Source of the DNA: Bilabrum cf. latius
Lineage: Eukaryota
Direction of reading: 5' to 3'
NCBI GenBank assembly: GCA_965178125.1
Contig: OZ237737.1
Coordinates: 248,001 to 312,000 of the forward strand
Length of the DNA: 64,000 nucleotides
Part shown: piece after piece, positions 1 through 64,000 of the stretch
Layout: the number at the start of each line of letters is the position of its first letter
Numbering within the stretch: the first letter of the stretch is position 1
The notes under the pieces: model-generated
What the model saw: only the letters and a program-made list of their open reading frames with translations
Database searches by the model: none
Told to the model about the DNA's origin: nothing
Position numbers and translations under genes: made by a program

Positions 1-2
1 GC

Positions 3-695
3 AGGGGCCTCGACCTCCCGCGACTCTCCCACGTCGTGAACTTCGACCCTCCCAAGACGGCAACCTCCTACGTGCACCGCGCGGGGAGGGTGGGCCGCAT
101 CGGGAGTCCAGAGGGGCTGGTGGTCTCCTTTGTGGCGGGGGAGCCAGTGCCAGGGAACAGGGGGGCCGAATTGGATGTGATGAGTGCTGCTGACGCTGCC
201 GCGGCGGGCTTGGGATCGGCAACGACGGTGACCTCGGCCGGTGGGGACGCGTCGGTCGTCGAAGAGGCAGTGGATTCGGGGGACGACATGAAGGCAGGGG
301 GAGAGGGAGAGGCTGGGCGGAATGTGGGTGGTGATGGCGGTGACGGCAGTGGGAACACTCGCGGGGGGCGGGGTGGCGGGTTGCTGGCAGTCCCCGAGCG
401 GGGGGTGCAGCTGATGGAGGTGGCGAGGGCAGTGGGTGCGAGGGGGGGCGGGTTGCGGTGGGCGGTGCTTCGAGAGAACTAGCTCGTGTACGGGGACGAC
501 CGTGTGCTGGAGCCTGAGGAGGCGCTTGGGCTGGTGCTTGGGGACGAGGAGGAGGAAAACACGGACAAAATGGGTGGAGAGGGACAGTCGTGGGGCGATG
601 CGGGAGGGTCTGCCGCTGCTAGTGTGAGCACAGCCCCTGCCTCGAGCTAGACCGCTGAAGCGAGTTTTGGTGTTGCAGCTATCGTCCGGGGCTGA
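3..695 (+). CDS. DEAD-box RNA helicase, C-terminal part (5' end outside window)
   Basis: RGLDLP (motif V) and [10 protein letters not shown] (motif VI). The frame continues through TAG 480 and TAG 648 to TGA 693-695. Confidence 0.8.
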
Positions 696-938
696 TTAAG
701 TATCGAGAGCTCAATGCGGTAGTTGATTGCGTAGTGTGTATGTGTGCATTTGGTCCAAGCCTCGCAGCAGGCGAGTGCGGTATATCAGAATCACCAAATC
801 ACACGCAACAAATAGCTAAAGCGACAAGCAATCCTTTGCAGCACTTTTCCTGATTGATCGAAGTGGTTCTGTCACTGCGGTTCTTAAAATCAGTGCATTC
901 ATATTGTTTTCTTCTACTGTTGGCCTTATTGTATTAAA

Positions 939-2655
939 ATGGCTGGCGTAGCCGGATCTGGTGACGGCGGAAAGGCAGGCGGGGGCTCCGGCTCGACGAA
1001 ATTTCCGTCTTTCGGCGCAAGCGATGACGCGGTGCTGAAGGCTTGCAAGCCCGATGCACCTGAAACATTGGGCGGCTGGGTGGAAGACACAGAGCCGGAG
1101 CACCCGAGCGTCGTGATGCATATGATCCGCTCGCTAATGCCCGGGTAGGACCTAACGCGTGTGACTATTCCATCGTGGTACTTGGAGAACCGGTCGCTTC
1201 TGGAGAAGTTTACTGACGTAATGATGCATCCAGAGATGGCACTCAAGTGAGATTGAGGACTGTTTCTAACTCAGCCTTGTATCGGTTTTGGGCGGCCAGT
1301 GTCGGGTCTCGATTGTTTTCACGGATTTATCTCTTCTACGGTAGCGCTAAGCGGGACTCGTTCCACCAAGTATTTATTTAGTATTCTTATCTAAGAATAA
1401 TTGCTATGTGGCTGGGCCCAGCGTGATAAGCGGCCATTAAATGCATTGGTCACCATCAACTGCCCTCCTCGCTTGCCATTGCCCATGCCAACTAGACAAG
1501 ACTGAGCACACGGTCCCTCCCCTCTCCGTCTTGAATGATCGTAGGGTGGTAGAGATGAAGACGCCTCACGAGCGCATGCTGCAGGTAGTCCGCTGGTTCC
1601 TTTCCGCGTGGCACTACAAGCTCAGCGGAATCAAGAAGCCGTACAACCCCATCATTGGGGAAACGTTCGCCTGCTACTGGCCGCACGAGGACGGCACCAA
1701 GACGCAGTACCTCGCGGAGCAGGTGCTGCACCGACCCCCAGTCACTGCGCTGTACATTGAAAACCGGAAGCGGGGCATCGTGTGCGACGGTTCCATCTGG
1801 ACCAAGAGCCAGTTCCAGGCCCCGCAGACCGCGGCCTCCCTGCTGGTGGGCAACGCCCGGCTGAACCTTATCAACCTGGACGAGCTGTACCACGTGACTT
1901 TCCCTAACTACTACGCGCACAACCTGCTGATGGGCACCATCCGCACCGAGGTGGGCGACAAGTCGGTCGTGATTTGCGAGAAGAGCGGACTGCGGGCCGA
2001 CCTGGAGTGGCACCAGAAGCCGATGCTCTGGGGGACCGACGAGATCGCGCGCGTAACGGTCAAGGTGAGCGAGATCAAGGGCGGCAAGGTGCTGTACGAG
2101 ATCGACGGGCACTGGGACAGCAAGTTCGAGATCACGGACGTGTCGAGCGGCAAGAAGAGCGAGTTCCTCGATGTGACCCAGCTCAAGGTCGCGCCCAAGT
2201 GGGTGGTACCCACAGAACTGCAGAACCCCTGGGAGTCTAGGCGGTTGTGGGGCAAGGTCACGGAGGCGCTGATGGTGCGACCCGAGGTGGACTGGGACGA
2301 GGTGACCCGTCGCAAGCTCAAGCTGGAGGACGAGCAGCGGGAGCTCAAGTGCCACAAGAAGGGGGACGAGTTCGAGGAGTGGCCCACCAAGTTCTTTGAC
2401 AAGATCACCGTGAGGGACCCCGACACGGGCAAGGACGTCGAGACCTGGAGGTTCCGCTTCGAGCGCGGCGACAAGTACGAGGAGGGGGAGGCGGAGATGA
2501 ACCTCGTGGCGTTGTCTCGCAGGACGATGGACTCGAGGGCGAAGCCTGGGGAGACACCCGAACTGGACGAGGATGGCAAGCCCAAGGCGAAGGGGGCTGC
2601 GAGCGGCGGTGCCAAAGCCAAGGAGGAGGAGGCCAAGCCCAAGGAGGACAAGTGA
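939..2655 (+). CDS. Oxysterol-binding protein-related (ORP/Osh) lipid transfer protein, 2 exons (939-1246, 1545-2655)
   Basis: SLMPG*DLTRVTIPSWYLENRSLLEK, KKPYNPIIGETF and EQVLHRPP motifs. GTGAGA...CGTAG intron restores the frame. In-frame TAG 1146-1148; ends TGA. Confidence 0.9.
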
Positions 2656-2823
2656 CATCGGATCTCGATAGAGATTCTCGATAGAGGTCAGGTTGGTTTA
2701 TCGGGCGAACAACACGAATTCTCGGAGTCTAGAATCTAGATTGCACGAAGACGATGCCGCCGCGAGATTGTGGATGTATTCCCTTGCGTTTTTTTTTACC
2801 CAGAGAAAAATGATGTACGCCTC

Positions 2824-5800
2824 TCACTGGCCAGCGCCACCGGACGCGGCGCCGGCGTCCTCGTCAGCTGCCCCCTTCTCCTTGGCGTCGGCCAGCCTCG
2901 AAATCTCCCTCGCGCGATCCAGCGCAGCCCTGGACTGCGGCTGCGCGCCCATCCCCACGAGCGTGGCAGCCAGTTCCTCCCTCCTCACCAGCACCTCCTC
3001 TTCCTTGACCAGGTCCTTCACCTTGACCTTGCCCTCCTCCAGCTCGCTGCTCCCGAAGAACACGAGGAACCGTCGGCCCTGCTCCAGCGCCTCTTGGAGG
3101 GCCTTGCCCAGCTTCAGGTTGGTCGCAAACTTGGTCTCCGCGCGGAACCCCTCCCTCCACAGCTGTGCGCACACCCGGAACCGCTCGGCCTCCAGCCCCT
3201 TGTCGATCGACGCCACCACGATCTCGGGGGTGTCGGAGGCGGCCGCCTCTGCAGCCATCATCTTCTGCTCCATGATGGTGAAGATCCGCTCGATCCCGAT
3301 GCTCACTCCCACGCAAGGCACCTGCTTGGCGTCGCTCCCCTGGAACATGCCCACCAGGTTGTCGTACCTGCCTCCCGCCGCGATGGAGCCCACGGCGCTG
3401 GGGGACGTCAGAACCGCCTCATAGATGACGCCCGTGTAGTAGTCTAGGCCCCTGGCCAGCGTCAGGTCAAAGGAAATGCGGTCCAGGCAGCCCATCGCGT
3501 CAAGATACTCGAACAGCAGGCCCAGCTCCTCGAGCGCCTTGCTTGCCCCGACGTGTGGCGCGAAGGTGTCGGCCGCAATCAGCTCCCGCAGCAGAGCCTT
3601 GGGCTCGCCGAAGCGGGGCTTTCCGTCCTTCATTATGATCGCCTCGATCCGGCCGGCCACCTTCGCAGGAAGGCCCTTCTCCACCGTCATCTCCTCCATG
3701 ACCGCGGACCAGGGCTCCTTGTCCAGCTTGTCGATCGCGCTGCAGATCGTGCGGAACTTGGCAGCAGGTACCCCGGCCATGTCCAGGATCCCGTCGAGCA
3801 GCCCACGGTGGTTGAGCTTGATCTTGAACCCCCCGATCGGGAGATCGCCCAGGATCTCGCAGGCGACTTTGAGCACGTCTGCGTCCGGCATCATGAGCGG
3901 GTACTCCCCGGCGACATCAAAGTCGCACTGGTAGAACTCCCTGTACCTGCCCTTCTGGATCTGGGGGTTGTCTCGCCTGTACACGCGCGCGATGTGATAC
4001 CGCTTGAGCCGGTTCACGCCGTGCTGGGCCAGGAACCGAGCGAACGGCACGGTCAGGTCGTACCGCAGTGACAGCAGCTCGCCACCCTGGTCCGCCAGAT
4101 CGTAGATCAGCTTGCCGCCCTCCTCGCCATACTTGCCCATGAGCGTGCTCCTGAGCTCGAAGACGGGCGTGTCGATCTCCACGGCCCCGTGGCGCTTGAA
4201 CACGTTCCGGATGATGGTGAAGCAGAGCTCTCTCGCAGCCATCTGCTCCGGCATGAAGTCACGTGCACCGCGAGCCACCTTGACCTTGCTGCCCGACTAG
4301 GCAAGCGACATGTACAGCTCCTCGCAGAATTGCCGCAGCGAAGGCCTCTCGATTGCATCGCCCCCGCCAGCGCCCGCCCCGCTCGCCGCCCCAGCCCCGC
4401 CCTGCGCTCTGGCCAGGCGCGCCAGTCGGTCAACAGACGTGTCCACAGCTGCGCTTGCCGCATCAGCACCCAGCACTGGCACCTTCAGGCCCTCCCCCTC
4501 CCCTTCTACTGCCGATCGGAAGCTGCCGTGCAGCAGCTCGCGCACTGCCCTTGTCCCTCGTCCCAGGCCAATGCTGGGGATAGCGGCTGCCCCTCCCGCG
4601 CCCGCACCACCGGCCAGCTTTGCTTGGGACTTCTCAAGAGCCTCCTTGTCCTTTTTCAGCTTCTTTGTCAGCTTCTTTTTCTCCTTGCCATCCTCCATGT
4701 CGGACAGCGCCGCCTCTGTATCCGCAATCTTTTTGGCCAGCCTCTCGTTGGAGGCCTTGACCTTGTCGGCCTTGCTGGCGAGCTTTGCCGCAGTGTCCTT
4801 GGCCTCCTGCTCCTCGGCGGCGCACAGCACGCCGTCGGACGCGACGAGCTCGGCTGCAAGCGCGGCGGCGCATGACGAAACGACCCCTTCCAGCGCGGCT
4901 GCCGCGATCTCGAGCTGCTGTAGGGACTCCTCTGCGGTTCCACCGCCAAGCACGCGGGCCCCCTCAGCCAGATCAGTTCCTTTTGACGATGCACCAGCGC
5001 TGGGCGCCGAAGCAGCAGACCCGCCGGTCGACACCGATGCGGCACGCACGGTGGAGGCGTCCCTCAGGGCGCTAGTGGCGTCAGTGGCCTGCGTGGCGAC
5101 CAGCAGGAGCTATGCCGCGTGGTACGGCCGCACGGACAGCGCGCTGCAGGGCTTGCGCCTCAGCTTGCCCTCGGCCTCCTTGCTCGCTGCAGCGGCTGCC
5201 GCTGACCTGGCAGCGGCTGGTGCCATGGATCCCGCCCCGTCCACTGCGGGAGCCGCAGCCGATTCCACGCGTGCAGACGCAAGGGCCGCGCGCAGACAGA
5301 CCGAGACCGGGCCGCTGATCTCGTGAGGGAACTGCACGGCAGATGGCAGCAAGCTGGAGGCAGCTGCACCAGCGCCATCGGCCGAGGGATCGGCGGATGC
5401 TGCACCTGCACCTGCTGCTGCTGCGGCCTTCCCCTTCTTTCCCTTAGCTGGAGCTGCCCTTGTCGAGGCGGAAAGGAGAAGCCTGAGCCTCTCCGCGGCT
5501 GCCTTTTGCCCGGGGTGCGGTCTCCTAACGTCGCTCCACTCGGTGTCCACAGAGGACAGCGCGTCGGCCTGAAGGGCCTCGGCGGTGAGGGCAGCGACGG
5601 CGTCGCTGTTGGCGGCCAGCTCCCGCGCGCGCCAGACCGAGTACAAGATGCGACCTGCGGCGGATCCACCACCTAGCCGAAGGATATCTAGCTCTGAGTC
5701 AGAGAAGCCAGGGCCGGCGAGTGGCGGCACGCCCTCGGCGCCGTCCCTCGCCACGGCAGCCAGCTAGAGGTCGCATGGCGTCCCCGTGGACCACCGCGGG

Positions 5801-6330
5801 GCTCTCGGGTTTTGAAGCAGAGCTGCAATCCATTCCAATGCTTCGATTCGCACTCCACTCTGGACCTGCGATCAAATTAAGCCGCGCTAGTACCAATTGA
5901 TTGGCACGCTGGAAAAGTTGCACGCGATATTGCGACGGTCGATCGCTTGAGCAGCGGCTCCATCGGGGTGCGCTGTGCTTTCCGGGTAGACAATCTTACA
6001 TGGGCAAGTTTCAGCAGGGAGCCTAGGGTAGCACTGCGTGCCTCGGGCAATCCTAGCTTTGTTCCCGCTGCATCACCAACCTTGAGTGCGCTCGATGCCG
6101 CAAAGGTGCCCTCAGGAGCAGTCACGCGGACCTGCAGAATTATAGACTGGTACACGGCATTCTCCCAGCGAATGCTACATTTACTTGCGCTTAGATTGGG
6201 AAGATATCATACAACAATGACGCACCTTTTCCATAAATCCTGCATCGAACTCCACTCGAGCTCCGTCGAGGACTATCTATAAAAGCTCTGAAAGCGCTTG
6301 CTTCTCTCCATTTAGTACTACCTTTGACAT
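2824..6330 (-). CDS. HARS: Cytosolic histidyl-tRNA synthetase with N-terminal histidine ammonia-lyase (HAL)-like domain; 3 exons (introns ~6225-6132 and ~5999-5866)
   Basis: HisRS core: GARDF, LRYDLTVPFAR, GRYREFYQCDFD, LARGLDYYTG, GGRYDNL, GIERIF. N-terminus MSKVVLNGEKQALSELL*IVLDGARVEFD, plus SGVRIE and RPHPGQ, resembles HAL. ORFs join in frame through TAG 6277, 5764, 5110 and 4297; ends TGA. Confidence 0.9.
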
Positions 6331-6481
6331 CACCAAGCAGGCAATAGTGAGCCAAAACCATAAATTGCGAAGGTGGCGGAGGCGCCGCGCATTTCATTGC
6401 GCGAGCGGAACCTTGTACCGGTCCGTTGGCGCGCGAAGTGCAAGTGGAGCCACGCACATCAACTGTTCGCAACTAGCCAAA

Positions 6482-7147
6482 ATGTACACCCGTGATGAGC
6501 TTGAAACTATGAAGCGCAAAGAAATACAAGCCATTGCCAAGCAGAATGGAGTGAAGGCAAACATGAAAACGGCACTCATCATCGATGCACTCGTGGATGC
6601 CTTCGCTGGTGCCGCTGAGGAGGGTGATGCGCCTTCAGAGCCAGCAGCCGCCCCAGCCACCAGTGAAGCAGAAACTGTGGAGCAGAATTCTAGTGATGCA
6701 GATGCAGATGCCACTGACGCAGAAGCAGCTATCGGGGCGGACGAGTCCGAGGCAGTCGCCGAAGAGTCCGCCGACGCTGCAGCATCGGATGCGGCTGGAA
6801 ACTCACCAAATTAGGAAGCCGACATTGAACAACCAGCGGATATCCCCTCTGAATCGCCGGCTTCGCCTGCCTCTGCCTCTGTGGGCTCCAAGCGGAGCAG
6901 GGAGGAAGCCGACCTGCCAGCTGAGGCCAGCGCACAGGCTAGCAGCGAGTCCGAGGCCGGAGCCGAGGCCGGAGCCGAACCAATGGAGGAGGAGGAAGAA
7001 GAAGAGGCAGAGCAGTAGATTAAGGAAGATGTAGAGGACGAGTATGCCAAGCAGCCCACGATGGATGCAGGCGAGGAGCCAAGCGATGCGGGCGCAGACG
7101 AGGGAGAAGAAGCTGCCAGTGCCAGTGGGGGAGAGAGTGCGCAAATG

Positions 7148-7194
<47 letters not shown>

Positions 7195-7482
7195 GGATGA
7201 GGGCGAGGACATTGAGCTGCAGGTTGCGATGGAGCCTGCCACCGATGACAGTGGCGAGGCCGTGGGTGAGGGTGAGGGGCCCACCTACGCTGCTGATGGC
7301 GCTGAGCAGCCTGAGGAGGATCAGGAGCAGGAGGTGGAGAAGGAAGCAGCAGCCCATGCGGACGCAACCGGCGAAGCACCCGCTGCTGCTGCTGCTCCGA
7401 TCGCCAGTGAGGCATCTGAGGCTCCCGTTTCCAAGGCAGCCCGCACCGAGGCCGTGGCCTCCCCGGCATAGGCCAGGGCTGT

Positions 7483-7515
<33 letters not shown>

Positions 7516-8200
7516 AGAGGAGGAGAAAGAAACGGCCAAGCCAGAGCCCAAGCGCACCAAGCCTGCCACCGTGCAGGCGACGCCCATGGACGGAACCAAG
7601 AGCTTCACCCAGCGAGGTTCCGCAAAGCCCCGAAACAGCGCGGCGCCGAGCACAGGCCGGGCCAGCGTGATCAGCAGCAGGCAGGCAGCGGCCTGTGCCA
7701 GGCTCATGGCAGGGAGCAGCGTCGCAGCCCGCAAGACCCTCAACACCGGCACCTCTAGCACCAGCGCCAGCGCCAACAAGAGGCGCGCGATGCACCACGG
7801 GCACGGGCATGGCTCGGCCTCCAGGGCTGGGGCCTCGTCCTCCATGGCCGGCGCCGCGCGCGGTTCCGCACGCAGCAGCCAGAAGGGCAAGGGCAAGGGC
7901 GTGCCAGGGTACAAGAAGTTCGACCTGGCAGCCAGCCTCAAGCGCAAGCCCACCTGGCAGATGAAGAAGGGCAAGATCAGGGCAGAGGCGGAGGCGGAGG
8001 CTGCCGCCGGGGCCATGGGGGCCGCAGGCGCGGAGCGTCCCAAGATTGGGCAGCTCAAGAGCCGGAAGCCGCTCGGGGCCCGAGCGAGCAACATGCCGTC
8101 TTCGGCCGGCGGCAAGGCTTCGGCAGCCTCTTCGTCTTCGTCCTCGTCCTCGTCCTCCGTGTCCAGCAGCGCGGCTGCGATGGCCAGCGCGCTGCTGTGA
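6482..8200 (+). CDS. NuSAP-like protein (SAP-like N-terminus, acidic middle, basic C-terminal microtubule-binding motif)
   Basis: MKRKEIQAIAKQNGVKANMK resembles the NuSAP N-terminus; KFDLAASLKRKPTWQMKKGKI resembles NuSAP FDLKASLSRPLNYEPHKGKL. One frame through TAG 6812, 7016 and 7469; ends TGA. Confidence 0.65.
7148..7200 (+). repeat. (GATGAC)n coding microsatellite, poly-Asp
   Basis: Tandem hexamer visible in the sequence. Confidence 0.9.
7484..7513 (+). repeat. (CAG)n poly-Gln tract in the NuSAP-like gene
   Basis: Tandem CAG run. Confidence 0.9.
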
Positions 8201-8620
8201 TCCGGCGTGCAGCATGATCAATGTAGCATGCGGCTAGGGAGTCGGATCAGACCATTTGGCTTTCAAAGCAAGCATGAAGTCGTCAAATCTCCGGTGAGTT
8301 GAAAATCCATGCTTTGAATGATGTCTTTCAGATAAAATTTTAGCTACTGCACTACATTCTTGTCGACACGATATGTACTGAGTTTAGACTCGTAGTCAAC
8401 CCACGCTCGCTGATACTTGGTTTGGGAAGTGCGCGACTTGCAGTTGCACTTGTGAGAGCTGCGATCGGATCCGCAGCGCGTCAAGACAGTCCATTGCATT
8501 TTCGAAGCTTGCAGCAGTAAGAAGCGTTACAATTTGCCTTTGTATTCATATGAATCGCGTTAGATGTATTCAAATTGCGCTTTGGCAAGCCTTCCCTTCC
8601 TTCGCAGATCTCAATTGCGT

Positions 8621-10493
8621 ATGCAGAATATGCAAACGGTCTCTGGACTTGTGCTAGCCAGTCTTGCGTCCACATCGTCGGCTGTAAACACCACTATCGT
8701 TGATTTTACCGGGCCGTAGAATGTAGCAAAGTCTGCTCCGGCGGAATGTGCACCCGGGGTGCCTGCCTATCAGACCCTCATCATGAACACCGACTTCGAG
8801 CCAGAAGATGTCGGCCTTAGCATGGCTGGGATCCCAGCGTTCACGACCCAAGCAGGAGGTTGCGGGTATTCTGGCGTTGATTCTGCAGGAGGCAGCGATT
8901 GGCTGCATGGTCAGGACTACGGGATCCACCCGGCTGCCTTCGGTGAAGGCACGGCTCGTGTGCCATTCGAGCAAAAGAATGGTGGCATCCCGTAGAATCT
9001 AACGGGGGGACTTCCAGCACATGTAAAGCAGCTCAATGAGGCTATCGAAAAGACCCTCCCAATGGATTTCGATGGCATCATCTCCCTCGACTACGAGGGG
9101 TGGCAGCCAGTAGTGAGCCAACGGCCCCTCGAGACCTCCTGTCGCCCGATAGCACAATACACCGAATGGCCGCCTGAATACTCGATATCATTCGCACAAG
9201 AGTCGTACCCCGGGCAGAGGTTGTCATAAGCCTCGTTGGCCGGTCTATTGCTGGCAGCACCTGCTCGCTCCTGCACCCTCCCCACACCTATCCCAACCGC
9301 AGTGGGACAACTTTCTGTTCGGGGGCTACAAGAACTTCTCCATGCAGCTCGTCCTGGAGCAGCACCCGGAGTGGTCCTCCAACATGACCCACGTGGAGGA
9401 GGTGGCCGCCCAGCAGTTCGAGTCGGCGGGCAAGGAATTCTATCTGACCACGATCGACACCATCAAGAAGGCTCGGCCCAAAGCAAAGGTCGCCTTCTAT
9501 TCCACGCCGTTTAAGGGATGGCACAGCTATTTCGATCCCGTGAGGCTGCTTCCGGGCTAACGCTGCCATCAGCTCCGTTTCACACTGTCGCAGTCAAAGC
9601 ACTCCTTCGGCAGATTTTGCCTCATTTTCCCTTCCTTCTTTGCTTCCGAGTCGCAGGAGTACACCGCTAGTCAGGAGGCCCACAACAACGCGCTGCAGTG
9701 GCTCTGGAACGCCGTTGACGCGCTCTCCCCCGAGCTCTACCTTAACACCAGGCCACCGAGCAAGTTCACTCCCAACAACATCTCCTTTGCGCGGGCCATG
9801 ATGGGCGAGTCCCAGAGACTTGTGGACCAGACCTTCAACCAAACGGGCAAGAAGATCGGCATCGTGCCGTTCAGCTGGATGCGGGCTGGAGGGCACGCGT
9901 GGCTGCCCATTGAGGACCTGGAGGCAGACTTCCTCGTACCATTCGAGTACCCGGCGTGCTGGGGCGTCCTCGTGTGGGGCGACCCTGCCGTGGGCGACGT
10001 GGGTATGCCCGCCCTGCAGTCATACTACCAGAAGACCTTCAGGCCATGGGCGCTCAAGACTATGAAGTAGAGGTGTGATTGCCAGGCCACCAAGTGCAGC
10101 AACCACGGTCGCTGCGTGTTCAATGACACCGCGTGTGCCTGCGCTGAGGGGTGGACGGGAGACGATTGCTCCAAAAAGGCTAGCGCCCTTGGTGAGGTGA
10201 ACCCCGCCCCAGCCCTACGGGGCGCTTCTCAGCCGGCGGGTCCTGCCACGTACCAGGCGCTGGCCGATACCTACGCTCCACGGGAACCCCCAGCAGGCTC
10301 TGTGACATGCCCGGACGGCGTTGCCTACTGTCCCGCCGGAAATACCTGCGGACAGCTCACCACTGGCATGTGGGCTTGCTGCCCGCTACCAGATGCGGTG
10401 AACTGCGGGACGCACACCGGGTGCTGCCCCAAAGGCACCCTATGCGACAACGAAAACAATGTGTGCTACGACCCCGATGATGCGGCCGCTTGA
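8621..10493 (+). CDS. Secreted GH56 hyaluronidase-like glycoside hydrolase with EGF-like and granulin domains; introns ~9113-9302 and ~9540-9656
   Basis: Signal-peptide-like start; NGGIP*N, catalytic-type GIISLDYEGWQP, NALQWLWNAVDALSPELY; CSNHGRC...CACAEGWTGDDC (EGF); CPAGNTC...CCPLPDAVNC...CCPKGTLC (granulin). TAG 8717, 8993, 10068; ends TGA. Confidence 0.8.
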
Positions 10494-10709
10494 GTGTGCC
10501 TTGAGCCGCTTGACCATAGAGTGACGGTGGCAACAGGCGGCGAGGTAGTGTAACATGGTGATGATAAACTTGCAGCGTTCTTGTATTTGCAATCACGCGC
10601 GCGGATCCACCTGGACTGTTCTATGCCGGAGGGCATCGCTGCCGTCCTACGCATTTCAGTGTGTCACTACGTAGCCGCTACATTAACCCCTTGAGCCCCT
10701 ACAACCTCA

Positions 10710-13700
10710 TTATTCTCCATTTCCACCCGCGGATGGTCCGGGTGCAGACCCCGCCCCGACGCCTTGCTGGTGCCTGCGAGCTAGCCAGACCTTCGCCTGT
10801 TTGTGGAGCAGCTTGGACGCGTGCTTCTCTCGGATCCCGTGCGCCAGCTTTGCTGTGGCTGTCTCTCTCTCCTGCTCTGCCACCGCCTCTGCAAGTGCCG
10901 CCTGCTCCTTCTCCCGCGTCTCCAGCGCCTCCTGGCGCGTCCTAGCCACGAGAGCAGCCTCTCTCAAGCGCTCGACCTCAGCCTCAAGTTCTCGAGCTCT
11001 GGACTCCGCCGCTGCTGCTCTCGCCTCTGCTCTCCCCGCCATCGTACGCAGCTGCCTGCGATCGTGCTTGGCATCTGCAGCCTGCTGCTGCAGCCTCACT
11101 GTCAGCGACGAGACCGCAGACCTTGTTTGCGGGTCATGCTGTGCTATCCCGATCCCCATGGCACCCCCTTGTTCCTCCCGCATGACCGTAGCATCATGGG
11201 GGATCGGCCTTCGTGAACCACTACTGGGTTGTCTCTGTAATGCCGCAGACCTATCACTCCTCCTCATTGGACTCACCTCGCCTATGCGAAAGGAATAGCT
11301 TTGTCCCGCTGATCCCATCGGTGATGGTGCTTTGTCCCCCCGAAGACCAGAGGTGACCGAGGCTGTGGCCGTGGGGCTTCTCACTCCGCTGCGGGGACTG
11401 CCAGAGACCATGCTGGAGCTCGGCTTCGGACTGGTTACCTGCATGGGAACAGCTTCCGGAGTTCCAAGCGCAGCACCTGCGCGCTCGCCCTTGCTCACCA
11501 ATGGAGCCGCCAGCGTCGCTGCTAAGGCGTCCCGAGCCTCTGCCTCTGCTTCCTTGTCCAGCTCGGATGCATCCATCTCAAGCAGGCGATCCACCTCTGC
11601 GGCCCGTCGAGTGATGGCCAGGATCTCGTCCGGGCTCTAGCCAATTGTGGCCACCAATGCCCCACCCTCCCCAGGCCTCCCGCCCGCAGAGAGCGGGGGC
11701 AGTCGCGAGGATCGATAAGCCACGGGTGATCGCTCGGCACTGCTTGTAGGAGGCACCCTCTACGCGTTTGAGATGGCGTGGTCTTGCTTTGCGTCTTGGT
11801 CACCAACGTACCAGTCTGCCGCTTGTTGAGGAGCTGGGGCTGCATGGCTGGCCTTGTGTTCTGACATATCGAGCTATGTGTCGCTTGCCTGCAATCCGCC
11901 ATAGCCTTGCGCAAAGTGGTGACGACCTTGATCATCCTATTGCTTGGCTCGGCTAGCACCGGCAACCATGGAGCGCAGCTGGCTGTGCATGCGCTCCATC
12001 TCGCCTCCGGGCGTGCCTCGGGCTGCCAGGGGAGCGCGGGCCGGCACCTCGAGCAGTTCAGAGATCCACACCATGTTCGCAGACGGTCCGAAGGCTGCGC
12101 TTCCATTGAAATGTGATGCCCTTGCGGCTTGGCCTTTCGGGGCTGTCCTGTGGCTTTGCATCCACACGCTGGGCGGCGATCTCGACATCCAGTGTACCAG
12201 CCACTCGTTGGTAGTGCCGCAAGACCGCGCCTCACGACTGCGGAGTGGCGAGCCACCCTCACTCTCTGCACCTTCACGACCGCTGTCTGAGTCGATCTGC
12301 GGCTCGGTTGACCCGAAAGCACGCGCCCAAGACTGTACGAGCTGCCACAGAAGTGGTGGGTCTCGCACGCTGCCCCCAGCAAACGGCATTGCGGACTCTG
12401 TGTGAACTGGTTGCCTGCATGCCTTGATCAGCTAGAGCTGTGCCCTCGCAGTTGCAGCAGCGCCGAGGTCGGGTGGCAGTGCCGACACCGAATCGATGGA
12501 TTCGCTCGAACCCGCCTCATCCACCTCGCTGCCCAGCATGGCAGTGCCGCGCCCCTGATTCTCGCGCGCCCGCCGCGCCTCTGCCTAGGCGGTCTGCGCC
12601 TCGAGCCGCATCGCGTCCTATACCGCAGACCCCACTACATCAGCGCCAGCCTGGCCCACCATACCCTGCAGCTCTTGCTTGGCCACCTACTCGGCGAAAT
12701 CGCCGGCACGCTGCGCAATCTGGCTGGCAACACGCCCGTCGGCAGGCTGTAGGAGGGCCCCAATAGCCCGGTCTAGTACCCCGCGCAGCATCACAACGCC
12801 TCGCGACCCATTGCTCGGAATATCCATGGCCTACTCAGGCGCATGGTTGTCGGCAGCAATGGCAAGTGCAGTCGCAGCCAGTAGGACGGTCTAGGGCGAA
12901 TCTAGGATCCTGCCACGGATCTTGCGAGCGGCCTCGCGCACCTTTCGCTCTCTCCCCGGGTCACGATGAGCCCTGTAGTGAGCCCTTGTCTATCTCGAGC
13001 CAGCGCGATTCCGATTGCCTCGACTGCTGCCCCTGCCTCGGGCTCCCGCGGTCTGCGTGCGTCTGGCTGGAGGCCCATCCATCCGGACACCTGCTCTGTT
13101 GCGCGACTTGCTGCGGCCACCCAATTCGGACTCATGCCCGCCTCCCACTTTCCCGGCTGATTCAGATGCAGCGCCGCATAGGACAGCCAGGTGCTGCTCA
13201 GCCGCCAGCTCCAGACCCAGCAAGGTCACTGCGAGGCCCAGCCGGGTCATGGAGCCGCTCTCGGCGAGCGATGCGGCGCCAGGCTCAGCGTTGCTACCGA
13301 GGAGATCGATCCCGATGCCAAGCTCCAACAGGCGGGCGCCTGCATGGCAGGCTGCTTGCCGCGCTACTGCCACGACGACGTCGATTGGGATCGCTCCCTC
13401 CGTTGTGCTGGCGCTGCCAGCCTCAAGACCCCACAGCAGCACTGGGACAGGAGCCTGCTTGAGGCTGTCGGAGACAAGGCCAGAAAGCTCAAAGGGCGCT
13501 CCGTGGGGCACGCGTCGCCTGACCAATGCTCCGGACACCGCGTCGCCGATGGCCGCAGAAACGGCTGCTTCGGGTGGGGCCAACGTCGGGACCGGCATCG
13601 CGCTGGTTGCAGGCTGCAAGCCGTGCGGCACGACAGCGAGCGACGGTAGGAACTGAACCGAAATACCGATCCAGATCGACTGGGGGATCAGATCATCGCC

Positions 13701-16700
13701 AGGGAAAACCCCGCCGTGTGCCAGGCGTCGTGCACTGGTAGGGTCAACAGTCGCTCGCACCGCGGTGCGATGCACCTCAAAAGGCCGGCTCACCACGTTG
13801 TCAATGGGCAGCATGGCGGCGGCCGGCAGAGCGGCCAGCTGGCGCCCCGTTTCGCAGGTGACAGACACTAGCACGGGCTGGTTGCTGCTCCATTCCACCC
13901 TTCGAAGCTGCGCCGCAAGCGAGGCCTGAGCTCCGCCGCTTCCTGCCATGCCATCCGATACGTGCGAGGCGTCCACATGAACGAGAGGAAGCGACCCAGC
14001 AAGCACGTTGACTGCGCTAAAGCTGCTGGAACCCTCGAACACGTGTGCGCTCTCCTCATCTGCAGGCCGCCCCTTGCCGCTGAGGGACCCACCTTCTTCT
14101 GTGGGCCGTTGCATCCGGCTAGCCACTCTTGGCTCCAGCCGAATTCCGCTTGCATCGTTGGCGCTGTCAGCACCGTGCGCATCTCCGGCCCTATGTACTG
14201 CATCTAGGTCCTGACGAAGGGCCGAAGTCCATCGTGCGGATGTCTTGGCGGAGTGGCGGGCACCGTACACTGCCTCAAGCTCGCCTGCCTCTTCGCCCCG
14301 GCTTCCACTCGTCCGCGCGTGGCGGCGCAGACCGCAAGACGCACTTGTCACAGAGACAGCCTGGCCGGAATCCACAGCAACGGCAGAGGTGCTCACGCTG
14401 ATGTACAGCCGACCGTACGCCCCAAGCCCTTGGCACCGGAACTCGATTGATGCCTCCTGAGCTATTTGCTCTGCGGAGCTAGCGCTGCCTGTGCCGGCTG
14501 ACCCCCCGGCGTCTGTCCTCTTTGGCAGAGCGGTGGTCTGAAGCGCATATGGCAGGAACGTGACCTTGGAAGTCAGCTGTCCAGCTCCTCGAGGGATGGA
14601 CCTTGCGCGACCTGCGGGCAGCATCGCCCATTTTTCTGCCTCCGGCAGGGTGGGGTCCCGGATGGGAAGGCGGATGGTGACACCGTCCCGGAAGAGGCAC
14701 CATGCCTTGAGTTTCTGGCGAAGCACTGCCCCCGCACTCTTCCGCTGATCCTCTGGCTTTGAAGTGCTTTTGCTGGTGCGCGATCCGTGACTTTCAACTC
14801 CATCGATCCAGTCCAGCAGCTCCACCAAAGAGGCCGTACCGGCCACCATGGCAGCATCCGTGTCTGTTTCCACCGCGCGGTCGCTAGACCCACCTTCAAG
14901 GGCAAGCATACCCCCTGTGTTGCCTCCGGATTCGTCTTGCTGCACGCCCAGTCGGATCGAACGAACGTGGATCCGGAGCTGTGGCTTGCCGCCCGCGAAT
15001 GCGTGAGGCGTAGGAAGCACGAAGCGCGGGGCTGCGCCACCAGCCCTCCGCCCGCCTGCCGCAGACAGCCCCGTACCGCCACCAAGTCGAAAGGACCGTC
15101 CTCGATTGGGCCCACCCCCGGTAGCCGAGCCAAAGCTCGGTACCCTGCTAACCCCTTCACCGTGCGAGTGCGGGGTGCCTGGCCCTGCGGTGCGGAACGA
15201 CGAGCCCCGCTGCAGGAGGTTGCGGGAACTCCCGACTCTCCGCGGATCGTTGCCATCCACAGCGCCTCCATGCATGGTAGCGGGCACGACTGCCGCTGCT
15301 CGCGGCAGCACGAGCGATCCTCTGTACCTCAGCGATGCCACCAGGTCTCGCAGCTGCGTGGCTGGCTCGCCATCGACGGGTGCCTCGACTCCCGTGTCCC
15401 CGAAAGTGCCCTGGTCTCCACTACTGCGAGCCTATGAGCTACCGTATGTGTCCCGTATCAAGCTATCGTTTGCATTAACCGTGGATCGAGGCTCTGGCTC
15501 GCCGCCCAGAGGATCTGTCTCAATCCTGGGCGGCCCCTCCCTGCTTGCATCGAGCGCGACCCGCTTGACAGGGAGCGCCTCTGTGGCAGCAAGCAGCGCC
15601 GGCTTGGGCGGGGGCAGGCCGTGCCTCTATCCCGGCCGGGGAGCGGGTGCCGAACCCGGCGCCACCGCTGCCGCTGCCTCCACCCAGAGCTAATCCCCGC
15701 CCGCAGCGACCAGCACGCCGCGCAGCCTGACCCCGGACATGGTCAGGCAACCCGCCACCACGTCAGGTCGCGCGCGTCGCAGCCTGCTTCCGCCGAGCGA
15801 TCCTTGGCTGCGCAGAGGCGCATTTGAAGCGCCGTGCGCCCCGCCCTCCTGGGCTCTGGAGCTGCCCGCCGCTATGCTAGGGGAGGACCTCGCCGCTCGC
15901 AAGGGGGGAAGGCCGTGCTTGCCCTTGCTATGCTTGCTCTCTCCATTGCGGTCGCGATCAGCTCGCTGCCGCATGCTACGCCTCCTGTGCTTGCCGTGCT
16001 CCACCCGTCCAAGCCCGCTGGCTTGGTCCGCCTCCGAATTTGGGTCCTGCATCATTGGAGGCAGCACGGCCGCAGCTAGCGCCTCCTATTCTGCGACCCG
16101 CTGCGACCTCGAGGGAACAAACGAGGCTTGTAGCGTGGCAAACCCCGCGTGCTGCAGGCCCTGATTTCCAGCAGCGCCGGGACCGGGGAACAAGAGAGGC
16201 ACGCAAAGAGCAATGTTTCCGGTGGATGCTTGCACTACCTCCGCCGGCACGACTAGCCAACCGACCGCCACCACGGACTCTGTGCTGGCTGCATCTGACT
16301 CCGCCACGTCTCGAGCAGCCTGTGCAAGCTGCGCGGCCGTTGACTGCATGTCGGTGGCCGCCTTCGTAACCCTCTCCCTTCCTCTTGCACAATGTGCGTC
16401 TAGATCCATGCCGTCGTGCAGCTGGGTTCCTCGCTTGGTGCTCGCTCGGATGGTCACCTGAAGCACGTGGCTCGGCCGCAACGACTATCTGGGGAGAGCC
16501 CGGGTGGCTGGCAGTGTGACGAGTGGCAGCGTGGGAAACACGACGGTGCCTCTGCACGGCAGAGTGGCGTGCACGGGCACGGTGCCTGCCGCCCCGGGAG
16601 CAGGCACGAGCGCATCAGCAGCAGCCTAAACAGAAGCCCTCCAGCCCGTTGTAACAGTACCATGACGAGCGAGCTAGCCGGCCCATATGCCCGTGTCACC

Positions 16701-18053
16701 CTGTCCAGTAGCACTGCTTCCTCCAACGGTCTTGCGAAAGGCGCCGCGCACATCGATCGACCTGGCTCCGCTGCCCCTGGCTCTCACCACCGCAGCAGCC
16801 TCGAGGCCCCCCCTGCTGGCAAGCACCCCGGCATCGCTCGTCCTGTCTGACAAGCCAGTGTGTGTGTCTTCCGCTCCGCGGTGCTGCTGCTCCTGCCGCT
16901 GCTGCTGCCTACTAGATACCCCCTGAGGCGGGTGGAGGGCAGGAAGCCACCGGGAGCCTCCCAGCCCAGGCCTGCCAGTGGCGGCGGGTGCTCTGGCTCC
17001 CTGCAAGAGACCCATGTGCACGCGCTTGCTCATCGCACCCGCCACGGCAGGACCGACGATTCCGCCCGCCAGCCCCCATTCACTCGTCACACGGCAGGCA
17101 GAGCTACCGAACCCGCTTGCTGTGAATTTGGTGGCGCTGCTCGAACGGTGCCCAGCCAAGTCCAACCAGCCCACTCTTCCTGTTGACCGCTGCAGTGATG
17201 AATGTTTCGGGTCAATATGGTGTCCGATGTCTCTGGCGCCGAGAAGAGGTACCACCACGTCCCCATCCCCATCCTGCCAGCTGCTGCCGCTGCCGCTGCT
17301 CGAATGGCTACCTACGCTGCTGCCGTCCATGTCGCTGGAGCTATCGCTAAACACTTCCATCTACCAAGTCTTATCAACCTGTAGAGCGGTGACAGCTTGG
17401 TTTCCCCCACTGCTATAGGCTTTGGCAAAGCGACCGGCTCCAGAGGCTGAGCGAGCAGACGCAGCAGATACGACATCTCCCTCGAAGGCAGGCAGAACTT
17501 GAGCGTCAGCACGAAGCCCAGCACCAACTGCAAGATTATGGTCTAGTCTAAGACCCATAACTCTGATTTCAGACACTACCATTGATCGCGGGAGGTGACT
17601 GTTGGAGCCCACCTTGCTCGGAGACTTGCCGCGCTCGATGGTCACGACTGCAAAGCCCTGTAGCCCGTCGGAGTGATACAAGCTTACAATAATCGTACAG
17701 GAGGCATTGCAGCGCACGCCGTCACTGCTGCGACAGAGCATGTGGTCGCAGCAGAAGCATCCATGTGCAACGGCTACGCCCTGTCGGTGAGTATCTAGCG
17801 CAATGATGGCACTAGTCTTGCTCGCAAACCCTTGAGAGGTAGAGTCTGAGAGCTGTACTTTAACGAATCTCCCACTTTCCGGCCTATATGTCTGCAGACT
17901 ATCGCGGCACGAAGAGTCCGGTCCAACACGGCGAAGCCTTACTGGCTGATGCGTGAGCCCTGCGAGCACGCGACATTCCAACATATCAGCTGGCTGTCGC
18001 TTTCCATTACTTCTGTCTGCAAAATAAATCGCCTGGATGCGCACTCGCAGCAT
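10710..18053 (-). CDS. Large hypothetical protein (~2,450 aa) with C-terminal coiled coil
   Basis: Seven listed ORFs share one frame. The gaps, read codon by codon, contain 19 TAG and no TAA/TGA; terminal TAA at 10710. The start (MLRVRIQAIYF) is inferred. Confidence 0.7.
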
Positions 18054-18168
18054 GAAGTACCTGGACTGGGCGATCCGCAGCGGTGCTGCCACTGCCAGTG
18101 GCAGCTCCGAATCTGTCTCAGCGGTTCCAATTGTTTGCTCGAAGAATGGACCGAGAAGCGCCGTTGCA

Positions 18169-18888
18169 TTACCCTATTTCCCTCGTAAACTGCTACACTA
18201 TATTCTAGCGCACGGCTGCGGCTATATCCTTGGGGGAACGACATTGCCCAGTGGCGACAATTGCAGGTGCTACCCTAGTACTTGCAACCGGGGCCCTCCC
18301 AATTCTCGCGTTGACCAGGCGCGTGCCGTTTTGTATCCGCTCAAGAACCCTTCGTATGGTGTACCCCCTTCCTGGGGCGTGGTGCGATCTGCTGCTCGGA
18401 GCAGATGGACGCAACAGCTTGAAGTTCTTCCAGTGGGCAATGGTGGCAATCATCTTGACGGCTCGCTGCAACCGCTCGCTGCTATTTCTACCGGCAGGAC
18501 TGGGTGGTGACCGGAAGCGACTGTAAATGTCCGTTGAAATGCAGGCTCCCACCTGCCTGGCCACAGCAATGCTTGCCGGCACGATGACCTGCTTGAGTAC
18601 ATAGCTTACCGCCTTCACCACAAACTTAGGCGGCTCCTCCACACCGATGGCTGTGGAGAAAACGTGTACCAGGACATTGCCAAGCAATGAGCCAGCTCGT
18701 TTCCCCACAATCTCCCCGACTGCCTCGCCCATGCCGCTGCCAGTCTGGCAAGCATCGCGCATCGTGCCCATGTTGAGGTATGCAGCAGTGGGTGCCGGCA
18801 CTGACCCATCTGCCAACGAGCACGGGCCTGGCGAGGGGGAGGGGTTGATAAGACATACCAATATAAGAACGCCTGCGATGGTCTTCAT
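18169..18888 (-). CDS. Hypothetical protein with signal-peptide-like N-terminus
   Basis: MKTIAGVLILVCLI start; reads through two TAGs to TAA 18169. No recognised family. Confidence 0.4.
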
Positions 18889-19528
18889 GTTTTTCCTGTT
18901 GAATTGTGCTGGCTGGCTCGCACTTGTCCGGGAGCCGGATTCTCGATCCGATCCTGCTTAGTTCAAACCGGAACTGCTTGCGGCTGCTGGCTGAAGCCAG
19001 CAGTTGCGTGTTTCTTCATAGGTCCGCGCTGGACTCGATTCTTTTTCTTAGTGGTAATGCATGCATGACCACTAAGGCTCATTGTCTGGCTGAGAGTCTC
19101 GGGACAAAGCTGCACGGACCGCAGAATAGAATCCCAGCGACAGACACCCGACCTCCTGCCCTAGCGACCACTGCCAGTGGCACGATGATACTGTGTTCGG
19201 TTTGCTCCATGGAGGACATGGAATGCCTGATCCACTCCGACGGGCCGGATCGACTGCCAGTGCCACTGGCAGCACGAAGGCCTCTGGCCCCCTCGCCTTT
19301 GCCCCTGCCACCGTGACCACTGGCATCGTCGCAGTGTTCGCATAGGCCTTTCTCGCTACCGGGGTTCACCCCTGTCGTGGTCGATCATGCGTTCCGACCC
19401 CTGCCCCTAGAATCCATCCTGTCGTCACGTTGTGTGCATGCTCGGCAAGCTGTGCTGGAGGACTCGTCACACGGCGGCACTCACACTCTGCGATGAGCCA
19501 CAGACACTGGGTAATTCAAGCGCTCCCC

Positions 19529-20875
19529 ATGAGCGGTGTCGCAGATTGGTTCGGCTCTGTTGCTTCGTATGCAGCAGAAAGTGTGCAAGCTGTCGCAGAT
19601 GCGGCAGCCAAGCATCACCAGAAGTTCTAGGCAGAACTTGAAAAGGTGCAAGTTACGGACAGCGGCGAGACATTCGATGACGACGCACTACCGTGGGAAA
19701 GGTTCCCTGATCCGAATTCAGAGGCTGCAAAAGAAGTGAAAGACCTCGTTTTGCGAATATCTGCAGACGATTCAGCCTTTCTGCAGCCACCGCCAGAGTC
19801 GATGGATTTCGAGTTCCAATGGAAAGGGGCGATTCAGGTCGCTAGAAGACTGCTCGATGCTGATGAAACATTGCGACACAAGCGAAGCAAACTTGTTCCA
19901 TTGACGCTTGCGGATGAGGCTTTTTGGAGGAACTACTTCTATCGCGTAGCAGTAGTTGAGGATGCCTACGGAATCCGTAATCCGTATAGCTCGCTGAACG
20001 CATACGGGCACGACAGGCGCACACTCAGCGAGGCAGGAACCAGAGTGGAAGCTGATTGTGAGCCGAGCCGAGCGAGCGATGACGGCACCGCGGCCCTGCC
20101 TGCTTTGCCAGGTCATCGAGCCTCGACAGCTGGCAGCACTGCGACCAGCCGAAGCCCCGACCAGTCGGCCGCAGGCACCTCACGTGCAACGGTGCAAGGC
20201 CAGACTGCGTCTAGTTCATCGACTGAGCGTGGTGCTGGCGCTTTACCGGCACGAGGAGGGGCTGGGGAGGGATTATCTGCGTCATGGTCACAGGCAATAC
20301 CGGACGCGGTGGCGAAGGGAGCCATCAGCGGAGGGCCCGACCTGAAGATGAAGATGGAGCAGGGTGGGGATGCCAAGTAGGACGAAAGCGGAGCTTCAGG
20401 CATGCTAAGGGGTAGCGGGGTCGGCCAGGAGGACGAGCCCGAGCGCGGTGAGGAAGGTGCCGCCAGAGGGGAAAGGGGCAGTGGCGCAGGGGCTGGGGCT
20501 GAGTCGGACCTGCTGGAGGACGACGACTTCGAGGCTGCGCTGGAGGCGGCCATGCAGGCGGAGCTCGATGGAGGTGTGACGAGTGATGCAGCCAGAGGTG
20601 CTGAGGGTGGTGATGCCCAGGCTGGGTCAGATGAGACCAGGGAGCCGGAGAGCGCGGTGGCATCTGTGGAAGCCGGGGTCGATCCCAGCCGAGCTCCGGC
20701 TGCTGCTTCGACGGAGACAGGTGCTGAGGCTATGCCGGGGTCTGAAGCAGAGAGTGGGATGGAAGCTTAGTCGGGCGCTGGGGCGGAGTCGACCGCAGCT
20801 ACGGAGGTGGATCTATCTGCGATGGATGATGACGAGCTCGAGGCGGCCGTGGCGGCAGAGCTGGACGACTTGTGA
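19529..20875 (+). CDS. BSD-domain protein (SYAP1/Sap47-like)
   Basis: LPWE...LRISAD...FLQPPP...KLVP...DEAFWRNYFYRV; acidic tail. TAG 19628, 20378, 20768; ends TGA. Confidence 0.8.
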
Positions 20876-20995
20876 CGAACGCAGCGAGCGGCTTGTTGTA
20901 AGATTGTTCAAAGATTTGATAGCTACACAGCCTATCTATGCATGCAAGCCAAAATCGCGTCGCATGGTAGGACGAGGAGGAGCAGCTCGACTCGC

Positions 20996-23543
20996 TCAAG
21001 CGGCGTCGAACCGAAGCACCTGCGTCGAACTGCACGGACCCAGCGCCAGCGCCGCACTCGTCACGCTGATAACCTTGTTGTCCTGCGACGGAACTAGGCA
21101 CATGCCAGGGCATTCTTCGCTACGGATCAAGCCAGAAACCGGGTCATGATGGAAGGACACGGACCGCTGGGGCGGCCCCCTGAGGCCATCCTCCTGCTCA
21201 ATGGACGATTCGCTCGCAGTGGCATCGACGTGCGAGCACGAGCCGAGCCACAAGGTGTTGCCCTCGATGCACATACCCCGCCCGCCGAACCCGTCCGGAT
21301 ACCAGCTCTCGAGCTTGGTGCAGGCGGCCGGGAATGCACCGCTCTGCAGTGGGGCGGACACCTGCTCCCCTGCGGAACTCACGCCGCGGCCCCACGCCCA
21401 CCGACTACCACGGCCGTCGCATCCCCCCAAAACCGGAACTGCATGGCGCCTCAGGCCGTCGAGCAACGTCAGGCACTTGCCCGACTCGCGGTCCACGAGC
21501 TGCTGCCCCCCCTGGGGCTGTTCCCCATCAGCGGCGGGCAGCCTCCACCGCTCTGCTTGGGTGTGCTTGGGCGCGGCGCACTGGCTCTCGTTCACGCGCG
21601 AGTTCTAAATGGAGGACTTGAAGGTGGCCAGAGCGGACCTCATGTTGTCGCAGAGGGGCTGGTTGTCCTTGCACACGTTGTTCGTCTCGGTCGGGTCGGA
21701 GTGCAGGTCAAAGAGGCACCCGTCGGGGCACGGGTCCTTGACCTTGCCCCACGGCGGCAGGAACTCGTCACACTGTCCCTTCTGGGGGTGCTGCACGAGC
21801 TTCCAGTACGTGGACCCGTCCGCGGACTGGTTCACGAGGGCGTACTGCCCGCTCTGCGCGAAGCCGAGCACCTGCCCGCGCCCGGAGCCGTCCCCGCTCG
21901 ACCCCTCGAGCAGAGGCAGGATGGATTGGCCGTCCTGGGCCCATTCCGGGTGCGGGTGCTTCACGCCTGTGGCGTCGAGGAATGTGGGGAGCCAGTCCAC
22001 GGTGGAGGCCACCCTGTTTGTGTGCCTGTTCTCGGTGATCTGGGCGGGCCAGTGGATCAGGGCTGGCACGTTGATGCCGCCCTGGAAGATGGAAGCTTTG
22101 CACTGGCGATTCCCGTTCGAGGCGGCCAGCTGCCCGCTCGGGCGCGTGTGCCCCGAGGTGTGCGGCCCATTATCGGGGCTCCACGCCATGACAGTGTCGT
22201 TGAAGACGCCCCTCTGCTTGAGGCCATTTACCAGCGTGCCAAGCGCCGCGTCCATCTGCGTGATGGTGCCCAGGTAGTCCCCTGCTGGGTCCCCGTTGGG
22301 GTCCGTGTAGGCGTGGTAGAACTCGGGGAGGGAGGGGTGCGGGACGTGGTTGGTGTGGATGTGGAAAAACACGAAGAAGGGCTTGCTGGGGTCCGTTCTG
22401 TTGTCCAGGAACTGCATGAGCTGGTCCACCATAAAGGCCGTGTCATCGCCTGTGATCTTAGAGGTGAGGTTCTGGACGCAGTCCCTGGGGCATCGGGCGG
22501 GGTCTAGGCACTCGGGGCGGCTGGATGCACCCGGTGCGTAGCTCCAGTAGTTTGTGCACTCGAGCGACTTGCGGGTCCAGTTGCCGCCCCCGACGATGCA
22601 GCCGTCCCCCTCCTGGGCCCAGGCAGGGTTGCAGCCACAGTTTGTGGTGGAAGAGGCAGCGCTTGCCTCGGTGGCCAGCCAGAAGTCAAAGCCCATCATG
22701 CCCGGGTGCATGGCAGGCCACTTTTTGTCCGCGTACGTCTTGTGGGGATCCCCATTCTTGTTCCAGAAGTTGCCTAGCTGCGAAACAGAGTGTGCCAGGT
22801 CGAGGCAGATGACAACGCGATCCACGCACGAAATGCAGTGGAGCGGCCCAGTTCTAAAAGGGCATCAATATTTGGCTTACGTGGTGCTTGCCGATGAATG
22901 CTGTATCGTATCCTGCCTGCTTCGCAGCCTAGGCGGCGGTGAATGTCGTTGGCGGGTAGGGAAGATCGTCATAGCAGGACCAGGCTGGCTCTTGCCCGCA
23001 GCCCTCCGCGTTATCAATACACTCTCGCTCTGGCGTCCGGCCGCTGCGATGCAAGGAGAGACCTGACGAATCGCCCGGCCATCATGCGATTGGATCGAAC
23101 TTGAAGTTGGTGCCTGCAGAAGATCGATCCGTGCCATCCTTACCTCAATAAGGAACTTCTGGTCGGAGAGCATACAGCAGAGCCAGAATACCAAGAATCA
23201 AATCGAATCGAATGGCTGCTTGATGCGAGGGCATCCAAATTAGGAGTCTTGGGCGAGTTTAGCTGCCAGCGGCGGCCTCCAGCGCCGGGCTGCAGCGCTC
23301 TAGCAGCATTATAGCCGACATCACCTTGGCCCATATCGTCAGCGCTGCGTATATGAAGTGTATAGGTTATCAAGCTACCCGCTGGTGACGATGATTTGGC
23401 ACTGGCGGGGTTATCCAACCCGACAGCTCTTACAGCATAAACAGCCAGTTCGTTGGCGCGCCAGTCCCGTGGGAACCGCACAGCAATGCTCCGACTATAC
23501 ACAGACCAATCCACTGGGCTGTTGGGGGGCATAGAACCCGCAT
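20996..23543 (-). CDS. Secreted arylsulfatase (formylglycine-dependent) with C-terminal ricin B-like lectin region; 4 exons
   Basis: PTNWLFMLADDMG, TPNLDALA, CSPTR (CxPxR), AA*AAKQAGYDTAFIGKHHLG, PDNGP, GGINVPALIHWP, LFDLHSDPTE. TAG 22929 and 21605; ends TGA. Confidence 0.85.
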
Positions 23544-23738
23544 ATCGGGTAAACTGTGCGGGATACGATGCGAGCCGAAGCGTAGTACGACGGCACACGA
23601 TTGCGTAAAGAAATGAAAATCGAACAGAATCTACTGTGTGTAAACAAGTGCACAGAACCAATAGGCTCTACAGCTACCTGGCAGACAACGTGCCTCCCAA
23701 AGGCGGGCGTGGTCCGAAAGACTCAACCGCGCCATCCA

Positions 23739-26316
23739 TCAATCCTCCCCGAAGTCTCCGAACCCTCCAAACCCTCCATCCATGCCATCGCCACCCATAC
23801 CGCCCATCCCGCTGCCGCCACCGAACCCAAAGTGATCGTCGTTGGTCCCGTCTGCGCCATCCATGTCGTCCGCATCGTCCGCGTCCTCGGCCACCTCCAC
23901 GTCAAAGTACCTGCCCATGAGGGTCGCTGCCCGGTGCTGGATGTCCTCGTCGGTGCCCGCCGTCTGCAGGTCCTCGATGGTCTGCCCGCCGCCCGCCTCC
24001 TCGATGAACTGCACCACCTTGTTCCCTCCGCGGGTGATCCCGCGATCCTCGGCCTCCTTGCCCACGCGCAGCATGTTCTCCAGCCCCTCGAGGGTGATGG
24101 TCACCATCCGGCGGTCGTGAGCGTTCAGCAGCCCGCACATGGGGCCGACTGCGCCGAGGTCGACCAGCTGCATGATCTGGCTCTGGTTGCCGCCGGCCGT
24201 CACGTTGCAGATGCACCACAGCGCCTCCCGCTGCAGGTCGTGCTCTGCAGACCGGCAGATCTCGATCAGCGGCTGGAAGATATTGGCCTCGAACAGCCTG
24301 TCAATCTGCGCGACGCTGCCCGCCGCGATGTTGCTGATGGTCCAGCACGTCTCCTTCACGATGGACCTCTTGGTGTCGCCCAGCTTCTCTAGCAGGATGG
24401 GCAGCGCGTTCTGGCCCAGCACCATGTCCGTCTGCGCGTCGTCGCCGGTGACGATGTTGCCGATGGTGCGCAGCGCGGGGGTGACGATGCCCGACTTTGG
24501 GCTCATCATGAGCTCCACCAGGCGGGTCACTGCGCCAGACTCCACCACGCGCTGGACGCGTTCGTTCTCGCCGTCGCTGACGTACGAGAAGGCCCAGCAC
24601 GCGTCGGTGACGACTTCGTTGTCATCGCTCTTGATCAGCTCGGCCAGCAGCGGGATGCCGTCTGCCACCGCGTGGAACGGAGGCATGGGCTTGCCACTGC
24701 GGTGGACGGCGGGAAGGGGGGGAAGACAAGGATGGAGAAATTGAGGAATCGGTGGAAGTGATGATGAGGGCATGGAAAGGGGGAAGGCGTCAATGCCTTG
24801 GGTCGTTCGATCTCCTCTATTGATCTTATCCTACCCTTAAAACTCACCGCATGAGGTTTGACAGGGCCCAGGTGGCGTTCCTGAGCACCGCCGGGGAGAT
24901 GCTCCTGTTGCGGAAGACGTCGAGGAGCGGCCTCATGACTCCCTCGCTGAGCAGCATGTCCCTGCACTCGGGGGAGTCGCCTGCAATGTTCCCCAGCGCC
25001 CACACGCACTGCTCCTGCACGTCGGGATACTTGCTCAAGAGGCCCGCCATGAAGGCCGTCGTGGCCCCGGCGGCGATGACGGCCTGCGTGTCCTGGGCAG
25101 ACCCGGAGGCCACGTTGGTGAGCACCCAAGCCGACTCAAACTGGAGCCTGGGGTTACTCCCATCCCGCAAGAACGACGCCAAAATGTCCAGCACGCCCAG
25201 CTGCGTGACTGCCCGAATCGGAGGGTTGCGCTCTGCGAGGGCGAGACAGCAGCATGTGCACTCTGACTGGCAAAATATGGGAGCACTGGAACGAGGCTTC
25301 CGTTCGATAGCCGCAGGTTGGCGGAAATGAAATGTGGTATTACAAACAAAACCTGTGGATGAGGCCAGCAGCAAGAACTGCGAGGCCAGGAGTAATCTCT
25401 CACCCACTGCAACCAGTTTCCGGAGCATGAGTGCCCCTTCAAGGTTCAAGCTGGGATCGCCACGCACGCGAACCATCTCTGCATACTTGCGCATGTTGTT
25501 GGGCTGCAGTGAGTGTAGCAAGAAAGGGATGAATGTCCAAACGTAAGGGCAAACAACATGCCCGGCCCCTCTCCAGCTACCACAACACAGCAGTGGGAAT
25601 GATAGGGCCATCCCACCGAGGAAAGGAACAGCTTTAAGAACACTTGAGCTTATAATCGAAACATTGGGACGACAGACGCAGTATCTCACGTCTGCGACAA
25701 CATCGCTGTTCGGTATTCTCGCGCCAGGCACCGTTGGCAAATTGCTTCCTGCAACACTAGCTGGAGCATCAGATCCCATGCCCATTCCCCCGTCTGCTCC
25801 TGCACCTGTGCCAGAGGCGGCCGGCCGCCGGTTCAGCTGCGAACGAGCGAAACATGGGAGATGAAAGCAGAACAACTGGATCGCAAACAGGCGAAGACTT
25901 GCCAAAGCATCCCGAGGTCCAGTTGTTTCGCAGGGCTATCAAGTTTTGTTCTTTGAAGAAACAAAGATACGAGGGTCCATAGCGTACATACCACGAGATT
26001 TGAGATTCAATGCTCGCTCAACACTCGGTTCCCGGCTTTCAAATCGCCATGTTCGGGCAACTAATGCAAGTGCACACCAGAAAAACCACGGTCATATAGA
26101 TAATATCAATACAAGCAATCTTCTGGTAGACCTAAGACGCAAGCAAATCCCGAGTTTCCTCACCATTCGTCGCTTCGCCAACCGAGCCTCTTGCTTCTGC
26201 TTGCGAACTTGAATCGTGGTTTCTGTCCTGCTTCGCCTAGCCTCTTCGATAGAGATAGTCTTCTTATAGTCCTTCTTTCTCTGCTCCAACACGGCAGCGC
26301 TTGCATCACCTTCCAT
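23739..26316 (-). CDS. Importin alpha (karyopherin alpha), multi-exon
   Basis: IBB domain ([27 protein letters not shown]) and ARM repeats ([58 protein letters not shown]). Ends TGA. Confidence 0.92.
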
Positions 26317-26484
26317 GATGTATCAGGCAGTCTAGTTTGGCAGGGCAGGTGCTGCGCCGCCCGGAATCGCCTATACCAACACCCTACAAAAACGTCAAAA
26401 ATCTGTATTAGCATCGAACGCGAGAGCCAGCTCAGGTTCAACCAGCAGATTACCCTGTTTGCCCGCGTTGTGTCGAGCGGGGCC

Positions 26485-29400
26485 ATGTCAAAGTTTTTAG
26501 TTTTACTTGGATATTTCAGTGCGCTTGCAGCGATAGTGTCCGGATCAGAGCGTGGAGGGTGCTCGTCGTTTGCATCTCTTCATGGCAAGGAGAGCTAGGC
26601 CACCATGCGAGCCGCCGGGATATATGTCAGCTCGTTTCCCCCCGCTGCTGGACTTCGGAAGAAGTACATTGCTCGGGATGCTACTGACGTCCTCCAAGAT
26701 CCCGCTAGCTCCGAGGCTGGCGGGGATAGCTTCGCAGGCCACCCCAAGCAACGATTCGCTAGGGCTCTTGCAGCCCTGCGGTACGGCCTAGCCATGACTG
26801 CGGTGCACGCGTCCCCCGATGAATAGAATGTGAGCATTGTCTGCGTGCCCTGATGCGATTTCTTGGTTTCGAAGCCACATTCAACGTACTTCGCCGAGCC
26901 CAACCATCCTCCTTCTTCCGAGCACGCAGACGGCAAGTTTCCACCTTGTGCAGAAGCTTGAAGGCACTGTTGACCAGGCTCACGCTCAATGCGATGATGC
27001 TATCGAACATGGAAGCGCCGACACCTCATCCGGCGGCACTCTAGAGCTGGGCTCGCAGTCGGCCGCTTTCCCTGAGCAGCCCGGCGTCAAAGACGGCGCC
27101 GCATCCACGGTCATGTACGAACAGATCAGCTCCGTGTCCAAGGCACGACTCTCGGTCCCATCGGCACAGCACGGAGCAATGGAAGCCTCGGGAGCGAGCC
27201 ACAACCAGCCCTGCATCTCGGTGCAATTCGAGGGCGAGATTGGGGCGGGCTCGTCGGGCAGGGCAGTCGCTTGCTTCGAGAGCTCCGGCCTGCGTGACGC
27301 CGCCGTGTGCGCCCTCCGCACCAACGCCGTGGCACGCCGGAGGGACCTCTCCAGCGTGGACGGGGAACACGCCTCGTGGCTCAGGGGCATAGCGGAGGGC
27401 GCACACCACGGGGAGCCCTGCAGCCCCAAGGGGACCCCCTACCTGCCGCTGCCCGCCGACAGGGCGCGGGAGGAGGACGCTGCCGCGGCGGAGCTGGGCC
27501 CCGCGGGCGACATTCTTTCCATGGAGGAAGATAACGAGAACGAGGGGGAGGGGGAGGCCCCCGGGTTCGTGGAGCATGGCATGAGCAGGGAGGAGGCGGC
27601 CATCGCCAGGGTGAGGAGGCTGCTCGACATGGCCACGGCACCATCGGAGGAGGAGGACGGGGAGGAGGCGGGCGATGAGGAGATGGCGGTGCCTCCATTG
27701 GAGCAGGGCGACGGTCAGGGCGTGGAGACCGAGACCGAGGGCGAGGGCGAGGGCAACAAGTACGTCACGCCCACGATTGTCGGTGACGAAGAGCCTTCCG
27801 CCGCAGACCGAGAGAGTGACAACGAGGAGGAGAAGGAGGAGGAAGAGGAGGACCGCAGTAGTGCTATCGTGTCAACTTTGACGAGGAGCCACACGGTGTC
27901 GACGGTGCCTGCCGCTGATGATGCGAGCCATGAGCACGAGGCCACCCCTGTCCCCGGCGCCGACCCCGGTCCAGACGACGATTTCACGGACGAGGACAGG
28001 GAACAGTTGGAGGAGGAGCAGCGCGCCATCAAGGCATTCAAGGAGAGGGTGGCAAAGGGCAAGGTGTGGGAGGGCGAGGACGTGCAGGGTGTGGAGGAGG
28101 AGGAGGAGGAGGAGACAGGTGAAGGGGTGGAGCAGCCGGTGGATGCCCAAGTCGTAGCAGCCGATGAGGCGGTCGAAGAAGAAGACGAGGAGGATGTCGA
28201 GCAGCCTTCGAACGAGCCCATCGTTGTGGACAGCGCGCAGATGCATGAGGAGGAAGAGGAAGAGCGCCAGGCCGTTGATGAGGAAGAATCAGAAGAAGAG
28301 GAGGAAGAGGAAGCTGCGGCCCAAGCGCCCATCAGCAGGGAGCCCAGCCGAGCTGTTGACGAGTACGAGCGCGTGCGTGTGGTGGACAGCGTGGACGACG
28401 TGGAGCGGGTCGTGCCCTATGGCACACTGCAGCGCAAGAGCAGCAGCAGCCAACAGCAGGAGCAGAGGGCCGACTCAGTCCCGCGCATCAAGCCATCAAG
28501 GCCACCCGCCCCGAGCACCCCGCCAGTCGCTAGGCGAGGCAACACCCAGGGTGGAGATGGTGATTCCAGCACCGTAGACAAGGACACCTTCACAGTGCGC
28601 CCAGGAGACAGCGAGCGAGACATCGTTCTCAAGGCGCACCACCATGCAGTGCAACAGGCCAGGGAACACCACGAGAAGGCGCACGCAGATGCGGTCGCAA
28701 AGGTGATGGGAATCGGTGGGGAAGGCGAGAGCTAGGGAACAAAGCAAGGTCGCGAAGAAGAGCCAGAGCAGCAGGACGAGGAGGAGAGCAAGCCCGTTCC
28801 GCACTACGTGGATGCGGAGGTGCACCCCGACCTGGATCTGGAGGGGTTCGAGACGATCGTGCAGGCGCAGGTGATCGAGCCCTCTGCCTCTCCTGTGCCC
28901 ATGCCATCAGAGGCTGCGGCCCCAGAAGAGGAGGAGACAGAAGAGGAGGAGGAAGAGGAGGAATCGGAGCAAGGCAAGGCTGAGGACAAGGACACGGGAG
29001 TGGAATAGGAAGAAGACCAGAACGACAAAGGCGAGGAAAAGCCAAAGGAGGAGAGCAAAGGCAAGGAGAACACGGAGAAGCCGCTGCCCGGCCCCAAGCC
29101 CTCCCCCACTCCCAAGCCCTCCCCCGAGCCAAGCTCCGCGTTTCCGTCCGTGTCCCCCAGACCAGGGGAGGACTCCATCGTGCCCAGCACGGCAGCCACA
29201 CCATCTGTCGAGCCAGGCGCAGCGTCCCCGGCTCCTCGGGAGACGGCCCCCAAGACTGGCCTCGGCTCGATTCCCCAGGGTGACAAGGGGGAGGAGGAGC
29301 CAGTGTCACCAGAGGAACACGCCAAAAGGGTGGCGGCGAGGCGGGCGGCCATCAGGGCGGCCCTGGGCGGTTCGTCCGAGGAACAAGAGGATGCCGCTGC

Positions 29401-30094
29401 CGCTGGGGGGGATTCGCAGGCCGAGGGCGGCGCCGCGGCTGTTAGGTTCCGCTCGTCGCGCGGGCTTCGGGGGTCCGGCTAGGCGTTCAGGGGACGGTCC
29501 GTGTCGCACGAGAAGTCGCAGCAGGTGATGCAGGCCAATGCGGCAGGGGAGCCGCTCGGGGTGGATGGGGAGGGTGCAGATGCCGATGGCGCACAGCAGG
29601 AGGAGGACGATGCGATTGCTGCGCACGTGGATGCGGGCGTGCTAGGTTAGGAGGAGGACGATGCGATTGCTGCGCACGTGGATGCGGGCGTGCTAGGTTA
29701 GGAGGAGGACGATGCGATTGCTGCGCACGTGGATGCGGGTGTGCTAGGTTAGGAGGAGGACGATGCGATTGCTGCGCACGTGGATGCGGGCGTGCTTGGC
29801 ACACAGGTAGGCAGCGCCCGTGGGGGGGGAGTTGCAAGGGCGGGAGCAGGAGCAGGAGCAGGGGAGGTGGGTGCAGAGCTGGCTGGAAGAGGGGAGGAGT
29901 CCGATGGGCACGCCTCTACGAAGAATGCAGGTGGTATTGAGCAGCAGCATGCAGCGAGTTCCATGGAGGAAGCGAGCAGCGAGAGCGGCAAGGGAGGCGA
30001 GAAGAAGGAGAAGGACGGAGGCTCGCACTGGGATCTGCTCTCGAGGTTCTCGACCCCTGGGCTGTTAGCTGGTTGGGGCGGGGCGTTTGCTTAA
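26485..30094 (+). CDS. Large secreted acidic low-complexity protein; intron ~26830-26929
   Basis: Signal-peptide-like MSKFLVLLGYFSALAAIVSG; Glu-rich. The frame continues through 8 TAGs to TAA 30092-30094. Confidence 0.65.
29598..29796 (+). repeat. 51-bp coding tandem repeat, ~3.9 copies (QEEDDAIAAHVDAGVLG)
   Basis: Units start at 29598, 29649, 29700 and 29751. Confidence 0.95.
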
Positions 30095-30257
30095 TTTTTG
30101 CACGGATGCTACATCTTTCGATTCAACGTTAAACGCGATTAACCACCTGAGGGCGAACTGATGAACGCCCTGCGCAAGTAACGCGCAATTTGCGCGCCGT
30201 ATTGCAGATTTCGACCTTGTGCCGCTCCATTCCACACTCTCTACACGTGTTTCAGCA

Positions 30258-32145
30258 ATGCTCAGGCAAGCACAAAGGTTGGCATCTGCTAGATTTGCAG
30301 TCAGGTCACGCTCTCTAGCGATGCGCGCCATGAGCACCGCGGTAAGTTCTTGCTTCTGCCAGGACTCTGGTCCTTCGCATCACTGGGTTGTCTGCTGCGT
30401 GTCAGTGCATTTGTCGACAGTGTATTGACATGTTCTTTGCTTGAAGCTTGGGATAGTGTATGCATATGCGATTTTGCCGTAGATTTCCGACAGAAATTGT
30501 TCAAGAAGCGACTTGTTTGCTGACAGGTGGCGCAAGTGCAGTTGACGTTCAGCGTATCTTGCTCAACCCGGGAATTCTGAAGAGTCGAACGCGCACAAGC
30601 GGATTTCAATCGATCATGGTATGAATTTTCATTTGCATACTGCTCGCGCAGCCGATCAAGTACCCGAATTTGATCAACGGGGAGTACGTGCCGTCCAAGG
30701 CTACCGAGTGGATCCCGGTGCACGACCCCGCGACGAACGAGGTTGTAGGCGAGGTGCCCCAGAGCACCCAGGAGGAAATGGATGCCGCAACGAGCGCCGC
30801 AGTGACTGCACAAAAGGACTGGGCCGCTACTCCCGTGCAGCGGCGCCAGCGCGTGATGTTCAAGTACCAGGAGCTCATCCAGAGGCACACGGACGAGGTG
30901 GCCGCGCTCATCACAAAGGAGCAGGGCAAGACCACGGCCGATGCTAAGGGAGACGTCTTCCGCGGTCTCGAGGTCGTGGAGCACGCTTGCTCCGCCGCCA
31001 CGCTCTCGATGGGCGAGACGCTGGGCAACCTGGCTGACGGCACCGACACGTACTCGTACAGGCGACCCCTGGGCGTGACCGCCGGCATCGCCCCCTTCAA
31101 TTTCCCCGCCATGATCCCGCTGTGGATGTTCCCGCTGTCCGCGGCGCTGGGCAACGCGGTGGTGATGAAGCCCTCGGAGCGCGTCCCCGGCGCACTCATG
31201 CGGCTGAGCGAGCTGGCCCTCGAGGCTGGCCTCCCCGCCGGCGTGCTCAACATCATCCACGGGGCGCACGACACGGTCAACTTCATCTGCGACGACCCGC
31301 GCATCAAGGCGGTGCAGTTCGTGGGCGGCGATGCAGCGGGCAGGCACATCTACGAGAGGTGCGCAGCCGGTGGCAAGAAGGCCCAGTGCAACATGGCAGC
31401 CAAGAACCACGGGATCATCATGCCCGACGCTGACAAGGAGCAGGTGCTGAACGCGCTCGTGGGCTCTGCATTCGGAGCCGCCGGACAGAGGTGCATGGCG
31501 CTCAGCTTCAACATCTTCGTGGGAGAGGCCAAGGAGTGGATCCCCGAGCTGGCGAACCGCGCGGCCGCGCTCAAGGTGTCTGCCGGGCACCTGCCCGACA
31601 CGGACGTGGGTCCGATGATCAGCCCCTCTGCGCTGTCCAGGGCCAGGGACCTGATCCACAGGGGGGTGGAGGCGGGCGGGAGGCTGCTCGTGGATGGCCG
31701 GGACGTGCATGTGGCGGATTACCCTAACGGCAACTTCCTGGCGCCCACCATTCTGACTGGGCTGACCCCCTCCAATCCAGCGTACAAGGAAGAGGTGTTC
31801 GGGCCTGTGATGGGCGTGGGAACCGCGGACTCGCTGGATGAGGCCATCTCGTGGATCAACGAGAACCCCTACGGGAACGGGTGCTGCATCTTTACGCAGA
31901 ACGGCGCGGCGGCCCGCAAGTTCCAGCACGAGATCGAGGTGGGGCAGGTAGGCATCAACGTGCCCATCCCCGTGCCGCTTCCCTTCTTCTCCTTCACGGG
32001 GAACAAGAAGTCCTTCCTGGGAGACAACAACTTCTACGGCAAGGCCGGCGCCCACTTCTTGACGTAGCAGCAGACCGTGACGTCCAACTGGAAGTACACC
32101 CAGACCAGCCAGAAGGCCGCCATGGCGATGCCTACCCTCGGGTGA
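30258..32145 (+). CDS. ALDH6A1: Methylmalonate-semialdehyde dehydrogenase, mitochondrial; intron ~30342-30651
   Basis: Arg/Ala-rich presequence; [45 protein letters not shown]-terminus [11 protein letters not shown]...MPTLG through TAG 32065 to TGA. Confidence 0.95.
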
Positions 32146-32511
32146 TCGAGATGATGCCGCCACGTTGCGGCAAGCATCCTTATTTTGCACAATGGACCGC
32201 CTGAATGGCGAATATGGATAGTCTGACAGCAGCCAATTACGATTGATGGATTATATTTTTTGGTGCAACTGCAACTCCACCGGCATATCAAGGCTATCAA
32301 CCCGCATTTTTTTGGATTGTCCATGATCGTATTGCAATTATGAAAGCTGCTACCGGTTACAGCACTACTTGCGAGGCCAGTTGTCTGGTGATGACGGTCA
32401 CAGCACAACCGCAGGTTCCGCAGCTTCTAGAAGCCTGGATATGAATTTACTTGTCGCCCCTTCGCACACATTTCAACCCATAGAATCATTTCCAGATTTT
32501 TCCAAATAGTG

Positions 32512-33354
32512 ATGGCAGCAGTATCTGTGGCATCAGCAGCGTCAGCACTGTCCCGCTCGCTTCGGGTGCTAGCAATCTCCGGTTCTCTGCGGGCAGCTAG
32601 CACGAACGCTGGGCTTGCCCGGTACATCGCAGCCAACCACCCTGCGTCACTGGAGGTGAAGCTGGCAGATATCAGTAAAATCCCGTTGTTCAATTCTGAT
32701 CTCATGGATTCGGATGGGAACCCTCCGAAGGATGTGGCCGCGTTGCGACAGCAGATCCGTGAGAAGTGCTGTGCTATCACGATCGTTAACAACGATGGCC
32801 CAGGCCACTAGGGGTCATCCACGTTCTAGGCAAGCTGCTGCCGAGTGGGGACCGCCTCTTGATCCATGTTACAGCTGCGCCCAACCCGTCTATTTCGAAT
32901 GCATGCTCTGCTCTCCCCCGCAGAGGAAGCGGATGCCGTTGTGCTCGCTGTGCCCGAGTACAACTACGGGCCATCGCCCGTCATTGTGAACGCGATCGAC
33001 TGGGTGCCTCCTTCCATGTGGAAGGGCAAGCCAGTATCCATGATGTCCTCGGGGGGAACCATGGGAGGATCCAGGGCCCAGCTGCAGCTGAGGCAAAAGT
33101 TCGTGTTCTTGGAGGGGCACGTGCTGCAGAGGCCCGAGATCATGATCAACCAGTTCGGGGGCGAGAAGGTGTTCGACCCAGAGGGGAACCTGATCTCGGC
33201 CAAGTGGCAGGAGAGGACGCAGGCACAGCTGCTCGCCCTGGAGGACTTTGCCCGCACCTGGATCGCGGGCAAGGAGGCCATCGAGGCAGCCAAGGCAGCG
33301 AGGGAGTCCTCCTCTGCAGCTGCCAAGGAGGTCAAGGCGGATGGGTCCTCCTGA
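32512..33354 (+). CDS. NADPH-dependent FMN reductase (flavodoxin-like); intron ~32759-32923
   Basis: ISGSLRAASTN, PEYNYG, NAIDW, GGSRAQLQLR. Ends TGA. Confidence 0.9.
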
Positions 33355-33703
33355 GTCCTCCCCTGGGGAGATGACACGCAGGGCACGGTGCCTCTGTGAA
33401 ACATTTGTTTCATCAAGAGATTGTTGTACGCGCCTTGATGACGGAAACAGCACGGCCTACCAGTTGCACACCGATCCGATCCGATCCTCGCCAAGTCCAC
33501 CTACGGGCTACATGCCACCACGTTCTCCCTCTCAGCAGACCATGCTCATCGCTCAGACGCTCATCATTTCATTCGACGTCAACAACGAATGCGACTCTGT
33601 CTCCTCCTACATGCCGTCATTTAGATCTAGGCATCATTTGTGTGCTAGATTGCAGCCTGGTGGAACGAATCGGCACGCATTGCAATCCACTGCACCGCCC
33701 GTT

Positions 33704-34663
33704 TCACTCTCTCAGGAGGCACCCTGCGGTTTCCGCGAGGACCTTGTGCCTGCGCTCGGCTTGCTGCACAGCGGAGCGAAGGTCTGCCGCCGGGACCAGG
33801 TCTCGCATCCGCAGCGCGTACAGTAGTTGTTCCCTGGCGTTGAACGCAATGTTGTTGGCCAGGAACATGGGCAGTCCCATGTCGCGGCCCGGCCGGTGCT
33901 TTCTCTAGAACGTGCCGAGCGGCGCTCGGACGATACCAAACGTTTCTTTGCCCCAGTCTCGGCACTCCAGCGCAGACTTTTCGAGGGCGAATAAGTCCTG
34001 TTCTGAGACTTCTATCGCAAAGAAGTTCAGGAGGCACTTGCTGTCGGGCCTGCGCATGACACATAGCTAGTGTTTCGGCTACGGAACGATGAGCCCATCC
34101 GGAGCTCCGATCTCCTCCTTGAGCTCCCTTGCCAAAGCTTCCGTCACTGTCTCGCCCGGATCTACACCGCCGCCAGGGAATCCGATCCTACCGTCGTCAC
34201 GCACTATCATGAGCGCTACATTAGGACACGGATGGCCGTCGATCTTGCAGCCAGACGTACTGCAATATATCATTGCATGAACTGCATGACACCAACCGTC
34301 TTTTCGCACGTCTGCAGCCATCACTTCCTCCTAGGATGCTTTGATATATGTTTCGGTTTCCTTGACCGAAAATGGTGGGAGAGCACTTGACAGCGGTGTC
34401 CCCTTTGGATGCAGCACCTCACGAACATGGCTCCGCTCGATCGGCCGCTCACTAATGTTCTTCCCAAGCCATACTGGTGTCCTGTCCTTTATTTTATTTA
34501 CCTGTCCTGCATCGCATCGGGTGCTTGACCCGGCGAATGTAACACATGTTGCGGCAGCAAACCCACTTGCGGCAACTACACTCGTTCGCAACGAAGCGGC
34601 ACCCCATGCTTGTCTTGCCAGACGATATCTGCTCTATAAAATTCTGCGGACACGCAAACGCAT
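33704..34663 (-). CDS. NUDIX hydrolase, NUDT16 (U8 snoRNA-decapping/IDPase)-like
   Basis: HAVHAMIY, RDDGRIGFPGGGVDPGETVTEALARELKEEIG (Nudix box), DWGKETFGIVRAPL, GLPMFLANN...AREQLL. Five in-frame TAGs; ends TGA. Confidence 0.8.
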
Positions 34664-34826
34664 CTTGATGAAGAGATCAGGCGGGGGTTTGTTTGATGGA
34701 GACATCCACGCCGTCGTTCTCGCCAGGCTGGATTCCCGGAACTGGAACTTCGGGCCAGCGCACACTGGCAGCCGTAGCTACCGACATGAGCTAATCAAGA
34801 GCCCATCCCCGCGCAAAGCCTCTCGT

Positions 34827-35122
34827 TCACGAACTTGTCTCTGCAACCAGGAGCCTTTCCAGCGATACGCGATCCAATTCGTTGACACCTGCAGCCAGCC
34901 GGGGCGATCCCCCTGCGGTCACCTCGATCCACCACTCGCGCTCGCTCCCCAGAAGCAGCTGCTCTCGCAGGGTATCTGCGCCCAGCGGCAACTTCCTGTC
35001 GTCCCACAGCGGACTGTCGTCCGCCAAACCGGAACCAGCGGCACGGATCGCCTCCATGTCCGGTGGAAGCCCAACCCAAGTACAGCCACCTTCCCCACGC
35101 CCATGCCCACGCCCACGCCCAC

Positions 35123-35201
<79 letters not shown>

Positions 35202-35364
35202 CCTGCCACCAGGTCCGCGATCAATACTCGGTGCCGATATCTCGTCCATAGCAGGGCGCGTGCCCCCGATCCCCGCGAGCCTAAGGGACAGAAGCACCGC
35301 TGCTGCCCCCCGCACAACGCAGGGTGGGCGAAACCGCTCTGGCGATTGCGCGGAAGCACCGCCC

Positions 35365-35403
<39 letters not shown>

Positions 35404-36824
35404 CTCGCGAGCTACCTACCTTTCACGACCATACTCCCTCCTATGTCTCGATCGCTGGTGCTGGTGTCCCCAATTGTTCCCTCGATCCATGGGCGGCACA
35501 GGCGCTTGCACTCAGCGACCAACCCGGTCCTCTCCGCGCATGCCGCCAGCACCGGTTGCAACCGCCTGTCCTTTCCCCACAATCGGAGCCACTCAAGGCG
35601 CGGGGTCAGAAGCGGGTCGGAGAGGGATGGGGGAGTGCCGCTCGCGACTGAATCCGAGGCGCTCCGAGCCGAACCTGAAGCGCCGCGAGCAGACGCCTCG
35701 GCACGCGCACCCCCAACAAGCCGACTTGATTTGCATTCCGAGTCGGCAGTGCTGTCTTTAGCGCGGGCCAACAGACGGTCCACGGCCTCTGCAGCAGCTG
35801 CGTCTGCCTCGCACAGGTGCTCCAGCAGGATAGGGGGCGGAGGCGGTGCTTTCCAAGCCCGTGCTGGTGACACTCTGGATTCGCAGGTTGCTTCAGATGG
35901 CAGTATGCCCGAGTCCGCGTGCTCGAGGTTGTGGGCGAGCAGGCAGCATGCGAGCAGAATGACGCGGGAGCTTGCCGCGGGCGGGGCCTCGGCGGTTGCT
36001 CGAGCACTTGCTCGCCATGCCTCGCACGCGAGAGCGAGCATGTCAACGAGAGCCGTGCCGCCGCTGGAGCTGGAGCTGGAGCGCGCCCTCTCTGTCCCTG
36101 CGGCGGGAACTGCGGACGCGGCATCACTAGGCGGGCTGCCGAGCGCGGCGGCCAAGCCGACCCGTCCATCATCACAGTCGCCATCACAGTCTCTGCCACC
36201 GACAGAGCCACCGCTGCCACGCGGTGGTTCAAGTGAACCCACCCTCTCCGAGTCGGAGTGAGCAGGGGCACTACCAGGTACTCGCGGCAACCTTAAGCCT
36301 TCTAAAATACCTGGAGACATTGCTTTTCCTCGAAGAAGTAAGCTCGCAAGTCCTAGCGCAATGTCTTGGGCGGCTTGTGTAGACCTCCAGTCTGACTCTA
36401 TCCCGGCTGCTCTTGCTACCTAAAGCATCACAATCTCTCCCTGCATGGATATATCCAGACATTTCTTACGTATTTCGTTGAAACAAGCGAGCCTAAGCGA
36501 CTCCCAATGTGTCGTGTCGTACAGGTCTGTCGGCGGCAATTGAAGCAGCGACGCTGTATACACCTCAAGTGGCTTTGTTGCGGACTAGAATGCCTAAATT
36601 GCTGCATCAATTGCACGCTCTGATGCGTCAAAGTCCGGCAGTGCCCCCCAAGATCCATTTATTCCGCCAAACTCAATTGCAACACCAGTCTCCACTTGCA
36701 TTCCACCGTCGGCACTCCATAGAACCTCATCTTCAGAGCCATTGTCTCCCCATCCTGCAAGAATACTTTCAAATCCTTCAAACACTACGCGTGGAAGCCA
36801 CCTGTCTCGACTATTGGAAGACAT
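34827..36824 (-). CDS. Hypothetical protein with poly-Ala and (Gly-His)n tract
   Basis: Three ORFs in one frame joined only by TAGs (36594, 36585, 36420, 35412); ends TGA 34827. Confidence 0.55.
35100..35202. repeat. (CCCATG)n / (CCCACG)n hexamer microsatellite
   Basis: Visible tandem hexamer; encodes HG/RG repeats on the minus strand. Confidence 0.9.
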
Positions 36825-36942
36825 TCAATGGAAAGTTGCTGTTGTGTTCGTACGACTCCGAATCTCCAATTGTACAGTAAATATATTGGTATATTTTGAT
36901 ACTCCGGTGATCCGACACACGTCAACCTCTACAAATCAAGAA

Positions 36943-37389
36943 ATGGCGTCGCTTAGGAGAACCCCACTGAAGATCTCGGCGGTATTTGGAGAAATGACAG
37001 TTATGTGCCCCGCATAGGTGAGAATAGATCTGTACTCGTGCTTTCTAAGCAGTTTCGAGCGCCTTGCATCCGAAACCAACGAGGACCTCGATTTCTTCGC
37101 CCCCACATCGCAGATTGTAGGCTATGGCGCGTGTGTCGTCAAGAATATGAACAATCTCCAGAAGGACCAGTGCCAAAAAGAGTTCATGCAGCTTCGACAA
37201 TGTGCGGGCACGGCCATTGTGAGTTCGACCATCTGCACTACGTTGTAGTGCATGATTCTGCTTTGCCAAAGGCTGTTGTGATTTATTCATGCTCTCATAA
37301 GGCTAACATAACCGTTTTCCTCCAATACGTTGCTTGCATTCTATTGTCCGCAGAAGAAAGGGCGCGCCGCCCGCATGATGGGCAGGTGA
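36943..37389 (+). CDS. Twin CX9C mitochondrial protein, NDUFAF8-like; exons 36943-37017, 37114-37218, 37354-37389
   Basis: Spliced product contains CPA*IVGYGAC and CQKEFMQLRQC (twin CX9C); canonical GTGAG...GCAG introns; ends TGA. Confidence 0.75.
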
Positions 37390-37814
37390 TGCTTGCAGTT
37401 GCTGTTCAAGCTGCTGTCATCGTCGTCAGCGGTCGAGCCAGTCGTGGATTCGGCCCTGATGCTTGGCGCTGCATGCCTCTGCTTCGCTGCACAGGCGCAT
37501 GTAATTGTTGTTAAGTGTGTGATTTCGTTTGGGCTCGGGGCGGCGCTACTGCTCCTCGACGCCACACATGGCTACTCTTCGTTCCTCTCTTCCGCTGACT
37601 AGGCTCCCCCCAGCCAATGCTCACTCCACTAAGGAAAGTTACATTCACACGTATGACAAGAATTCAACGGCACGCTATATTCCAGTCGTAGGCTTACCCT
37701 TCTGCACACGCCACTAGCAGCAGCCGACCTCAGAAATCGCAGCACCGGCACTAGCTCTGCAACAATGGCTTCCACGACCACCGCGACCAGAACCACCAAC
37801 ACTGGCACTGGCGA

Positions 37815-40800
37815 TCACTCCTGCTTCTCATCAGCCTGTTCAGACTCCCCAGCATCCTCACCCAGCTGGGACGATGCCCTGGCCCTTCGGCTCCTGGCCC
37901 GCTGCACCTCGGCAGCCGCCTCCTGCCGGGCGTCCGCCGCTGCCGCATCCTGAGCCAGCACCGCGGCGCCCACGAGTTCCGCTGCGAACTTGGCGCTCTC
38001 CGCGGACGCGGCCCGCTCCTGCCGAATGGCGGCTGCCGCCGGGCCAGTGCCCAGAGCCAGCTGGCTCTGGCTCCCGCTCCCGCTCGCGGGCGATGCAGGG
38101 CCGGTCCCTGCTGGGAACCCGTCCGCACCAGCTGCTCCTGCTGCTCCCCCATCGCCCAGCTCCCCTGTGCCGACCTCCAGTCCCGTTTCGTCGTCAAGGC
38201 GGAGTGACACGCCCCCAGTGGACATGGCACTCGCCAGTCTCGGCCCCCCGTCAGCTGAACCCGCACCCACCGTGAACCGCCCCGCGGGCCCGTCCCCTCC
38301 CCCGTTGTTCCCTGGGCTGCTGACGGACCCGCTGACCAGCCTGCCCAGCACCTCCCCCCTGGCGCTGTACGACCGGTCACAGTATGCCCCCCGGAAGATG
38401 GAGGCCTGCTTCCATGCGATACTGCGGCCGATCACCGCATCGATGGCCGCGGTGACTGTGAGGAACACGGCACCGTCCCCGTCCAGACCCCGCTGGGACA
38501 CCGCAGCCCTCACTACGGAGTCTTCGTCCGCCTCTTGTTCCCCAGCTTCTCCCTTCGACTCGGCTTCCTCCTGCTGTTCTCCAGGCGGCGCGTGGGTGAT
38601 GTCCGTGGGCGCGACAGCTGCAGCGGCCGATGCAGCTCCCCCCTCCGCCGCCCCTATCGTTCCCTGGCCCTGGCCCTGGCCCTGGCCCTGGCTCTGGGGG
38701 GGCGCACCACCCTCACTGCCTTCGCCTCTGCCGGCCCCCGCACCCATGGCCTGCTTGATGCCGAACCGCTCGAAGACGTCGCGCACCGGGCCAGGGAGAG
38801 CCGCGAAATACAGCCTCACGCCGCACTTGCGGAACACCTTGATCGTGCTGTCCAGCTCCTGGCAGGCGCTCGTGTCGATCGTGTTGATGCGGCACCCATC
38901 CACCACCACGGCACGCAGAACCTCCTGGTGCTCCTCCTCGCCCCCCTCCAGCCCGGGCCCACCAGCAGATGGTAGCGGCACCATCCCGGCCCCTTTGGCC
39001 ACCTGCGGCCCATCGATCTCGGCCATGTCCACCCCGGCCCCTTTGCCCCGCCTGCGACGCGCCTGGATGCCCTCAGACACGATGGCGGCCGCCACGTCAT
39101 CGTCGTCATCACGGGATGGGGCGTCCTACCTCGCGCCTGCCTGCCCCGCCTCCAGGTCGATACCGGGCGGGGCGCTGCCACCTGCCTGGTCCTCGCCTGT
39201 TTTGACTCTCACCCTCTTCTTGTACTTGTACTCGCCCGCACCAGACGCGCGGCTGCTGGCGCGGGACCGGTCGCCCGCTTTGTTCCCTAGGCCCTCCACC
39301 CCGACCCCGCTGGCGTCCTCGCTGCCCTTGGCCTCCGCACCATCTCCAGCGAGGTGAGCGCCACCCTGTCCACCAGACGAGGCCTCCAGCGAGGACGAAG
39401 AAGAAGACGGCTTCACCACCGCCGCCGCCTCCCCACCCCCGCAGCACACCGACCCGCCTGCAGCACCCGCATCCACCGCACCCGCGGCCTGCTCCTGCGC
39501 AGCCGCCTCTTCGAGCTCCTCCGCCCTGACCACCTCCTGCAGCCGGGCCCCGAGCAGCCGCATCAGGTGCTTGGAGACGACCTTGACGTTGCCAAAGTTC
39601 AGCTCGCCGTCTACGCGCAGCACCACCACGCCGGGCACGCGGTGCGTCTGGGGGTACCTTTGGGCATGGACAAAGACGTCAGTGCCCGGCAGCCTGCCCA
39701 GCTCGGTGATTCTCGGCTGAAAGGACCGGTAGATGAGCAGCACCAGAGAGAAGGCGACGGAGATGATGATGCCGTTATCGATGCCCGTCAGCAGCGTCAC
39801 CACGAACGTGAACATGAACTGCGCAAAGTCCATGTGGCTGACCCTCCAGAGCAGCATGGCGTCCTTCCACTTGACCAGGCTCTGAGTGGATGCCAGCACC
39901 ATCGCGGCGAGGACCGTCTTGGGCAGCTGCTCGAAGGCGGGCGCCACTGCGAGCACCACGAGCACCATCATGAGGCCCGTGATGATCACGGCCATGGGCG
40001 TCTTGGCACCAATCTCCGCGTTCACCGCCGTCCGGGTGAATGAACCAGAGGGTGGGTACGCCGAGAAGAAGCTGCCCACGGTGGAGGCTGCCCCGAGCGC
40101 CACCAGCTCGATGTTGGCCGACACCTCCTCGTTGGCCTCCTTGGCGAAACTGAGCGCAAGAGAGATGCTGCCCACGTACGCGATGAGCGCCAGGACGGCG
40201 GACTGCGGCAGGAGCTCCCAGAACTAGCCCATAGATTTTAAGGGGAACCCTGCGGCAGGGAAGCCCGCGGGGATATCGCCCACCACGGTCACTCCCTCGT
40301 CTTTGAAGCCTACTGCGACGGAGAGTCCGATGCAGAGACCCACCACGATCAGCTGGATGGGGAACCACTTGGGGGGAGGCTTGCCGGGCTCCCCGCAGGG
40401 CCACAGCCCGCAGAGGTGGATGTACTTGAAGCCAACGAGCACCACCAGAGCGCATATACCCACGATGGCGGTGAGCCCGTGGGCCTTGCCCAGGTTCGCG
40501 AACACGATGTACACGTTGTCGTAGAACTGGTCACCACCGTCCATGTCTATGCCCAGGAAGTCCCTCAGCTGCGAGGCCACGATGATGAACGCGGCGGCGC
40601 TCACAAATCCGCTCATGACCGGCCACGAGAGAAGGTTCGCCACGAACCCGAGCCGCAGGGCCCCGCACACGACGAGCACGATCCCAGAGACGAAGGAAAG
40701 CGCGATGGTCAGCTGGATGCGGTCGGCCTCCGTGGCGGGCCCGAGGCTGGTGACGATCTGGTTGATGAGGATGGAGGGTGGGGCCACGGGCCCGGGGGCT

Positions 40801-41318
40801 ACCTTCGTGGAAGAGGCCAGCAGGGCATACACGAAGAGCGGAATTGTCGACGAATACAGCCCGTAGATGGGAGGCAGGCCCGCGAGCACGGCGTATGCCA
40901 TGGACTGAGGAATGAGCAGCACGCCGACCGAGAGTCCGGCCATGACGTCGCTGAACGCCGTCTGGCCAGTGTACTTGGGAAGCCACTGCACGATCGGTAT
41001 CTGGTCCAGAGACATCTGACACCAATTTCTTATGAAAGACCAAGCCTCTGCCACGGTCACGTCGTCCGGGACACTCTCCTCAAACACTTTCGAATGCGCC
41101 ACAACCCGCCGCGTCCGCCTGCCCTGCAGCAATTTGCCCGACGGGTCATCCGGGTCGATGCTGCCGTCACTGTGATATCCATCGTTTCCTGGCCTGCTAG
41201 GTGCCGTGCTGCCATCAATGGTGCGGTGCATCGGTGCTTCTCGAGAATCGTGACGCGCCGGTACAGTAGCCGGGGACCCAGCAGCGAGCCGCCTGCTGCT
41301 GTCACCAGAGCCACTCAT
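37815..41318 (-). CDS. SLC26/SulP sulfate/anion transporter with STAS domain
   Basis: DVMAGLSVGVLLIPQSMAYAVLAGLPPIYGLY, GSFTRTAVN, LRVDGELNFGN, INTIDTS. TAG 40224 and 39126; ends TGA. Confidence 0.92.
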
Positions 41319-41653
41319 GTGAAAGGTTGTAGCAACTTATCACCGACAGCAGGTGATTCTGCAATTGATGCTTCTTCGCAGCACCACAAGATTCGATTGC
41401 AAGATCAGCTGTTGGTGTTGTTCGAACTGGAAGCCACCCCAGCAGAAAAAGGCAGTGCCTGAGCAAGGTTTACAAAACAACCGTACGAAGAAGCACGCGA
41501 AGACCTCGAAAGCGCTCTGTAGTATATTCAGCTCAGTGCACTGTACTTCGATGTAGTTTCCGTCGATGGGCGGCGCCGCGCACCGTTGCCCGGAACCGCA
41601 CAACGACTTGGGCTAACCTCTCGAACGCACACGGGCCACGCGTGGTCAACTCA

Positions 41654-43936
41654 TCAGAATCCCCTAGACTGCCCGCTCTTCCCTGGCCTGCTGGCCTGTC
41701 CCAGAGTCCGGGCCGATTCCCGGATGTGTGTGCTGGACTGGTTCAGGCGGAAAAGCCTCTCGGGGATCCCGATGAACATGGGGGACACACCGTCCCGGAA
41801 CATGGCCGGGATGTGGTCCCGCAGGTCCGCCACAGTGCGAAACACACCCTCCTGCTCCTGCTCCTGCTCCTTTTCCTTCTACTTCTCGTCCCCCTGCTCC
41901 TCTTCTCGCCCCGCCACCACGAACCGACACCCCTTCTCCCGCAGCGCCGCCAGAGCGACCACCACTCCTGAAACTGTTCCCCCGAAGTATTTGGGATCCA
42001 GCACGCGCTTGGCCGTATCGTACCCCACCACGAACCAGCACCCAGGGAACAAGCGGGCTTTTCCGTCGAAGAGAGGCTCCCCCGTGCACACCAACGGCCA
42101 CCGTCGCCCCGACACGCCCGTCAGCGGGGCCCCGTACGTGCGGGCCAGTCCGCCCGCACTGATCGTGTCCTATCTCCGCAGCGGGGGGGTCATGATCGGC
42201 AGGCTTGCCGAGCGAGCGGCTGTCCCGTCCATTGCTTTCGATGGGACAGCTCCAGTTCCTGCTTCTGCTTTGGATTCGGATCCAGACGAAGAGGGCCGCG
42301 CCTCCGTCCGAGAACGCTTGGCGGCAGGGGGCTCGCTGCCCTGGCCCTGGCCCTGGCCCTGCCCTTGATCTTGATCTTGATCTTGATCTTGATCTTCACC
42401 CCCCTATGGGAGGAGGCCCAGCAGATCAAGAGGGTCCACGAACTGACCCACCCGCTCCAGCAGCTGGTCCCGAGACATGGTCGGCTTGTCCGCATTGCGC
42501 ACCGCCAGCTCGAACACCCCGGGAGGCAGACCATCCTCCCCATCATCCCTTTTCTCCCGCCCATCGCCCTTGCCTGTGTCCCCTCCTCCGGCACTCGAGG
42601 CTCGTTCCCTTTTCCCCAGTCCATCGGACCAGGAGTCAGCCACGCAGTCCTGGCCAGCAACCCTGGCAGCTGACTCCACCACCAACCTTGCCGCGACCGT
42701 GCGACGGGCAGCCTGCATCATCTCTTCGTGACCCGCGTGAAACGGTCGAAACGACCCAGGGCACACAACAGTCCCCGGGGGCAGGCACGCCCCGCGCAGC
42801 ACGCTGTACCGCCGACCCTCTGGCTCACCTTCCGGTGCGCTAGTAGCCGCCGCCTCTGCGGGCGCGCTTGCCTGCCCGCCGGCTCCAGAGCTGGCTTGGG
42901 AGGATGCCGAGGAGGAGGAGGAGGAGGAGGCGGAGGCGGAGGAGGATGAGGATGGGGGTGCATTAGGTGTGCCGAGTGACGAGTGCACCTCTATCACCTC
43001 GATCTGGCCCCAATCGTCCCATCCTAGCTACGATCCTACTGGTGCCGCAGCGGAACCGTGCGCGGCGCCAGGGCCAACCTCTCCGGTTCCACCCCGGCTC
43101 GAAGCAGCCGCGCTCTGTTGTCCAGCCAGCGGCTCTCCCCTGCTTCGCTTCGTCCCACCGGTACCGGCTGGTGTCTTTGCTTTGGCGCTGGACTCGGAGC
43201 TGATGCTGCTGCTGCTCCCCCTGCTGTTTGTGCCGTCCACTGGCAGAGCAGGCACAGCTCTGGCTGCAAACAGCACGGTGTTCGGTCCTCCCGACGGGGA
43301 TTCCTATTCCGAGTCGAAGAGGCCCTCCAGGAAGTCTCCTGCGTGGCGCACCTGCACTTGCGCTCGCACAAAGCCGCACGCGCGGAGGCTGGCCTCTAGG
43401 TCGGCTGCCACTGGATCGCACCCCATGCTGCGGGCGAGAACTGCGGCAGATAAAATAGCCACGGCTTCGTCCTCGTCCTCCCTGGATGTGCTCGCCTCCT
43501 TGTTGAGGACCATCTGCGCTCCAACCTGCCGAGCCTATCCGTGGGCAGCAACGAACGCGCGGTGCTAGCCGCGCTTCGGCCGGTTGGACCGCAACGCAGC
43601 GGTTATGCCAAGACCAATGGGAGATCCTGCTGCCAGGTCCTCCAGTGACTGACCTGATCTGCTCCAAAGCAACTGCGCACGCGATCCAGCCGACTGTGCT
43701 AACCGCGCAGCAGCATCTTGGGAGCAGAACGATGACTGCAGCTGCGTAACGTCCACCGTAGATGCGATACCGTAGTTGATCTGGGCTTCCATTAATAAGC
43801 CTGAAGCCCCTGGCAATCGAGTTATTTCAGCAGCAAGCGTGCCGGCTTGAGCACCAAGAATCACAACCATGTGACCTCTGTTTGCTTCGATTAGCCTCTT
43901 GCATGCCGATTTAACCAGATCAGGAAATCGTGACAT
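41654..43936 (-). CDS. HxGH-type nucleotidyltransferase superfamily protein with CinA-C-like N-terminal region
   Basis: PGAS...EAQINY, RPKRG*HR, PGSFRPFHAGH, FELAVRNADKP, PLFDGKARLFP, FVVGYDTAKRVLDPKYF, SSTHIR. Six ORF pieces joined by 6 TAGs; ends TGA. Confidence 0.8.
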
Positions 43937-44146
43937 GCTTGCCAGCGTCTTAACCTTTGTATGCCAGGTCAAATGCCCGGATCCAGCGGATCACAGCCCC
44001 ATCCGCGAATTTCACGATTCCGAATCTTAACACCACAGCACATTAATCGCACTATAGGGATGGTAAAGAGATATGTAGACTGTGTCTGTTTTTATTTTGT
44101 TGTATTGTGCTGTATACTGCGTATCAGTTGGATGATACAGTCCTAC

Positions 44147-45760
44147 ATGGCCACCATTTTAGCCAACCCTAAATCGTGCACTGCAAGTATATCTGTAATT
44201 GGACGGCTTGTTGGATCCACTGCGGAAAACGAGGGCTCAATTGAGTATATGTTAGATATAAACGGCTCTAGTCTATTGGTTCGACAGCATGCAATTGATT
44301 TTGTCGTGCTTCCGGCGAGCAGCACGGCTGTTGCATCCAAACCATCGGGTTTCTACTAGCAGAGATTAGCTGGCTCACGCAAGCAGAATCATCGGGATGC
44401 GTTCGATCCTCCTGATTCTAGTCTGCTTGTTTGGCCACGGAGCCAGGCATATGGTCGAACAGACGGTTGTGCGGAATTCTTTGGGTTGGAAGCCACCCAC
44501 ATGGTCGTTATGAATAAGTATCCAGTGTCACAAATGCACATGCTTGTCGTCAGGCAACCATTTCAAAGCCAAATGAAGGCGCTTGATACGGATGACTTCC
44601 GGGCTGCTATTGCAGTTGCGTCCTCCATTGCGCGAGACTCATCAACATAGGGGGCGGATTTGCAGCAGCATCATGATGGTGCATCATGGGGCTCTTGCTC
44701 TGTCGACGATCATGGTGATAGACCGCTGATTTTCTTCAACGGTGGTCCAGCCGCAAGCGCAACGTAGCCCCGAAGGCATTTGCAGGTCGTTTCCCTCGCG
44801 TGCGCCATGCAAGGACTCAGAGAAAGCGACACGGAGCAACTGCACCTCCCAGTCGAAATCGCGCTTGCTCGGCGAGAAGCGGCAGTGGAATCACAGTTTG
44901 CTGAGCCGCAGGTAGACAGCGCCGCTATAGAAAGTAGTGGTAGAGGCTATATCATTGAAAGGGATCTTCCAGATGGCATCGTCCGTCTACCGCAGTGGCA
45001 GTTTGCGCATGCTGCGAGCCGTCTGCCAGCAGCAGCCACTCGGCTGCTAGGCTCTACAAGCAGCGAGCCTACAACCGCGCAGATTGCTAGTTAGGCCAAG
45101 GCGCATGTGGTTGGTAATGAAAATGGTGATGATAGAGTTCACAAGCTCGGGTCTGCCGCGGGGGCGATAAACGAGCAGGACCTCAGAGCGGTTTCAAAGC
45201 AAGTGCTCGGACTGTACCAAAGCGTGCTTCAAGCAGCCATTCGCGATGCAGATGCGCAAGCCCTGGATAGTTGCCCCAAAATGGACTGGGTATTATCGAT
45301 GGGCCCAATACCTGAAGCTTTTGGTAGGAGGACCGGAGAGTGGGAGCAAGGCCAGAGCCGGCTGGTTTCAGTGCCGCAGCACAGCCTTATCATGACACCG
45401 GACTGGATGGTTGTCGTGCTCCGATCCAAGAAAGCCCACAGGGGAATTCCGGTGGCGGGGCCGAGCTACGCCGGCCTGATGTTGGCCCTCGGCGAAGCGG
45501 AGCTGAAAGTGCTCGGTGTGAGCGACTCGGAGCAGATGCCCGACAGAGACACTGCCAGCGGAGGAGCACGCCGGCGCGTGGATCTAGATGCGCCCAGGAG
45601 AGCCGGGTCAGAGACAGGCAGCAGCCATGACGCCATCGGCCCGGTTGGAGTACTGACTGCTTGCGGGGTAGACTCTAGCAGGGTGCCACTCCTGGAGCAC
45701 CCTGCAGAGCCGCCGGACCATTCCATGCAGCGACACGAGACCCCACCCGCCGGTCAGTGA
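44147..45760 (+). CDS. Ap4A phosphorylase / ATP adenylyltransferase (Apa1/2-like)
   Basis: DAFDPPD, VVMNKYPV..HMLVV..F.SQ, FFNGGPAASAT*PRRHLQ, LIMTPDWMVVVLRS, SYAGLML. TAG 44357, 44648, 44765, 45092; ends TGA. Start codon uncertain. Confidence 0.8.
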
Positions 45761-45972
45761 CGGCCGCATGATGCGTCAAGATGCTCCACTAATGGTGGTA
45801 TTGGCAATTTCAGTGGCAGTGGCTAGGCCTCTCGAGTCACGCTAAAGCTGATCACTTTATGAAGCAGTTGCGAATCATGTGGTATTATTGCATAGGTCCA
45901 GATACTCCGCATTTTAATACATCAAATAATCATCTGCGATGGTTGGTTGCATCCGGATTCCGGAATCCGGAT

Positions 45973-47406
45973 TTACTGTCCCTGCGCTGCAGCACCACCG
46001 GCAAGCGCTTCAGCCGCCCCGTCGATGGCCTGCTCCAAATCGCCCCACAGATCCTCTACGTCTTCCAGCCCAACTGACACTCTCAGCAAGGAAGCCGGCG
46101 TCTTGGACCACTCGGGCTCGATGGTCCTCCTGTGCTCCACCAGGCTCTCGGTGCCGCCCAGCGAGGTGGCCCGGCGGAAGACCTTCACTCGGGCTGCCGC
46201 TTCCACCGCGAAATCCTGAAAGGCGTCCAGATCCAGTGGCTCACTCCCACCGCCGGCGCCTCCCTTCGCATCGTACTCGTGCTCGTGCTCGTGCGGCTGC
46301 GGCAGGGTGAAGCTCAGCATGGCCCCGAACCCGAACCGCTCCCAGTCCGTCTGTTCCCTGGTGACCTGGTGCCCCGCGTGCGATGCCAGCCCGGGGTAGT
46401 GCACCCTGCCCACGAACGGGTGCTGCTCGAGCCTCTGCGCGAGCACGAGAGCGCTTTCTCCTGCCATCTTCATGCGGGCGGGGAGGGTGCGGAGGCCCCT
46501 CATGGCGAGCCAGGCGTCGAAGGGTGCCGCCACCCCGCCCTGAAGCTGCTGCGACAGCCTGGCTTGCTCCCACACCTGCCTCCGCAACGCATCCACTGCA
46601 CCACCAGTGCCGGTCGGATCCTCCGTCTGACCCACGGCAGACACGAGCGCTCCCCCCAGCAGGTCCGAGTGCCCCCCGATATGCTTGGTGGTGGAGTGCA
46701 CCACAAAATCGACACCGCGGGACAGCGGCCTGCACAGCACGGGGGTCATCCAAGTGGAGTCGCAGGCCACGAGGGCACCCTTGCTGTGCGCGAGAGAGCT
46801 GGCCTGTGCCAGAGGAGTGACTCGCAAGAGAGGGTTGCTCGGCGATTCGAGCCAGAGTAGCACCGGCCCGGATGATGATGACGATGGTGATGATGCGCTC
46901 GCTTCGTCAAGGGCCGCTTCGATGGCAGGGAGGCTGCTCGTGTCGGCAACTATGCACTTCTACCTCCAAGGTTTGAAAATTGTCTCGTGGAGGGTCCCCA
47001 GGCCGTGGTACATGTCTTCTGGTAGGATGACAGTGGCGTCGGGACCGACTGCCGTGAGCAACGCAGAGCATGCTGCCAGGCCGGAGGCGAATGCTATAGA
47101 GTCTTTGCCGGCCTCAGCAGTTGCTAGTGACTACTCGAACTGTTTCCTGGTCGGGTTGTCCTGTCGAGAGTACAGAAATCCCTTGCTATACTCCAGATCC
47201 GCGTCTCGTTCAAATGTTGTAGCAAAATGAATGGGCGGAGTCACGGATCCAAATTGGTCATCAGAGCTGTTGCAACCAGCATGTGCAAGCACTGTCTGAA
47301 CAGCTGGTCCTGTTTTCGCGGCGCATCTAGCTGCACAAACGTGTAGTTGCCGTCCCGTCCCGAGCAAAGGTGCAGACCGCGCAGCTCCCATCAAACGACG
47401 AATCAT
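45973..47406 (-). CDS. Cystathionine gamma-synthase/gamma-lyase family PLP enzyme with presequence-like N-terminus
   Basis: YSRQDNPTR, FASGLAA, WLESPSNP, HSTTKHIGGHSD (PLP Lys), ATSLGGTESLVEH, LLRVSVGLE. TAG 47131 and 46960; ends TAA. Confidence 0.9.
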
Positions 47407-47592
47407 GGCACCTCACAAAGTCAAAAGCTGAATGGATTTAGTTTATACGGATTAATTGGCTTTGATACCGATTAAACTGTATAGATTTAGCACAATAGGG
47501 ACAGGAAGAAGTGTTTTCAATCCGCCGCCCGGAATTAGAATAATCGGCAGTCGCTGCCTCAGCTCGCGAAACCGGTGTGGAGCACTAGAGAC

Positions 47593-50500
47593 ATGGTTGA
47601 GTCTATCATTCACCCTATTAACTATGCATGGGCCGACTTGGAGCCGGCGGAATCGCTTTCTTCTCTCGAGCTTGAAGATCTTCGAATAGGTAGCACCGAA
47701 GATGTTTCAAGGTGGCGATACTTGAGAAGTATCGTTTCGCTCCAGTAGAGGGGTGATGAACGTGGTACTAGCTATGCCCATGCGTCAGGGGCGTTCGTGG
47801 AATCAGTTTCGCTGAGGCAGGGCCCGGTAGCAGTCGGTGCAGGCGGCGACGACCACTCCTCTCGATTTCGGTTCACGTGTCTGCTACGCCTAGCCGACGG
47901 CAGCGTCGTGCCACTGCAGGCAGGATAGTCTATACGATTGGATGTCCGGCCCCTGGCCGAAGATGGTCGCACTGAGCACACGCAGGACAGCGCAGAGTCC
48001 GGATTGAGTTCCTTCCGTCAAGTGGCAATCGAACAGGCAGAAGAAGTGGCTCATGCCAGAGACCGTGCCGTCACCGAAATGATTGTCGTGTGTTGCATTC
48101 ACACCGGCTCGGACCGCGTGGCCCGCCCGATGCCGGGCGTGTACTCGTGCAGCTTGTCGTTCACGTTGAGGCGAGCAGCTCCCGCTCCCTCTGCCGTGGG
48201 CGCGCCGAGCGCCGCGGGCGGTGACGCCAGAGCTGTGGCGGTGAGGCTGCCCTTCTCGATCCAGGCGCGACGACAGCCAGAGCAGCCCGCCAGGGACCAT
48301 GAGTTCACCTTCCGCGAGTTCCAGAGAGACGTGCTGGCCCCCCTCGACAGGATGGTGGCGCAGTCCGCCGCGGAAGCAGCGGCGCCCAAGCGACCGGCCC
48401 CCGGGGTGGGGGTGTCTCTCAGGGAGCTAGCAGCCATGCGTCAGGACGCCGGAGCCGCGCCCGCTCCCTCCGTGGCCCGCTTCGCCTCCAGGTCCACGCA
48501 AGGGGCGCCGAGGACGACGGCCGGCGCCGCGGGGGACCCGTCCCTGAGCGCGTTTCCGGTTTGGTGGGGGAACACAAAGGGTGATGAGGAGAGATGGAAG
48601 GCAGAAGACATGGCCTGGCAGGGGGGGGCTCGCATCCCCGTGGGAGGCTTTCAGGCGCTGACACCAGCGGAGGAAGCGAGGGCCGCGGGGCTGCCCGTGG
48701 ACCAGGGAACAACGACCGCTGCCAAGGCAGTCCCGCAGAAGAGGCTGCGAGCGGTCCCGTTGCCGGCTCTGCAGCTGCTGGCAGTCTCGGGTGCGCTCAA
48801 GGGTCCCGTGACGGGCCCGCTCTCACGCAGGCTGAGGGTCATGCAGACTGTCGAGGACCTCGAGCACGCGCGCCGGGTCCAAGTGGCGCGCAGCAAGGTG
48901 CTCACCGGCCTGAAGGTGTTCTCGGTCAGGAGTAGCGACGGAGGGGGCGCGACCGCGGAGGTGACGCTGGGCCTCCGCCCCTCTGACGTCACTCGGGCCC
49001 ACTGGTGGATGAACCTGCTGGAGGGGCGCATGGTGCCTCTGCTGGTGGATGAACCTGCTGGAGGGGCGCATGGTGCCTCTGCTGGTGGATGAACCTGCTG
49101 GAGGGGCGCATGGTGCCTCTGCTGGTGGATGAACCTGCTGGAGGGGCGCATGGTGCCTCTGCTGGTGGATGAACCTGCTGGAGGGGCGCATGGTGCCTCT
49201 GCTGGTGGATGAACCTGCTGGAGGGGCGCATGGTGCCTCTGCTGGTGGAGGTGCGGCCGGAGGAGGATCGAGGGGATGCGGGCGGGACCTCGCGCCCCGG
49301 CGACGGCATTTCCTTTCACGTGGTGCGCGCGCGCGCAGAGGAACGGGAGGTCGCGGCAAGGGAGGGGAGGCTCGCACTGAAGGCAGGGACCCTGCGAGTG
49401 ACGGCGGGACCGGAAGACAGCCGCGTGCTGCACCAGCTGTGGACGCAGCGCCACAGGTTTAGAGCTAGCGGTGGTGGCAGTGGGGTCGATGGCAAGAAGG
49501 GAGGTGGGTCGGGGAACAAGGGGTCGTCGCGGTCCTCTTCTGGTTTGGTTGCGACCGTGCTGGAGGTGCACTCGTCCTCGTCACACCGCATGCGGAGGCA
49601 CGCAACGTGGCTTGCGCTGCAGGCCGTGGACGGCTCCACTGCCGGCGCGGGCCCTGCCGAGTACCCCGAGGGGGAGGAAGCGGAGGCCTGCTGGGAAGCT
49701 CTGCAGAAGCGCGCCGAGCAGTAGGACGAGACGGGGGCCAGGTGGCTGAGAGAAACAGAGCTGAGGAAGAGCAAGGCTGACATGGTGGGGAGGGCGGCGT
49801 CAAGGATAGACGCAGGGGTCCTCAGCCCGTGGCGCAGGGCCGCAGCAACGGAAGTCAGCGGGGAAGACGGCCACGAAGCGCTGCAAGAACTGAGGCGGTT
49901 GGCAATGTTTGCGATGCACCAGCTGCTGACCACACAAGTGGCGGGCGGCGCCAGGCGGCTCAACCTCGAGCAGCTGGCCGCCGTGGGCATGTGCCTCAAG
50001 CGCCCGCCGCTGGCCGTGGTGGTGGGTCCCCCGGGCACGGGCAAGACCACCACTCTCGCCACTCTCCTCTCGCACCTCCTCGTGAGCGAAGACAAGCCGA
50101 GGGTGCTCCTCGTCGCGCAGAGCAACGTCGCTGCGGAGCTGGCCCTGGTGCGCGTGCTGGACGCGGTGGCTGTGTCTGCGAGCGGATCGAGGCACGGTGA
50201 CGTGGACGCTGGCAAAGCTGTCCTGCGGATTGCCGCGCTGCAGCGCACTGCGGCGCACACGGAGGCGGAGCTGGGTGTCGGTCCGGCACGTGCCATCCAG
50301 GCCATCGCGTCGAGCGGGAACCCCCCCTTCGCCGAGATCGCGGCGCGGCAGCTGGTCGTCACCACCGTGGACACGGCGACAAAGTGGCTCGGCAACGTGT
50401 ACAACGCGCTGACTCGGCACGGGTGGACCTCTGACGGCGGTGGCAGCGAAGAAGAGGAGGACGAGGACCCGGGCCAGGGAACCGGCAAGCCGAGGGCCCC

Positions 50501-53500
50501 GGTCGAGGTGGACATCGCGCGGGCTCTGTCCTTCGACTACATCGTGGTGGACGAGGCCAGCCAGGTCAGGGAGGAGCAGGCGCTGCCCATCCTGCTGTCC
50601 GTCTACCTCGCCAGGCAGCTCGAGGGCGGTGGGTCACATCACCGCCGGGGGTCGTCGGGCTCGGGGGCTGCTGGTGGAGCTGCCCGCTCGCCCACTCTCG
50701 TGCTGGCGGGAGACCCGCGGCAGCTGGGTCCCACAGTGCAGGACCGCTTGGTGGAGCTAGCCGGTGGGGGAATCTCCCTGCTAGAGAGACTTCTCGGCGT
50801 GCAGTCCGCCCCGCAGGACACGATGAGCAGGGGAGAGGCGGAGCAGATCATCCAAGAGACGGCGCGAGCGGCAGGGCTCGAGCCCAAGGGGCCGCGATTT
50901 TTCGACGCGAAGGCTTTCTCGCAGAAAGCGCTCGCTCCTACGCACGGACTAGGCGGAGCCAAGGCAGCTGCCGCGTGGGAGTCCAATGCACCGCTGAGGT
51001 ATGACCTCCAGAGGGCCGTGTCGGCCGCTGCCGTCCTGTCAGCAGGAGGGACTTCCAGCCATGCGGCGAGCGCGGGTGGCAGCAGAGGGGCAGGCGCCAC
51101 CGACGGCGTGCCCGAGCCGAGGGTGGTGCAGCTCAGGCAGAGCTACAGGGCTGTGCCCGAGCTTACCGCGCTGTGGAGCGAGCTGACGTACGACGGTACA
51201 GTGACGTCAGTGCTGGACGAAGACGGTTGCCTCGAGTCCGGCACGCAGGGTGACTCGCTCGAAGCAGCAGCGGACGTGGCAAAGTGCAGGGCACTGCACG
51301 GTGCCATAGCCCATTGGCTGCCCGCGGAAGCTGCCGCAGCTGCGTCTGGCAGCTCCAGCGCCTCTGGAGCAAGCCACCGGCCCCGCTGCATCCGCATGCA
51401 GGGCGCCACCTAGGGGCAGGTGGCCGCGCTCCTTCGAGAAGCAGAAGGCCTGGGACCCTTCGAGCCTGAGGATGGCCTTGCTCATGAAGGTGCGGGCAGG
51501 GGCAATTCGCTGCCGCCTAGCTCGGCAACTGCCGCTGGCGGTGGCCCCAGGTCCCGCACAGACCCGAGCGCGGTAGCTTCCTCGAAGCAGGCCCGGGCCA
51601 GGCCCAGTGATAGGTTTGCCCTTCCCGAGCTGGACTCTGACTCTGACTCCGACTCCGATGATTCCGACCCTGGTTTGCATGCCTCTGCGGGGCCTGCAGC
51701 GAGCGCCGCGGGTTCCTCCGCAAAGGCCTCCGCCAGCAGCAGCAGCGGCGCCGGTCGACGAGCCGTGGCGGTGCACCCCGGGGGGCTGGAGCTCGGTGTC
51801 CCTCCGAAGGCACCTGACGCTGCTATCCGGACCCTCCGCTCCTTTTGCCGCCGCTGGCCAGAGCACGCCGAGTCTGTGTGCCGGGCCGTGCTACGGGTCA
51901 TGGAGAGGGCTGGGCACGGCGCCTCGAGCGGTCCATTCCGGGCCTCCGGGGCAGTGCTCGTGCAGTGCGTGCGAGGGGCCATGCAGCGGGAGAGGGGCTT
52001 GGGGTCTCGTTGGAACAGCCAGGAGGCGCAGCTTGTCGCGGATCTGGTGGCAGCGGCGTGGGGTGGCGACGGGGCAGGCGCAGCTCCGGGCACCAGGGGT
52101 GCTGCGGCCACTGCTGCGGGCAGTTCCGCAGCGAGACCGACGGTGGCGGTCGTGACGCCTTACTCGGCGCAGAGGCGAGCCGTCCGCAACAGCCTCGCAG
52201 ACCGGCTGGGCGACGACGGCGCGGACTCAGTCCAAGTAGGTACGGTGGACGGGCTGCAGGGCACAGAGGCAGACATGGTGATCATCAGCACCGTGCGCAG
52301 CACCACGGACGGTGCTCCCCGGACCAGGTCGCAGCAGATCGCCGGGGCCCCAGCCAGCGGGCGGCTGGACGACTTGCTGCGCTGGGACGAGCCTGGAGCA
52401 GCGGAGAGGGAGCAGCTCCAGGCCTCGCTCGTTCGCGGAGATCTGGATCCAGGCCTAGGATTCCTCGTGAATCCGCGGCGGACGAACGTTGCGGTGACGC
52501 GGGCCCGGCACGCCCTCGCCCTGGTATGCGACCCGCAGGCGCTTGCCTCTGACGCTCACTGGGCGGCGCTTCTTGCCTTCTCGGCCTGCGTGGGCGCTGT
52601 GGTAGTACCGAATGGCATGGACTTCCCACTGCCTCTGCGGGTCGAAGAGGCCGAGAAGCTGCAGCGCAAGCAAAAGAGAAGGCAGGCGGCGAGATCTACC
52701 AAAGGAAAGGCCAGAGCTAGTGGAGCCCAGGGGGGCAAAGCCGCCGCTTCTGGCGGCACTGCCGAAAAGGGAAAGGCGACAGCACAGCGAAGTGCACGTA
52801 CGGGCAGGGCTGCTGCGCGTTAGATGGTTTCCACCTCGTCATCTTCATCTTCATCTTCATCTTCATCTTCATCTTCATCTTCATCATCAGCAGCAGCAGC
52901 AGCAGCTGGTGCAGCATCTGCAGCACCAAGAAGCAACAAGCCGCGCCCTTTCTTAACCGCGTGGGAAAACTTGCTTCTTCGGCACGTCTGCCGCTTGGAT
53001 GGCGGCGATGGCGTGACCGCGCCCATGCTTGAGCTAGAGCACCACAGGAAGCACGGGGAGCGCCTCGAGGATGCGCTCAAGGCGCGCTCGAAGGGTAAGA
53101 CCGTCGCATCAATCCTAGATAGCCTGATGAGGAAAGGGGTACTGCTTAAACGCGTCAGGGGCTCGCAGATCGAGTACGTGGCGACTCGGACGGGCTCTAC
53201 CATGCATCGGGAAGCGGGTGTAGCAGGCAGTAGTGCTGGGTAGGGCAAGCCAGAGGGGAAAGCGTCGTCACGTCACAAAGCCCCGAGCCTGAAAGCGGCA
53301 AGCGGTGCCAGCGCGGCCGCCAAGAGCAAGACCGCTGCAGCCAAGCTTGCCGCCAAGAGCAAGACCACTGCAGCCAAGCCTACTGCCAAGTCTAGCGCTG
53401 CGGGTGGCACGATGAGCCTGTAGGACTGGAAGCAGCTGGTCCTTGGGTACATTCGAGAGCTGGATTCGGGTGAAGGCGTGCTCGCCCCAAGAATTGGTGA

Positions 53501-54077
53501 CCTGCACTTCGGCCGCACTGGTGAGAGGATCAACGACCACATCGCTAGGGTGAGCTCGCGCCCTGCACGTCGCCTGGGCGGCATTCTTGATGCCATGGTC
53601 AAGGATGGGACGTTGGTCTCGTCGGGGGCAAAGTCTGAAGCTCGGTACAGGGCGAGCATTGGAGGTGACAAGAAGGGGCCTGGATCTGGGCCTGGGGCTG
53701 GGGCTGGGCCTGGGGCTGGGGCTGTGCCAAGCGCCGTCGCAGCTGGATCCAGTGTGGCAGGCAGTGCGCTTGAGGTAGGCAGCAGCGCCACGTCCGGTGG
53801 TGCGGGCGATGGTAGGGTGCTATCGCTGTGGCAGGACAGGCTCTGCTCGTACATTCGCGAGCTGGACTCTGGTAGTGGGGTGCTCGCTTCCTAGCTTGGC
53901 ACGGTGCACTTGGAGAAGACTGGGCAGCGGCTAGCCAATGATCTCGCGGCCAATGGTCCTAAGCAAGGGGCTGGTCAGCCCAAGCCTCGTTTGACGGATC
54001 TGCTAGAGGGTATGGTTCGAAGTGGTCGGTTGAGAGCGGCTGGCTCGGGAGTAAAGCGAAGGTTTCGACTTGCGTGA
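47593..54077 (+). CDS. Upf1/DNA2-like SF1B helicase with three C-terminal LOTUS/OST-HTH-like repeats; frame interrupted by the 40-bp repeat at 49002-49249
   Basis: LNLEQ, GPPGTGKT, AQSNVAA, VDEASQ, GDPRQLGP, LRQSYR, VVTPYSAQ, TVDGLQGTEAD, RRTNVAVTRAR. Eight in-frame TAGs; ends TGA 54075-54077. Start inferred. Confidence 0.8.
49002..49249 (+). repeat. Perfect 40-bp tandem repeat, ~6.2 copies (CTGGTGGATGAACCTGCTGGAGGGGCGCATGGTGCCTCTG)
   Basis: Identical units with a 40-bp period and no spacers. Confidence 0.95.
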
Positions 54078-54207
54078 GGCAGAGCTCGGGTAAGTTGCGT
54101 GGTGGAGCTAGGTTGTTGAAGGAACATGGCAATACCGGGGGATTCAATGCGCCAAGATCACGGCCTCCATCCATTCATCAACGCTCTCAAGCACTTGGTA
54201 GATGCGC

Positions 54208-55471
54208 TCACTCCTCCATGTCAGCAGCTCCCCCTGCAGCAGCGCCCCTGCTGGCCGCTCGGATCTTGGCCTCCTCTTCCTGGGCCGCCCGTGCCACCTC
54301 CAGCAACGGCGCCACGTCCGCTCCGTCGTAGAGCTTCCAGGGCGAGCCGGCCCCCACGATGGCGAGGGTCGCGTTGTCCGCCGTCAGCTCCGCGCCGCCC
54401 TCCACGCATCCCATGAGGGCGCGCAGCGCGTGCACGGCGAGCTCGTCCCCGCCGCACCCCTTGAATCCCTCCACGTGCCTCTCCAGGTACGTGCGCGCCG
54501 CCTGGGACCGAGCCCCGATGGCGGTGGCGTGGTATTCGAGTGCGAAGCCCGCCGGGCTCGTCTCCCAGAGGCGAGCGCGGCCGCGGGGGGCTGCCTTGAT
54601 CTCATCGGCGGCTGCCTTCGCTGCCTTCGCTGCCTCTGCACCATCTGTGGGCTTTTCCTCTTCTTCCTCTCCCCCGGATCCGCCAAGGCTGAGGTTCTTG
54701 GGCCAATCCGCCGTCGGCACGACCGGTGCCTCACCATCCCACGCTGCGATTAGCAGTCCGGCACCATATGGCCGACGGACGTAAGACTGAGTGCATTCTT
54801 GTTGCTCTGCGGTGACCACGAAGGAGGGATAAGGGAGTGCATGATTGCAATAATTCGAACGGGAAGAATAAAAACACCACGGGACCCCTGCACGCGGGAG
54901 CAGGTGAATGTCAGGAGACCACGCGTCTGCTGAGCAACGCTACTGATTTGAATTAGAAACGATCCACAGGACTGGAGCTGTCGTCAAACAGAGGCGCTGG
55001 GAGAGTTGCTGCAAAGACTGCTCGCTCACTGTCGGACAGGTCGTCGACGAGCCTGGAGGGAGGAGCCTCGCTGCCAAACACGTATCTATGATTCAATGCC
55101 TCGGATCGCAAATGCCTATGCAGCGCCCTGCCGTCACTGGTCAATCCGGACACGGCAATGCCCATGTGACCGTCCACTCGAAAAAGCTTGGGCTGGTGCG
55201 CAGCAAGCTCGAAAGGAGACCTACGATGGATACGGCGTCAGGAAGAAGGTGCAATTTGCATCTTTGAGCCGTAACGTACACGAAGATGGGTGCATTCTCT
55301 CCTCGAGCGGTTGTCTCACCGCTTGACGCCAGCCACGACGGCATGTGAATCGCTAACAAGACCTACAGAGGCACTGCCCTGGTTGACCGCCTCTCCTGCA
55401 TATTCCAGCTGGAACAAACGACCCTGGGGGCTGAATGTTGTCACATCTGTGTCATACTGGTTCTTATTCAT
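54208..55471 (-). CDS. PSMA1: 20S proteasome subunit alpha type 1 (alpha6), 3 exons
   Basis: [67 protein letters not shown]. Ends TGA. Confidence 0.92.
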
Positions 55472-55597
55472 CTCCTTTCCGCCTCAAGTGTTGGCTTCAG
55501 CCTTTTGAGCGATCCAAAATCGGAATCTCGCTTTCTTCAGTGGTAGCGTGCTATTTCAACGTGTCGAATGCGATACTTTGGCATTAAATTCCCAGCC

Positions 55598-56361
55598 ATG
55601 GGGATAGTATCCATGCTCTTGGTTGCTGGGTATGCTTTACTGTCTACAATTATAAGCGAAGGTAGGGCCTACTATCGGCAACCGCAGGACTGTAGCGCGT
55701 AATTTTCCGATGAACCTCGCTTGCAATACCATCACATGTTTGCCTCGTGCTGTCCGCAGTTATCACTTACGTACTTGTTTACAGCACAACATCGTATAAG
55801 CGCAAGCATGAGGAACTTGAAGCGGCGCTCGATAGGCTTGAACGCGCCCGGGTTGCTGCAGTTGAATCTGATACTTCGCGTAGGGAAGACAAGAAGAAGC
55901 AGCTAGCCTCTATGGAAAAAGAATGCAAGCGAATCGCGGGAGAATTGAGTGGGCAGAAATTTTGGACGAATGCTGGCGCATCTGTGGCACTGTTTGTGAT
56001 GTACTGGGCCGCTCGGTCGTTCTTCGATTCGGCCGGCGAGGTCGCCACGCTGCCATTCCACCCCCCGTGGCCCATCAGCCAGCTCACGAAGATTGGATTG
56101 CCTAAGGACGCAGTGGCTACCGCATGCGGTTTCTCTGGAGTGTACGCAATGTGCAGCGCGGGCGTGCGGGTGCTGGTCCAGAAGCTCATCCAGCCGCCTC
56201 CGGCCAGGGGGCTGCCTGGAGGCGGCGGCAACGCGAACGGGGGCCTGGCAGGGCTGCTGGACGGGAGCACCCAGCAGCAGTTCTCGCAGCAGTACTAGGA
56301 CATGATGCGAAAGAACAAGGCAAAGATTGCCGCGGCGAGGAAGCGCCGAATGCTCAAGTGA
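55598..56361 (+). CDS. TMCO1: TMCO1 (Oxa1 superfamily/DUF106) ER membrane protein; intron ~55662-55759
   Basis: TM helix, YVLVYSTTSYK and coiled coil, VATLPFHP, CGFSGVYAMCS..VR..VQK. TAG 56296; ends TGA. Confidence 0.75.
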
Positions 56362-56643
56362 TGAGATCATGATGGGGCCACTGGCGCGGGTGTCGCCGTG
56401 TGAGATGGACCCGTCTATCCGGACGCTAGAAAGATTTTGATCCCCTAGGCTGCCAAGACACGACTCGAGTCATGAGAACACACCGCACGCAAAATCATCA
56501 TGAATGTGTCATGAAACAACCACAACCTGACCTGAGCAACCTCCGCACCTGCGCTCCCCACTCGTCACGGGACCCCTGCTCAACCGAACGTTGGAGCGAC
56601 TTTGCTTTTTTGCCACCACTGCACAGTACTGTCCGAGATCCTG

Positions 56644-59600
56644 ATGGATTCTCCTCCCATAACAAACTTAAATCATAATGGCACAGCGGGGGTAGAAGAA
56701 GGGGCATGGAAGTGGTTCGTCCAGGACGGACTTGGGGGCCAAGAAGTTCCCAGTGACACCGACGTGCAAGAGCCGCCAGGCTCCGCTCATTCGCAGGGAA
56801 GCAGAGACAGTCTTGATGGATCTCCTTCTATGCAACGCGATGAACTAATTGCAATGCTCTCCCCAGCTGCAAAAGCCGGACAAGGCGAATTGAAAACGAC
56901 AGACTTGGGAGTGGATGGATCGCGACAGTTGAGGGAAGTGGAACCACGGAGCTTGCAGGCCCAGCTTCTCGCAGACTCTGCTATGAGTCGAAACAGCAGT
57001 CCTGATGGGCTTCAACGAGTCGGGGCAGACGTCAGCATGCTCTCCGCGGAGGACAGCGTGTTTGCCGAGCTGCGCGGACGCCCGCGCGATAGCACCGGGC
57101 ATGCATCGCGAGTGGCTGGGGGGGGCACGGCTCTGAAAGCATCTGGATCCAGCCACTAGCGAGGGCTACACGGCCGGCTGCGCTCTCCCGCTCGCGTCGA
57201 CCCCAACTCGCGCACTGGGATCGCCCCCGTGCGACCGGACGTGCAGCCGAGCAAAGCCGGCAGCGGCAGGCCCGAGCAGGTGCGCGAGACAGCAGGCCGC
57301 AGTACATCCGCAGGCACCACCCCGATTACTCCCTCCAAGAGCCCGCTGCAGCTGGACAGTCCCGCGAGGAGCCAGCGCCAGCCCGCCACTCCGCAGTCGC
57401 AGCCGAGAGCCGGGGCCAGCACTGCTGGCAGCGGAGCAAGTGCTCGGGGCCGAGCATCGGGTGGCGCCACGTCTGTCAGCAGCCGGGAGCCACCTGGATC
57501 CAGCCGCCGCGCGGATGCCAGCACACCCGGTGAGGTGCAGCGCCTTGCAGCGCTCCTGCGGCAGCAGCGCGACCGGGCAGAAGCAGCCGAGGGGCAGCGC
57601 GACAGGGCGCTTGACGTGGTGAAGCGGCAGCTCAGAACCTGCGATCAGAAGGACGAAGAGCTTGCCAGGGCGAGGTAGAACGTGTCCCGTCTCAGGGAAC
57701 AAGCGGCCATCCTGGAAGAGGGGCTCAGGGAGGCTAGGGAACAACGCGATGGGGCGGATGGGCGCGCGGCATCTGCCGAGTCGGCCGGGTAGGAGGCCAG
57801 GAGCCACGCGGCGCAGGGCAGGGCAGCCATGGGGCGGCTGGAGAGGCAGCGAGACGCACTGCAGCGGAGCTTAGACGAGGCCAACGAGGCGCTGACGCAG
57901 GTCACTATGCGGGCGGACCGACTCTCCGAGGCACTAGAGGCAGCCAGGAACGAGGCAGCGGCAGCGAGGGCGGAGACTGCGGGCCTGGGCAAGGCGGGCG
58001 CTGCCGCGGTGGAGGCACTCAGGGAACAACTGCTAGGCCTGCACATGGAGCTGGCCACGAGCCTCAGGCAGGCGGCCACGCAGGCCTCGTCTGCCCTGGT
58101 GCCGTTGGAGGGTGACCCCGGCGCGGCCCTGTCCCCTGCAGGGGGGGATGGGCTTGAGGCCGCGCTCCGAGCGAGGGCGGGACAGCTGGCCGGGGACAGT
58201 TCCGGTGTTGGGGGCGAGCAGGGCGGCGAGTCGGGAGGCGGTTTGGCCGGTGACCATGGTCTGCTAGGAGCTGCCAGCGGCCGCGCGCAGGCGAACGCCC
58301 AGGTGTTCCTGAGGGGCGTGCTGCAGAGAGCAGACGACGCTGCGATACAGGCAAAGCAGGCGCCTGCGGGAGACATCGTGCCCGACCTGAGGAGTCCGGG
58401 TGCGGGAGCAGAGGCGGGAGACAGCAGAGACGGTGGTGACGTTCCTCTGTCGGAGGGCGTTGTGGCCGCACATGCTCGGCTCAAATCTTTGGCCTCTGGC
58501 GCCGCCGCCTCGGCTGCAGCCGCCCGCTCTTTGCTGGGGGCCGCCTCGGATGTGCAGCTGAGGAGCCTGAGCGCGGTGATGAGGCTACGCTCCGATCGTG
58601 AGGCACTATTGGACGACGTGCTCGCCGCGCGGGAGGCCAGGAGGACCGCCGAGGACGACGCGTCGCGGGCTCGCAGGCAGGGCGAGGAGGACCTGGGCAG
58701 GGCCGTGGATAGAGCTGCGCAGGCGGAGAGCAGGCTGAAAGAGCTAGAGGAAGCCCGGGCGCAGCTCGAGGCAGAGGCCGAGCGACAAGCCACGGAGCGG
58801 GCAACAGCTGCGGTCAAGGCCGCGGAGGCAGCGGCGGCTGAGGCCTCGCGTCGCGCCGTGGAGGCCGAATCCAGGGCCAGGGAACAGCAGCAGAGGGCCG
58901 CCGCAGCGGAATCCAGGGCCAGCGCGGCAGAGCAGGAGGCCAAATCCGCGGGAGCTTCTGCCGAGAGCGCCCACAAGGCCAGAAGCAGGGCCGTGAGGGA
59001 TGCGACCGACGCACAGGCCCAGGCTGCGGCCGCTTCCAGGCGTGCAGAAGCAGCCGTACAGGAGGCAGAGTCGGCGCAGGCATCAAGGAGCAGGGCCGAG
59101 GCAGCGGCAGAAGGGGCGGAGCGACGCGCTCGCGAATTACGCGACGAAGTAGGTGACCTCAGGAGAAAATTCCAGGCTGCGGAAGAGGCTTCGGAGAGCG
59201 CCCGCTCGAGGTTGCGGCAGGCCACCGAGGAGGCGCGCGCTGCCGAGAGGGCTCGACAGGAAGAGGCAGCAGCGTGCGCCGAGGCTAGGCAAGCGGCGCA
59301 AGAGGCGAGAAACGTGGCGGAACGGGCGGAATCCGCCCGCGCGGCGCTGGCCTAGGTCTCCGACCGGGCTGAGAAGCAATGCAGCGAGGCGCAGGAGCAG
59401 GCGAGACGGGCACGGGAGGAGGCACGGGGGGCGATCGAGGAGGCCAGGCGGGCGCAGGTCGAGCTGCGGGAGGCCCAAAGGGAGCGTCAGAGCGTGGACG
59501 ATGCACTGCATGGTGCTCGTTAGGAGATCGCCGACATCCGCCGGGCGCTCGAGGACGGCAGGCGGCTTGCAACCCGGCGGCAGGCGACGATTGACGCCCT

Positions 59601-60909
59601 GGGCTAGGAGCTCAGATCGCTTCGGAGTGGCGCGGGCCGGCGAAGCGGCAGCATGCTGGCACTGCCCGCTGGCTTATCCAGCTCCAGGCTGGGCAAATCA
59701 GCTGCCTCAGTGGCGGGTGGTGGCGTGGGGCTAGGCTAGTCCGGCATAGGCTCTAGATCCCGTAGGGGGTAGCGGGGCTTTGGTGCGTCGGAGCATGCGC
59801 CGAGCCGTGGATATGGAGGGGGAAGCCAGCCCCCCGAAGGGCGCGGTGGCCAGCTGCAACTACTGGACACTCCGCATGCTGATGAGGGTGCCGCTCCGCA
59901 ACGAGCCGAAGCCTCGCAGCATTCTGGTGTGCGCTCTGACCAGCGGCAGCAGCACAAGCCTGGTACCGGCGAGGACCGTGTCGGCAGCCGGGACGACAGC
60001 GACTGGCAGGAGGAGGATCAGCCGTCTCTAGCGCGTGAGCTGCGTGCTGGAGACCTCAGCCACGTATCTGCTCTGTCTGGTCCAAGGCCAGCTGACGAAT
60101 TGAGCATGCTGAGACGAGATGAGACTGGTATAGACGATTCCATCGATCCGATTGGGAAGTCCGACCGAATCCAGGAAGGAGTGCATGGGCAATCTGGCGG
60201 TCGAGTGCACGGAGCAGGAGAGGGGGGGTCTGATCAAGCGGGAGACTCAGGTGGTGCTGGTAAGACGGGTACGAGTGCGTGGCGGCTGGGCGACGCGCCT
60301 GCTGGGCCCGGCTCGAGTCACTTCGGAAGTAGATCTAGATCCAGCGGAGCGAGACCAACGGAGGCAGTTCCCGCACCGCACGCAGTTCCCCCCGGCGGTA
60401 GCTCCAGCGAAACATCTGCAATGCAAGGCACGAACAGTCCTCAGCGGGTCAAACCGGCAGGCATGTCGATGGATGTCTGGGTGGCAAGGGAGGCCAGCAG
60501 GCGCAGGCGACGGGCCAGGCAGCAGCACGAGAGGGCGACAGGCACAAGCAGCCGCGGATCCTCCGTGGTCGATTCAAGCTACCGCAGCGATAGATCTAGC
60601 TCTATGACCCGTGCATCCGATCGCCAAGGAACCACGCACAAGCGCATAGAGCAGCTACTGTCCCCATCCAAGGCGGGACATCCCGGGCCACGAGACAGAG
60701 AGGCGCGCCGTGCTTTGGACGGGGAGCGCGAGGCCATGGCAAGCAGCACTGCCAGCCTGCGAGAAGCGCTGCACCGGTCTGCGAGGAAGCAGGCAAGGCC
60801 TGGTGCGGCCGGTGTCCACCCTGACTCTACTAGTCCAGTTGCGGAATCTCTCCCGCGGTCAGACGATGGTTGTGGGATTGATTTGTTGGCACTGGCTGGC
60901 ATGCAGTGA
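56644..60909 (+). CDS. Long coiled-coil protein (~1,420 aa), function unknown
   Basis: A/E/R-rich heptad region; four ORFs in one frame joined by 8 TAGs; ends TGA. Confidence 0.7.
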
Positions 60910-61151
60910 CATCGCAGCATTTAAGCAATAGTCCGATCATACGTGCACACATGCTTGCACAGTCCAGCGTGCTGGACTCGAGCGAGCAGCACTGCAGATC
61001 CCGTCGTCTTCCTAGTCGAGGCTGCTGAAGCCCCACCCCTGCAACAGTAGTGCTTGGCTCCTGCCCTGCTGTGCTTGCGAGTCGCAGCTGATCGCATCCA
61101 TGCCTGCTAGCACCGCCCCAATACAGTCGTACGCATCATAATCCACTGACC

Positions 61152-61809
61152 ATGCAGCGGTGCATCGTGGCGGACTCGCTCAACGGCTTCTTCTCACACA
61201 ACGGCAGGAACCACGCGGTCCGTAACAACCTCTTCCTGCAGGTATCATCGCCGGCCAACTTTGCAGGATCCTTCGAGTGGGGCAAACTGGAGAGCGAGTT
61301 CCAGGCACAGCTCGCCTCTGTGCCCTGAAGTAGCCGTGTGGGCCGCGCGATACCCGGACCTGGCCACCATATTGGCCAACCAGACCCAGCGGCAGTACAA
61401 CGTCGCCCTGCCGCGAAGGATCAGCGTGGGACTCAACCTGGCCTACAACAACACGGAGCTCAACGCGTGGGAGGTCGTCCACGGCGGATGGGAGCCAGCG
61501 CAAGACGGGGTGTGGAGTAGCAAGGGAGGCTTCCGAGACCCGAGGTACTGCGTGGGGTGCGTGCTGGGCCAATCGGCAGAGGCCAAGTGCAACGGGTGCT
61601 TCACCACCTGGGCCAACTTCGGGATACCCGGCAACCAGTCCTCACCCTTCGCGTGCTCGGATCCACTCGGCCAGCTCAACTTTACCCTGAGGCAGGATGC
61701 CCCTGTATGGAAGCACGGGTGGGAGAGGATCCCACAGGAGGCCATCGGGCCGAACGGTGTCGTGTCGGCCTGCTGCGAGAGGGCTGATCGGTTGGCTGCA
61801 CCGTCTTGA
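61152..61809 (+). pseudogene. C-terminal fragment of a right-handed parallel beta-helix protein, 5'-truncated and frameshifted
   Basis: HNGRNHAVRNNLF...LASVP ends at TGA 61326, then WAARYPDLA...GFRDP...NFTLRQDAPVWKHGWERIPQEAIG continues in another frame. There is no room upstream for the N-terminal part. Confidence 0.5.
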
Positions 61810-62015
61810 GGTGCTTTTCACTTGCTCCAGGATACAGGGCTGCCATGCTGGTGAAATGGTTACGTACCAAGAGAATAGCTTTACCGAAGGATCCACGGCT
61901 CAAAGTTGTCACATGTCATGCTCGAAGTCGCTGGTCGGGCGTGCTTGGCAGCCCCGGCCAGCGTGAACCCTGCGGTTGCGTGCACAGCTTCTTCGACTAC
62001 ACTACCATCCAAGCC

Positions 62016-64000
62016 TCAGATCTGCTCATGGTCAGAGTCCTCCTCGGGACCCTCATCGTGCGACTCGTCCACCTCCGCCTCCAATCCCGCGCTGTTCTCA
62101 TCAGCAATCGCATCCTCCAAAACATCCTCCCTTTCAATGCCCTCCATCTCCTCCAGGCTCGAGACACCCCCGGCAGGATCTGCTCCCTCGACCTCCGAGC
62201 CGTCGTCGGCAAGCCTCGCATTGCCGCTTGCGTCATGACCTCTGCCCTAGTCGCCTTCCTTGCCATCTGCTCCCCCCGCGCCCGCTTCGCCGTTCATGGA
62301 GCTGCGCATCCCTTCCACCGCTGCCTGGAACTAGTCAAGCTGCCAGCTCGGCCCAACCTCAAAATCGTCGTCCATGATACTGAGCTGCTCCAGCTCACTC
62401 ACGAGGTGCTCTTTCTCCACTGTATTCAACAAGAGTGCCGCGTCGATCTTGTCCGCTGCACGGACCAGCAACTCAGCTGCTGCCTCAGCAAAGTCTTCCT
62501 CCAGTATGCCTTCCGTGATTCCGTCGCTGAGACAACTGATAGTCCCGAGCTGGAAGGCTTCCCTGTACGACTCCACCGGCATGGTCGAAAGGTAGTTGGC
62601 GACAACGAATGTGGCCTCTTTGCGAACGCTCGGATCCTCCTCTTTCTCTCTGACGATTTCAATCGCGGCCTGCAGGGCACCCTCGTCCACCAGCTGGTGG
62701 GCCTGCTCGGGGGTCCCGGCAGCAACATTGCTCAGCGCCCACATTGACTCACGTCGCAAGGATACCTGCGGGTAGCCCATGCATTTCATCAGCAGGTCGA
62801 TGGCGCCGTGCTGCAGGGCGGCATTAGTAGGCTCAACGTTGCCTGACACCAGATCGGAAACGAATCTCTGCATCGCGGTGATCACCTATCGCGGCGGACC
62901 CGCTCCCGAGCTATCACTGCCGCCACTGGAGGAACCCGATCGCCCGGACGAGGACCCGGCCTTGGATCCCGCTCGAGCAGAAGCGGGGTTCACCTCTCCG
63001 TACTGGTCGAAGAGGGCCTGCATGCAGCCCATCAGGGCCTGGTGCAGCCCAGCCTCGATCACAGCCTCTATCTGCTTCTCGTCATTGTCGTTTTGAACGA
63101 GGTACTTGCAGGCCCAAACGACATCTGAGAGCATCTCCGTGTCCAGTGGTCGTCTTCTGCACAGCCCAGCCAGGGTTGTGGCGATCGGCAGGACATGTTC
63201 AAGAGGACGGCTAGGTCTAGCCCTGCGTAATATGCTGAGTAGGGCACTAGCAGGGCACTATAATATGCATTGATTCCCGTACGACTTCGTTCGGAGCACA
63301 TTGAGTCTAGCTGATTTCTGTACAAGCATGGCTCGAAGCAACTGATGGCGCGGACGGGTGTACCGTAGTCAAATACAAAATGAAACCCACCTGCACATGT
63401 TGGACAGCGCCCATGATGCATTTCGCAGCACATTTGTGGAGGCATCTGGATTATTCAGCAAGGCCAGCAGTGGAGGCAGCGCGCCGTCTTCCACGAGGCG
63501 GTCATGCGCCTCGACCCCGTCGCCCGCGAGATTGCCCACCGCCCACGCGCACTGCTCCTGGACCTCAGCGTGCGGGTTGCGCATTCCGTCGATGAGAGAC
63601 GTGGCTGCACCCGACTCCATGATGGCTGCGGAGTTCTCCGAATCACCGCTGGCGATGTTGGTGAGCGCCCATGCCGCCTCGAACTGCTGCCTTGGGTTGG
63701 TATCGTCGCGCAGCAGCTCAACGAGCAGAGGGATAGCGCCCAGTCTGCACGTCTCTTTGACGGGCGGGCTGTCTACTGCGTGGCAGCTGAGGCATTCGAG
63801 CATGGGCGTGGACTGTCCTGGCCTCGTTCGCCGCCTTCGAGTATAAGGTAGAACTAGCAGCGCTAGCACACTCGCATCGCACGTAGCACCTTCTTACCTA
63901 CGCTCAGCAATCGCCGGATATCATGGACGGCTTGCAATAGAATTTGCGGGTCGCTGCATACTCGTAGTGTGGAAACCAACATTGGCAGCAAGTCAACCTG
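62016..64000 (-). CDS. Second, divergent importin alpha paralogue (5' end outside window), multi-exon
   Basis: IRRLLS...[57 protein letters not shown] 62886, 62331 and ~62247; ends TGA. Confidence 0.85.

Follow-up and report, generated by a model that had tools for sequence, protein, structure and literature searches.

The 64-kb window (the whole stretch of DNA analyzed here) is intron-poor nuclear DNA with spliceosomal introns of 96-310 nt and a GC content of ~62% (0.57-0.69 per 4 kb). Its principal genes and open reading frames (ORFs) are collected in Table 1. Those interrupted by in-frame TAG codons include HisRS, ALDH6A1, SLC26, the Cys/Met PLP enzyme, Ap4A phosphorylase, the Nudt16-like gene and the Upf1-like helicase. 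Gene interruptions are always TAG and never TGA or TAA, and Pfam-supported genes extend across their TAGs. Neither a tRNA gene, an Rfam match nor an eRF1 gene was found within the 64-kb window, and the 2579-codon ORF matched no Pfam family.

Table 1. Genes and open reading frames of the 64-kb window, with their in-frame TAGs and stop codons
Feature	Coordinates	Strand	Support	TAGs	Stop
HisRS, N-terminal extension of ~500 residues	2824..5853	-	Pfam tRNA-synt_His, HGTP_anticodon	three	TGA
GH56 hyaluronidase-like exon	8534..9229	+	Pfam Glyco_hydro_56	three, 8993-8995 in a conserved motif	
2579-codon open frame	10710..18449	-	ORF with TAG as sense	23	TAA, then TGA at once
Acidic low-complexity protein, 1085 codons	26837..30094	+	ORF with TAG as sense	six, three of them within a 51-nt tandem repeat (29598-29796)	TAA 30092
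ALDH6A1-like methylmalonate-semialdehyde dehydrogenase, exon 2	30670..32145	+	Pfam Aldedh 438 bits	32065-32067	TGA 32143-32145
NADPH-dependent FMN reductase, exons 32509-32758 and 32924-33354	32509..33354	+	Pfam FMN_red; joint of 32758 to 32924	none	TGA 33352
Nudt16-like NUDIX gene	33704..34888	-	Pfam PF22327 128 bits	six, three within the domain	
Twin-CX9C gene, small, spliced, exons 36943-37017, 37114-37218 and 37354-37585	36943..37585	+	GT..AG joints in X5/X6/X7	37015-37017, last codon of exon 1	TGA 37387-37389
SLC26/SulP anion transporter with STAS	37815..41318	-	Pfam Sulfate_transp 326 bits, STAS	40224-40226, 39126-39128	TGA
Ap4A phosphorylase/ATP adenylyltransferase-like	43961..45760	+	Pfam Ap4A_phos_N, ATP_transf	44357, 44648, 44765, 45092	
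Cys/Met-metabolism PLP enzyme (bacterial-type cystathionine gamma-synthase/lyase)	45973..47406	-	Pfam 281 bits	47131-47133, 46960-46962	TAA 45973-45975
Upf1-like helicase, 1622 codons	49209..54077	+	Pfam AAA_11/AAA_12	six	TGA
Coiled-coil protein, 1435 codons	56602..60909	+	ORF with TAG as sense	eight	TGA

In-frame TAGs and open frame lengths

When TAG is read as sense, the longest ORFs of the window reach 2579, 1634, 1457, 1173, 1086 and 1015 codons; the top three under the standard code are 813, 649 and 633 codons. Reading TAA as sense instead gives top lengths of 813, 682 and 633 codons, and no gene gains length. The earlier note had reported about 90 TAGs in 22 genes. The phenomenon holds, and our count is 96 in-frame TAGs over 24 ORFs, some of them doubtful as coding, including a few in N-terminal extensions upstream of recognizable domains. 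This total comprises 86 TAGs in 18 ORFs, nine in five further ORFs (3-695, 8534-9229, 9798-10493, 18169-18888 and 55747-56361) and one in the spliced twin-CX9C gene. The four TAGs at aa 60-92 of the 2579-codon ORF are also doubtful; ORF 18169-18888 overlaps there in another frame, and the true start of the long ORF probably lies downstream of 18169. The housekeeping genes listed earlier (HisRS, ALDH, SLC26/SulP and OSBP) were all confirmed by Pfam, with the correction that the OSBP ORF carries no TAG at all.

Transcript evidence

Assembled contigs from runs X5, X6 and X7, rather than raw reads, were used as RNA evidence, and run X4 provided DNA. X5 had been automatically flagged as 'probably DNA'. 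Four GT..AG joints are present in X5, X6 and X7 and absent from X4, and X5 has loose poly(A) ends at 32255 and 37585; given this splicing and these tails, the contigs of the three runs represent RNA.

The RNA contigs keep a total of 18 window TAGs unchanged. Pieces of X5 span 17 TAG codons with no other letter and no gap, and the TAG of the twin-CX9C gene, which is highly represented and polyadenylated after 37585, appears in spliced contigs from X5, X6 and X7 alike. In the ALDH gene, exon 1 is joined to exon 2 from 30340 to 30651, a join that yields an N-terminal presequence, and poly(A) follows 32255; its TAG is covered by spliced X6 record 17 and polyadenylated X5 record 10 with no other letters. 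The contigs likewise show no other letters across the Cys/Met enzyme (X5 record 15, 45942-47477) and no change in SLC26 (X5 record 14, 38705-41526), at all six Nudt16-like TAGs (X5 record 11) or, in three runs, over 28000-29627 of the acidic protein. The sole difference reported over 20 kb, at 33574, is also present in DNA run X4. CAG editing or splicing at the TAGs, which had been named beforehand as observations that would speak against a sense reading, was found at none of the TAGs covered by RNA contigs. Since the TAGs are unchanged in RNA, editing and splicing are ruled out as their explanation, and UAG is an in-frame codon of nuclear genes that are both conserved and expressed.

Residues opposite TAG in homologs

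Three TAGs fall in columns of strongly conserved glutamine. The ALDH6A1 column is Q in 108 of 120 homologs, and the TAG also lies opposite Q in the PDB ALDH6A1 match (E 6e-196) by which the enzyme was identified as methylmalonate-semialdehyde dehydrogenase. The closest ALDH relative carries E, not Q, at this position. TAG 44765 of the Ap4A phosphorylase lies opposite a Q of yeast Apa2 in a column with Q in 140 of 149 homologs, and GH56 TAG 8993 is matched by Q in all three aligned structures. Two TAGs of the Cys/Met enzyme were compared with 119 homologs; Q is commonest in the first column (Q 36, E 26, R 17), and the second (aa 149) has L 99, V 9, I 9 and M 2, with no Q. The SLC26 transporter matches PDB SULTR4;1 at E 1e-87, and across five structures its TAG faces H, L, L and otherwise gaps.

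Log-odds over the four deep columns were +5.0 nats for Q, followed by E (-5.0), L (-6.6), H (-7.5) and S (-7.8). Pfam bits summed over seven families, five of which were scored with Q, L, E, K and S only, were 1319.8 for Q, 1311.9 for K, 1310.7 for E, 1306.8 for S and 1300.4 for L, so that Q leads by 7.9, 9.1, 13.0 and 19.4 bits, respectively. Within this comparison, the GH56 exon scored Q 28.4, K 25.6, E 25.1, S 24.6 and L 23.5. The TAG columns of the Nudt16-like gene are polar and variable, with Q outscoring L and W by 3.6 bits. His was slightly above Gln in both families where it was scored (Nudt16, 131.4 vs 130.3; FMN_red of a relative, 66.6 vs 66.1). The decoding of TAG as Gln proposed in the earlier note is thus borne out by three conserved-Gln columns, the best four-column log-odds and the best Pfam sum, with one contrary Leu column.

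Relatives of the window sequence

In P0241, the nearest relative of the Ap4A phosphorylase (77% identity), Q stands opposite TAG 44648 as well as TAG 44765 of the window. A metagenome contig (L001), whose ALDH is 87% identical to that of the window in protein and 79.7% in DNA, contains an ORF with 10 in-frame TAGs, and its FMN reductase has a TAG opposite a Q of the window gene. TAG and Q therefore correspond between species at three sites, two via P0241 and one via L001, and the reassignment is common to a related species. A single-gene ALDH tree groups the window sequence with an oomycete-containing clade, which serves as a taxon hint only.

Termination codons

The 18 ORFs with 86 TAGs end in TGA (15) or TAA (3). 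In the four ORFs of the window that terminate with TAA, a small sample, the next stop lies 1-17 codons further; these ends, at 10710-10712, 18169-18171, 30092-30094 and 45973-45975, are as previously listed. Since an ORF built by reading through TAG can never terminate there, the earlier statement that no gene ends in TAG is checkable only for genes whose end is set by homology or RNA. It is correct at about four such ends and true elsewhere by ORF construction, a method to which occasional UAG terminators are invisible. The ends fixed in this way, those of ALDH, twin-CX9C, FMN reductase and the Cys/Met enzyme, are all TGA or TAA. The C-termini of ALDH and the Cys/Met enzyme coincide with the ends of relatives: the ALDH TGA falls where human ALDH6A1 and the protein of the relative have their C-termini, and the TAA of the window's Cys/Met enzyme is aligned with the end of the corresponding protein of the relative.

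Eleven TAAs of the window flanked by long open stretches were checked, and none lies in a credible gene frame; the TAA at 9227 of the GH56 exon is probably intronic. A table-6-type code, with UAA also read as Gln, was rejected on the lack of gain from TAA as sense, the absence of a credible in-frame TAA and the four TAA ends. UGA is retained as the commonest terminator, and UAA is retained as a rarer one.

Discussion

TAGs that are kept in mRNA and lie at glutamine positions of relatives identify TAG as a glutamine codon in the window. UAG has very probably been reassigned from stop to Gln in the nuclear genes, with UGA and UAA still serving as stops, which fits NCBI table 15. By analogy with other variant codes, a tRNA-Gln(CUA), one base from the normal CUG, would read UAG and not UAA, the glutaminyl-tRNA synthetase would accept this tRNA, and eRF1 would have lost recognition of UAG while still recognizing UAA and UGA.

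That the TAGs are untranslated under a standard code, as pseudogene lesions, short introns, editing sites or assembly errors, has nothing in its favor beyond the mere presence of in-frame stops and is extremely improbable: TAG alone interrupts the genes, housekeeping genes are among those affected, the RNA contigs retain TAG with no editing or joint at these sites, DNA run X4 matches the window sequence, and the same pattern occurs in an independent metagenomic relative. It is also very unlikely, slightly less so than for the other alternatives, that UAG is a sense codon for Glu, Lys, His, Leu or Ser. Such an assignment could draw on the Leu column of the Cys/Met enzyme (99 of 119), the 0.5-1.1 bits of His over Gln in both families where it was scored, the E of the nearest ALDH relative and an H opposite TAG 592 of the 2579-codon ORF in a protein fragment of a relative (P0393, 71% BLASTP identity). 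Against it stand the conserved glutamines of ALDH, Ap4A phosphorylase and GH56, both the log-odds and the Pfam ranking given above, and the match of TAG with Q between two species at three sites.

An ambiguous UAG, read as Gln inside genes but terminating close to the 3' ends of some mRNAs, a dual use described for Condylostoma, karyorelict ciliates and Amoebophrya sp. ex Karlodinium, would escape the ORF method, and in several ORFs the last TAG does lie 26-74 codons upstream of TGA or TAA. We consider this a little less probable still than another amino acid, since ALDH homology runs past its last TAG to the shared C-terminus, the helicase and ORF 41654-43972 carry on past their last TAG with repeated or coding-like sequence, and all ends fixed by RNA or homology are TGA or TAA. 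Condylostoma, karyorelicts, Blastocrithidia and Amoebophrya sp. ex K. veneficum also have in-frame stops in essential genes that are kept in transcripts. As described in the part of PMC12005148 used here, however, ambiguous codes involve two or three stop codons in AT-rich genomes, whereas the window has in-frame TAG only, with TGA and TAA as dedicated stops.

With UAG alone reassigned to Gln, the window is a further case of the already known UAG-only, table-15-like kind. The sections of PMC11687900 and PMC5304391 drawn on here list UAG-only reassignment to Gln in Iotanema spirale (Fornicata), Protocruzia tuzeti and two phyllopharyngean ciliate lineages, all of which agree with the window in codon, amino acid and UAA/UGA stops. 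PMC11687900, as far as those sections go, adds UAG to Leu in one rhizarian (exLh) and UAG to Ser in Scotinosphaera, and the summary of UAG-only codes in the earlier note accords with it. The latter two are likewise UAG-only changes with UAA still a stop, whereas in the window Gln exceeds Leu by 19.4 bits and Ser by 13.0 bits over the seven Pfam families. The window differs from the UAG-only Gln systems in being GC-rich and in its spliceosomal introns of 96-310 nt. According to the same parts of PMC5304391, UAA is the primary terminator of I. spirale, in contrast to TGA here, and Iotanema was studied from a transcriptome, its authors predicting that the tRNA would come to light in a genome sequence; for the window organism, genomic DNA runs exist. 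The table 6 codes of many ciliates, hexamitin diplomonads and Dasycladales/Cladophorales/Trentepohliales share UAG as Gln, presumably via a suppressor tRNA-Gln, but UAA is sense there and a stop in the window.

UAA and UAG are nearly always reassigned jointly. The sections of PMC11687900 and PMC5304391 used name just a few lineages in which the two part ways, and the loss of UAG recognition by an eRF1 that keeps UAA is still argued from few sequences (for example, Iotanema T32G and rhizarian L69A; PMC5304391). We lean toward an independent origin of UAG-only reassignment to Gln in a lineage outside the ciliates and metamonads for which no deviant code has been reported and which lies nearer the oomycete-containing side on one gene tree. 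The change would have reached fixation in a clade comprising two or more species ~20% apart in DNA and would have arisen in a GC-rich genome with TGA as the main stop. A further case would be an independent replicate for how the tRNA arose (CUG to CUA), which substitutions eRF1 underwent and under what conditions UAG is freed, and the window organism offers genomic DNA, RNA data and a sister species, with high GC and mostly TGA stops in place of an AT-rich background. If the origin is indeed independent, the predicted tRNA-Gln(CUA) and the change by which eRF1 separates UAG from UAA could for the first time be read directly from a genome outside the ciliates. Standard-code annotation breaks such genes up: the 2579-codon ORF is represented in the public protein collection only as TAG-bounded pieces, and the P0393 fragment begins just past TAG 363 and stops exactly before TAG 655.

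Genes and reading frames of the window

The window has a G+C content of 57-69% per 4 kb, and its eukaryotic genes are densely packed on both strands (table of Pfam-matched genes), together with several long ORFs that lack any Pfam family. Its GT..AG introns, 96-310 nt long, and its poly(A) ends identify it as nuclear DNA. The aldehyde dehydrogenase (ALDH) is, as judged from its sequence, a methylmalonate-semialdehyde dehydrogenase, with human ALDH6A1 as the closest solved structure (E 6e-196).

Genes of the window with a Pfam match
Feature	Positions	Strand	Basis
DEAD-type helicase C-terminus	3-695	+	Pfam
OSBP	1441-2655	+	Pfam
Histidyl-tRNA synthetase	2824-5853	-	Pfam
GH56 hyaluronidase-like exon	8534-9229	+	Pfam
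Granulin/EGF protein	9798-10493	+	Pfam
BSD protein	19193-20875	+	Pfam
Sulfatase	20996-22825	-	Pfam
Importin-alpha-like Arm repeats	23739-25905	-	Pfam
Aldehyde dehydrogenase	30670-32145	+	Pfam
FMN reductase	32509-33354	+	Pfam
Nudt16-like NUDIX protein	33704-34888	-	Pfam
SLC26/SulP	37815-41318	-	Pfam
Ap4A phosphorylase	43961-45760	+	Pfam
Cys/Met PLP enzyme	45973-47406	-	Pfam
Upf1-like helicase	49209-54077	+	Pfam
Proteasome subunit fragment	54208-55077	-	Pfam
EMC3	55747-56361	+	Pfam
Arm protein	62016-63341	-	Pfam

The longest ORFs found with the standard code have 813, 649 and 633 codons. Once TAG counts as sense, they reach 2579, 1634, 1457, 1173, 1086 and 1015 codons; TAA as sense instead brings no lengthening (813, 682 and 633 codons). 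Reading TGA as sense gives only many middling frames of at most 994 codons, an outcome to be expected of the commonest stop triplet in GC-rich DNA. We counted 86 in-frame TAGs across 18 ORFs, nine in five further ORFs and one in a small spliced gene, and this total of 96 in 24 ORFs is close to the roughly 90 in 22 genes reported in an earlier note. Doubtful TAGs are the four in the opening part of the 2579-codon frame (10710-18449, minus strand), which ORF 18169-18888 overlaps there, and a few further ones in N-terminal stretches upstream of any domain. The 713 presumptive glutamine codons in the 18 ORFs comprise 500 CAG, 127 CAA and 86 TAG. A 51-nt tandem repeat at 29598-29796 (98% matches over 3.9 copies) codes for an acidic unit of 17 residues and has TAG at every junction between copies, with TAG preceding copies 2-4 and CAG preceding copy 1. 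This swap is a hint at most, since the homology between repeat copies does not extend to the first base of the codon.

UAG in RNA

Nine sequencing runs contain window DNA, none of them on record as RNA. Three runs presumed to be RNA (X5, X6 and X7) and one deep DNA run (X4) were compared with the window over 28000-47999; RNA nature was judged from splice joints and poly(A) ends, and only the RNA-covered parts of these 20 kb were interpreted. GT..AG joints from 30340 to 30651, 32758 to 32924, 37015 to 37112 and 37218 to 37354 occur in X5, X6 and X7 and are all missing from X4, and loose ends carrying poly(A) follow 32255 and 37585 in X5. These runs therefore contain mRNA, with the caveat that X5 was automatically labelled 'probably DNA' and that the evidence from X4-X7 consists of assembled contigs.

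The listed X5 pieces span 17 TAG codons with no other letters and no gaps: three in 28000-29627, one in ALDH, six in the Nudt16-like gene, three in 35413-36813, two in SLC26 and two in the Cys/Met enzyme. In X6, a contig (record 17) with the ALDH intron spliced crosses TAG 32065 and extends past TGA 32143. The twin-CX9C gene, which has the highest contig depth of 28000-47999, carries its TAG as the final codon of exon 1 (37015-37017) with the GT donor immediately 3', and the TAG is present in spliced contigs from X5, X6 and X7. It is not a product of splicing, as the GT..AG cut puts the whole codon within exon 1. The sole reported difference over the 20 kb, C>T at 33574, reads T in all four runs including X4, and is an assembly error or strain difference, not editing. 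The earlier note had proposed looking in RNA for CAG or for splicing at the TAGs; the RNA contigs keep TAG unchanged, and editing to CAG and splicing-out are therefore excluded for the RNA-covered sites.

Amino acid encoded by UAG

Every homologue search was run with X at TAG, leaving the alignments free of residue bias. The ALDH TAG aligned to Q of human ALDH6A1, and its column holds Q in 108 of the 120 best homologues (K 3, D 3, S 2, Y 2, E 1, H 1). TAG 44765 of the Ap4A phosphorylase gene aligned to Q of yeast Apa2, with Q in 140 of 149 (V 5, E 3, W 1) among the 150 best representatives, and at TAG 8993 of the GH56 gene all three matched hyaluronidase structures have Q. In the Cys/Met enzyme, the first TAG column contains Q 36, E 26 and R 17 of 119, and the second (46960-46962, aa 149) L 99, V 9, I 9 and M 2 of 119. 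Judged by these alignments, aa 149 is the only site at odds with glutamine, and it is unexplained. Log-odds over four columns of at least 30 sequences each, three sparse Ap4A columns being left out, were +5.0 nats for Q, -5.0 for E, -5.7 for V, -6.6 for L and -7.5 for H. The earlier assignment of TAG to glutamine is thus upheld by Q at three conserved sites and by the best log-odds, with the leucine column at aa 149 contrary.

Pfam bit scores were recomputed with TAG read as Q, L, E, K and S, the only residues scored for Sulfate_transp, Cys_Met_Meta_PP, Aldedh, Ap4A_phos_N and Glyco_hydro_56; EMC3 was additionally scored with X. In Nudt16, SLC26 and EMC3, the TAGs fall in variable columns or beyond the domain, and polar residues are barely separated there. 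Histidine scored marginally above glutamine in both families scored for it, namely the Nudt16-like family (H 131.4, Y 130.0, R 129.9, W 126.7) and the FMN_red match of L001, a metagenome contig of a related species, where a conserved block has TAG at the position of a window Gln (H 66.6, Q 66.1, K 64.4, L 62.5). The deep columns reject histidine as the meaning of UAG.

Pfam bit scores by residue assigned to TAG
Family	Q	L	E	K	S
Nudt16-like	130.3	126.7	129.9	130.4	129.5
Sulfate_transp	329.5	329.0	329.2	329.5	328.7
Cys_Met_Meta_PP	281.2	280.7	280.6	281.0	280.7
Aldedh	440.1	437.3	439.9	439.0	438.6
Ap4A_phos_N	58.2	52.6	54.1	54.5	53.5
Glyco_hydro_56	28.4	23.5	25.1	25.6	24.6
EMC3	52.1	50.6	51.9	51.9	51.2
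Seven-family sum	1319.8	1300.4	1310.7	1311.9	1306.8

Termination codons

Fifteen of the 18 ORFs end in TGA and three in TAA, and ORF 18169-18888 is also TAA-ended. The ALDH TGA falls at the residue where the relative's protein ends and also at the human C-terminus, the relative's Cys/Met protein finishes at the same aligned place as the window TAA, and TGA also closes the genes for the twin-CX9C protein and FMN reductase. Homology or RNA fixes about four ends in this way, and none of them is TAG; ORFs alone cannot reveal TAG terminators. Eleven TAAs have 150 or more open codons upstream and 60 or more downstream; they are antisense to known genes, lie in some other non-gene frame or sit where the GH56 exon ends, with low third-position G+C in the stretch downstream. 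Therefore, no sense TAA was seen in the window. A sense reading of TAA is rejected by this lack of any credible in-frame TAA, by the absence of ORF gain, and by the next TGA or TAA lying close behind the TAA ends (1, 16, 17 and 17 codons downstream). The ORF ends and fixed ends agree with the earlier claim that UAA and UGA are retained as stops.

The code in a related species

Protein-collection fragments of 64-87% identity look like standard-code ORF calls on TAG-bearing genes. In the Ap4A gene, P0242 terminates immediately ahead of window TAG 133, and window TAGs 230 and 269 are both matched by Q in P0241 (77% identity), which stops at the position of window Q 347. P0393 begins right after TAG 363 of the 2579-codon ORF, has H aligned to TAG 592 and finishes exactly ahead of TAG 655. 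P0121, the relative's Cys/Met fragment, begins two residues past the second Cys/Met TAG, as if a stop stood there too.

Scanning metagenomes with the Ap4A protein turned up no relative, and a scan with ALDH yielded L001 (5868 nt, G+C 55.7% versus ~62% in the window). Its ALDH orthologue has 87% protein and 79.7% DNA identity, carries GAG at the ALDH TAG site and is followed by FMN reductase, as in the window; upstream of ALDH lie ankyrin/coiled-coil genes in L001 versus an acidic protein in the window. L001 has a 423-codon ORF with 10 in-frame TAGs and another ORF with two. Given these TAGs and the TAG-bounded fragments, the trait is common to at least two species, and across the aligned genes TAG and Gln codons interchange between the window species and its relative.

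Known codes and placement

The code pattern of the window equals NCBI table 15. In the available text of the sources, UAG alone is reassigned to Gln in Iotanema spirale, Protocruzia tuzeti and two phyllopharyngean ciliate lineages (PMC5304391, PMC11687900), to Leu in one rhizarian and to Ser in Scotinosphaera (PMC11687900). The UAG-only Gln code itself is already known, and the window adds another case. It differs from the known UAG-only lineages in base composition and in having TGA as its main stop. No GC-rich non-ciliate genome with UAG as Gln was found in the literature searched, which is not proof, as most subscription journals and supplements lay outside the search. The reassignment is probably, but not demonstrably, of independent origin.

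An ALDH phylogeny was built using FastTree from the window and 118 of 120 hits (P0002 and P0003, long or partial, were omitted). The window and P0001 fall within a 51-row clade that holds seven oomycetes (local support 98), separate from animals and Amoebozoa. This is only a hint that the organism may lie near an oomycete-containing clade, coming from one mitochondrial enzyme with mostly unnamed rows, and is no identification. The GH56 hyaluronidase-like gene adjoins the granulin/EGF gene (8534-10493), and the Nudt16-like gene lies elsewhere in the window. All three families are best known from animals and are odd against the oomycete-side placement of ALDH.

Proposed mechanism of decoding

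UAG is present in mature mRNA, within coding sequence, at glutamine positions, and UGA and UAA are stops. According to the available text of PMC5304391, UAG can be read without UAA only by a tRNA whose anticodon is CUA, this anticodon is one substitution from that of tRNA-Gln(CUG), the anticodon is an identity element for glutaminyl-tRNA synthetase, and the candidate eRF1 change of Iotanema is T32G (GTS motif). By analogy, a tRNA-Gln(CUA) derived from tRNA-Gln(CUG) would decode UAG and not UAA, the glutaminyl-tRNA synthetase would tolerate the CUA anticodon, and eRF1 would no longer recognise UAG. The tRNA and Rfam scans of the 64-kb window gave no match, and eRF1 is likewise absent from the window.

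Other features of the genes

The histidyl-tRNA synthetase has an alanine-rich N-terminal extension of ~500 residues with no Pfam family, followed by the catalytic domain (aa 529-857). Among the best homologues of the Cys/Met PLP enzyme, those that carry a name are cystathionine gamma-synthases from bacteria or of bacterial type (Gemmatimonadaceae, Rhodothermaceae and NC10; 40-46% identity). Its N-terminal extension resembles a targeting peptide, and the gene may have come from bacteria. Tandemly repeated 40-nt units (48962-49321), detected as seven overlapping 120-nt copies at 40-nt spacing, lie between ORF 47575-49092 and the Upf1-like helicase ORF. The two ORFs may form a single gene with a frame set by the number of repeat copies; alternatively, the repeat may belong to an intron or have been collapsed by the assembly. 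One peptide both closes the first ORF and opens the second.

Follow-up and report, generated by a model that had tools for sequence, protein, structure and literature searches.

Changes to the nuclear genetic code are rare, and those in which UAG has changed while UAA still terminates are rarer, with a handful of lineages named in one article (PMC11687900). According to that article, UAG alone has been reassigned to glutamine, with UAA kept as a stop, in the fornicate Iotanema spirale and in the ciliates Protocruzia tuzeti, Hartmannula sinica and Trochilia petrani, and UAG-only changes to leucine or serine have been reported elsewhere (PMC11687900). In the same article, the code in which both UAA and UAG specify glutamine (UAR=Gln, NCBI table 6) is listed for many ciliates, ulvophycean green algae, Hexamita, Streblomastix and Amoeboaphelidium protococcarum (PMC11687900).

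The window examined here (the whole stretch of DNA that was analysed, 64 kb long) resembles the UAG-only lineages of NCBI table 15 in three respects: UAG is a sense codon at a conserved glutamine, UAA is not reassigned, and UAG is a minority glutamine codon. Its 23 coding stretches, which comprise 16,921 codons, contain 95 TAG, 554 CAG and 136 CAA, so that TAG represents 95 of 785 glutamine-type codons (12%), compared with shares of 18.5% and 31.8% given for the two ciliates in PMC11687900. The predominant stop in the window is TGA (15 of 18 complete 3' ends), in contrast to the phyllopharyngean ciliates, for which a preference for UAA is stated (PMC11687900). The window also differs from the known table 15 lineages in its G+C content of 62%, its short GT-AG spliceosomal introns and its many genes on a contig no shorter than 64 kb. 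A further difference counted against these lineages, including the anaerobe Iotanema, is the presence of a mitochondrial-type methylmalonate-semialdehyde dehydrogenase (MMSDH).

On the evidence set out below, we consider it very probable that the TAG at 8993-8995 is an ordinary glutamine codon, standing at the conserved glutamine of the GG[ILV]PQ motif in an intact, spliced and probably secreted hydrolase of family GH56, and, as part of one joint reading, that UAG would be translated as glutamine throughout the nuclear genes, with UGA (mostly) and UAA as terminators.

The GGIP-TAG site and its GH56 gene

The site was first picked out by a sequence-only reading, which quoted the codons AAT GGT GGC ATC CCG TAG as NGGIP* and took the TAG for the conserved glutamine of the GH56 motif. 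These codons are indeed found on the + strand at 8978-8995, where the TAG is codon 125 of the gene and the frame translates as ...FEQKNGGIP*NLTGGLPAHVKQLNEAIEKTLPMDFDGIISLDYEGWQP... The interval that had been proposed, 8981..9001, does contain the TAG, but the quoted motif starts three bases before it. The catalytic D-x-E that the reading expected downstream in the same frame is present as D-Y-E (Table 1). It aligns to DFE in the bee and wasp enzymes and to DWE in human HYAL1, and its two catalytic columns are occupied by D in 27 of 27 homologues and by E in 26 of 27. We take the glutamate of this D-Y-E to be the proton donor.

Table 1. Positions of the features discussed in the text
Feature	Position	Strand	Details
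In-frame TAG no. 1, codon 33	8717..8719	+	between signal-peptide-like start and GH56 domain
GGT GGC ATC CCG TAG (G-G-I-P-[TAG])	8981..8995	+	from sequence and homologue alignment
GAC TAC GAG, D-Y-E catalytic motif of GH56	9089..9097	+	GAC 9089-9091, GAG 9095-9097; in the frame of the TAG
GH56 exon 1, 164 codons	8621..9112	+	ATG, signal-peptide-like N-terminus, GGIPQ motif, DYE; donor GTGAGC from 9113
Intron 1, 190 nt	9113..9302	+	GTGAGC...CAG
GH56 exon 2, 79 codons	9303..9539	+	CAG acceptor; gap-free against P0001
Intron 2, 117 nt	9540..9656	+	GTGAGG...CAG; in-frame TAA at 9558-9560
GH56 exon 3, 278 codons and TGA	9657..10493	+	C-terminal half of GH56 domain; TGA 10491-10493
In-frame TAG no. 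3, TMK-[TAG]-RC	10068..10070	+	directly 5' of EGF-like module
EGF-like module, exon 3	about 10080-10163	+	Pfam EGF, 24.8 bits
Granulin module, exon 3	about 10344-10466	+	Pfam Granulin, 36.5 bits; solved granulins, E 1e-10
ORF, 2579 codons	10710..18449	-	23 in-frame TAG, no TAA or TGA inside; ends in TAA, then directly TGA
Single in-frame TAG of MMSDH gene, codon 481	32065..32067	+	ORF 30625-32145

The gene itself consists of three exons on the + strand (8621-10493, 521 codons), with a frame that is open from the ATG at 8621 when TAG is read through. All three exons matched Pfam Glyco_hydro_56 (PF01630), with 26.1, 39.0 and 32.4 bits for exons 1, 2 and 3 against a cut-off of 23.2, and the matches are colinear on profile positions 66-111, 123-181 and 201-327 of 335, positions 1-65 being unmatched. 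Among solved structures, exon 3 matched HYAL1 (2pe4) with an E-value of 2.5e-4. A word-based search with the C-terminal half of the protein returned two relatives only. The relative P0001 (60% identity) aligns without gaps over both exon joins (...DYEGWQPVWDKFLFGG... and ...WHSYESPEAGPAQRAH...), and the junction of WQPV with WDNF is matched by WQPVWDKF in this protein. The ORFs that run antisense over the site (8573-9187 and 8914-9462, - strand) matched no Pfam family.

In its Pfam GH56 domain, its GG[ILV]PQ motif and its D-x-E, the predicted protein is like the animal and venom GH56 hyaluronidases (human HYAL1, 2pe4; PH-20, 9jub; bee, 1fcq; wasp, 2atm), and, like HYAL1, it has an EGF-like module after the catalytic domain. 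Unlike these enzymes, it carries an extra C-terminal granulin module, which it has in common with its relatives P0001 and P0002. The product is probably a secreted GH56 glycosaminoglycan hydrolase with EGF-like and granulin modules, as predicted from these features. GH56 'GAG hydrolases' are expressed by some choanoflagellates (10.1101/211789); the family is thus already known outside animals, and therefore the enzyme itself is not the novelty here. The added granulin module is unusual for GH56.

The identity of the residue opposite the TAG was examined in two ways. In all three solved GH56 chains with E-values of at most 1, a glutamine faces the TAG (2atm, NGGVPQ; 1fcq, NGGVPQ; 2pe4, GGLPQN); these chains were matched by the short exon 1 with weak E-values (0.013-0.28), using a query in which Q was written at the TAG. 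Because that query carried the Q, a separate, motif-free retrieval was built. Its profile combined P0001 with exon 2 and with the GH56 portion of exon 3, and none of these extends to the motif; it was searched against 1.84 billion representatives, after which the best 150 matches were sorted. As the profile retained the EGF and granulin columns of P0001, about 110 of these 150 matched in those modules only; one match was P0001 itself, ten GH56 fragments without the N-terminal region were left out (P0159, P0167, P0169, P0178, P0190, P0192, P0225, P0253, P0255 and P0260), and 29 GH56 proteins were aligned with the spliced gene model, in which every TAG was written as X. Identity of the gene to these 29 representatives ranges from 22 to 48%.

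In the resulting alignment of 29 representatives from among the best 150 matches, the column of the TAG holds Q in 26, R in one and no residue in two. No other of the 339 well-occupied GH56 columns has Q at 85% or more. The column check suggested along with the sequence-only reading, for which a column not predominantly glutamine would have counted against the proposal, therefore came out in its favour, with Q in the three solved structures and, among the 27 homologues not gapped at this position, in 26. The lone R comes from a poorly aligned row.

The other two in-frame TAGs of the gene fall in less conserved surroundings. The column of the TAG at 8717-8719 is poorly occupied and uninformative, with a residue in 11 of 29 homologues (A5 G4 S1 T1). 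Opposite the TAG at 10068-10070, P0001 has E and P0002 has Q, and the 29 representatives are variable (E4 G4 D4 K3 Q3 T3 and others).

For reassignment, the GG[ILV]PQ site offers a clean diagnostic in a single codon. Taken alone, one such site would look the same whether TAG were a sense codon or the gene a pseudogene with a nonsense mutation; the window-wide counts and a second anchor settle the matter. Under the standard code the GH56 gene would have three premature stops, and its exon 1 has a third-position G+C of 0.57, below that of most genes in the window, as might be found if the gene were a pseudogene in which a nonsense mutation from CAG to TAG had chanced on a glutamine codon. This explanation is extremely improbable. 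All three in-frame stops are TAG, with no TGA, TAA or frameshift in 521 codons, and the splice sites are intact. Of 43 family-conserved columns (at least 85%), 39 are kept, or 40 if TAG is counted as Q, the catalytic-strand residues D, E, W and P being among those kept; of the four that differ, one is the column of the TAG, and the other three have M in place of W, A in place of G and N in place of D. Moreover, the same pattern extends over the whole window, essential genes included, with 91 TAG in frame against no TAA or TGA. The GH56 gene is intact and not a pseudogene.

A second conserved glutamine and the identity of the amino acid

The second anchor is the single in-frame TAG of the MMSDH gene (Table 1). 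With the TAG written as X, this position aligns to the q of FYTQ in the solved mitochondrial enzyme (...FYGKQGIQFYTQLKTITSQWK...), and the homology continues for 25 residues beyond the TAG to a common C-terminus, which is followed by TGA. Among the best 120 homologues, the column holds Q in 109, K in 4, S, Y and D in 2 each, and E in 1. Columns in which Q makes up at least 85% number only 6 among the 503 of MMSDH, and the codon of the window is CAG or CAA in five of these and TAG in the remaining one.

Two observations could be taken to mean that UAG is a sense codon for another amino acid, for example glutamate, lysine, leucine or serine, as in some other lineages. At most of the alignable TAG positions the homologues vary, showing E, R, K, H and S, and in P0003, the nearest relative of the MMSDH (87% identity), the TAG column is occupied by Glu rather than Gln. 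Such an assignment is nevertheless very unlikely. Both TAGs that lie in strongly conserved columns lie in glutamine columns (26 of 27 and 109 of 120), and the chance that two random codons would both fall on columns with Q at 85% or more is (1/339) x (6/503), about 3.5e-5. When the three TAG columns with good occupancy are combined, Q has a log10 likelihood of -1.07 and leads the next-best residue, K (-5.22), by more than 4 log10 units.

We also considered the solved-structure alignments of four other genes as a source of evidence for glutamine. Their TAGs face variable columns in the Cys/Met PLP enzyme (E/R and V/R), the sulfate permease (H/L/S) and the Nudt16-like protein (E/R/S), and the TAG of the histidyl-tRNA synthetase lies outside the alignment to solved structures; these alignments were set aside as speaking neither for nor against glutamine. 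The glutamine assignment thus rests on the two strongly conserved columns in GH56 and MMSDH, the other alignable TAGs being variable or unaligned, and on this basis UAG is most probably decoded as glutamine. The claim that the GH56 site assigns the amino acid is upheld to that extent, the column being predominantly Gln and the D-x-E lying in frame.

Stop-codon usage across the window

In 19 coding frames of the window we counted 91 TAG, no TAA and no TGA in frame. In the same coding stretches, the first off-frame register contains 118 TAG, 29 TAA and 236 TGA, and the second contains 108 TAG, 39 TAA and 297 TGA. TAG is not selected against in frame, and TAA and TGA are fully excluded. At least one in-frame TAG occurs in 21 of the 23 coding stretches. 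With the standard code, no ORF is longer than 813 aa; when TAG is treated as sense, ORFs of 2579, 1634, 1457, 1173, 1086 and 1015 aa appear, and treating TAA as sense changes almost nothing. Pfam matches were found in 10 of the 22 long ORFs that were scanned, and 9 of these 10 contain in-frame TAGs. The matched ORFs include a histidyl-tRNA synthetase, a sulfate permease, a Cys/Met PLP enzyme, a helicase, an Ap4A phosphorylase and a Nudt16-like protein; further ORFs encode a sulfatase, an importin-alpha, a proteasome subunit and an aldehyde dehydrogenase.

The 18 complete 3' ends that could be counted comprise 15 TGA and 3 TAA. The three genes that end in TAA are the Cys/Met enzyme, where the TAA lies 15 residues past the end of the alignment to solved homologues, the 2579-codon ORF and the 1086-codon ORF. 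In the 19 TGA-bounded ORFs there is no interior TAA, and the TAAs that occur either precede the coding core or stand at the ORF end. UAG is therefore a sense codon, and TAA and TGA remain stops, as in NCBI table 15.

The window is like the table 6 code in that UAG is read as Gln. It is unlike that code in that TAA is never in frame, with none interior to the 19 TGA-bounded ORFs against 91 TAG, and in that TAA closes three genes at plausible C-termini, in one of them directly before a TGA; the table 6 code was rejected on these grounds. That TAA stays a stop is a point absent from the sequence-only reading, and the code is therefore the rarer UAG-only variant and not the common UAR=Gln code.

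UAG might still be ambiguous, being read as glutamine inside genes and acting as a context-dependent stop elsewhere, as in ciliates and trypanosomatids without a dedicated stop. The ORFs used here by definition cannot end at TAG and so cannot reveal genes that truly do so, evidence that UAG does not terminate comes only from the few genes with homologue-aligned C-termini, and the stretch covered is 64 kb. We regard this ambiguity as very unlikely. TGA or TAA stands at the expected end of the MMSDH, of the Cys/Met enzyme, of the Nudt16-like protein and of the granulin end of the GH56 protein, the terminators at complete 3' ends are TGA and TAA as counted above, and the in-frame number of TAGs (91) is close to the off-frame numbers (108-118), as for an unconstrained sense codon.

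The TAGs might also not be translated as such, having arisen by C-to-T damage, sequencing error or RIP-like mutation, or being restored to CAG by U-to-C editing of the RNA. One C-to-T step converts CAG to TAG, and its reversal by editing would again yield glutamine. However, C-to-T changes would be expected to turn CAA into TAA and CGA into TGA as well, and neither TAA nor TGA occurs in frame; from 136 CAA against 554 CAG, about 23 TAA would be expected beside the 95 TAG, and none was observed. A protein fragment from a relative, P0274, begins and ends at TAG positions of the window, which favours inherited codons over damage. We know of no nuclear U-to-C editing that is specific to UAG. Damage or editing as the origin of the TAGs can hardly be credited.

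Under the preferred reading, in which UAG is glutamine throughout, UAG would be read by a tRNA-Gln with the anticodon CUA, which by base-pairing would not read UAA; such an anticodon would allow UAG to change alone. The basis for this proposal is UAG-only decoding by a CUA-anticodon tRNA in other such codes, as described in PMC11687900. In addition, eRF1 may no longer recognise UAG efficiently, which would lessen competition for the codon. The 64-kb window holds no tRNA gene of any kind and gave no Rfam matches, and it holds no eRF1 gene.

Database fragments and the lineage of the code

The longest ORF of the window under the TAG-sense reading, of 2579 codons, is held in the protein database as four fragments. 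At least three of these four (P0272, P0273 and P0276) end one codon before a TAG, P0275 likewise does so at 2171, and P0273 also begins directly after a TAG. This shows that gene calling with the standard code breaks the TAG-bearing genes of the window. Because the database fragments of this gene end before TAGs, annotation, orthology assignment and proteomics will be wrong for the organism and its relatives as long as table 15 is not applied.

The relative's fragment P0274 (68% identity, from a 1310-nt contig) corresponds to codons 364-654 of the same ORF, which is the exact interval between the window TAGs at codons 363 and 655, and it has His opposite the TAG at codon 592. This suggests that the source of P0274 has stops at the TAG positions of the window and shares its code, the ends of the fragment at TAG being judged from protein extents.

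The evidence points to UAG=Gln as a genome-wide code, of a type that is known but rare. In the literature that we searched, with most subscription journals outside its coverage, UAG=Gln is reported for no stramenopile and for no other G+C-rich non-ciliate. In a single-gene MMSDH tree, the window and P0003 fall in a clade with oomycetes and unnamed sequences, a hint that constitutes weak evidence. A tentative interpretation, possible but short of probable, is that the window comes from a eukaryotic lineage for which UAG=Gln would be a new finding and which is G+C-rich, intron-bearing and not ciliate-like, perhaps a heterotrophic stramenopile or a neighbour of that group, with an independent origin of the UAG-only change and with TGA as the dominant stop. 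The code would then be shared with at least one relative (that with 68% identity) and would be a clade-level trait, and standard-code calling would have shredded the database proteins of the clade. A case with 62% G+C and termination mainly at TGA bears on how stop codons are captured: UAG may have been a rare terminator before a tRNA with the CUA anticodon took it over.

In the Atlas, a TAG-free fragment gave weak C2-domain leads only (first match 0.87).

GH56 gene and sulfate-related genes

The three-exon, hyaluronidase-family GH56 gene encodes, in order, GH56, EGF-like and granulin modules, and its third exon spans 9657-10493 (+). An EGF-like part is also present in animal hyaluronidases; granulin is not known to occur in them. 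The granulin module recurs in both close relatives of the window GH56 protein that were found in the protein database search, P0001 and P0002. The same 64 kb also holds genes for a sulfatase resembling N-sulphoglucosamine sulphohydrolase and for a SulP/STAS sulfate permease. The three genes together hint that sulfated glycosaminoglycans may be taken up or degraded, a link that consists of their co-occurrence only.

Positions and strands of the features discussed
Feature	Position	Strand	Remarks
Histidyl-tRNA synthetase	2824-5871	-	
ORF with coding microsatellites and repeats	6221-8200	+	
GH56	8621-10493	+	
2579-codon ORF	10710-18449	-	23 in-frame TAGs
Sulfatase/N-sulphoglucosamine-sulphohydrolase-like	20996-22864	-	
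Importin-alpha, Armadillo-repeat	23739-25938	-	introns, Arm_3 C-terminus
ORF with coding microsatellites and repeats	26834-30094	+	
Nudt16-like Nudix (U8 snoRNA-decapping enzyme-like)	33704-34918	-	E 4.5e-37
ORF with coding microsatellites and repeats	34827-36824	-	
SulP/STAS sulfate permease	37815-41336	-	
ORF with coding microsatellites and repeats	41654-43990	-	
Second Armadillo-repeat gene	62016-63368	-	one Arm match, 4 in-frame TAGs

TAG share of glutamine codons

TAG use is uneven across the whole window. Among the glutamine codons of conserved genes with high GC3, TAG is rare (OSBP, 0/11; methylmalonate-semialdehyde dehydrogenase, 1/21; SulP, 2/51; sulfatase, 1/34), and among those of genes with lower GC3 it is common (Nudt16-like, 6/17; the ORF at 34827-36824, 4/12; the 2579-codon ORF, 23/134; GH56, 3/26). 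In the histidyl-tRNA synthetase gene, whose product has the human cytoplasmic enzyme as a very near match (E 1e-141), two of the three TAGs fall in the N-terminal extension. This extension comprises about 500 residues and is Ala-rich and of low complexity.

Long ORF, repeats and other genes

The 2579-codon ORF, which is open only with TAG as a sense codon, matched no Pfam family, and in Atlas its leads, all of them weak, pointed to RPGRIP1-type C2 domains (first match, 0.87). It is closed on the minus strand by a tandem stop, TAA at 10710-10712 followed by TGA at 10707-10709. The coding repeats of the four repeat-bearing ORFs are of the (GH)n, poly-Asp, poly-Gln, (DQ)n(GQ)n and poly-Ser types, and also include the four-fold repeat QEEDDAIAAHVDAGVLG. 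The Nudt16-like family is known mainly from animals, and the structures nearest to the product of the window gene are Xenopus X29 and human NUDT16. Two Armadillo-repeat genes lie in the window.

Follow-up and report, generated by a model that had tools for sequence, protein, structure and literature searches.

Few nuclear genetic codes separate UAG from UAA; passages of PMC11687900 name a rhizarian, Iotanema, Scotinosphaera, Protocruzia, some phyllopharyngeans and another ciliate. The closest described pattern, that of NCBI table 15, in which UAG alone is read as Gln and both UAA and UGA are kept as stops, is reported in parts of PMC5304391 and PMC11687900 for Iotanema spirale, Protocruzia tuzeti and two phyllopharyngean lineages. 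Other residues have also been assigned to the codon: UAG is Leu in the rhizarian exLh and Ser in Scotinosphaera (extracts of PMC11687900), and excerpted accounts give UAG as Glu with UAA as Lys in an oligohymenophorean ciliate, and UAR as Glu in Blastocrithidia. In the code of table 6 both UAR codons specify Gln; sections of PMC5304391 and PMC11687900 attribute it to many ciliates, ulvophycean green algae, hexamitids, Streblomastix and the aphelid Amoeboaphelidium protococcarum; for this aphelid, UAR as Gln is also stated in a portion of PMC6299283. Finally, crAss-like phages (code 15) use UAG for Gln by means of a phage suppressor tRNA, late in the infection of a standard-code bacterium.

The 64-kb stretch of DNA analysed here (the window) is probably nuclear DNA of a GC-rich eukaryote in which UAG is a sense codon, most likely for Gln, and UGA and UAA are the stops. 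It resembles Iotanema, Protocruzia and the phyllopharyngeans in having UAG at Gln columns and in terminating genes at UAA and UGA; a tRNA(CUA) blind to UAA and an altered eRF1 would be the mechanism expected in all of them. The window differs from them in its GC content (about 61%), its GT-AG introns and its mitochondrial-type MMSDH, and seems unlike an AT-rich ciliate macronucleus or the genome of an anaerobic fornicate; base composition, introns and the mitochondrial-type enzyme together argue against a ciliate or fornicate origin. With the UAR-to-Gln codes it shares a stop codon turned Gln and TAG in frame genome-wide, but in the window TAA terminates. As in exLh, Scotinosphaera and the oligohymenophorean ciliate, UAG is decoupled from UAA; the residue, however, is probably different, Gln being the one favoured by profile scores. 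Codon and probable residue are the same as in the crAss-like phages, whereas the window belongs to a cellular nuclear genome.

Literature searches turned up no account of an organism of this kind; unless the organism has already been described, the window adds a new member to the known, rare UAG-only kind. The window organism and its relatives might, tentatively, represent an undescribed GC-rich, aerobic, non-ciliate lineage, in which the decoupling of UAG from UAA had an independent origin. A further case, in a GC-rich genome with scarce TAA and easy CAG-to-TAG transitions, is informative on the capture of stop codons and on why UAG can part from UAA. Small shares of the window's words were found in algal and protist metagenome runs, which give no basis for a claim on habitat.

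The MMSDH gene and its in-frame TAG

The window encodes a methylmalonate-semialdehyde dehydrogenase (MMSDH), an enzyme of the ALDH6A1 (CoA-acylating) type. Four public runs, each of a different study (X1, X5, X6 and X7), supplied contigs that were mapped over positions 30100-32600; together with sequence comparisons, they define the gene as follows.

30258..30341, plus strand: MMSDH exon 1, the ATG plus 28 codons; 30340/1 is joined to 30651/2 in X6 record 17 and X7 record 20
30342..30651, plus strand: MMSDH intron of 310 nt, GTAAGT...CAG; spliced out in X6 and X7, kept in X1 and X5
30652..32145, plus strand: MMSDH exon 2, 497 codons and the TGA stop, with the Aldedh domain (Pfam PF00171, PDB match)
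32065-32067, plus strand: in-frame TAG, exon 2 residue 472, in the Gln column of F-x-T-Q (sequence, alignments, contigs)
32068..32142, plus strand: 25 codons past the TAG, encoding the remainder of strand 471-479 and the C-terminal tail
32143-32145, plus strand: MMSDH terminator TGA; a relative (contig L001, see below) stops at the same residue with TAA
32146..32230, plus strand: MMSDH 3′ UTR, extending at least to 32230 (X7 record 21 covers 31631..32230; X6 record 17 reaches 32158)

The 28 residues encoded by exon 1 are basic and hydroxylated, rich in Arg, Ser and Ala, and by this composition they would form a putative mitochondrial presequence. Exon 2 matches Pfam PF00171 (Aldedh) with 438-440 bits over residues 13-476, and the PDB chains of human ALDH6A1 align to residues 7-497 with an E-value of 4e-196, through to MPTMG. 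Identity with eukaryotic MMSDH is 59-65%; the named best matches, which include oomycetes, animals and amoebozoans, fall at 59-62%. The column of the catalytic Cys, C281, is invariant, and the Cys is kept in the window protein. In all these respects the enzyme looks ordinary, and the TAG codon is its sole departure.

The first-pass annotation had placed this TAG at the conserved Gln of the ALDH6A1 F-x-T-Q motif, with the conserved C-terminus following it, and the comparisons bear this out. In a multiple alignment of 19 homologues chosen from 120 matches (A1), the column holds Q in 18 and E in one. Pairwise BLASTP over all 120 homologues, two of which do not cover the site, gave Q in 106 of 118, followed by K (4), D (3), S (2), Y (2) and E (1). 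Of the two findings named beforehand as refuting, neither was made: not one of these 118 proteins has its C-terminus at the TAG position, and the column is predominantly Gln. Past the TAG, the four invariant columns of A1 (T475, T477, W480 and P494) are all kept in the window MMSDH, and the ALDH6A1 structures align to the end of the protein.

An AlphaFold2 model of the protein, built on 30 sequences, has a mean pLDDT of 87.6 and a pTM of 0.88, with pLDDT values of about 75-81 around the TAG site. The modelled secondary structure comprises a helix at 463-469 and a beta strand at 471-479, of which the TAG residue 472 is the second. Termination at the TAG would thus delete this strand and the tail of the enzyme, and the model thereby agrees with the earlier suggestion that a conserved strand would be lost.

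The TAG is present in contigs of all four runs, with no other letters at 32065-32067. The DNA-like runs X1 and X5 span the MMSDH stretch with the intron present, X1 in one piece and X5 in pieces; X1 may be the source of the window. X6 and X7, whose label as RNA-like is the guess of the tool, each have one contig from which the 310 nt are missing; the gap has GT..AG borders and coincides exactly with the predicted intron, which shows these contigs to derive from spliced RNA. Record 17 of X6 runs from 30259 across the splice junction to 32158, and record 21 of X7 from 31631 to 32230, both with 0 differing letters. The TAG is unchanged in DNA and in spliced contigs, and the latter read on beyond the TGA, which rules out an assembly error as well as RNA editing. 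With TAG read as sense, the window MMSDH is probably an ordinary enzyme of complete length, 525 residues (28 + 497), in which the TAG supplies the Gln of F-x-T-Q.

TAG, TGA and TAA across the window

The use of TAG as a sense codon is almost certainly a property of the whole genome and not a peculiarity of the MMSDH gene. Seventeen candidate coding frames, totalling 14,976 codons, contain 86 in-frame TAG, and 16 of the 17 have at least one; the two alternative frames of the same stretches contain 111 and 101. In-frame TGA number 0 versus 223 and 275 in the alternative frames, in-frame TAA 0 versus 27 and 36, and the frames end with TGA in 14 cases and with TAA in three; because the frames were delimited by TGA and TAA, these zeros and terminator types hold by construction, and independent support comes from frame lengths and from C-termini defined by homology.

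As to the lengths, reading TAG as sense gives frames of up to 2579, 1634, 1457, 1173, 1086 and 1015 codons, versus a maximum of 813 with the standard code. When the window was simulated 100 times by a first-order Markov model and TAG was again read as sense, the longest frame had a mean of 453 and a maximum of 767 codons. The longest of all, called here the giant frame, would be free of TGA and TAA over 2579 triplets with a probability of 6e-17, and pieces of it are conserved in relatives; it matched no Pfam family. Frame length was also used to try the other two codons: with TGA as sense (Trp) the longest frame reaches 994 codons, versus a simulated maximum of 1027, which is in the range of chance, and TAA as sense (Gln) brings no gain in length.

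As to the C-termini, those fixed by homology end with TGA (MMSDH) and TAA (the cystathionine gamma-synthase-like gene, CGS) in the window and with TAA in the MMSDH of the relative L001; none ends with TAG. TAA closes the CGS gene, the giant frame and an acidic frame of the window, besides the MMSDH of L001. CAA and CAG occur in the ratio 123:508, and at this ratio to TAG a sense TAA should be met in frame about 21 times; none was seen (P about 1e-9). TAA is not sense in the window, which does not use a UAR-to-Gln code, and UAA and UGA stay terminators. TAG might also be the terminator of some genes, the C-termini defined by homology being few.

Several TAG lie inside recognizable domains. The Pfam envelopes of Sulfate_transp, GH56 and Aldedh hold one each, that of Cys_Met_Meta_PP two and that of the Nudt16-like family three; a further TAG falls in the core region over which an Ap4A phosphorylase homologue aligns to PDB. 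These sites, and the giant frame, are located as follows.

8993..8995, plus strand: TAG in the frame of a hyaluronidase-like gene (GH56), aligned with the Q of NGG[IVL]PQ (PDB 2atm, 1fcq, 2pe4; Pfam)
10710..18449, minus strand: giant frame of 2579 codons with 23 TAG, without TGA or TAA, ended by TAA
33905..34081, minus strand: three TAG in the Nudt16-like domain (33905-07, 34067-69, 34079-81)
40224..40226, minus strand: TAG in the Sulfate_transp domain of a SulP/SLC26 gene (ORF 37815..41336)
44765..44767, plus strand: TAG in an Ap4A phosphorylase-like gene, corresponding to Q157 of yeast Apa2 (alignment; Pfam Ap4A_phos_N)
46960..47133, minus strand: two TAG in the Cys_Met_Meta_PP domain (46960-62, 47131-33) of the gene at 45973..47412, which ends with TAA

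The density of TAG varies among the frames: MMSDH has one in 498 codons, the OSBP frame none in 405 and the giant frame 23 in 2580, so that enzymes under strong conservation contain fewer TAG than frames of low conservation.

In mechanistic terms, UAG would no longer be a stop and would be translated at every occurrence, most likely as Gln, while genes would terminate at UGA, mostly, and at UAA. By analogy with what passages of PMC5304391 describe, a tRNA with anticodon CUA, charged with Gln, may pair with UAG and not with UAA, which would explain why UAG alone has changed, and eRF1 may no longer recognise UAG efficiently. tRNA scans found no tRNA genes in the 64-kb window or in L001, and an Rfam search of the window gave no match.

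Relatives of the window organism

Relatives were found in metagenome and run assemblies, with proteins 87% and about 45-70% identical to those of the window. The closest, L001, is a metagenome contig of 5868 nt whose MMSDH is 87% identical to that of the window, in protein and DNA alike; in both, a FMN-reductase-like gene lies downstream of MMSDH. Upstream of it, L001 has a minus-strand frame of 479 codons with 10 in-frame TAG, and the sense use of TAG is common to the window organism and to the L001 lineage. The L001 MMSDH stops with TAA after MPTLG, at the same residue where the window enzyme ends, which supports TAA as a terminator in the lineage. At the position of the TAG in the window MMSDH, L001 has GAG (Glu).

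Protein fragments of relatives extend across 14 TAG sites of the window, where they show Q at four, E at four, K at two, and S, L, D and P at one each. Twelve of these 14 residues correspond to codons one step away from TAG (CAG, GAG, AAG, TCG and TTG), which number 508, 790, 391, 255 and 120, respectively. A single fragment, 85% identical overall, has Q, K, S and E at four TAG sites. Replacement at TAG sites is far quicker than an overall identity of 82-88% would lead one to expect. The spectrum of the relatives mirrors the one-step neighbours of TAG weighted by codon abundance and is hence uninformative on the residue; near-neutral sites would give such scattered residues under any assignment, and these sites were judged accordingly. 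If the turnover is in fact nearly neutral, the lineage would offer a chance to follow in nature how a codon spreads soon after its capture; alternatively, it may have a code in which the decoding of UAG is still imprecise.

The residue read at UAG

The residue at UAG is most likely Gln, as far as alignments and profile scores can tell. Three TAG sites fall in conserved columns, those of MMSDH, of the GH56 protein and of the Ap4A phosphorylase, and each of these columns is one of Gln, not of E or K. For MMSDH itself, Gln is the best-supported residue, short of proof. In the GH56 protein, the column of NGG[IVL]PQ has Q in three of three PDB chains, which match weakly (E 0.005-0.34), and the Pfam GH56 match is above the cut-off. 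In the Ap4A phosphorylase-like protein, the column corresponds to Q157 of yeast Apa2, the one PDB match of one (E 0.0026); the numbering is taken from an excerpt of a preprint on Apa2. This Q157 directly follows the phosphate-binding Ser and stands two residues ahead of the HxHxQ motif. A word-indexed search for homologues of the same protein found no match at E <= 1e-5. The Gln call leans mainly on the three conserved columns, two of which are in divergent homologues.

The residue was further approached by translating the same stretches with TAG set to various residues and comparing the Pfam scores, in bits, for six families (GH56, Ap4A_phos_N, Nudt16-like, Aldedh, Sulfate_transp and Cys_Met_Meta_PP).

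GH56: Q 28.7, K 25.9, E 25.5, X 24.8, W 24.0; the other 16 residues 23.8-25.7
Ap4A_phos_N (short stretch): Q 62.0, K 58.3, N 58.1, E 57.8, W 56.3; all 20 residues tried
Sum over the six families: Q 1267.8, K 1260.1, E 1258.8, X 1254.1, W 1247.0

In all six families Gln has the top score or trails it by no more than 0.1 bit, and in their sum it is ahead of Glu by 9.0 bits and of Lys by 7.7 bits. GH56 and Ap4A_phos_N are the two families that discriminate, and in both L, S and E each score 3-5 bits below Q. At the TAG sites of the SulP, CGS and Nudt16 genes the PDB alignments have variable columns, where the residue is not informative; the TAG of the HisRS gene falls outside the aligned part, and the CinA/NMNAT-like frame gave no match when compared with PDB.

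Enzymes of family GH56 have a F-x-x-x-W-N motif near the N-terminus, and the TAG at 8717-8719 (FTGP-TAG-NV) might fall at the Trp of this motif. Setting TAG to Trp lowered the GH56 score (24.0 versus 24.8 with X) without lengthening the match, and Trp was discarded.

The alternative that comes closest is that TAG is a sense codon genome-wide but stands for Glu, or Lys, through a tRNA-Glu(CUA) or a tRNA-Lys(CUA). UAG or UAR as Glu is known, from excerpted sources, in some ciliates and in Blastocrithidia, and the relatives offer several residues of this kind: besides the GAG of L001 at the MMSDH site, four further TAG sites (CinA/NMNAT-like 589, 686 and 511; giant frame 1944) have E in three cases and D in one, and K is found at two of the 14. 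At CinA site 124, moreover, E is the commonest residue among 150 representatives (E 34, A 24, D 21, Q 10). Glu had at first been favoured from three E in a row among the relatives and was then set aside, all 14 sites being uninformative. Against Glu and Lys stand the profile scores, where Q exceeds E by 3.2 bits in GH56 and by 4.2 bits in Ap4A_phos_N, besides the margins in the six-family sum, and the three conserved sites, all in Q columns; the scatter among relatives, in turn, roughly tracks the codon abundance of the TAG neighbours, as expected near-neutrally under any assignment. A Glu or Lys assignment is on this evidence unlikely.

CinA site 303 was considered as a hydrophobic column (MAFFT, L in 92 of 150), and was treated as a misalignment because it belongs to an insert of low complexity that P0121 lacks.

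A 51-nt tandem repeat at 29598-29796 has TAG at every junction and CAG ahead of the first copy; Gln and Glu are not separated by it, and it fits a CAG-to-TAG origin of the codon.

Less probable still is that TAG has no single meaning, being either read by near-cognate tRNAs (as Gln, Glu, Lys, Tyr and others) after loss of UAG recognition by eRF1, or used as sense or stop depending on context, as occurs, according to partial accounts, in some ciliates. No residue is dominant at the relatives' TAG sites, whose turnover exceeds what 82-88% identity would give, and TAG is scarcer in conserved enzymes such as MMSDH and OSBP than in the poorly conserved giant frame. Fast turnover is, however, equally expected of a young codon arising mainly at unconstrained sites, and TAG occupies functionally conserved Q positions of three enzymes, where ambiguity would be costly; besides, the C-termini defined by homology are all TGA or TAA. 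Under the Gln assignment, the absence of a Gln majority at the relatives' TAG sites is contrary to a simple model of synonymous change.

A local event in MMSDH (pseudogene, sequencing error, TAG-to-CAG editing or gene-specific readthrough) would suit this gene taken alone, with its one TAG in an otherwise intact frame, but it is highly improbable in view of the identical TAG in contigs of four runs and four studies, spliced RNA-like ones included, of the conserved tail beyond it, of 85 more in-frame TAG in 16 other frames whose lengths exclude non-coding sequence, of the TAG-rich frame in L001, and of the presence of TAG in 16 of 17 frames with 0 homology-defined C-termini at TAG, which is not the pattern of gene-specific readthrough.

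Genome-wide sense use of TAG can thus be held with near certainty, and the MMSDH gene is one instance of it. Annotation with the standard code cuts or fragments a large share of the proteins of the window organism and its relatives, and as a result fragments that end or start at TAG, such as P0123, P0271 and P0275, are already found in public protein collections.

Residues in relatives at TAG sites

The residues that related organisms carry in their protein fragments at 14 TAG sites of the window were Gln and Glu (four sites each), Lys (two), and Ser, Leu, Asp and Pro (one each); the compared sites were drawn from the frames 41654-43990 (-), 10710-18449 (-) and 30652-32145 (+), the last being exon 2 of the methylmalonate-semialdehyde dehydrogenase (MMSDH) gene. 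This scatter indicates that TAG sites evolve much more rapidly than the protein around them, which shows 82-88% identity; either TAG appears chiefly where there is little constraint, or decoding it carries a cost or lacks precision.

Features of the window considered in this part
2824-5871, - strand: 1015-codon frame with histidyl-tRNA synthetase (HisRS) at its end (human HisRS, E 1e-141)
8456-10493, + strand: GH56 hyaluronidase-like gene; signal-peptide-like start and GH56 pieces, then an EGF-like and a granulin module
10710-18449, - strand: one reading frame, open over 2579 codons and containing 23 TAG
23739-25938, - strand: first ARM-repeat gene
29598-29796, + strand: 51-nt unit repeated 3.9 times in tandem with 98% matches, within a 1086-codon frame whose product is very acidic
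41654-43990, - strand: fusion-like protein, CinA-C/PncC-like and nucleotidyltransferase-like, from its motifs
62016-63368, - strand: second ARM-repeat gene

TAG within single genes and repeats

The 2579-codon frame has no match in Pfam or PDB, and the fragments P0272-P0274 of relatives, from public collections, are 69-85% identical to pieces of it. Its first four TAG form a cluster at codons 60-92, possibly within a 5' UTR or an intron. The first ARM-repeat gene is of the importin-alpha type and is split by at least one intron, its conserved exons being free of TAG; the second, divergent gene contains four. GGT-TAG-GAG occurs at every unit junction of the 51-nt repeat, with CAG ahead of the first copy, and the opposite strand is likewise open through the repeat. 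In an Ap4A phosphorylase-like protein, T-TAG-P-R-R-H-L-Q (44765-44785, +) stands against S-Q-D-H-K-H-L-Q in yeast Apa2; Arg takes the place of the first His in the HxHxQ motif, while the protein retains the nucleophilic His and the Gln.

Domain composition of the predicted proteins

The fusion-like protein, which is split by long low-complexity inserts, matches nothing in Pfam or PDB, yet the representative library contains 1002 relatives of it at E <= 1e-10. Its N-terminal CinA-C/PncC-like region carries an RPKRG-x-HR motif, common to 150 representatives, and its C-terminal nucleotidyltransferase-like region contains GSFRPFHAGH. The GH56 domain is present in pieces, corresponding to Pfam profile positions 66-114 and 201-326, and its catalytic D-x-E region reads LDYEGW; since the family is held chiefly by animals, this gene is odd for a protist. 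The first ~530 codons of the HisRS frame are Ala-rich, without a family match, and represent either an extension of the N-terminus or upstream exon/intron structure that escaped recognition.

Transcript start and local repeats

RNA-like contigs spanning the MMSDH gene begin at 30246 in the public run X7 and at 30259 in X6, where adapter letters precede them, the ATG being at 30258; the 5' UTR may measure only about 12 nt, as judged from contig ends, which are a weak guide to transcript ends. The peptide WWMNLLEGRMVPLLV is present twice in 48990-49260 (+): one copy closes the frame 47476-49092, and the other lies close to the beginning of the helicase frame 49173-54077. Upstream of the SF1 (AAA_11/AAA_12) helicase, this reflects either the local duplication of a short segment or an alternative exon boundary. 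A dinucleotide-type coding repeat at 35150-35300 would encode (PM)n or (PC)n if the + strand is read, and (HG)n if the - strand is read; long open frames overlap there on both strands, either of which could be coding.
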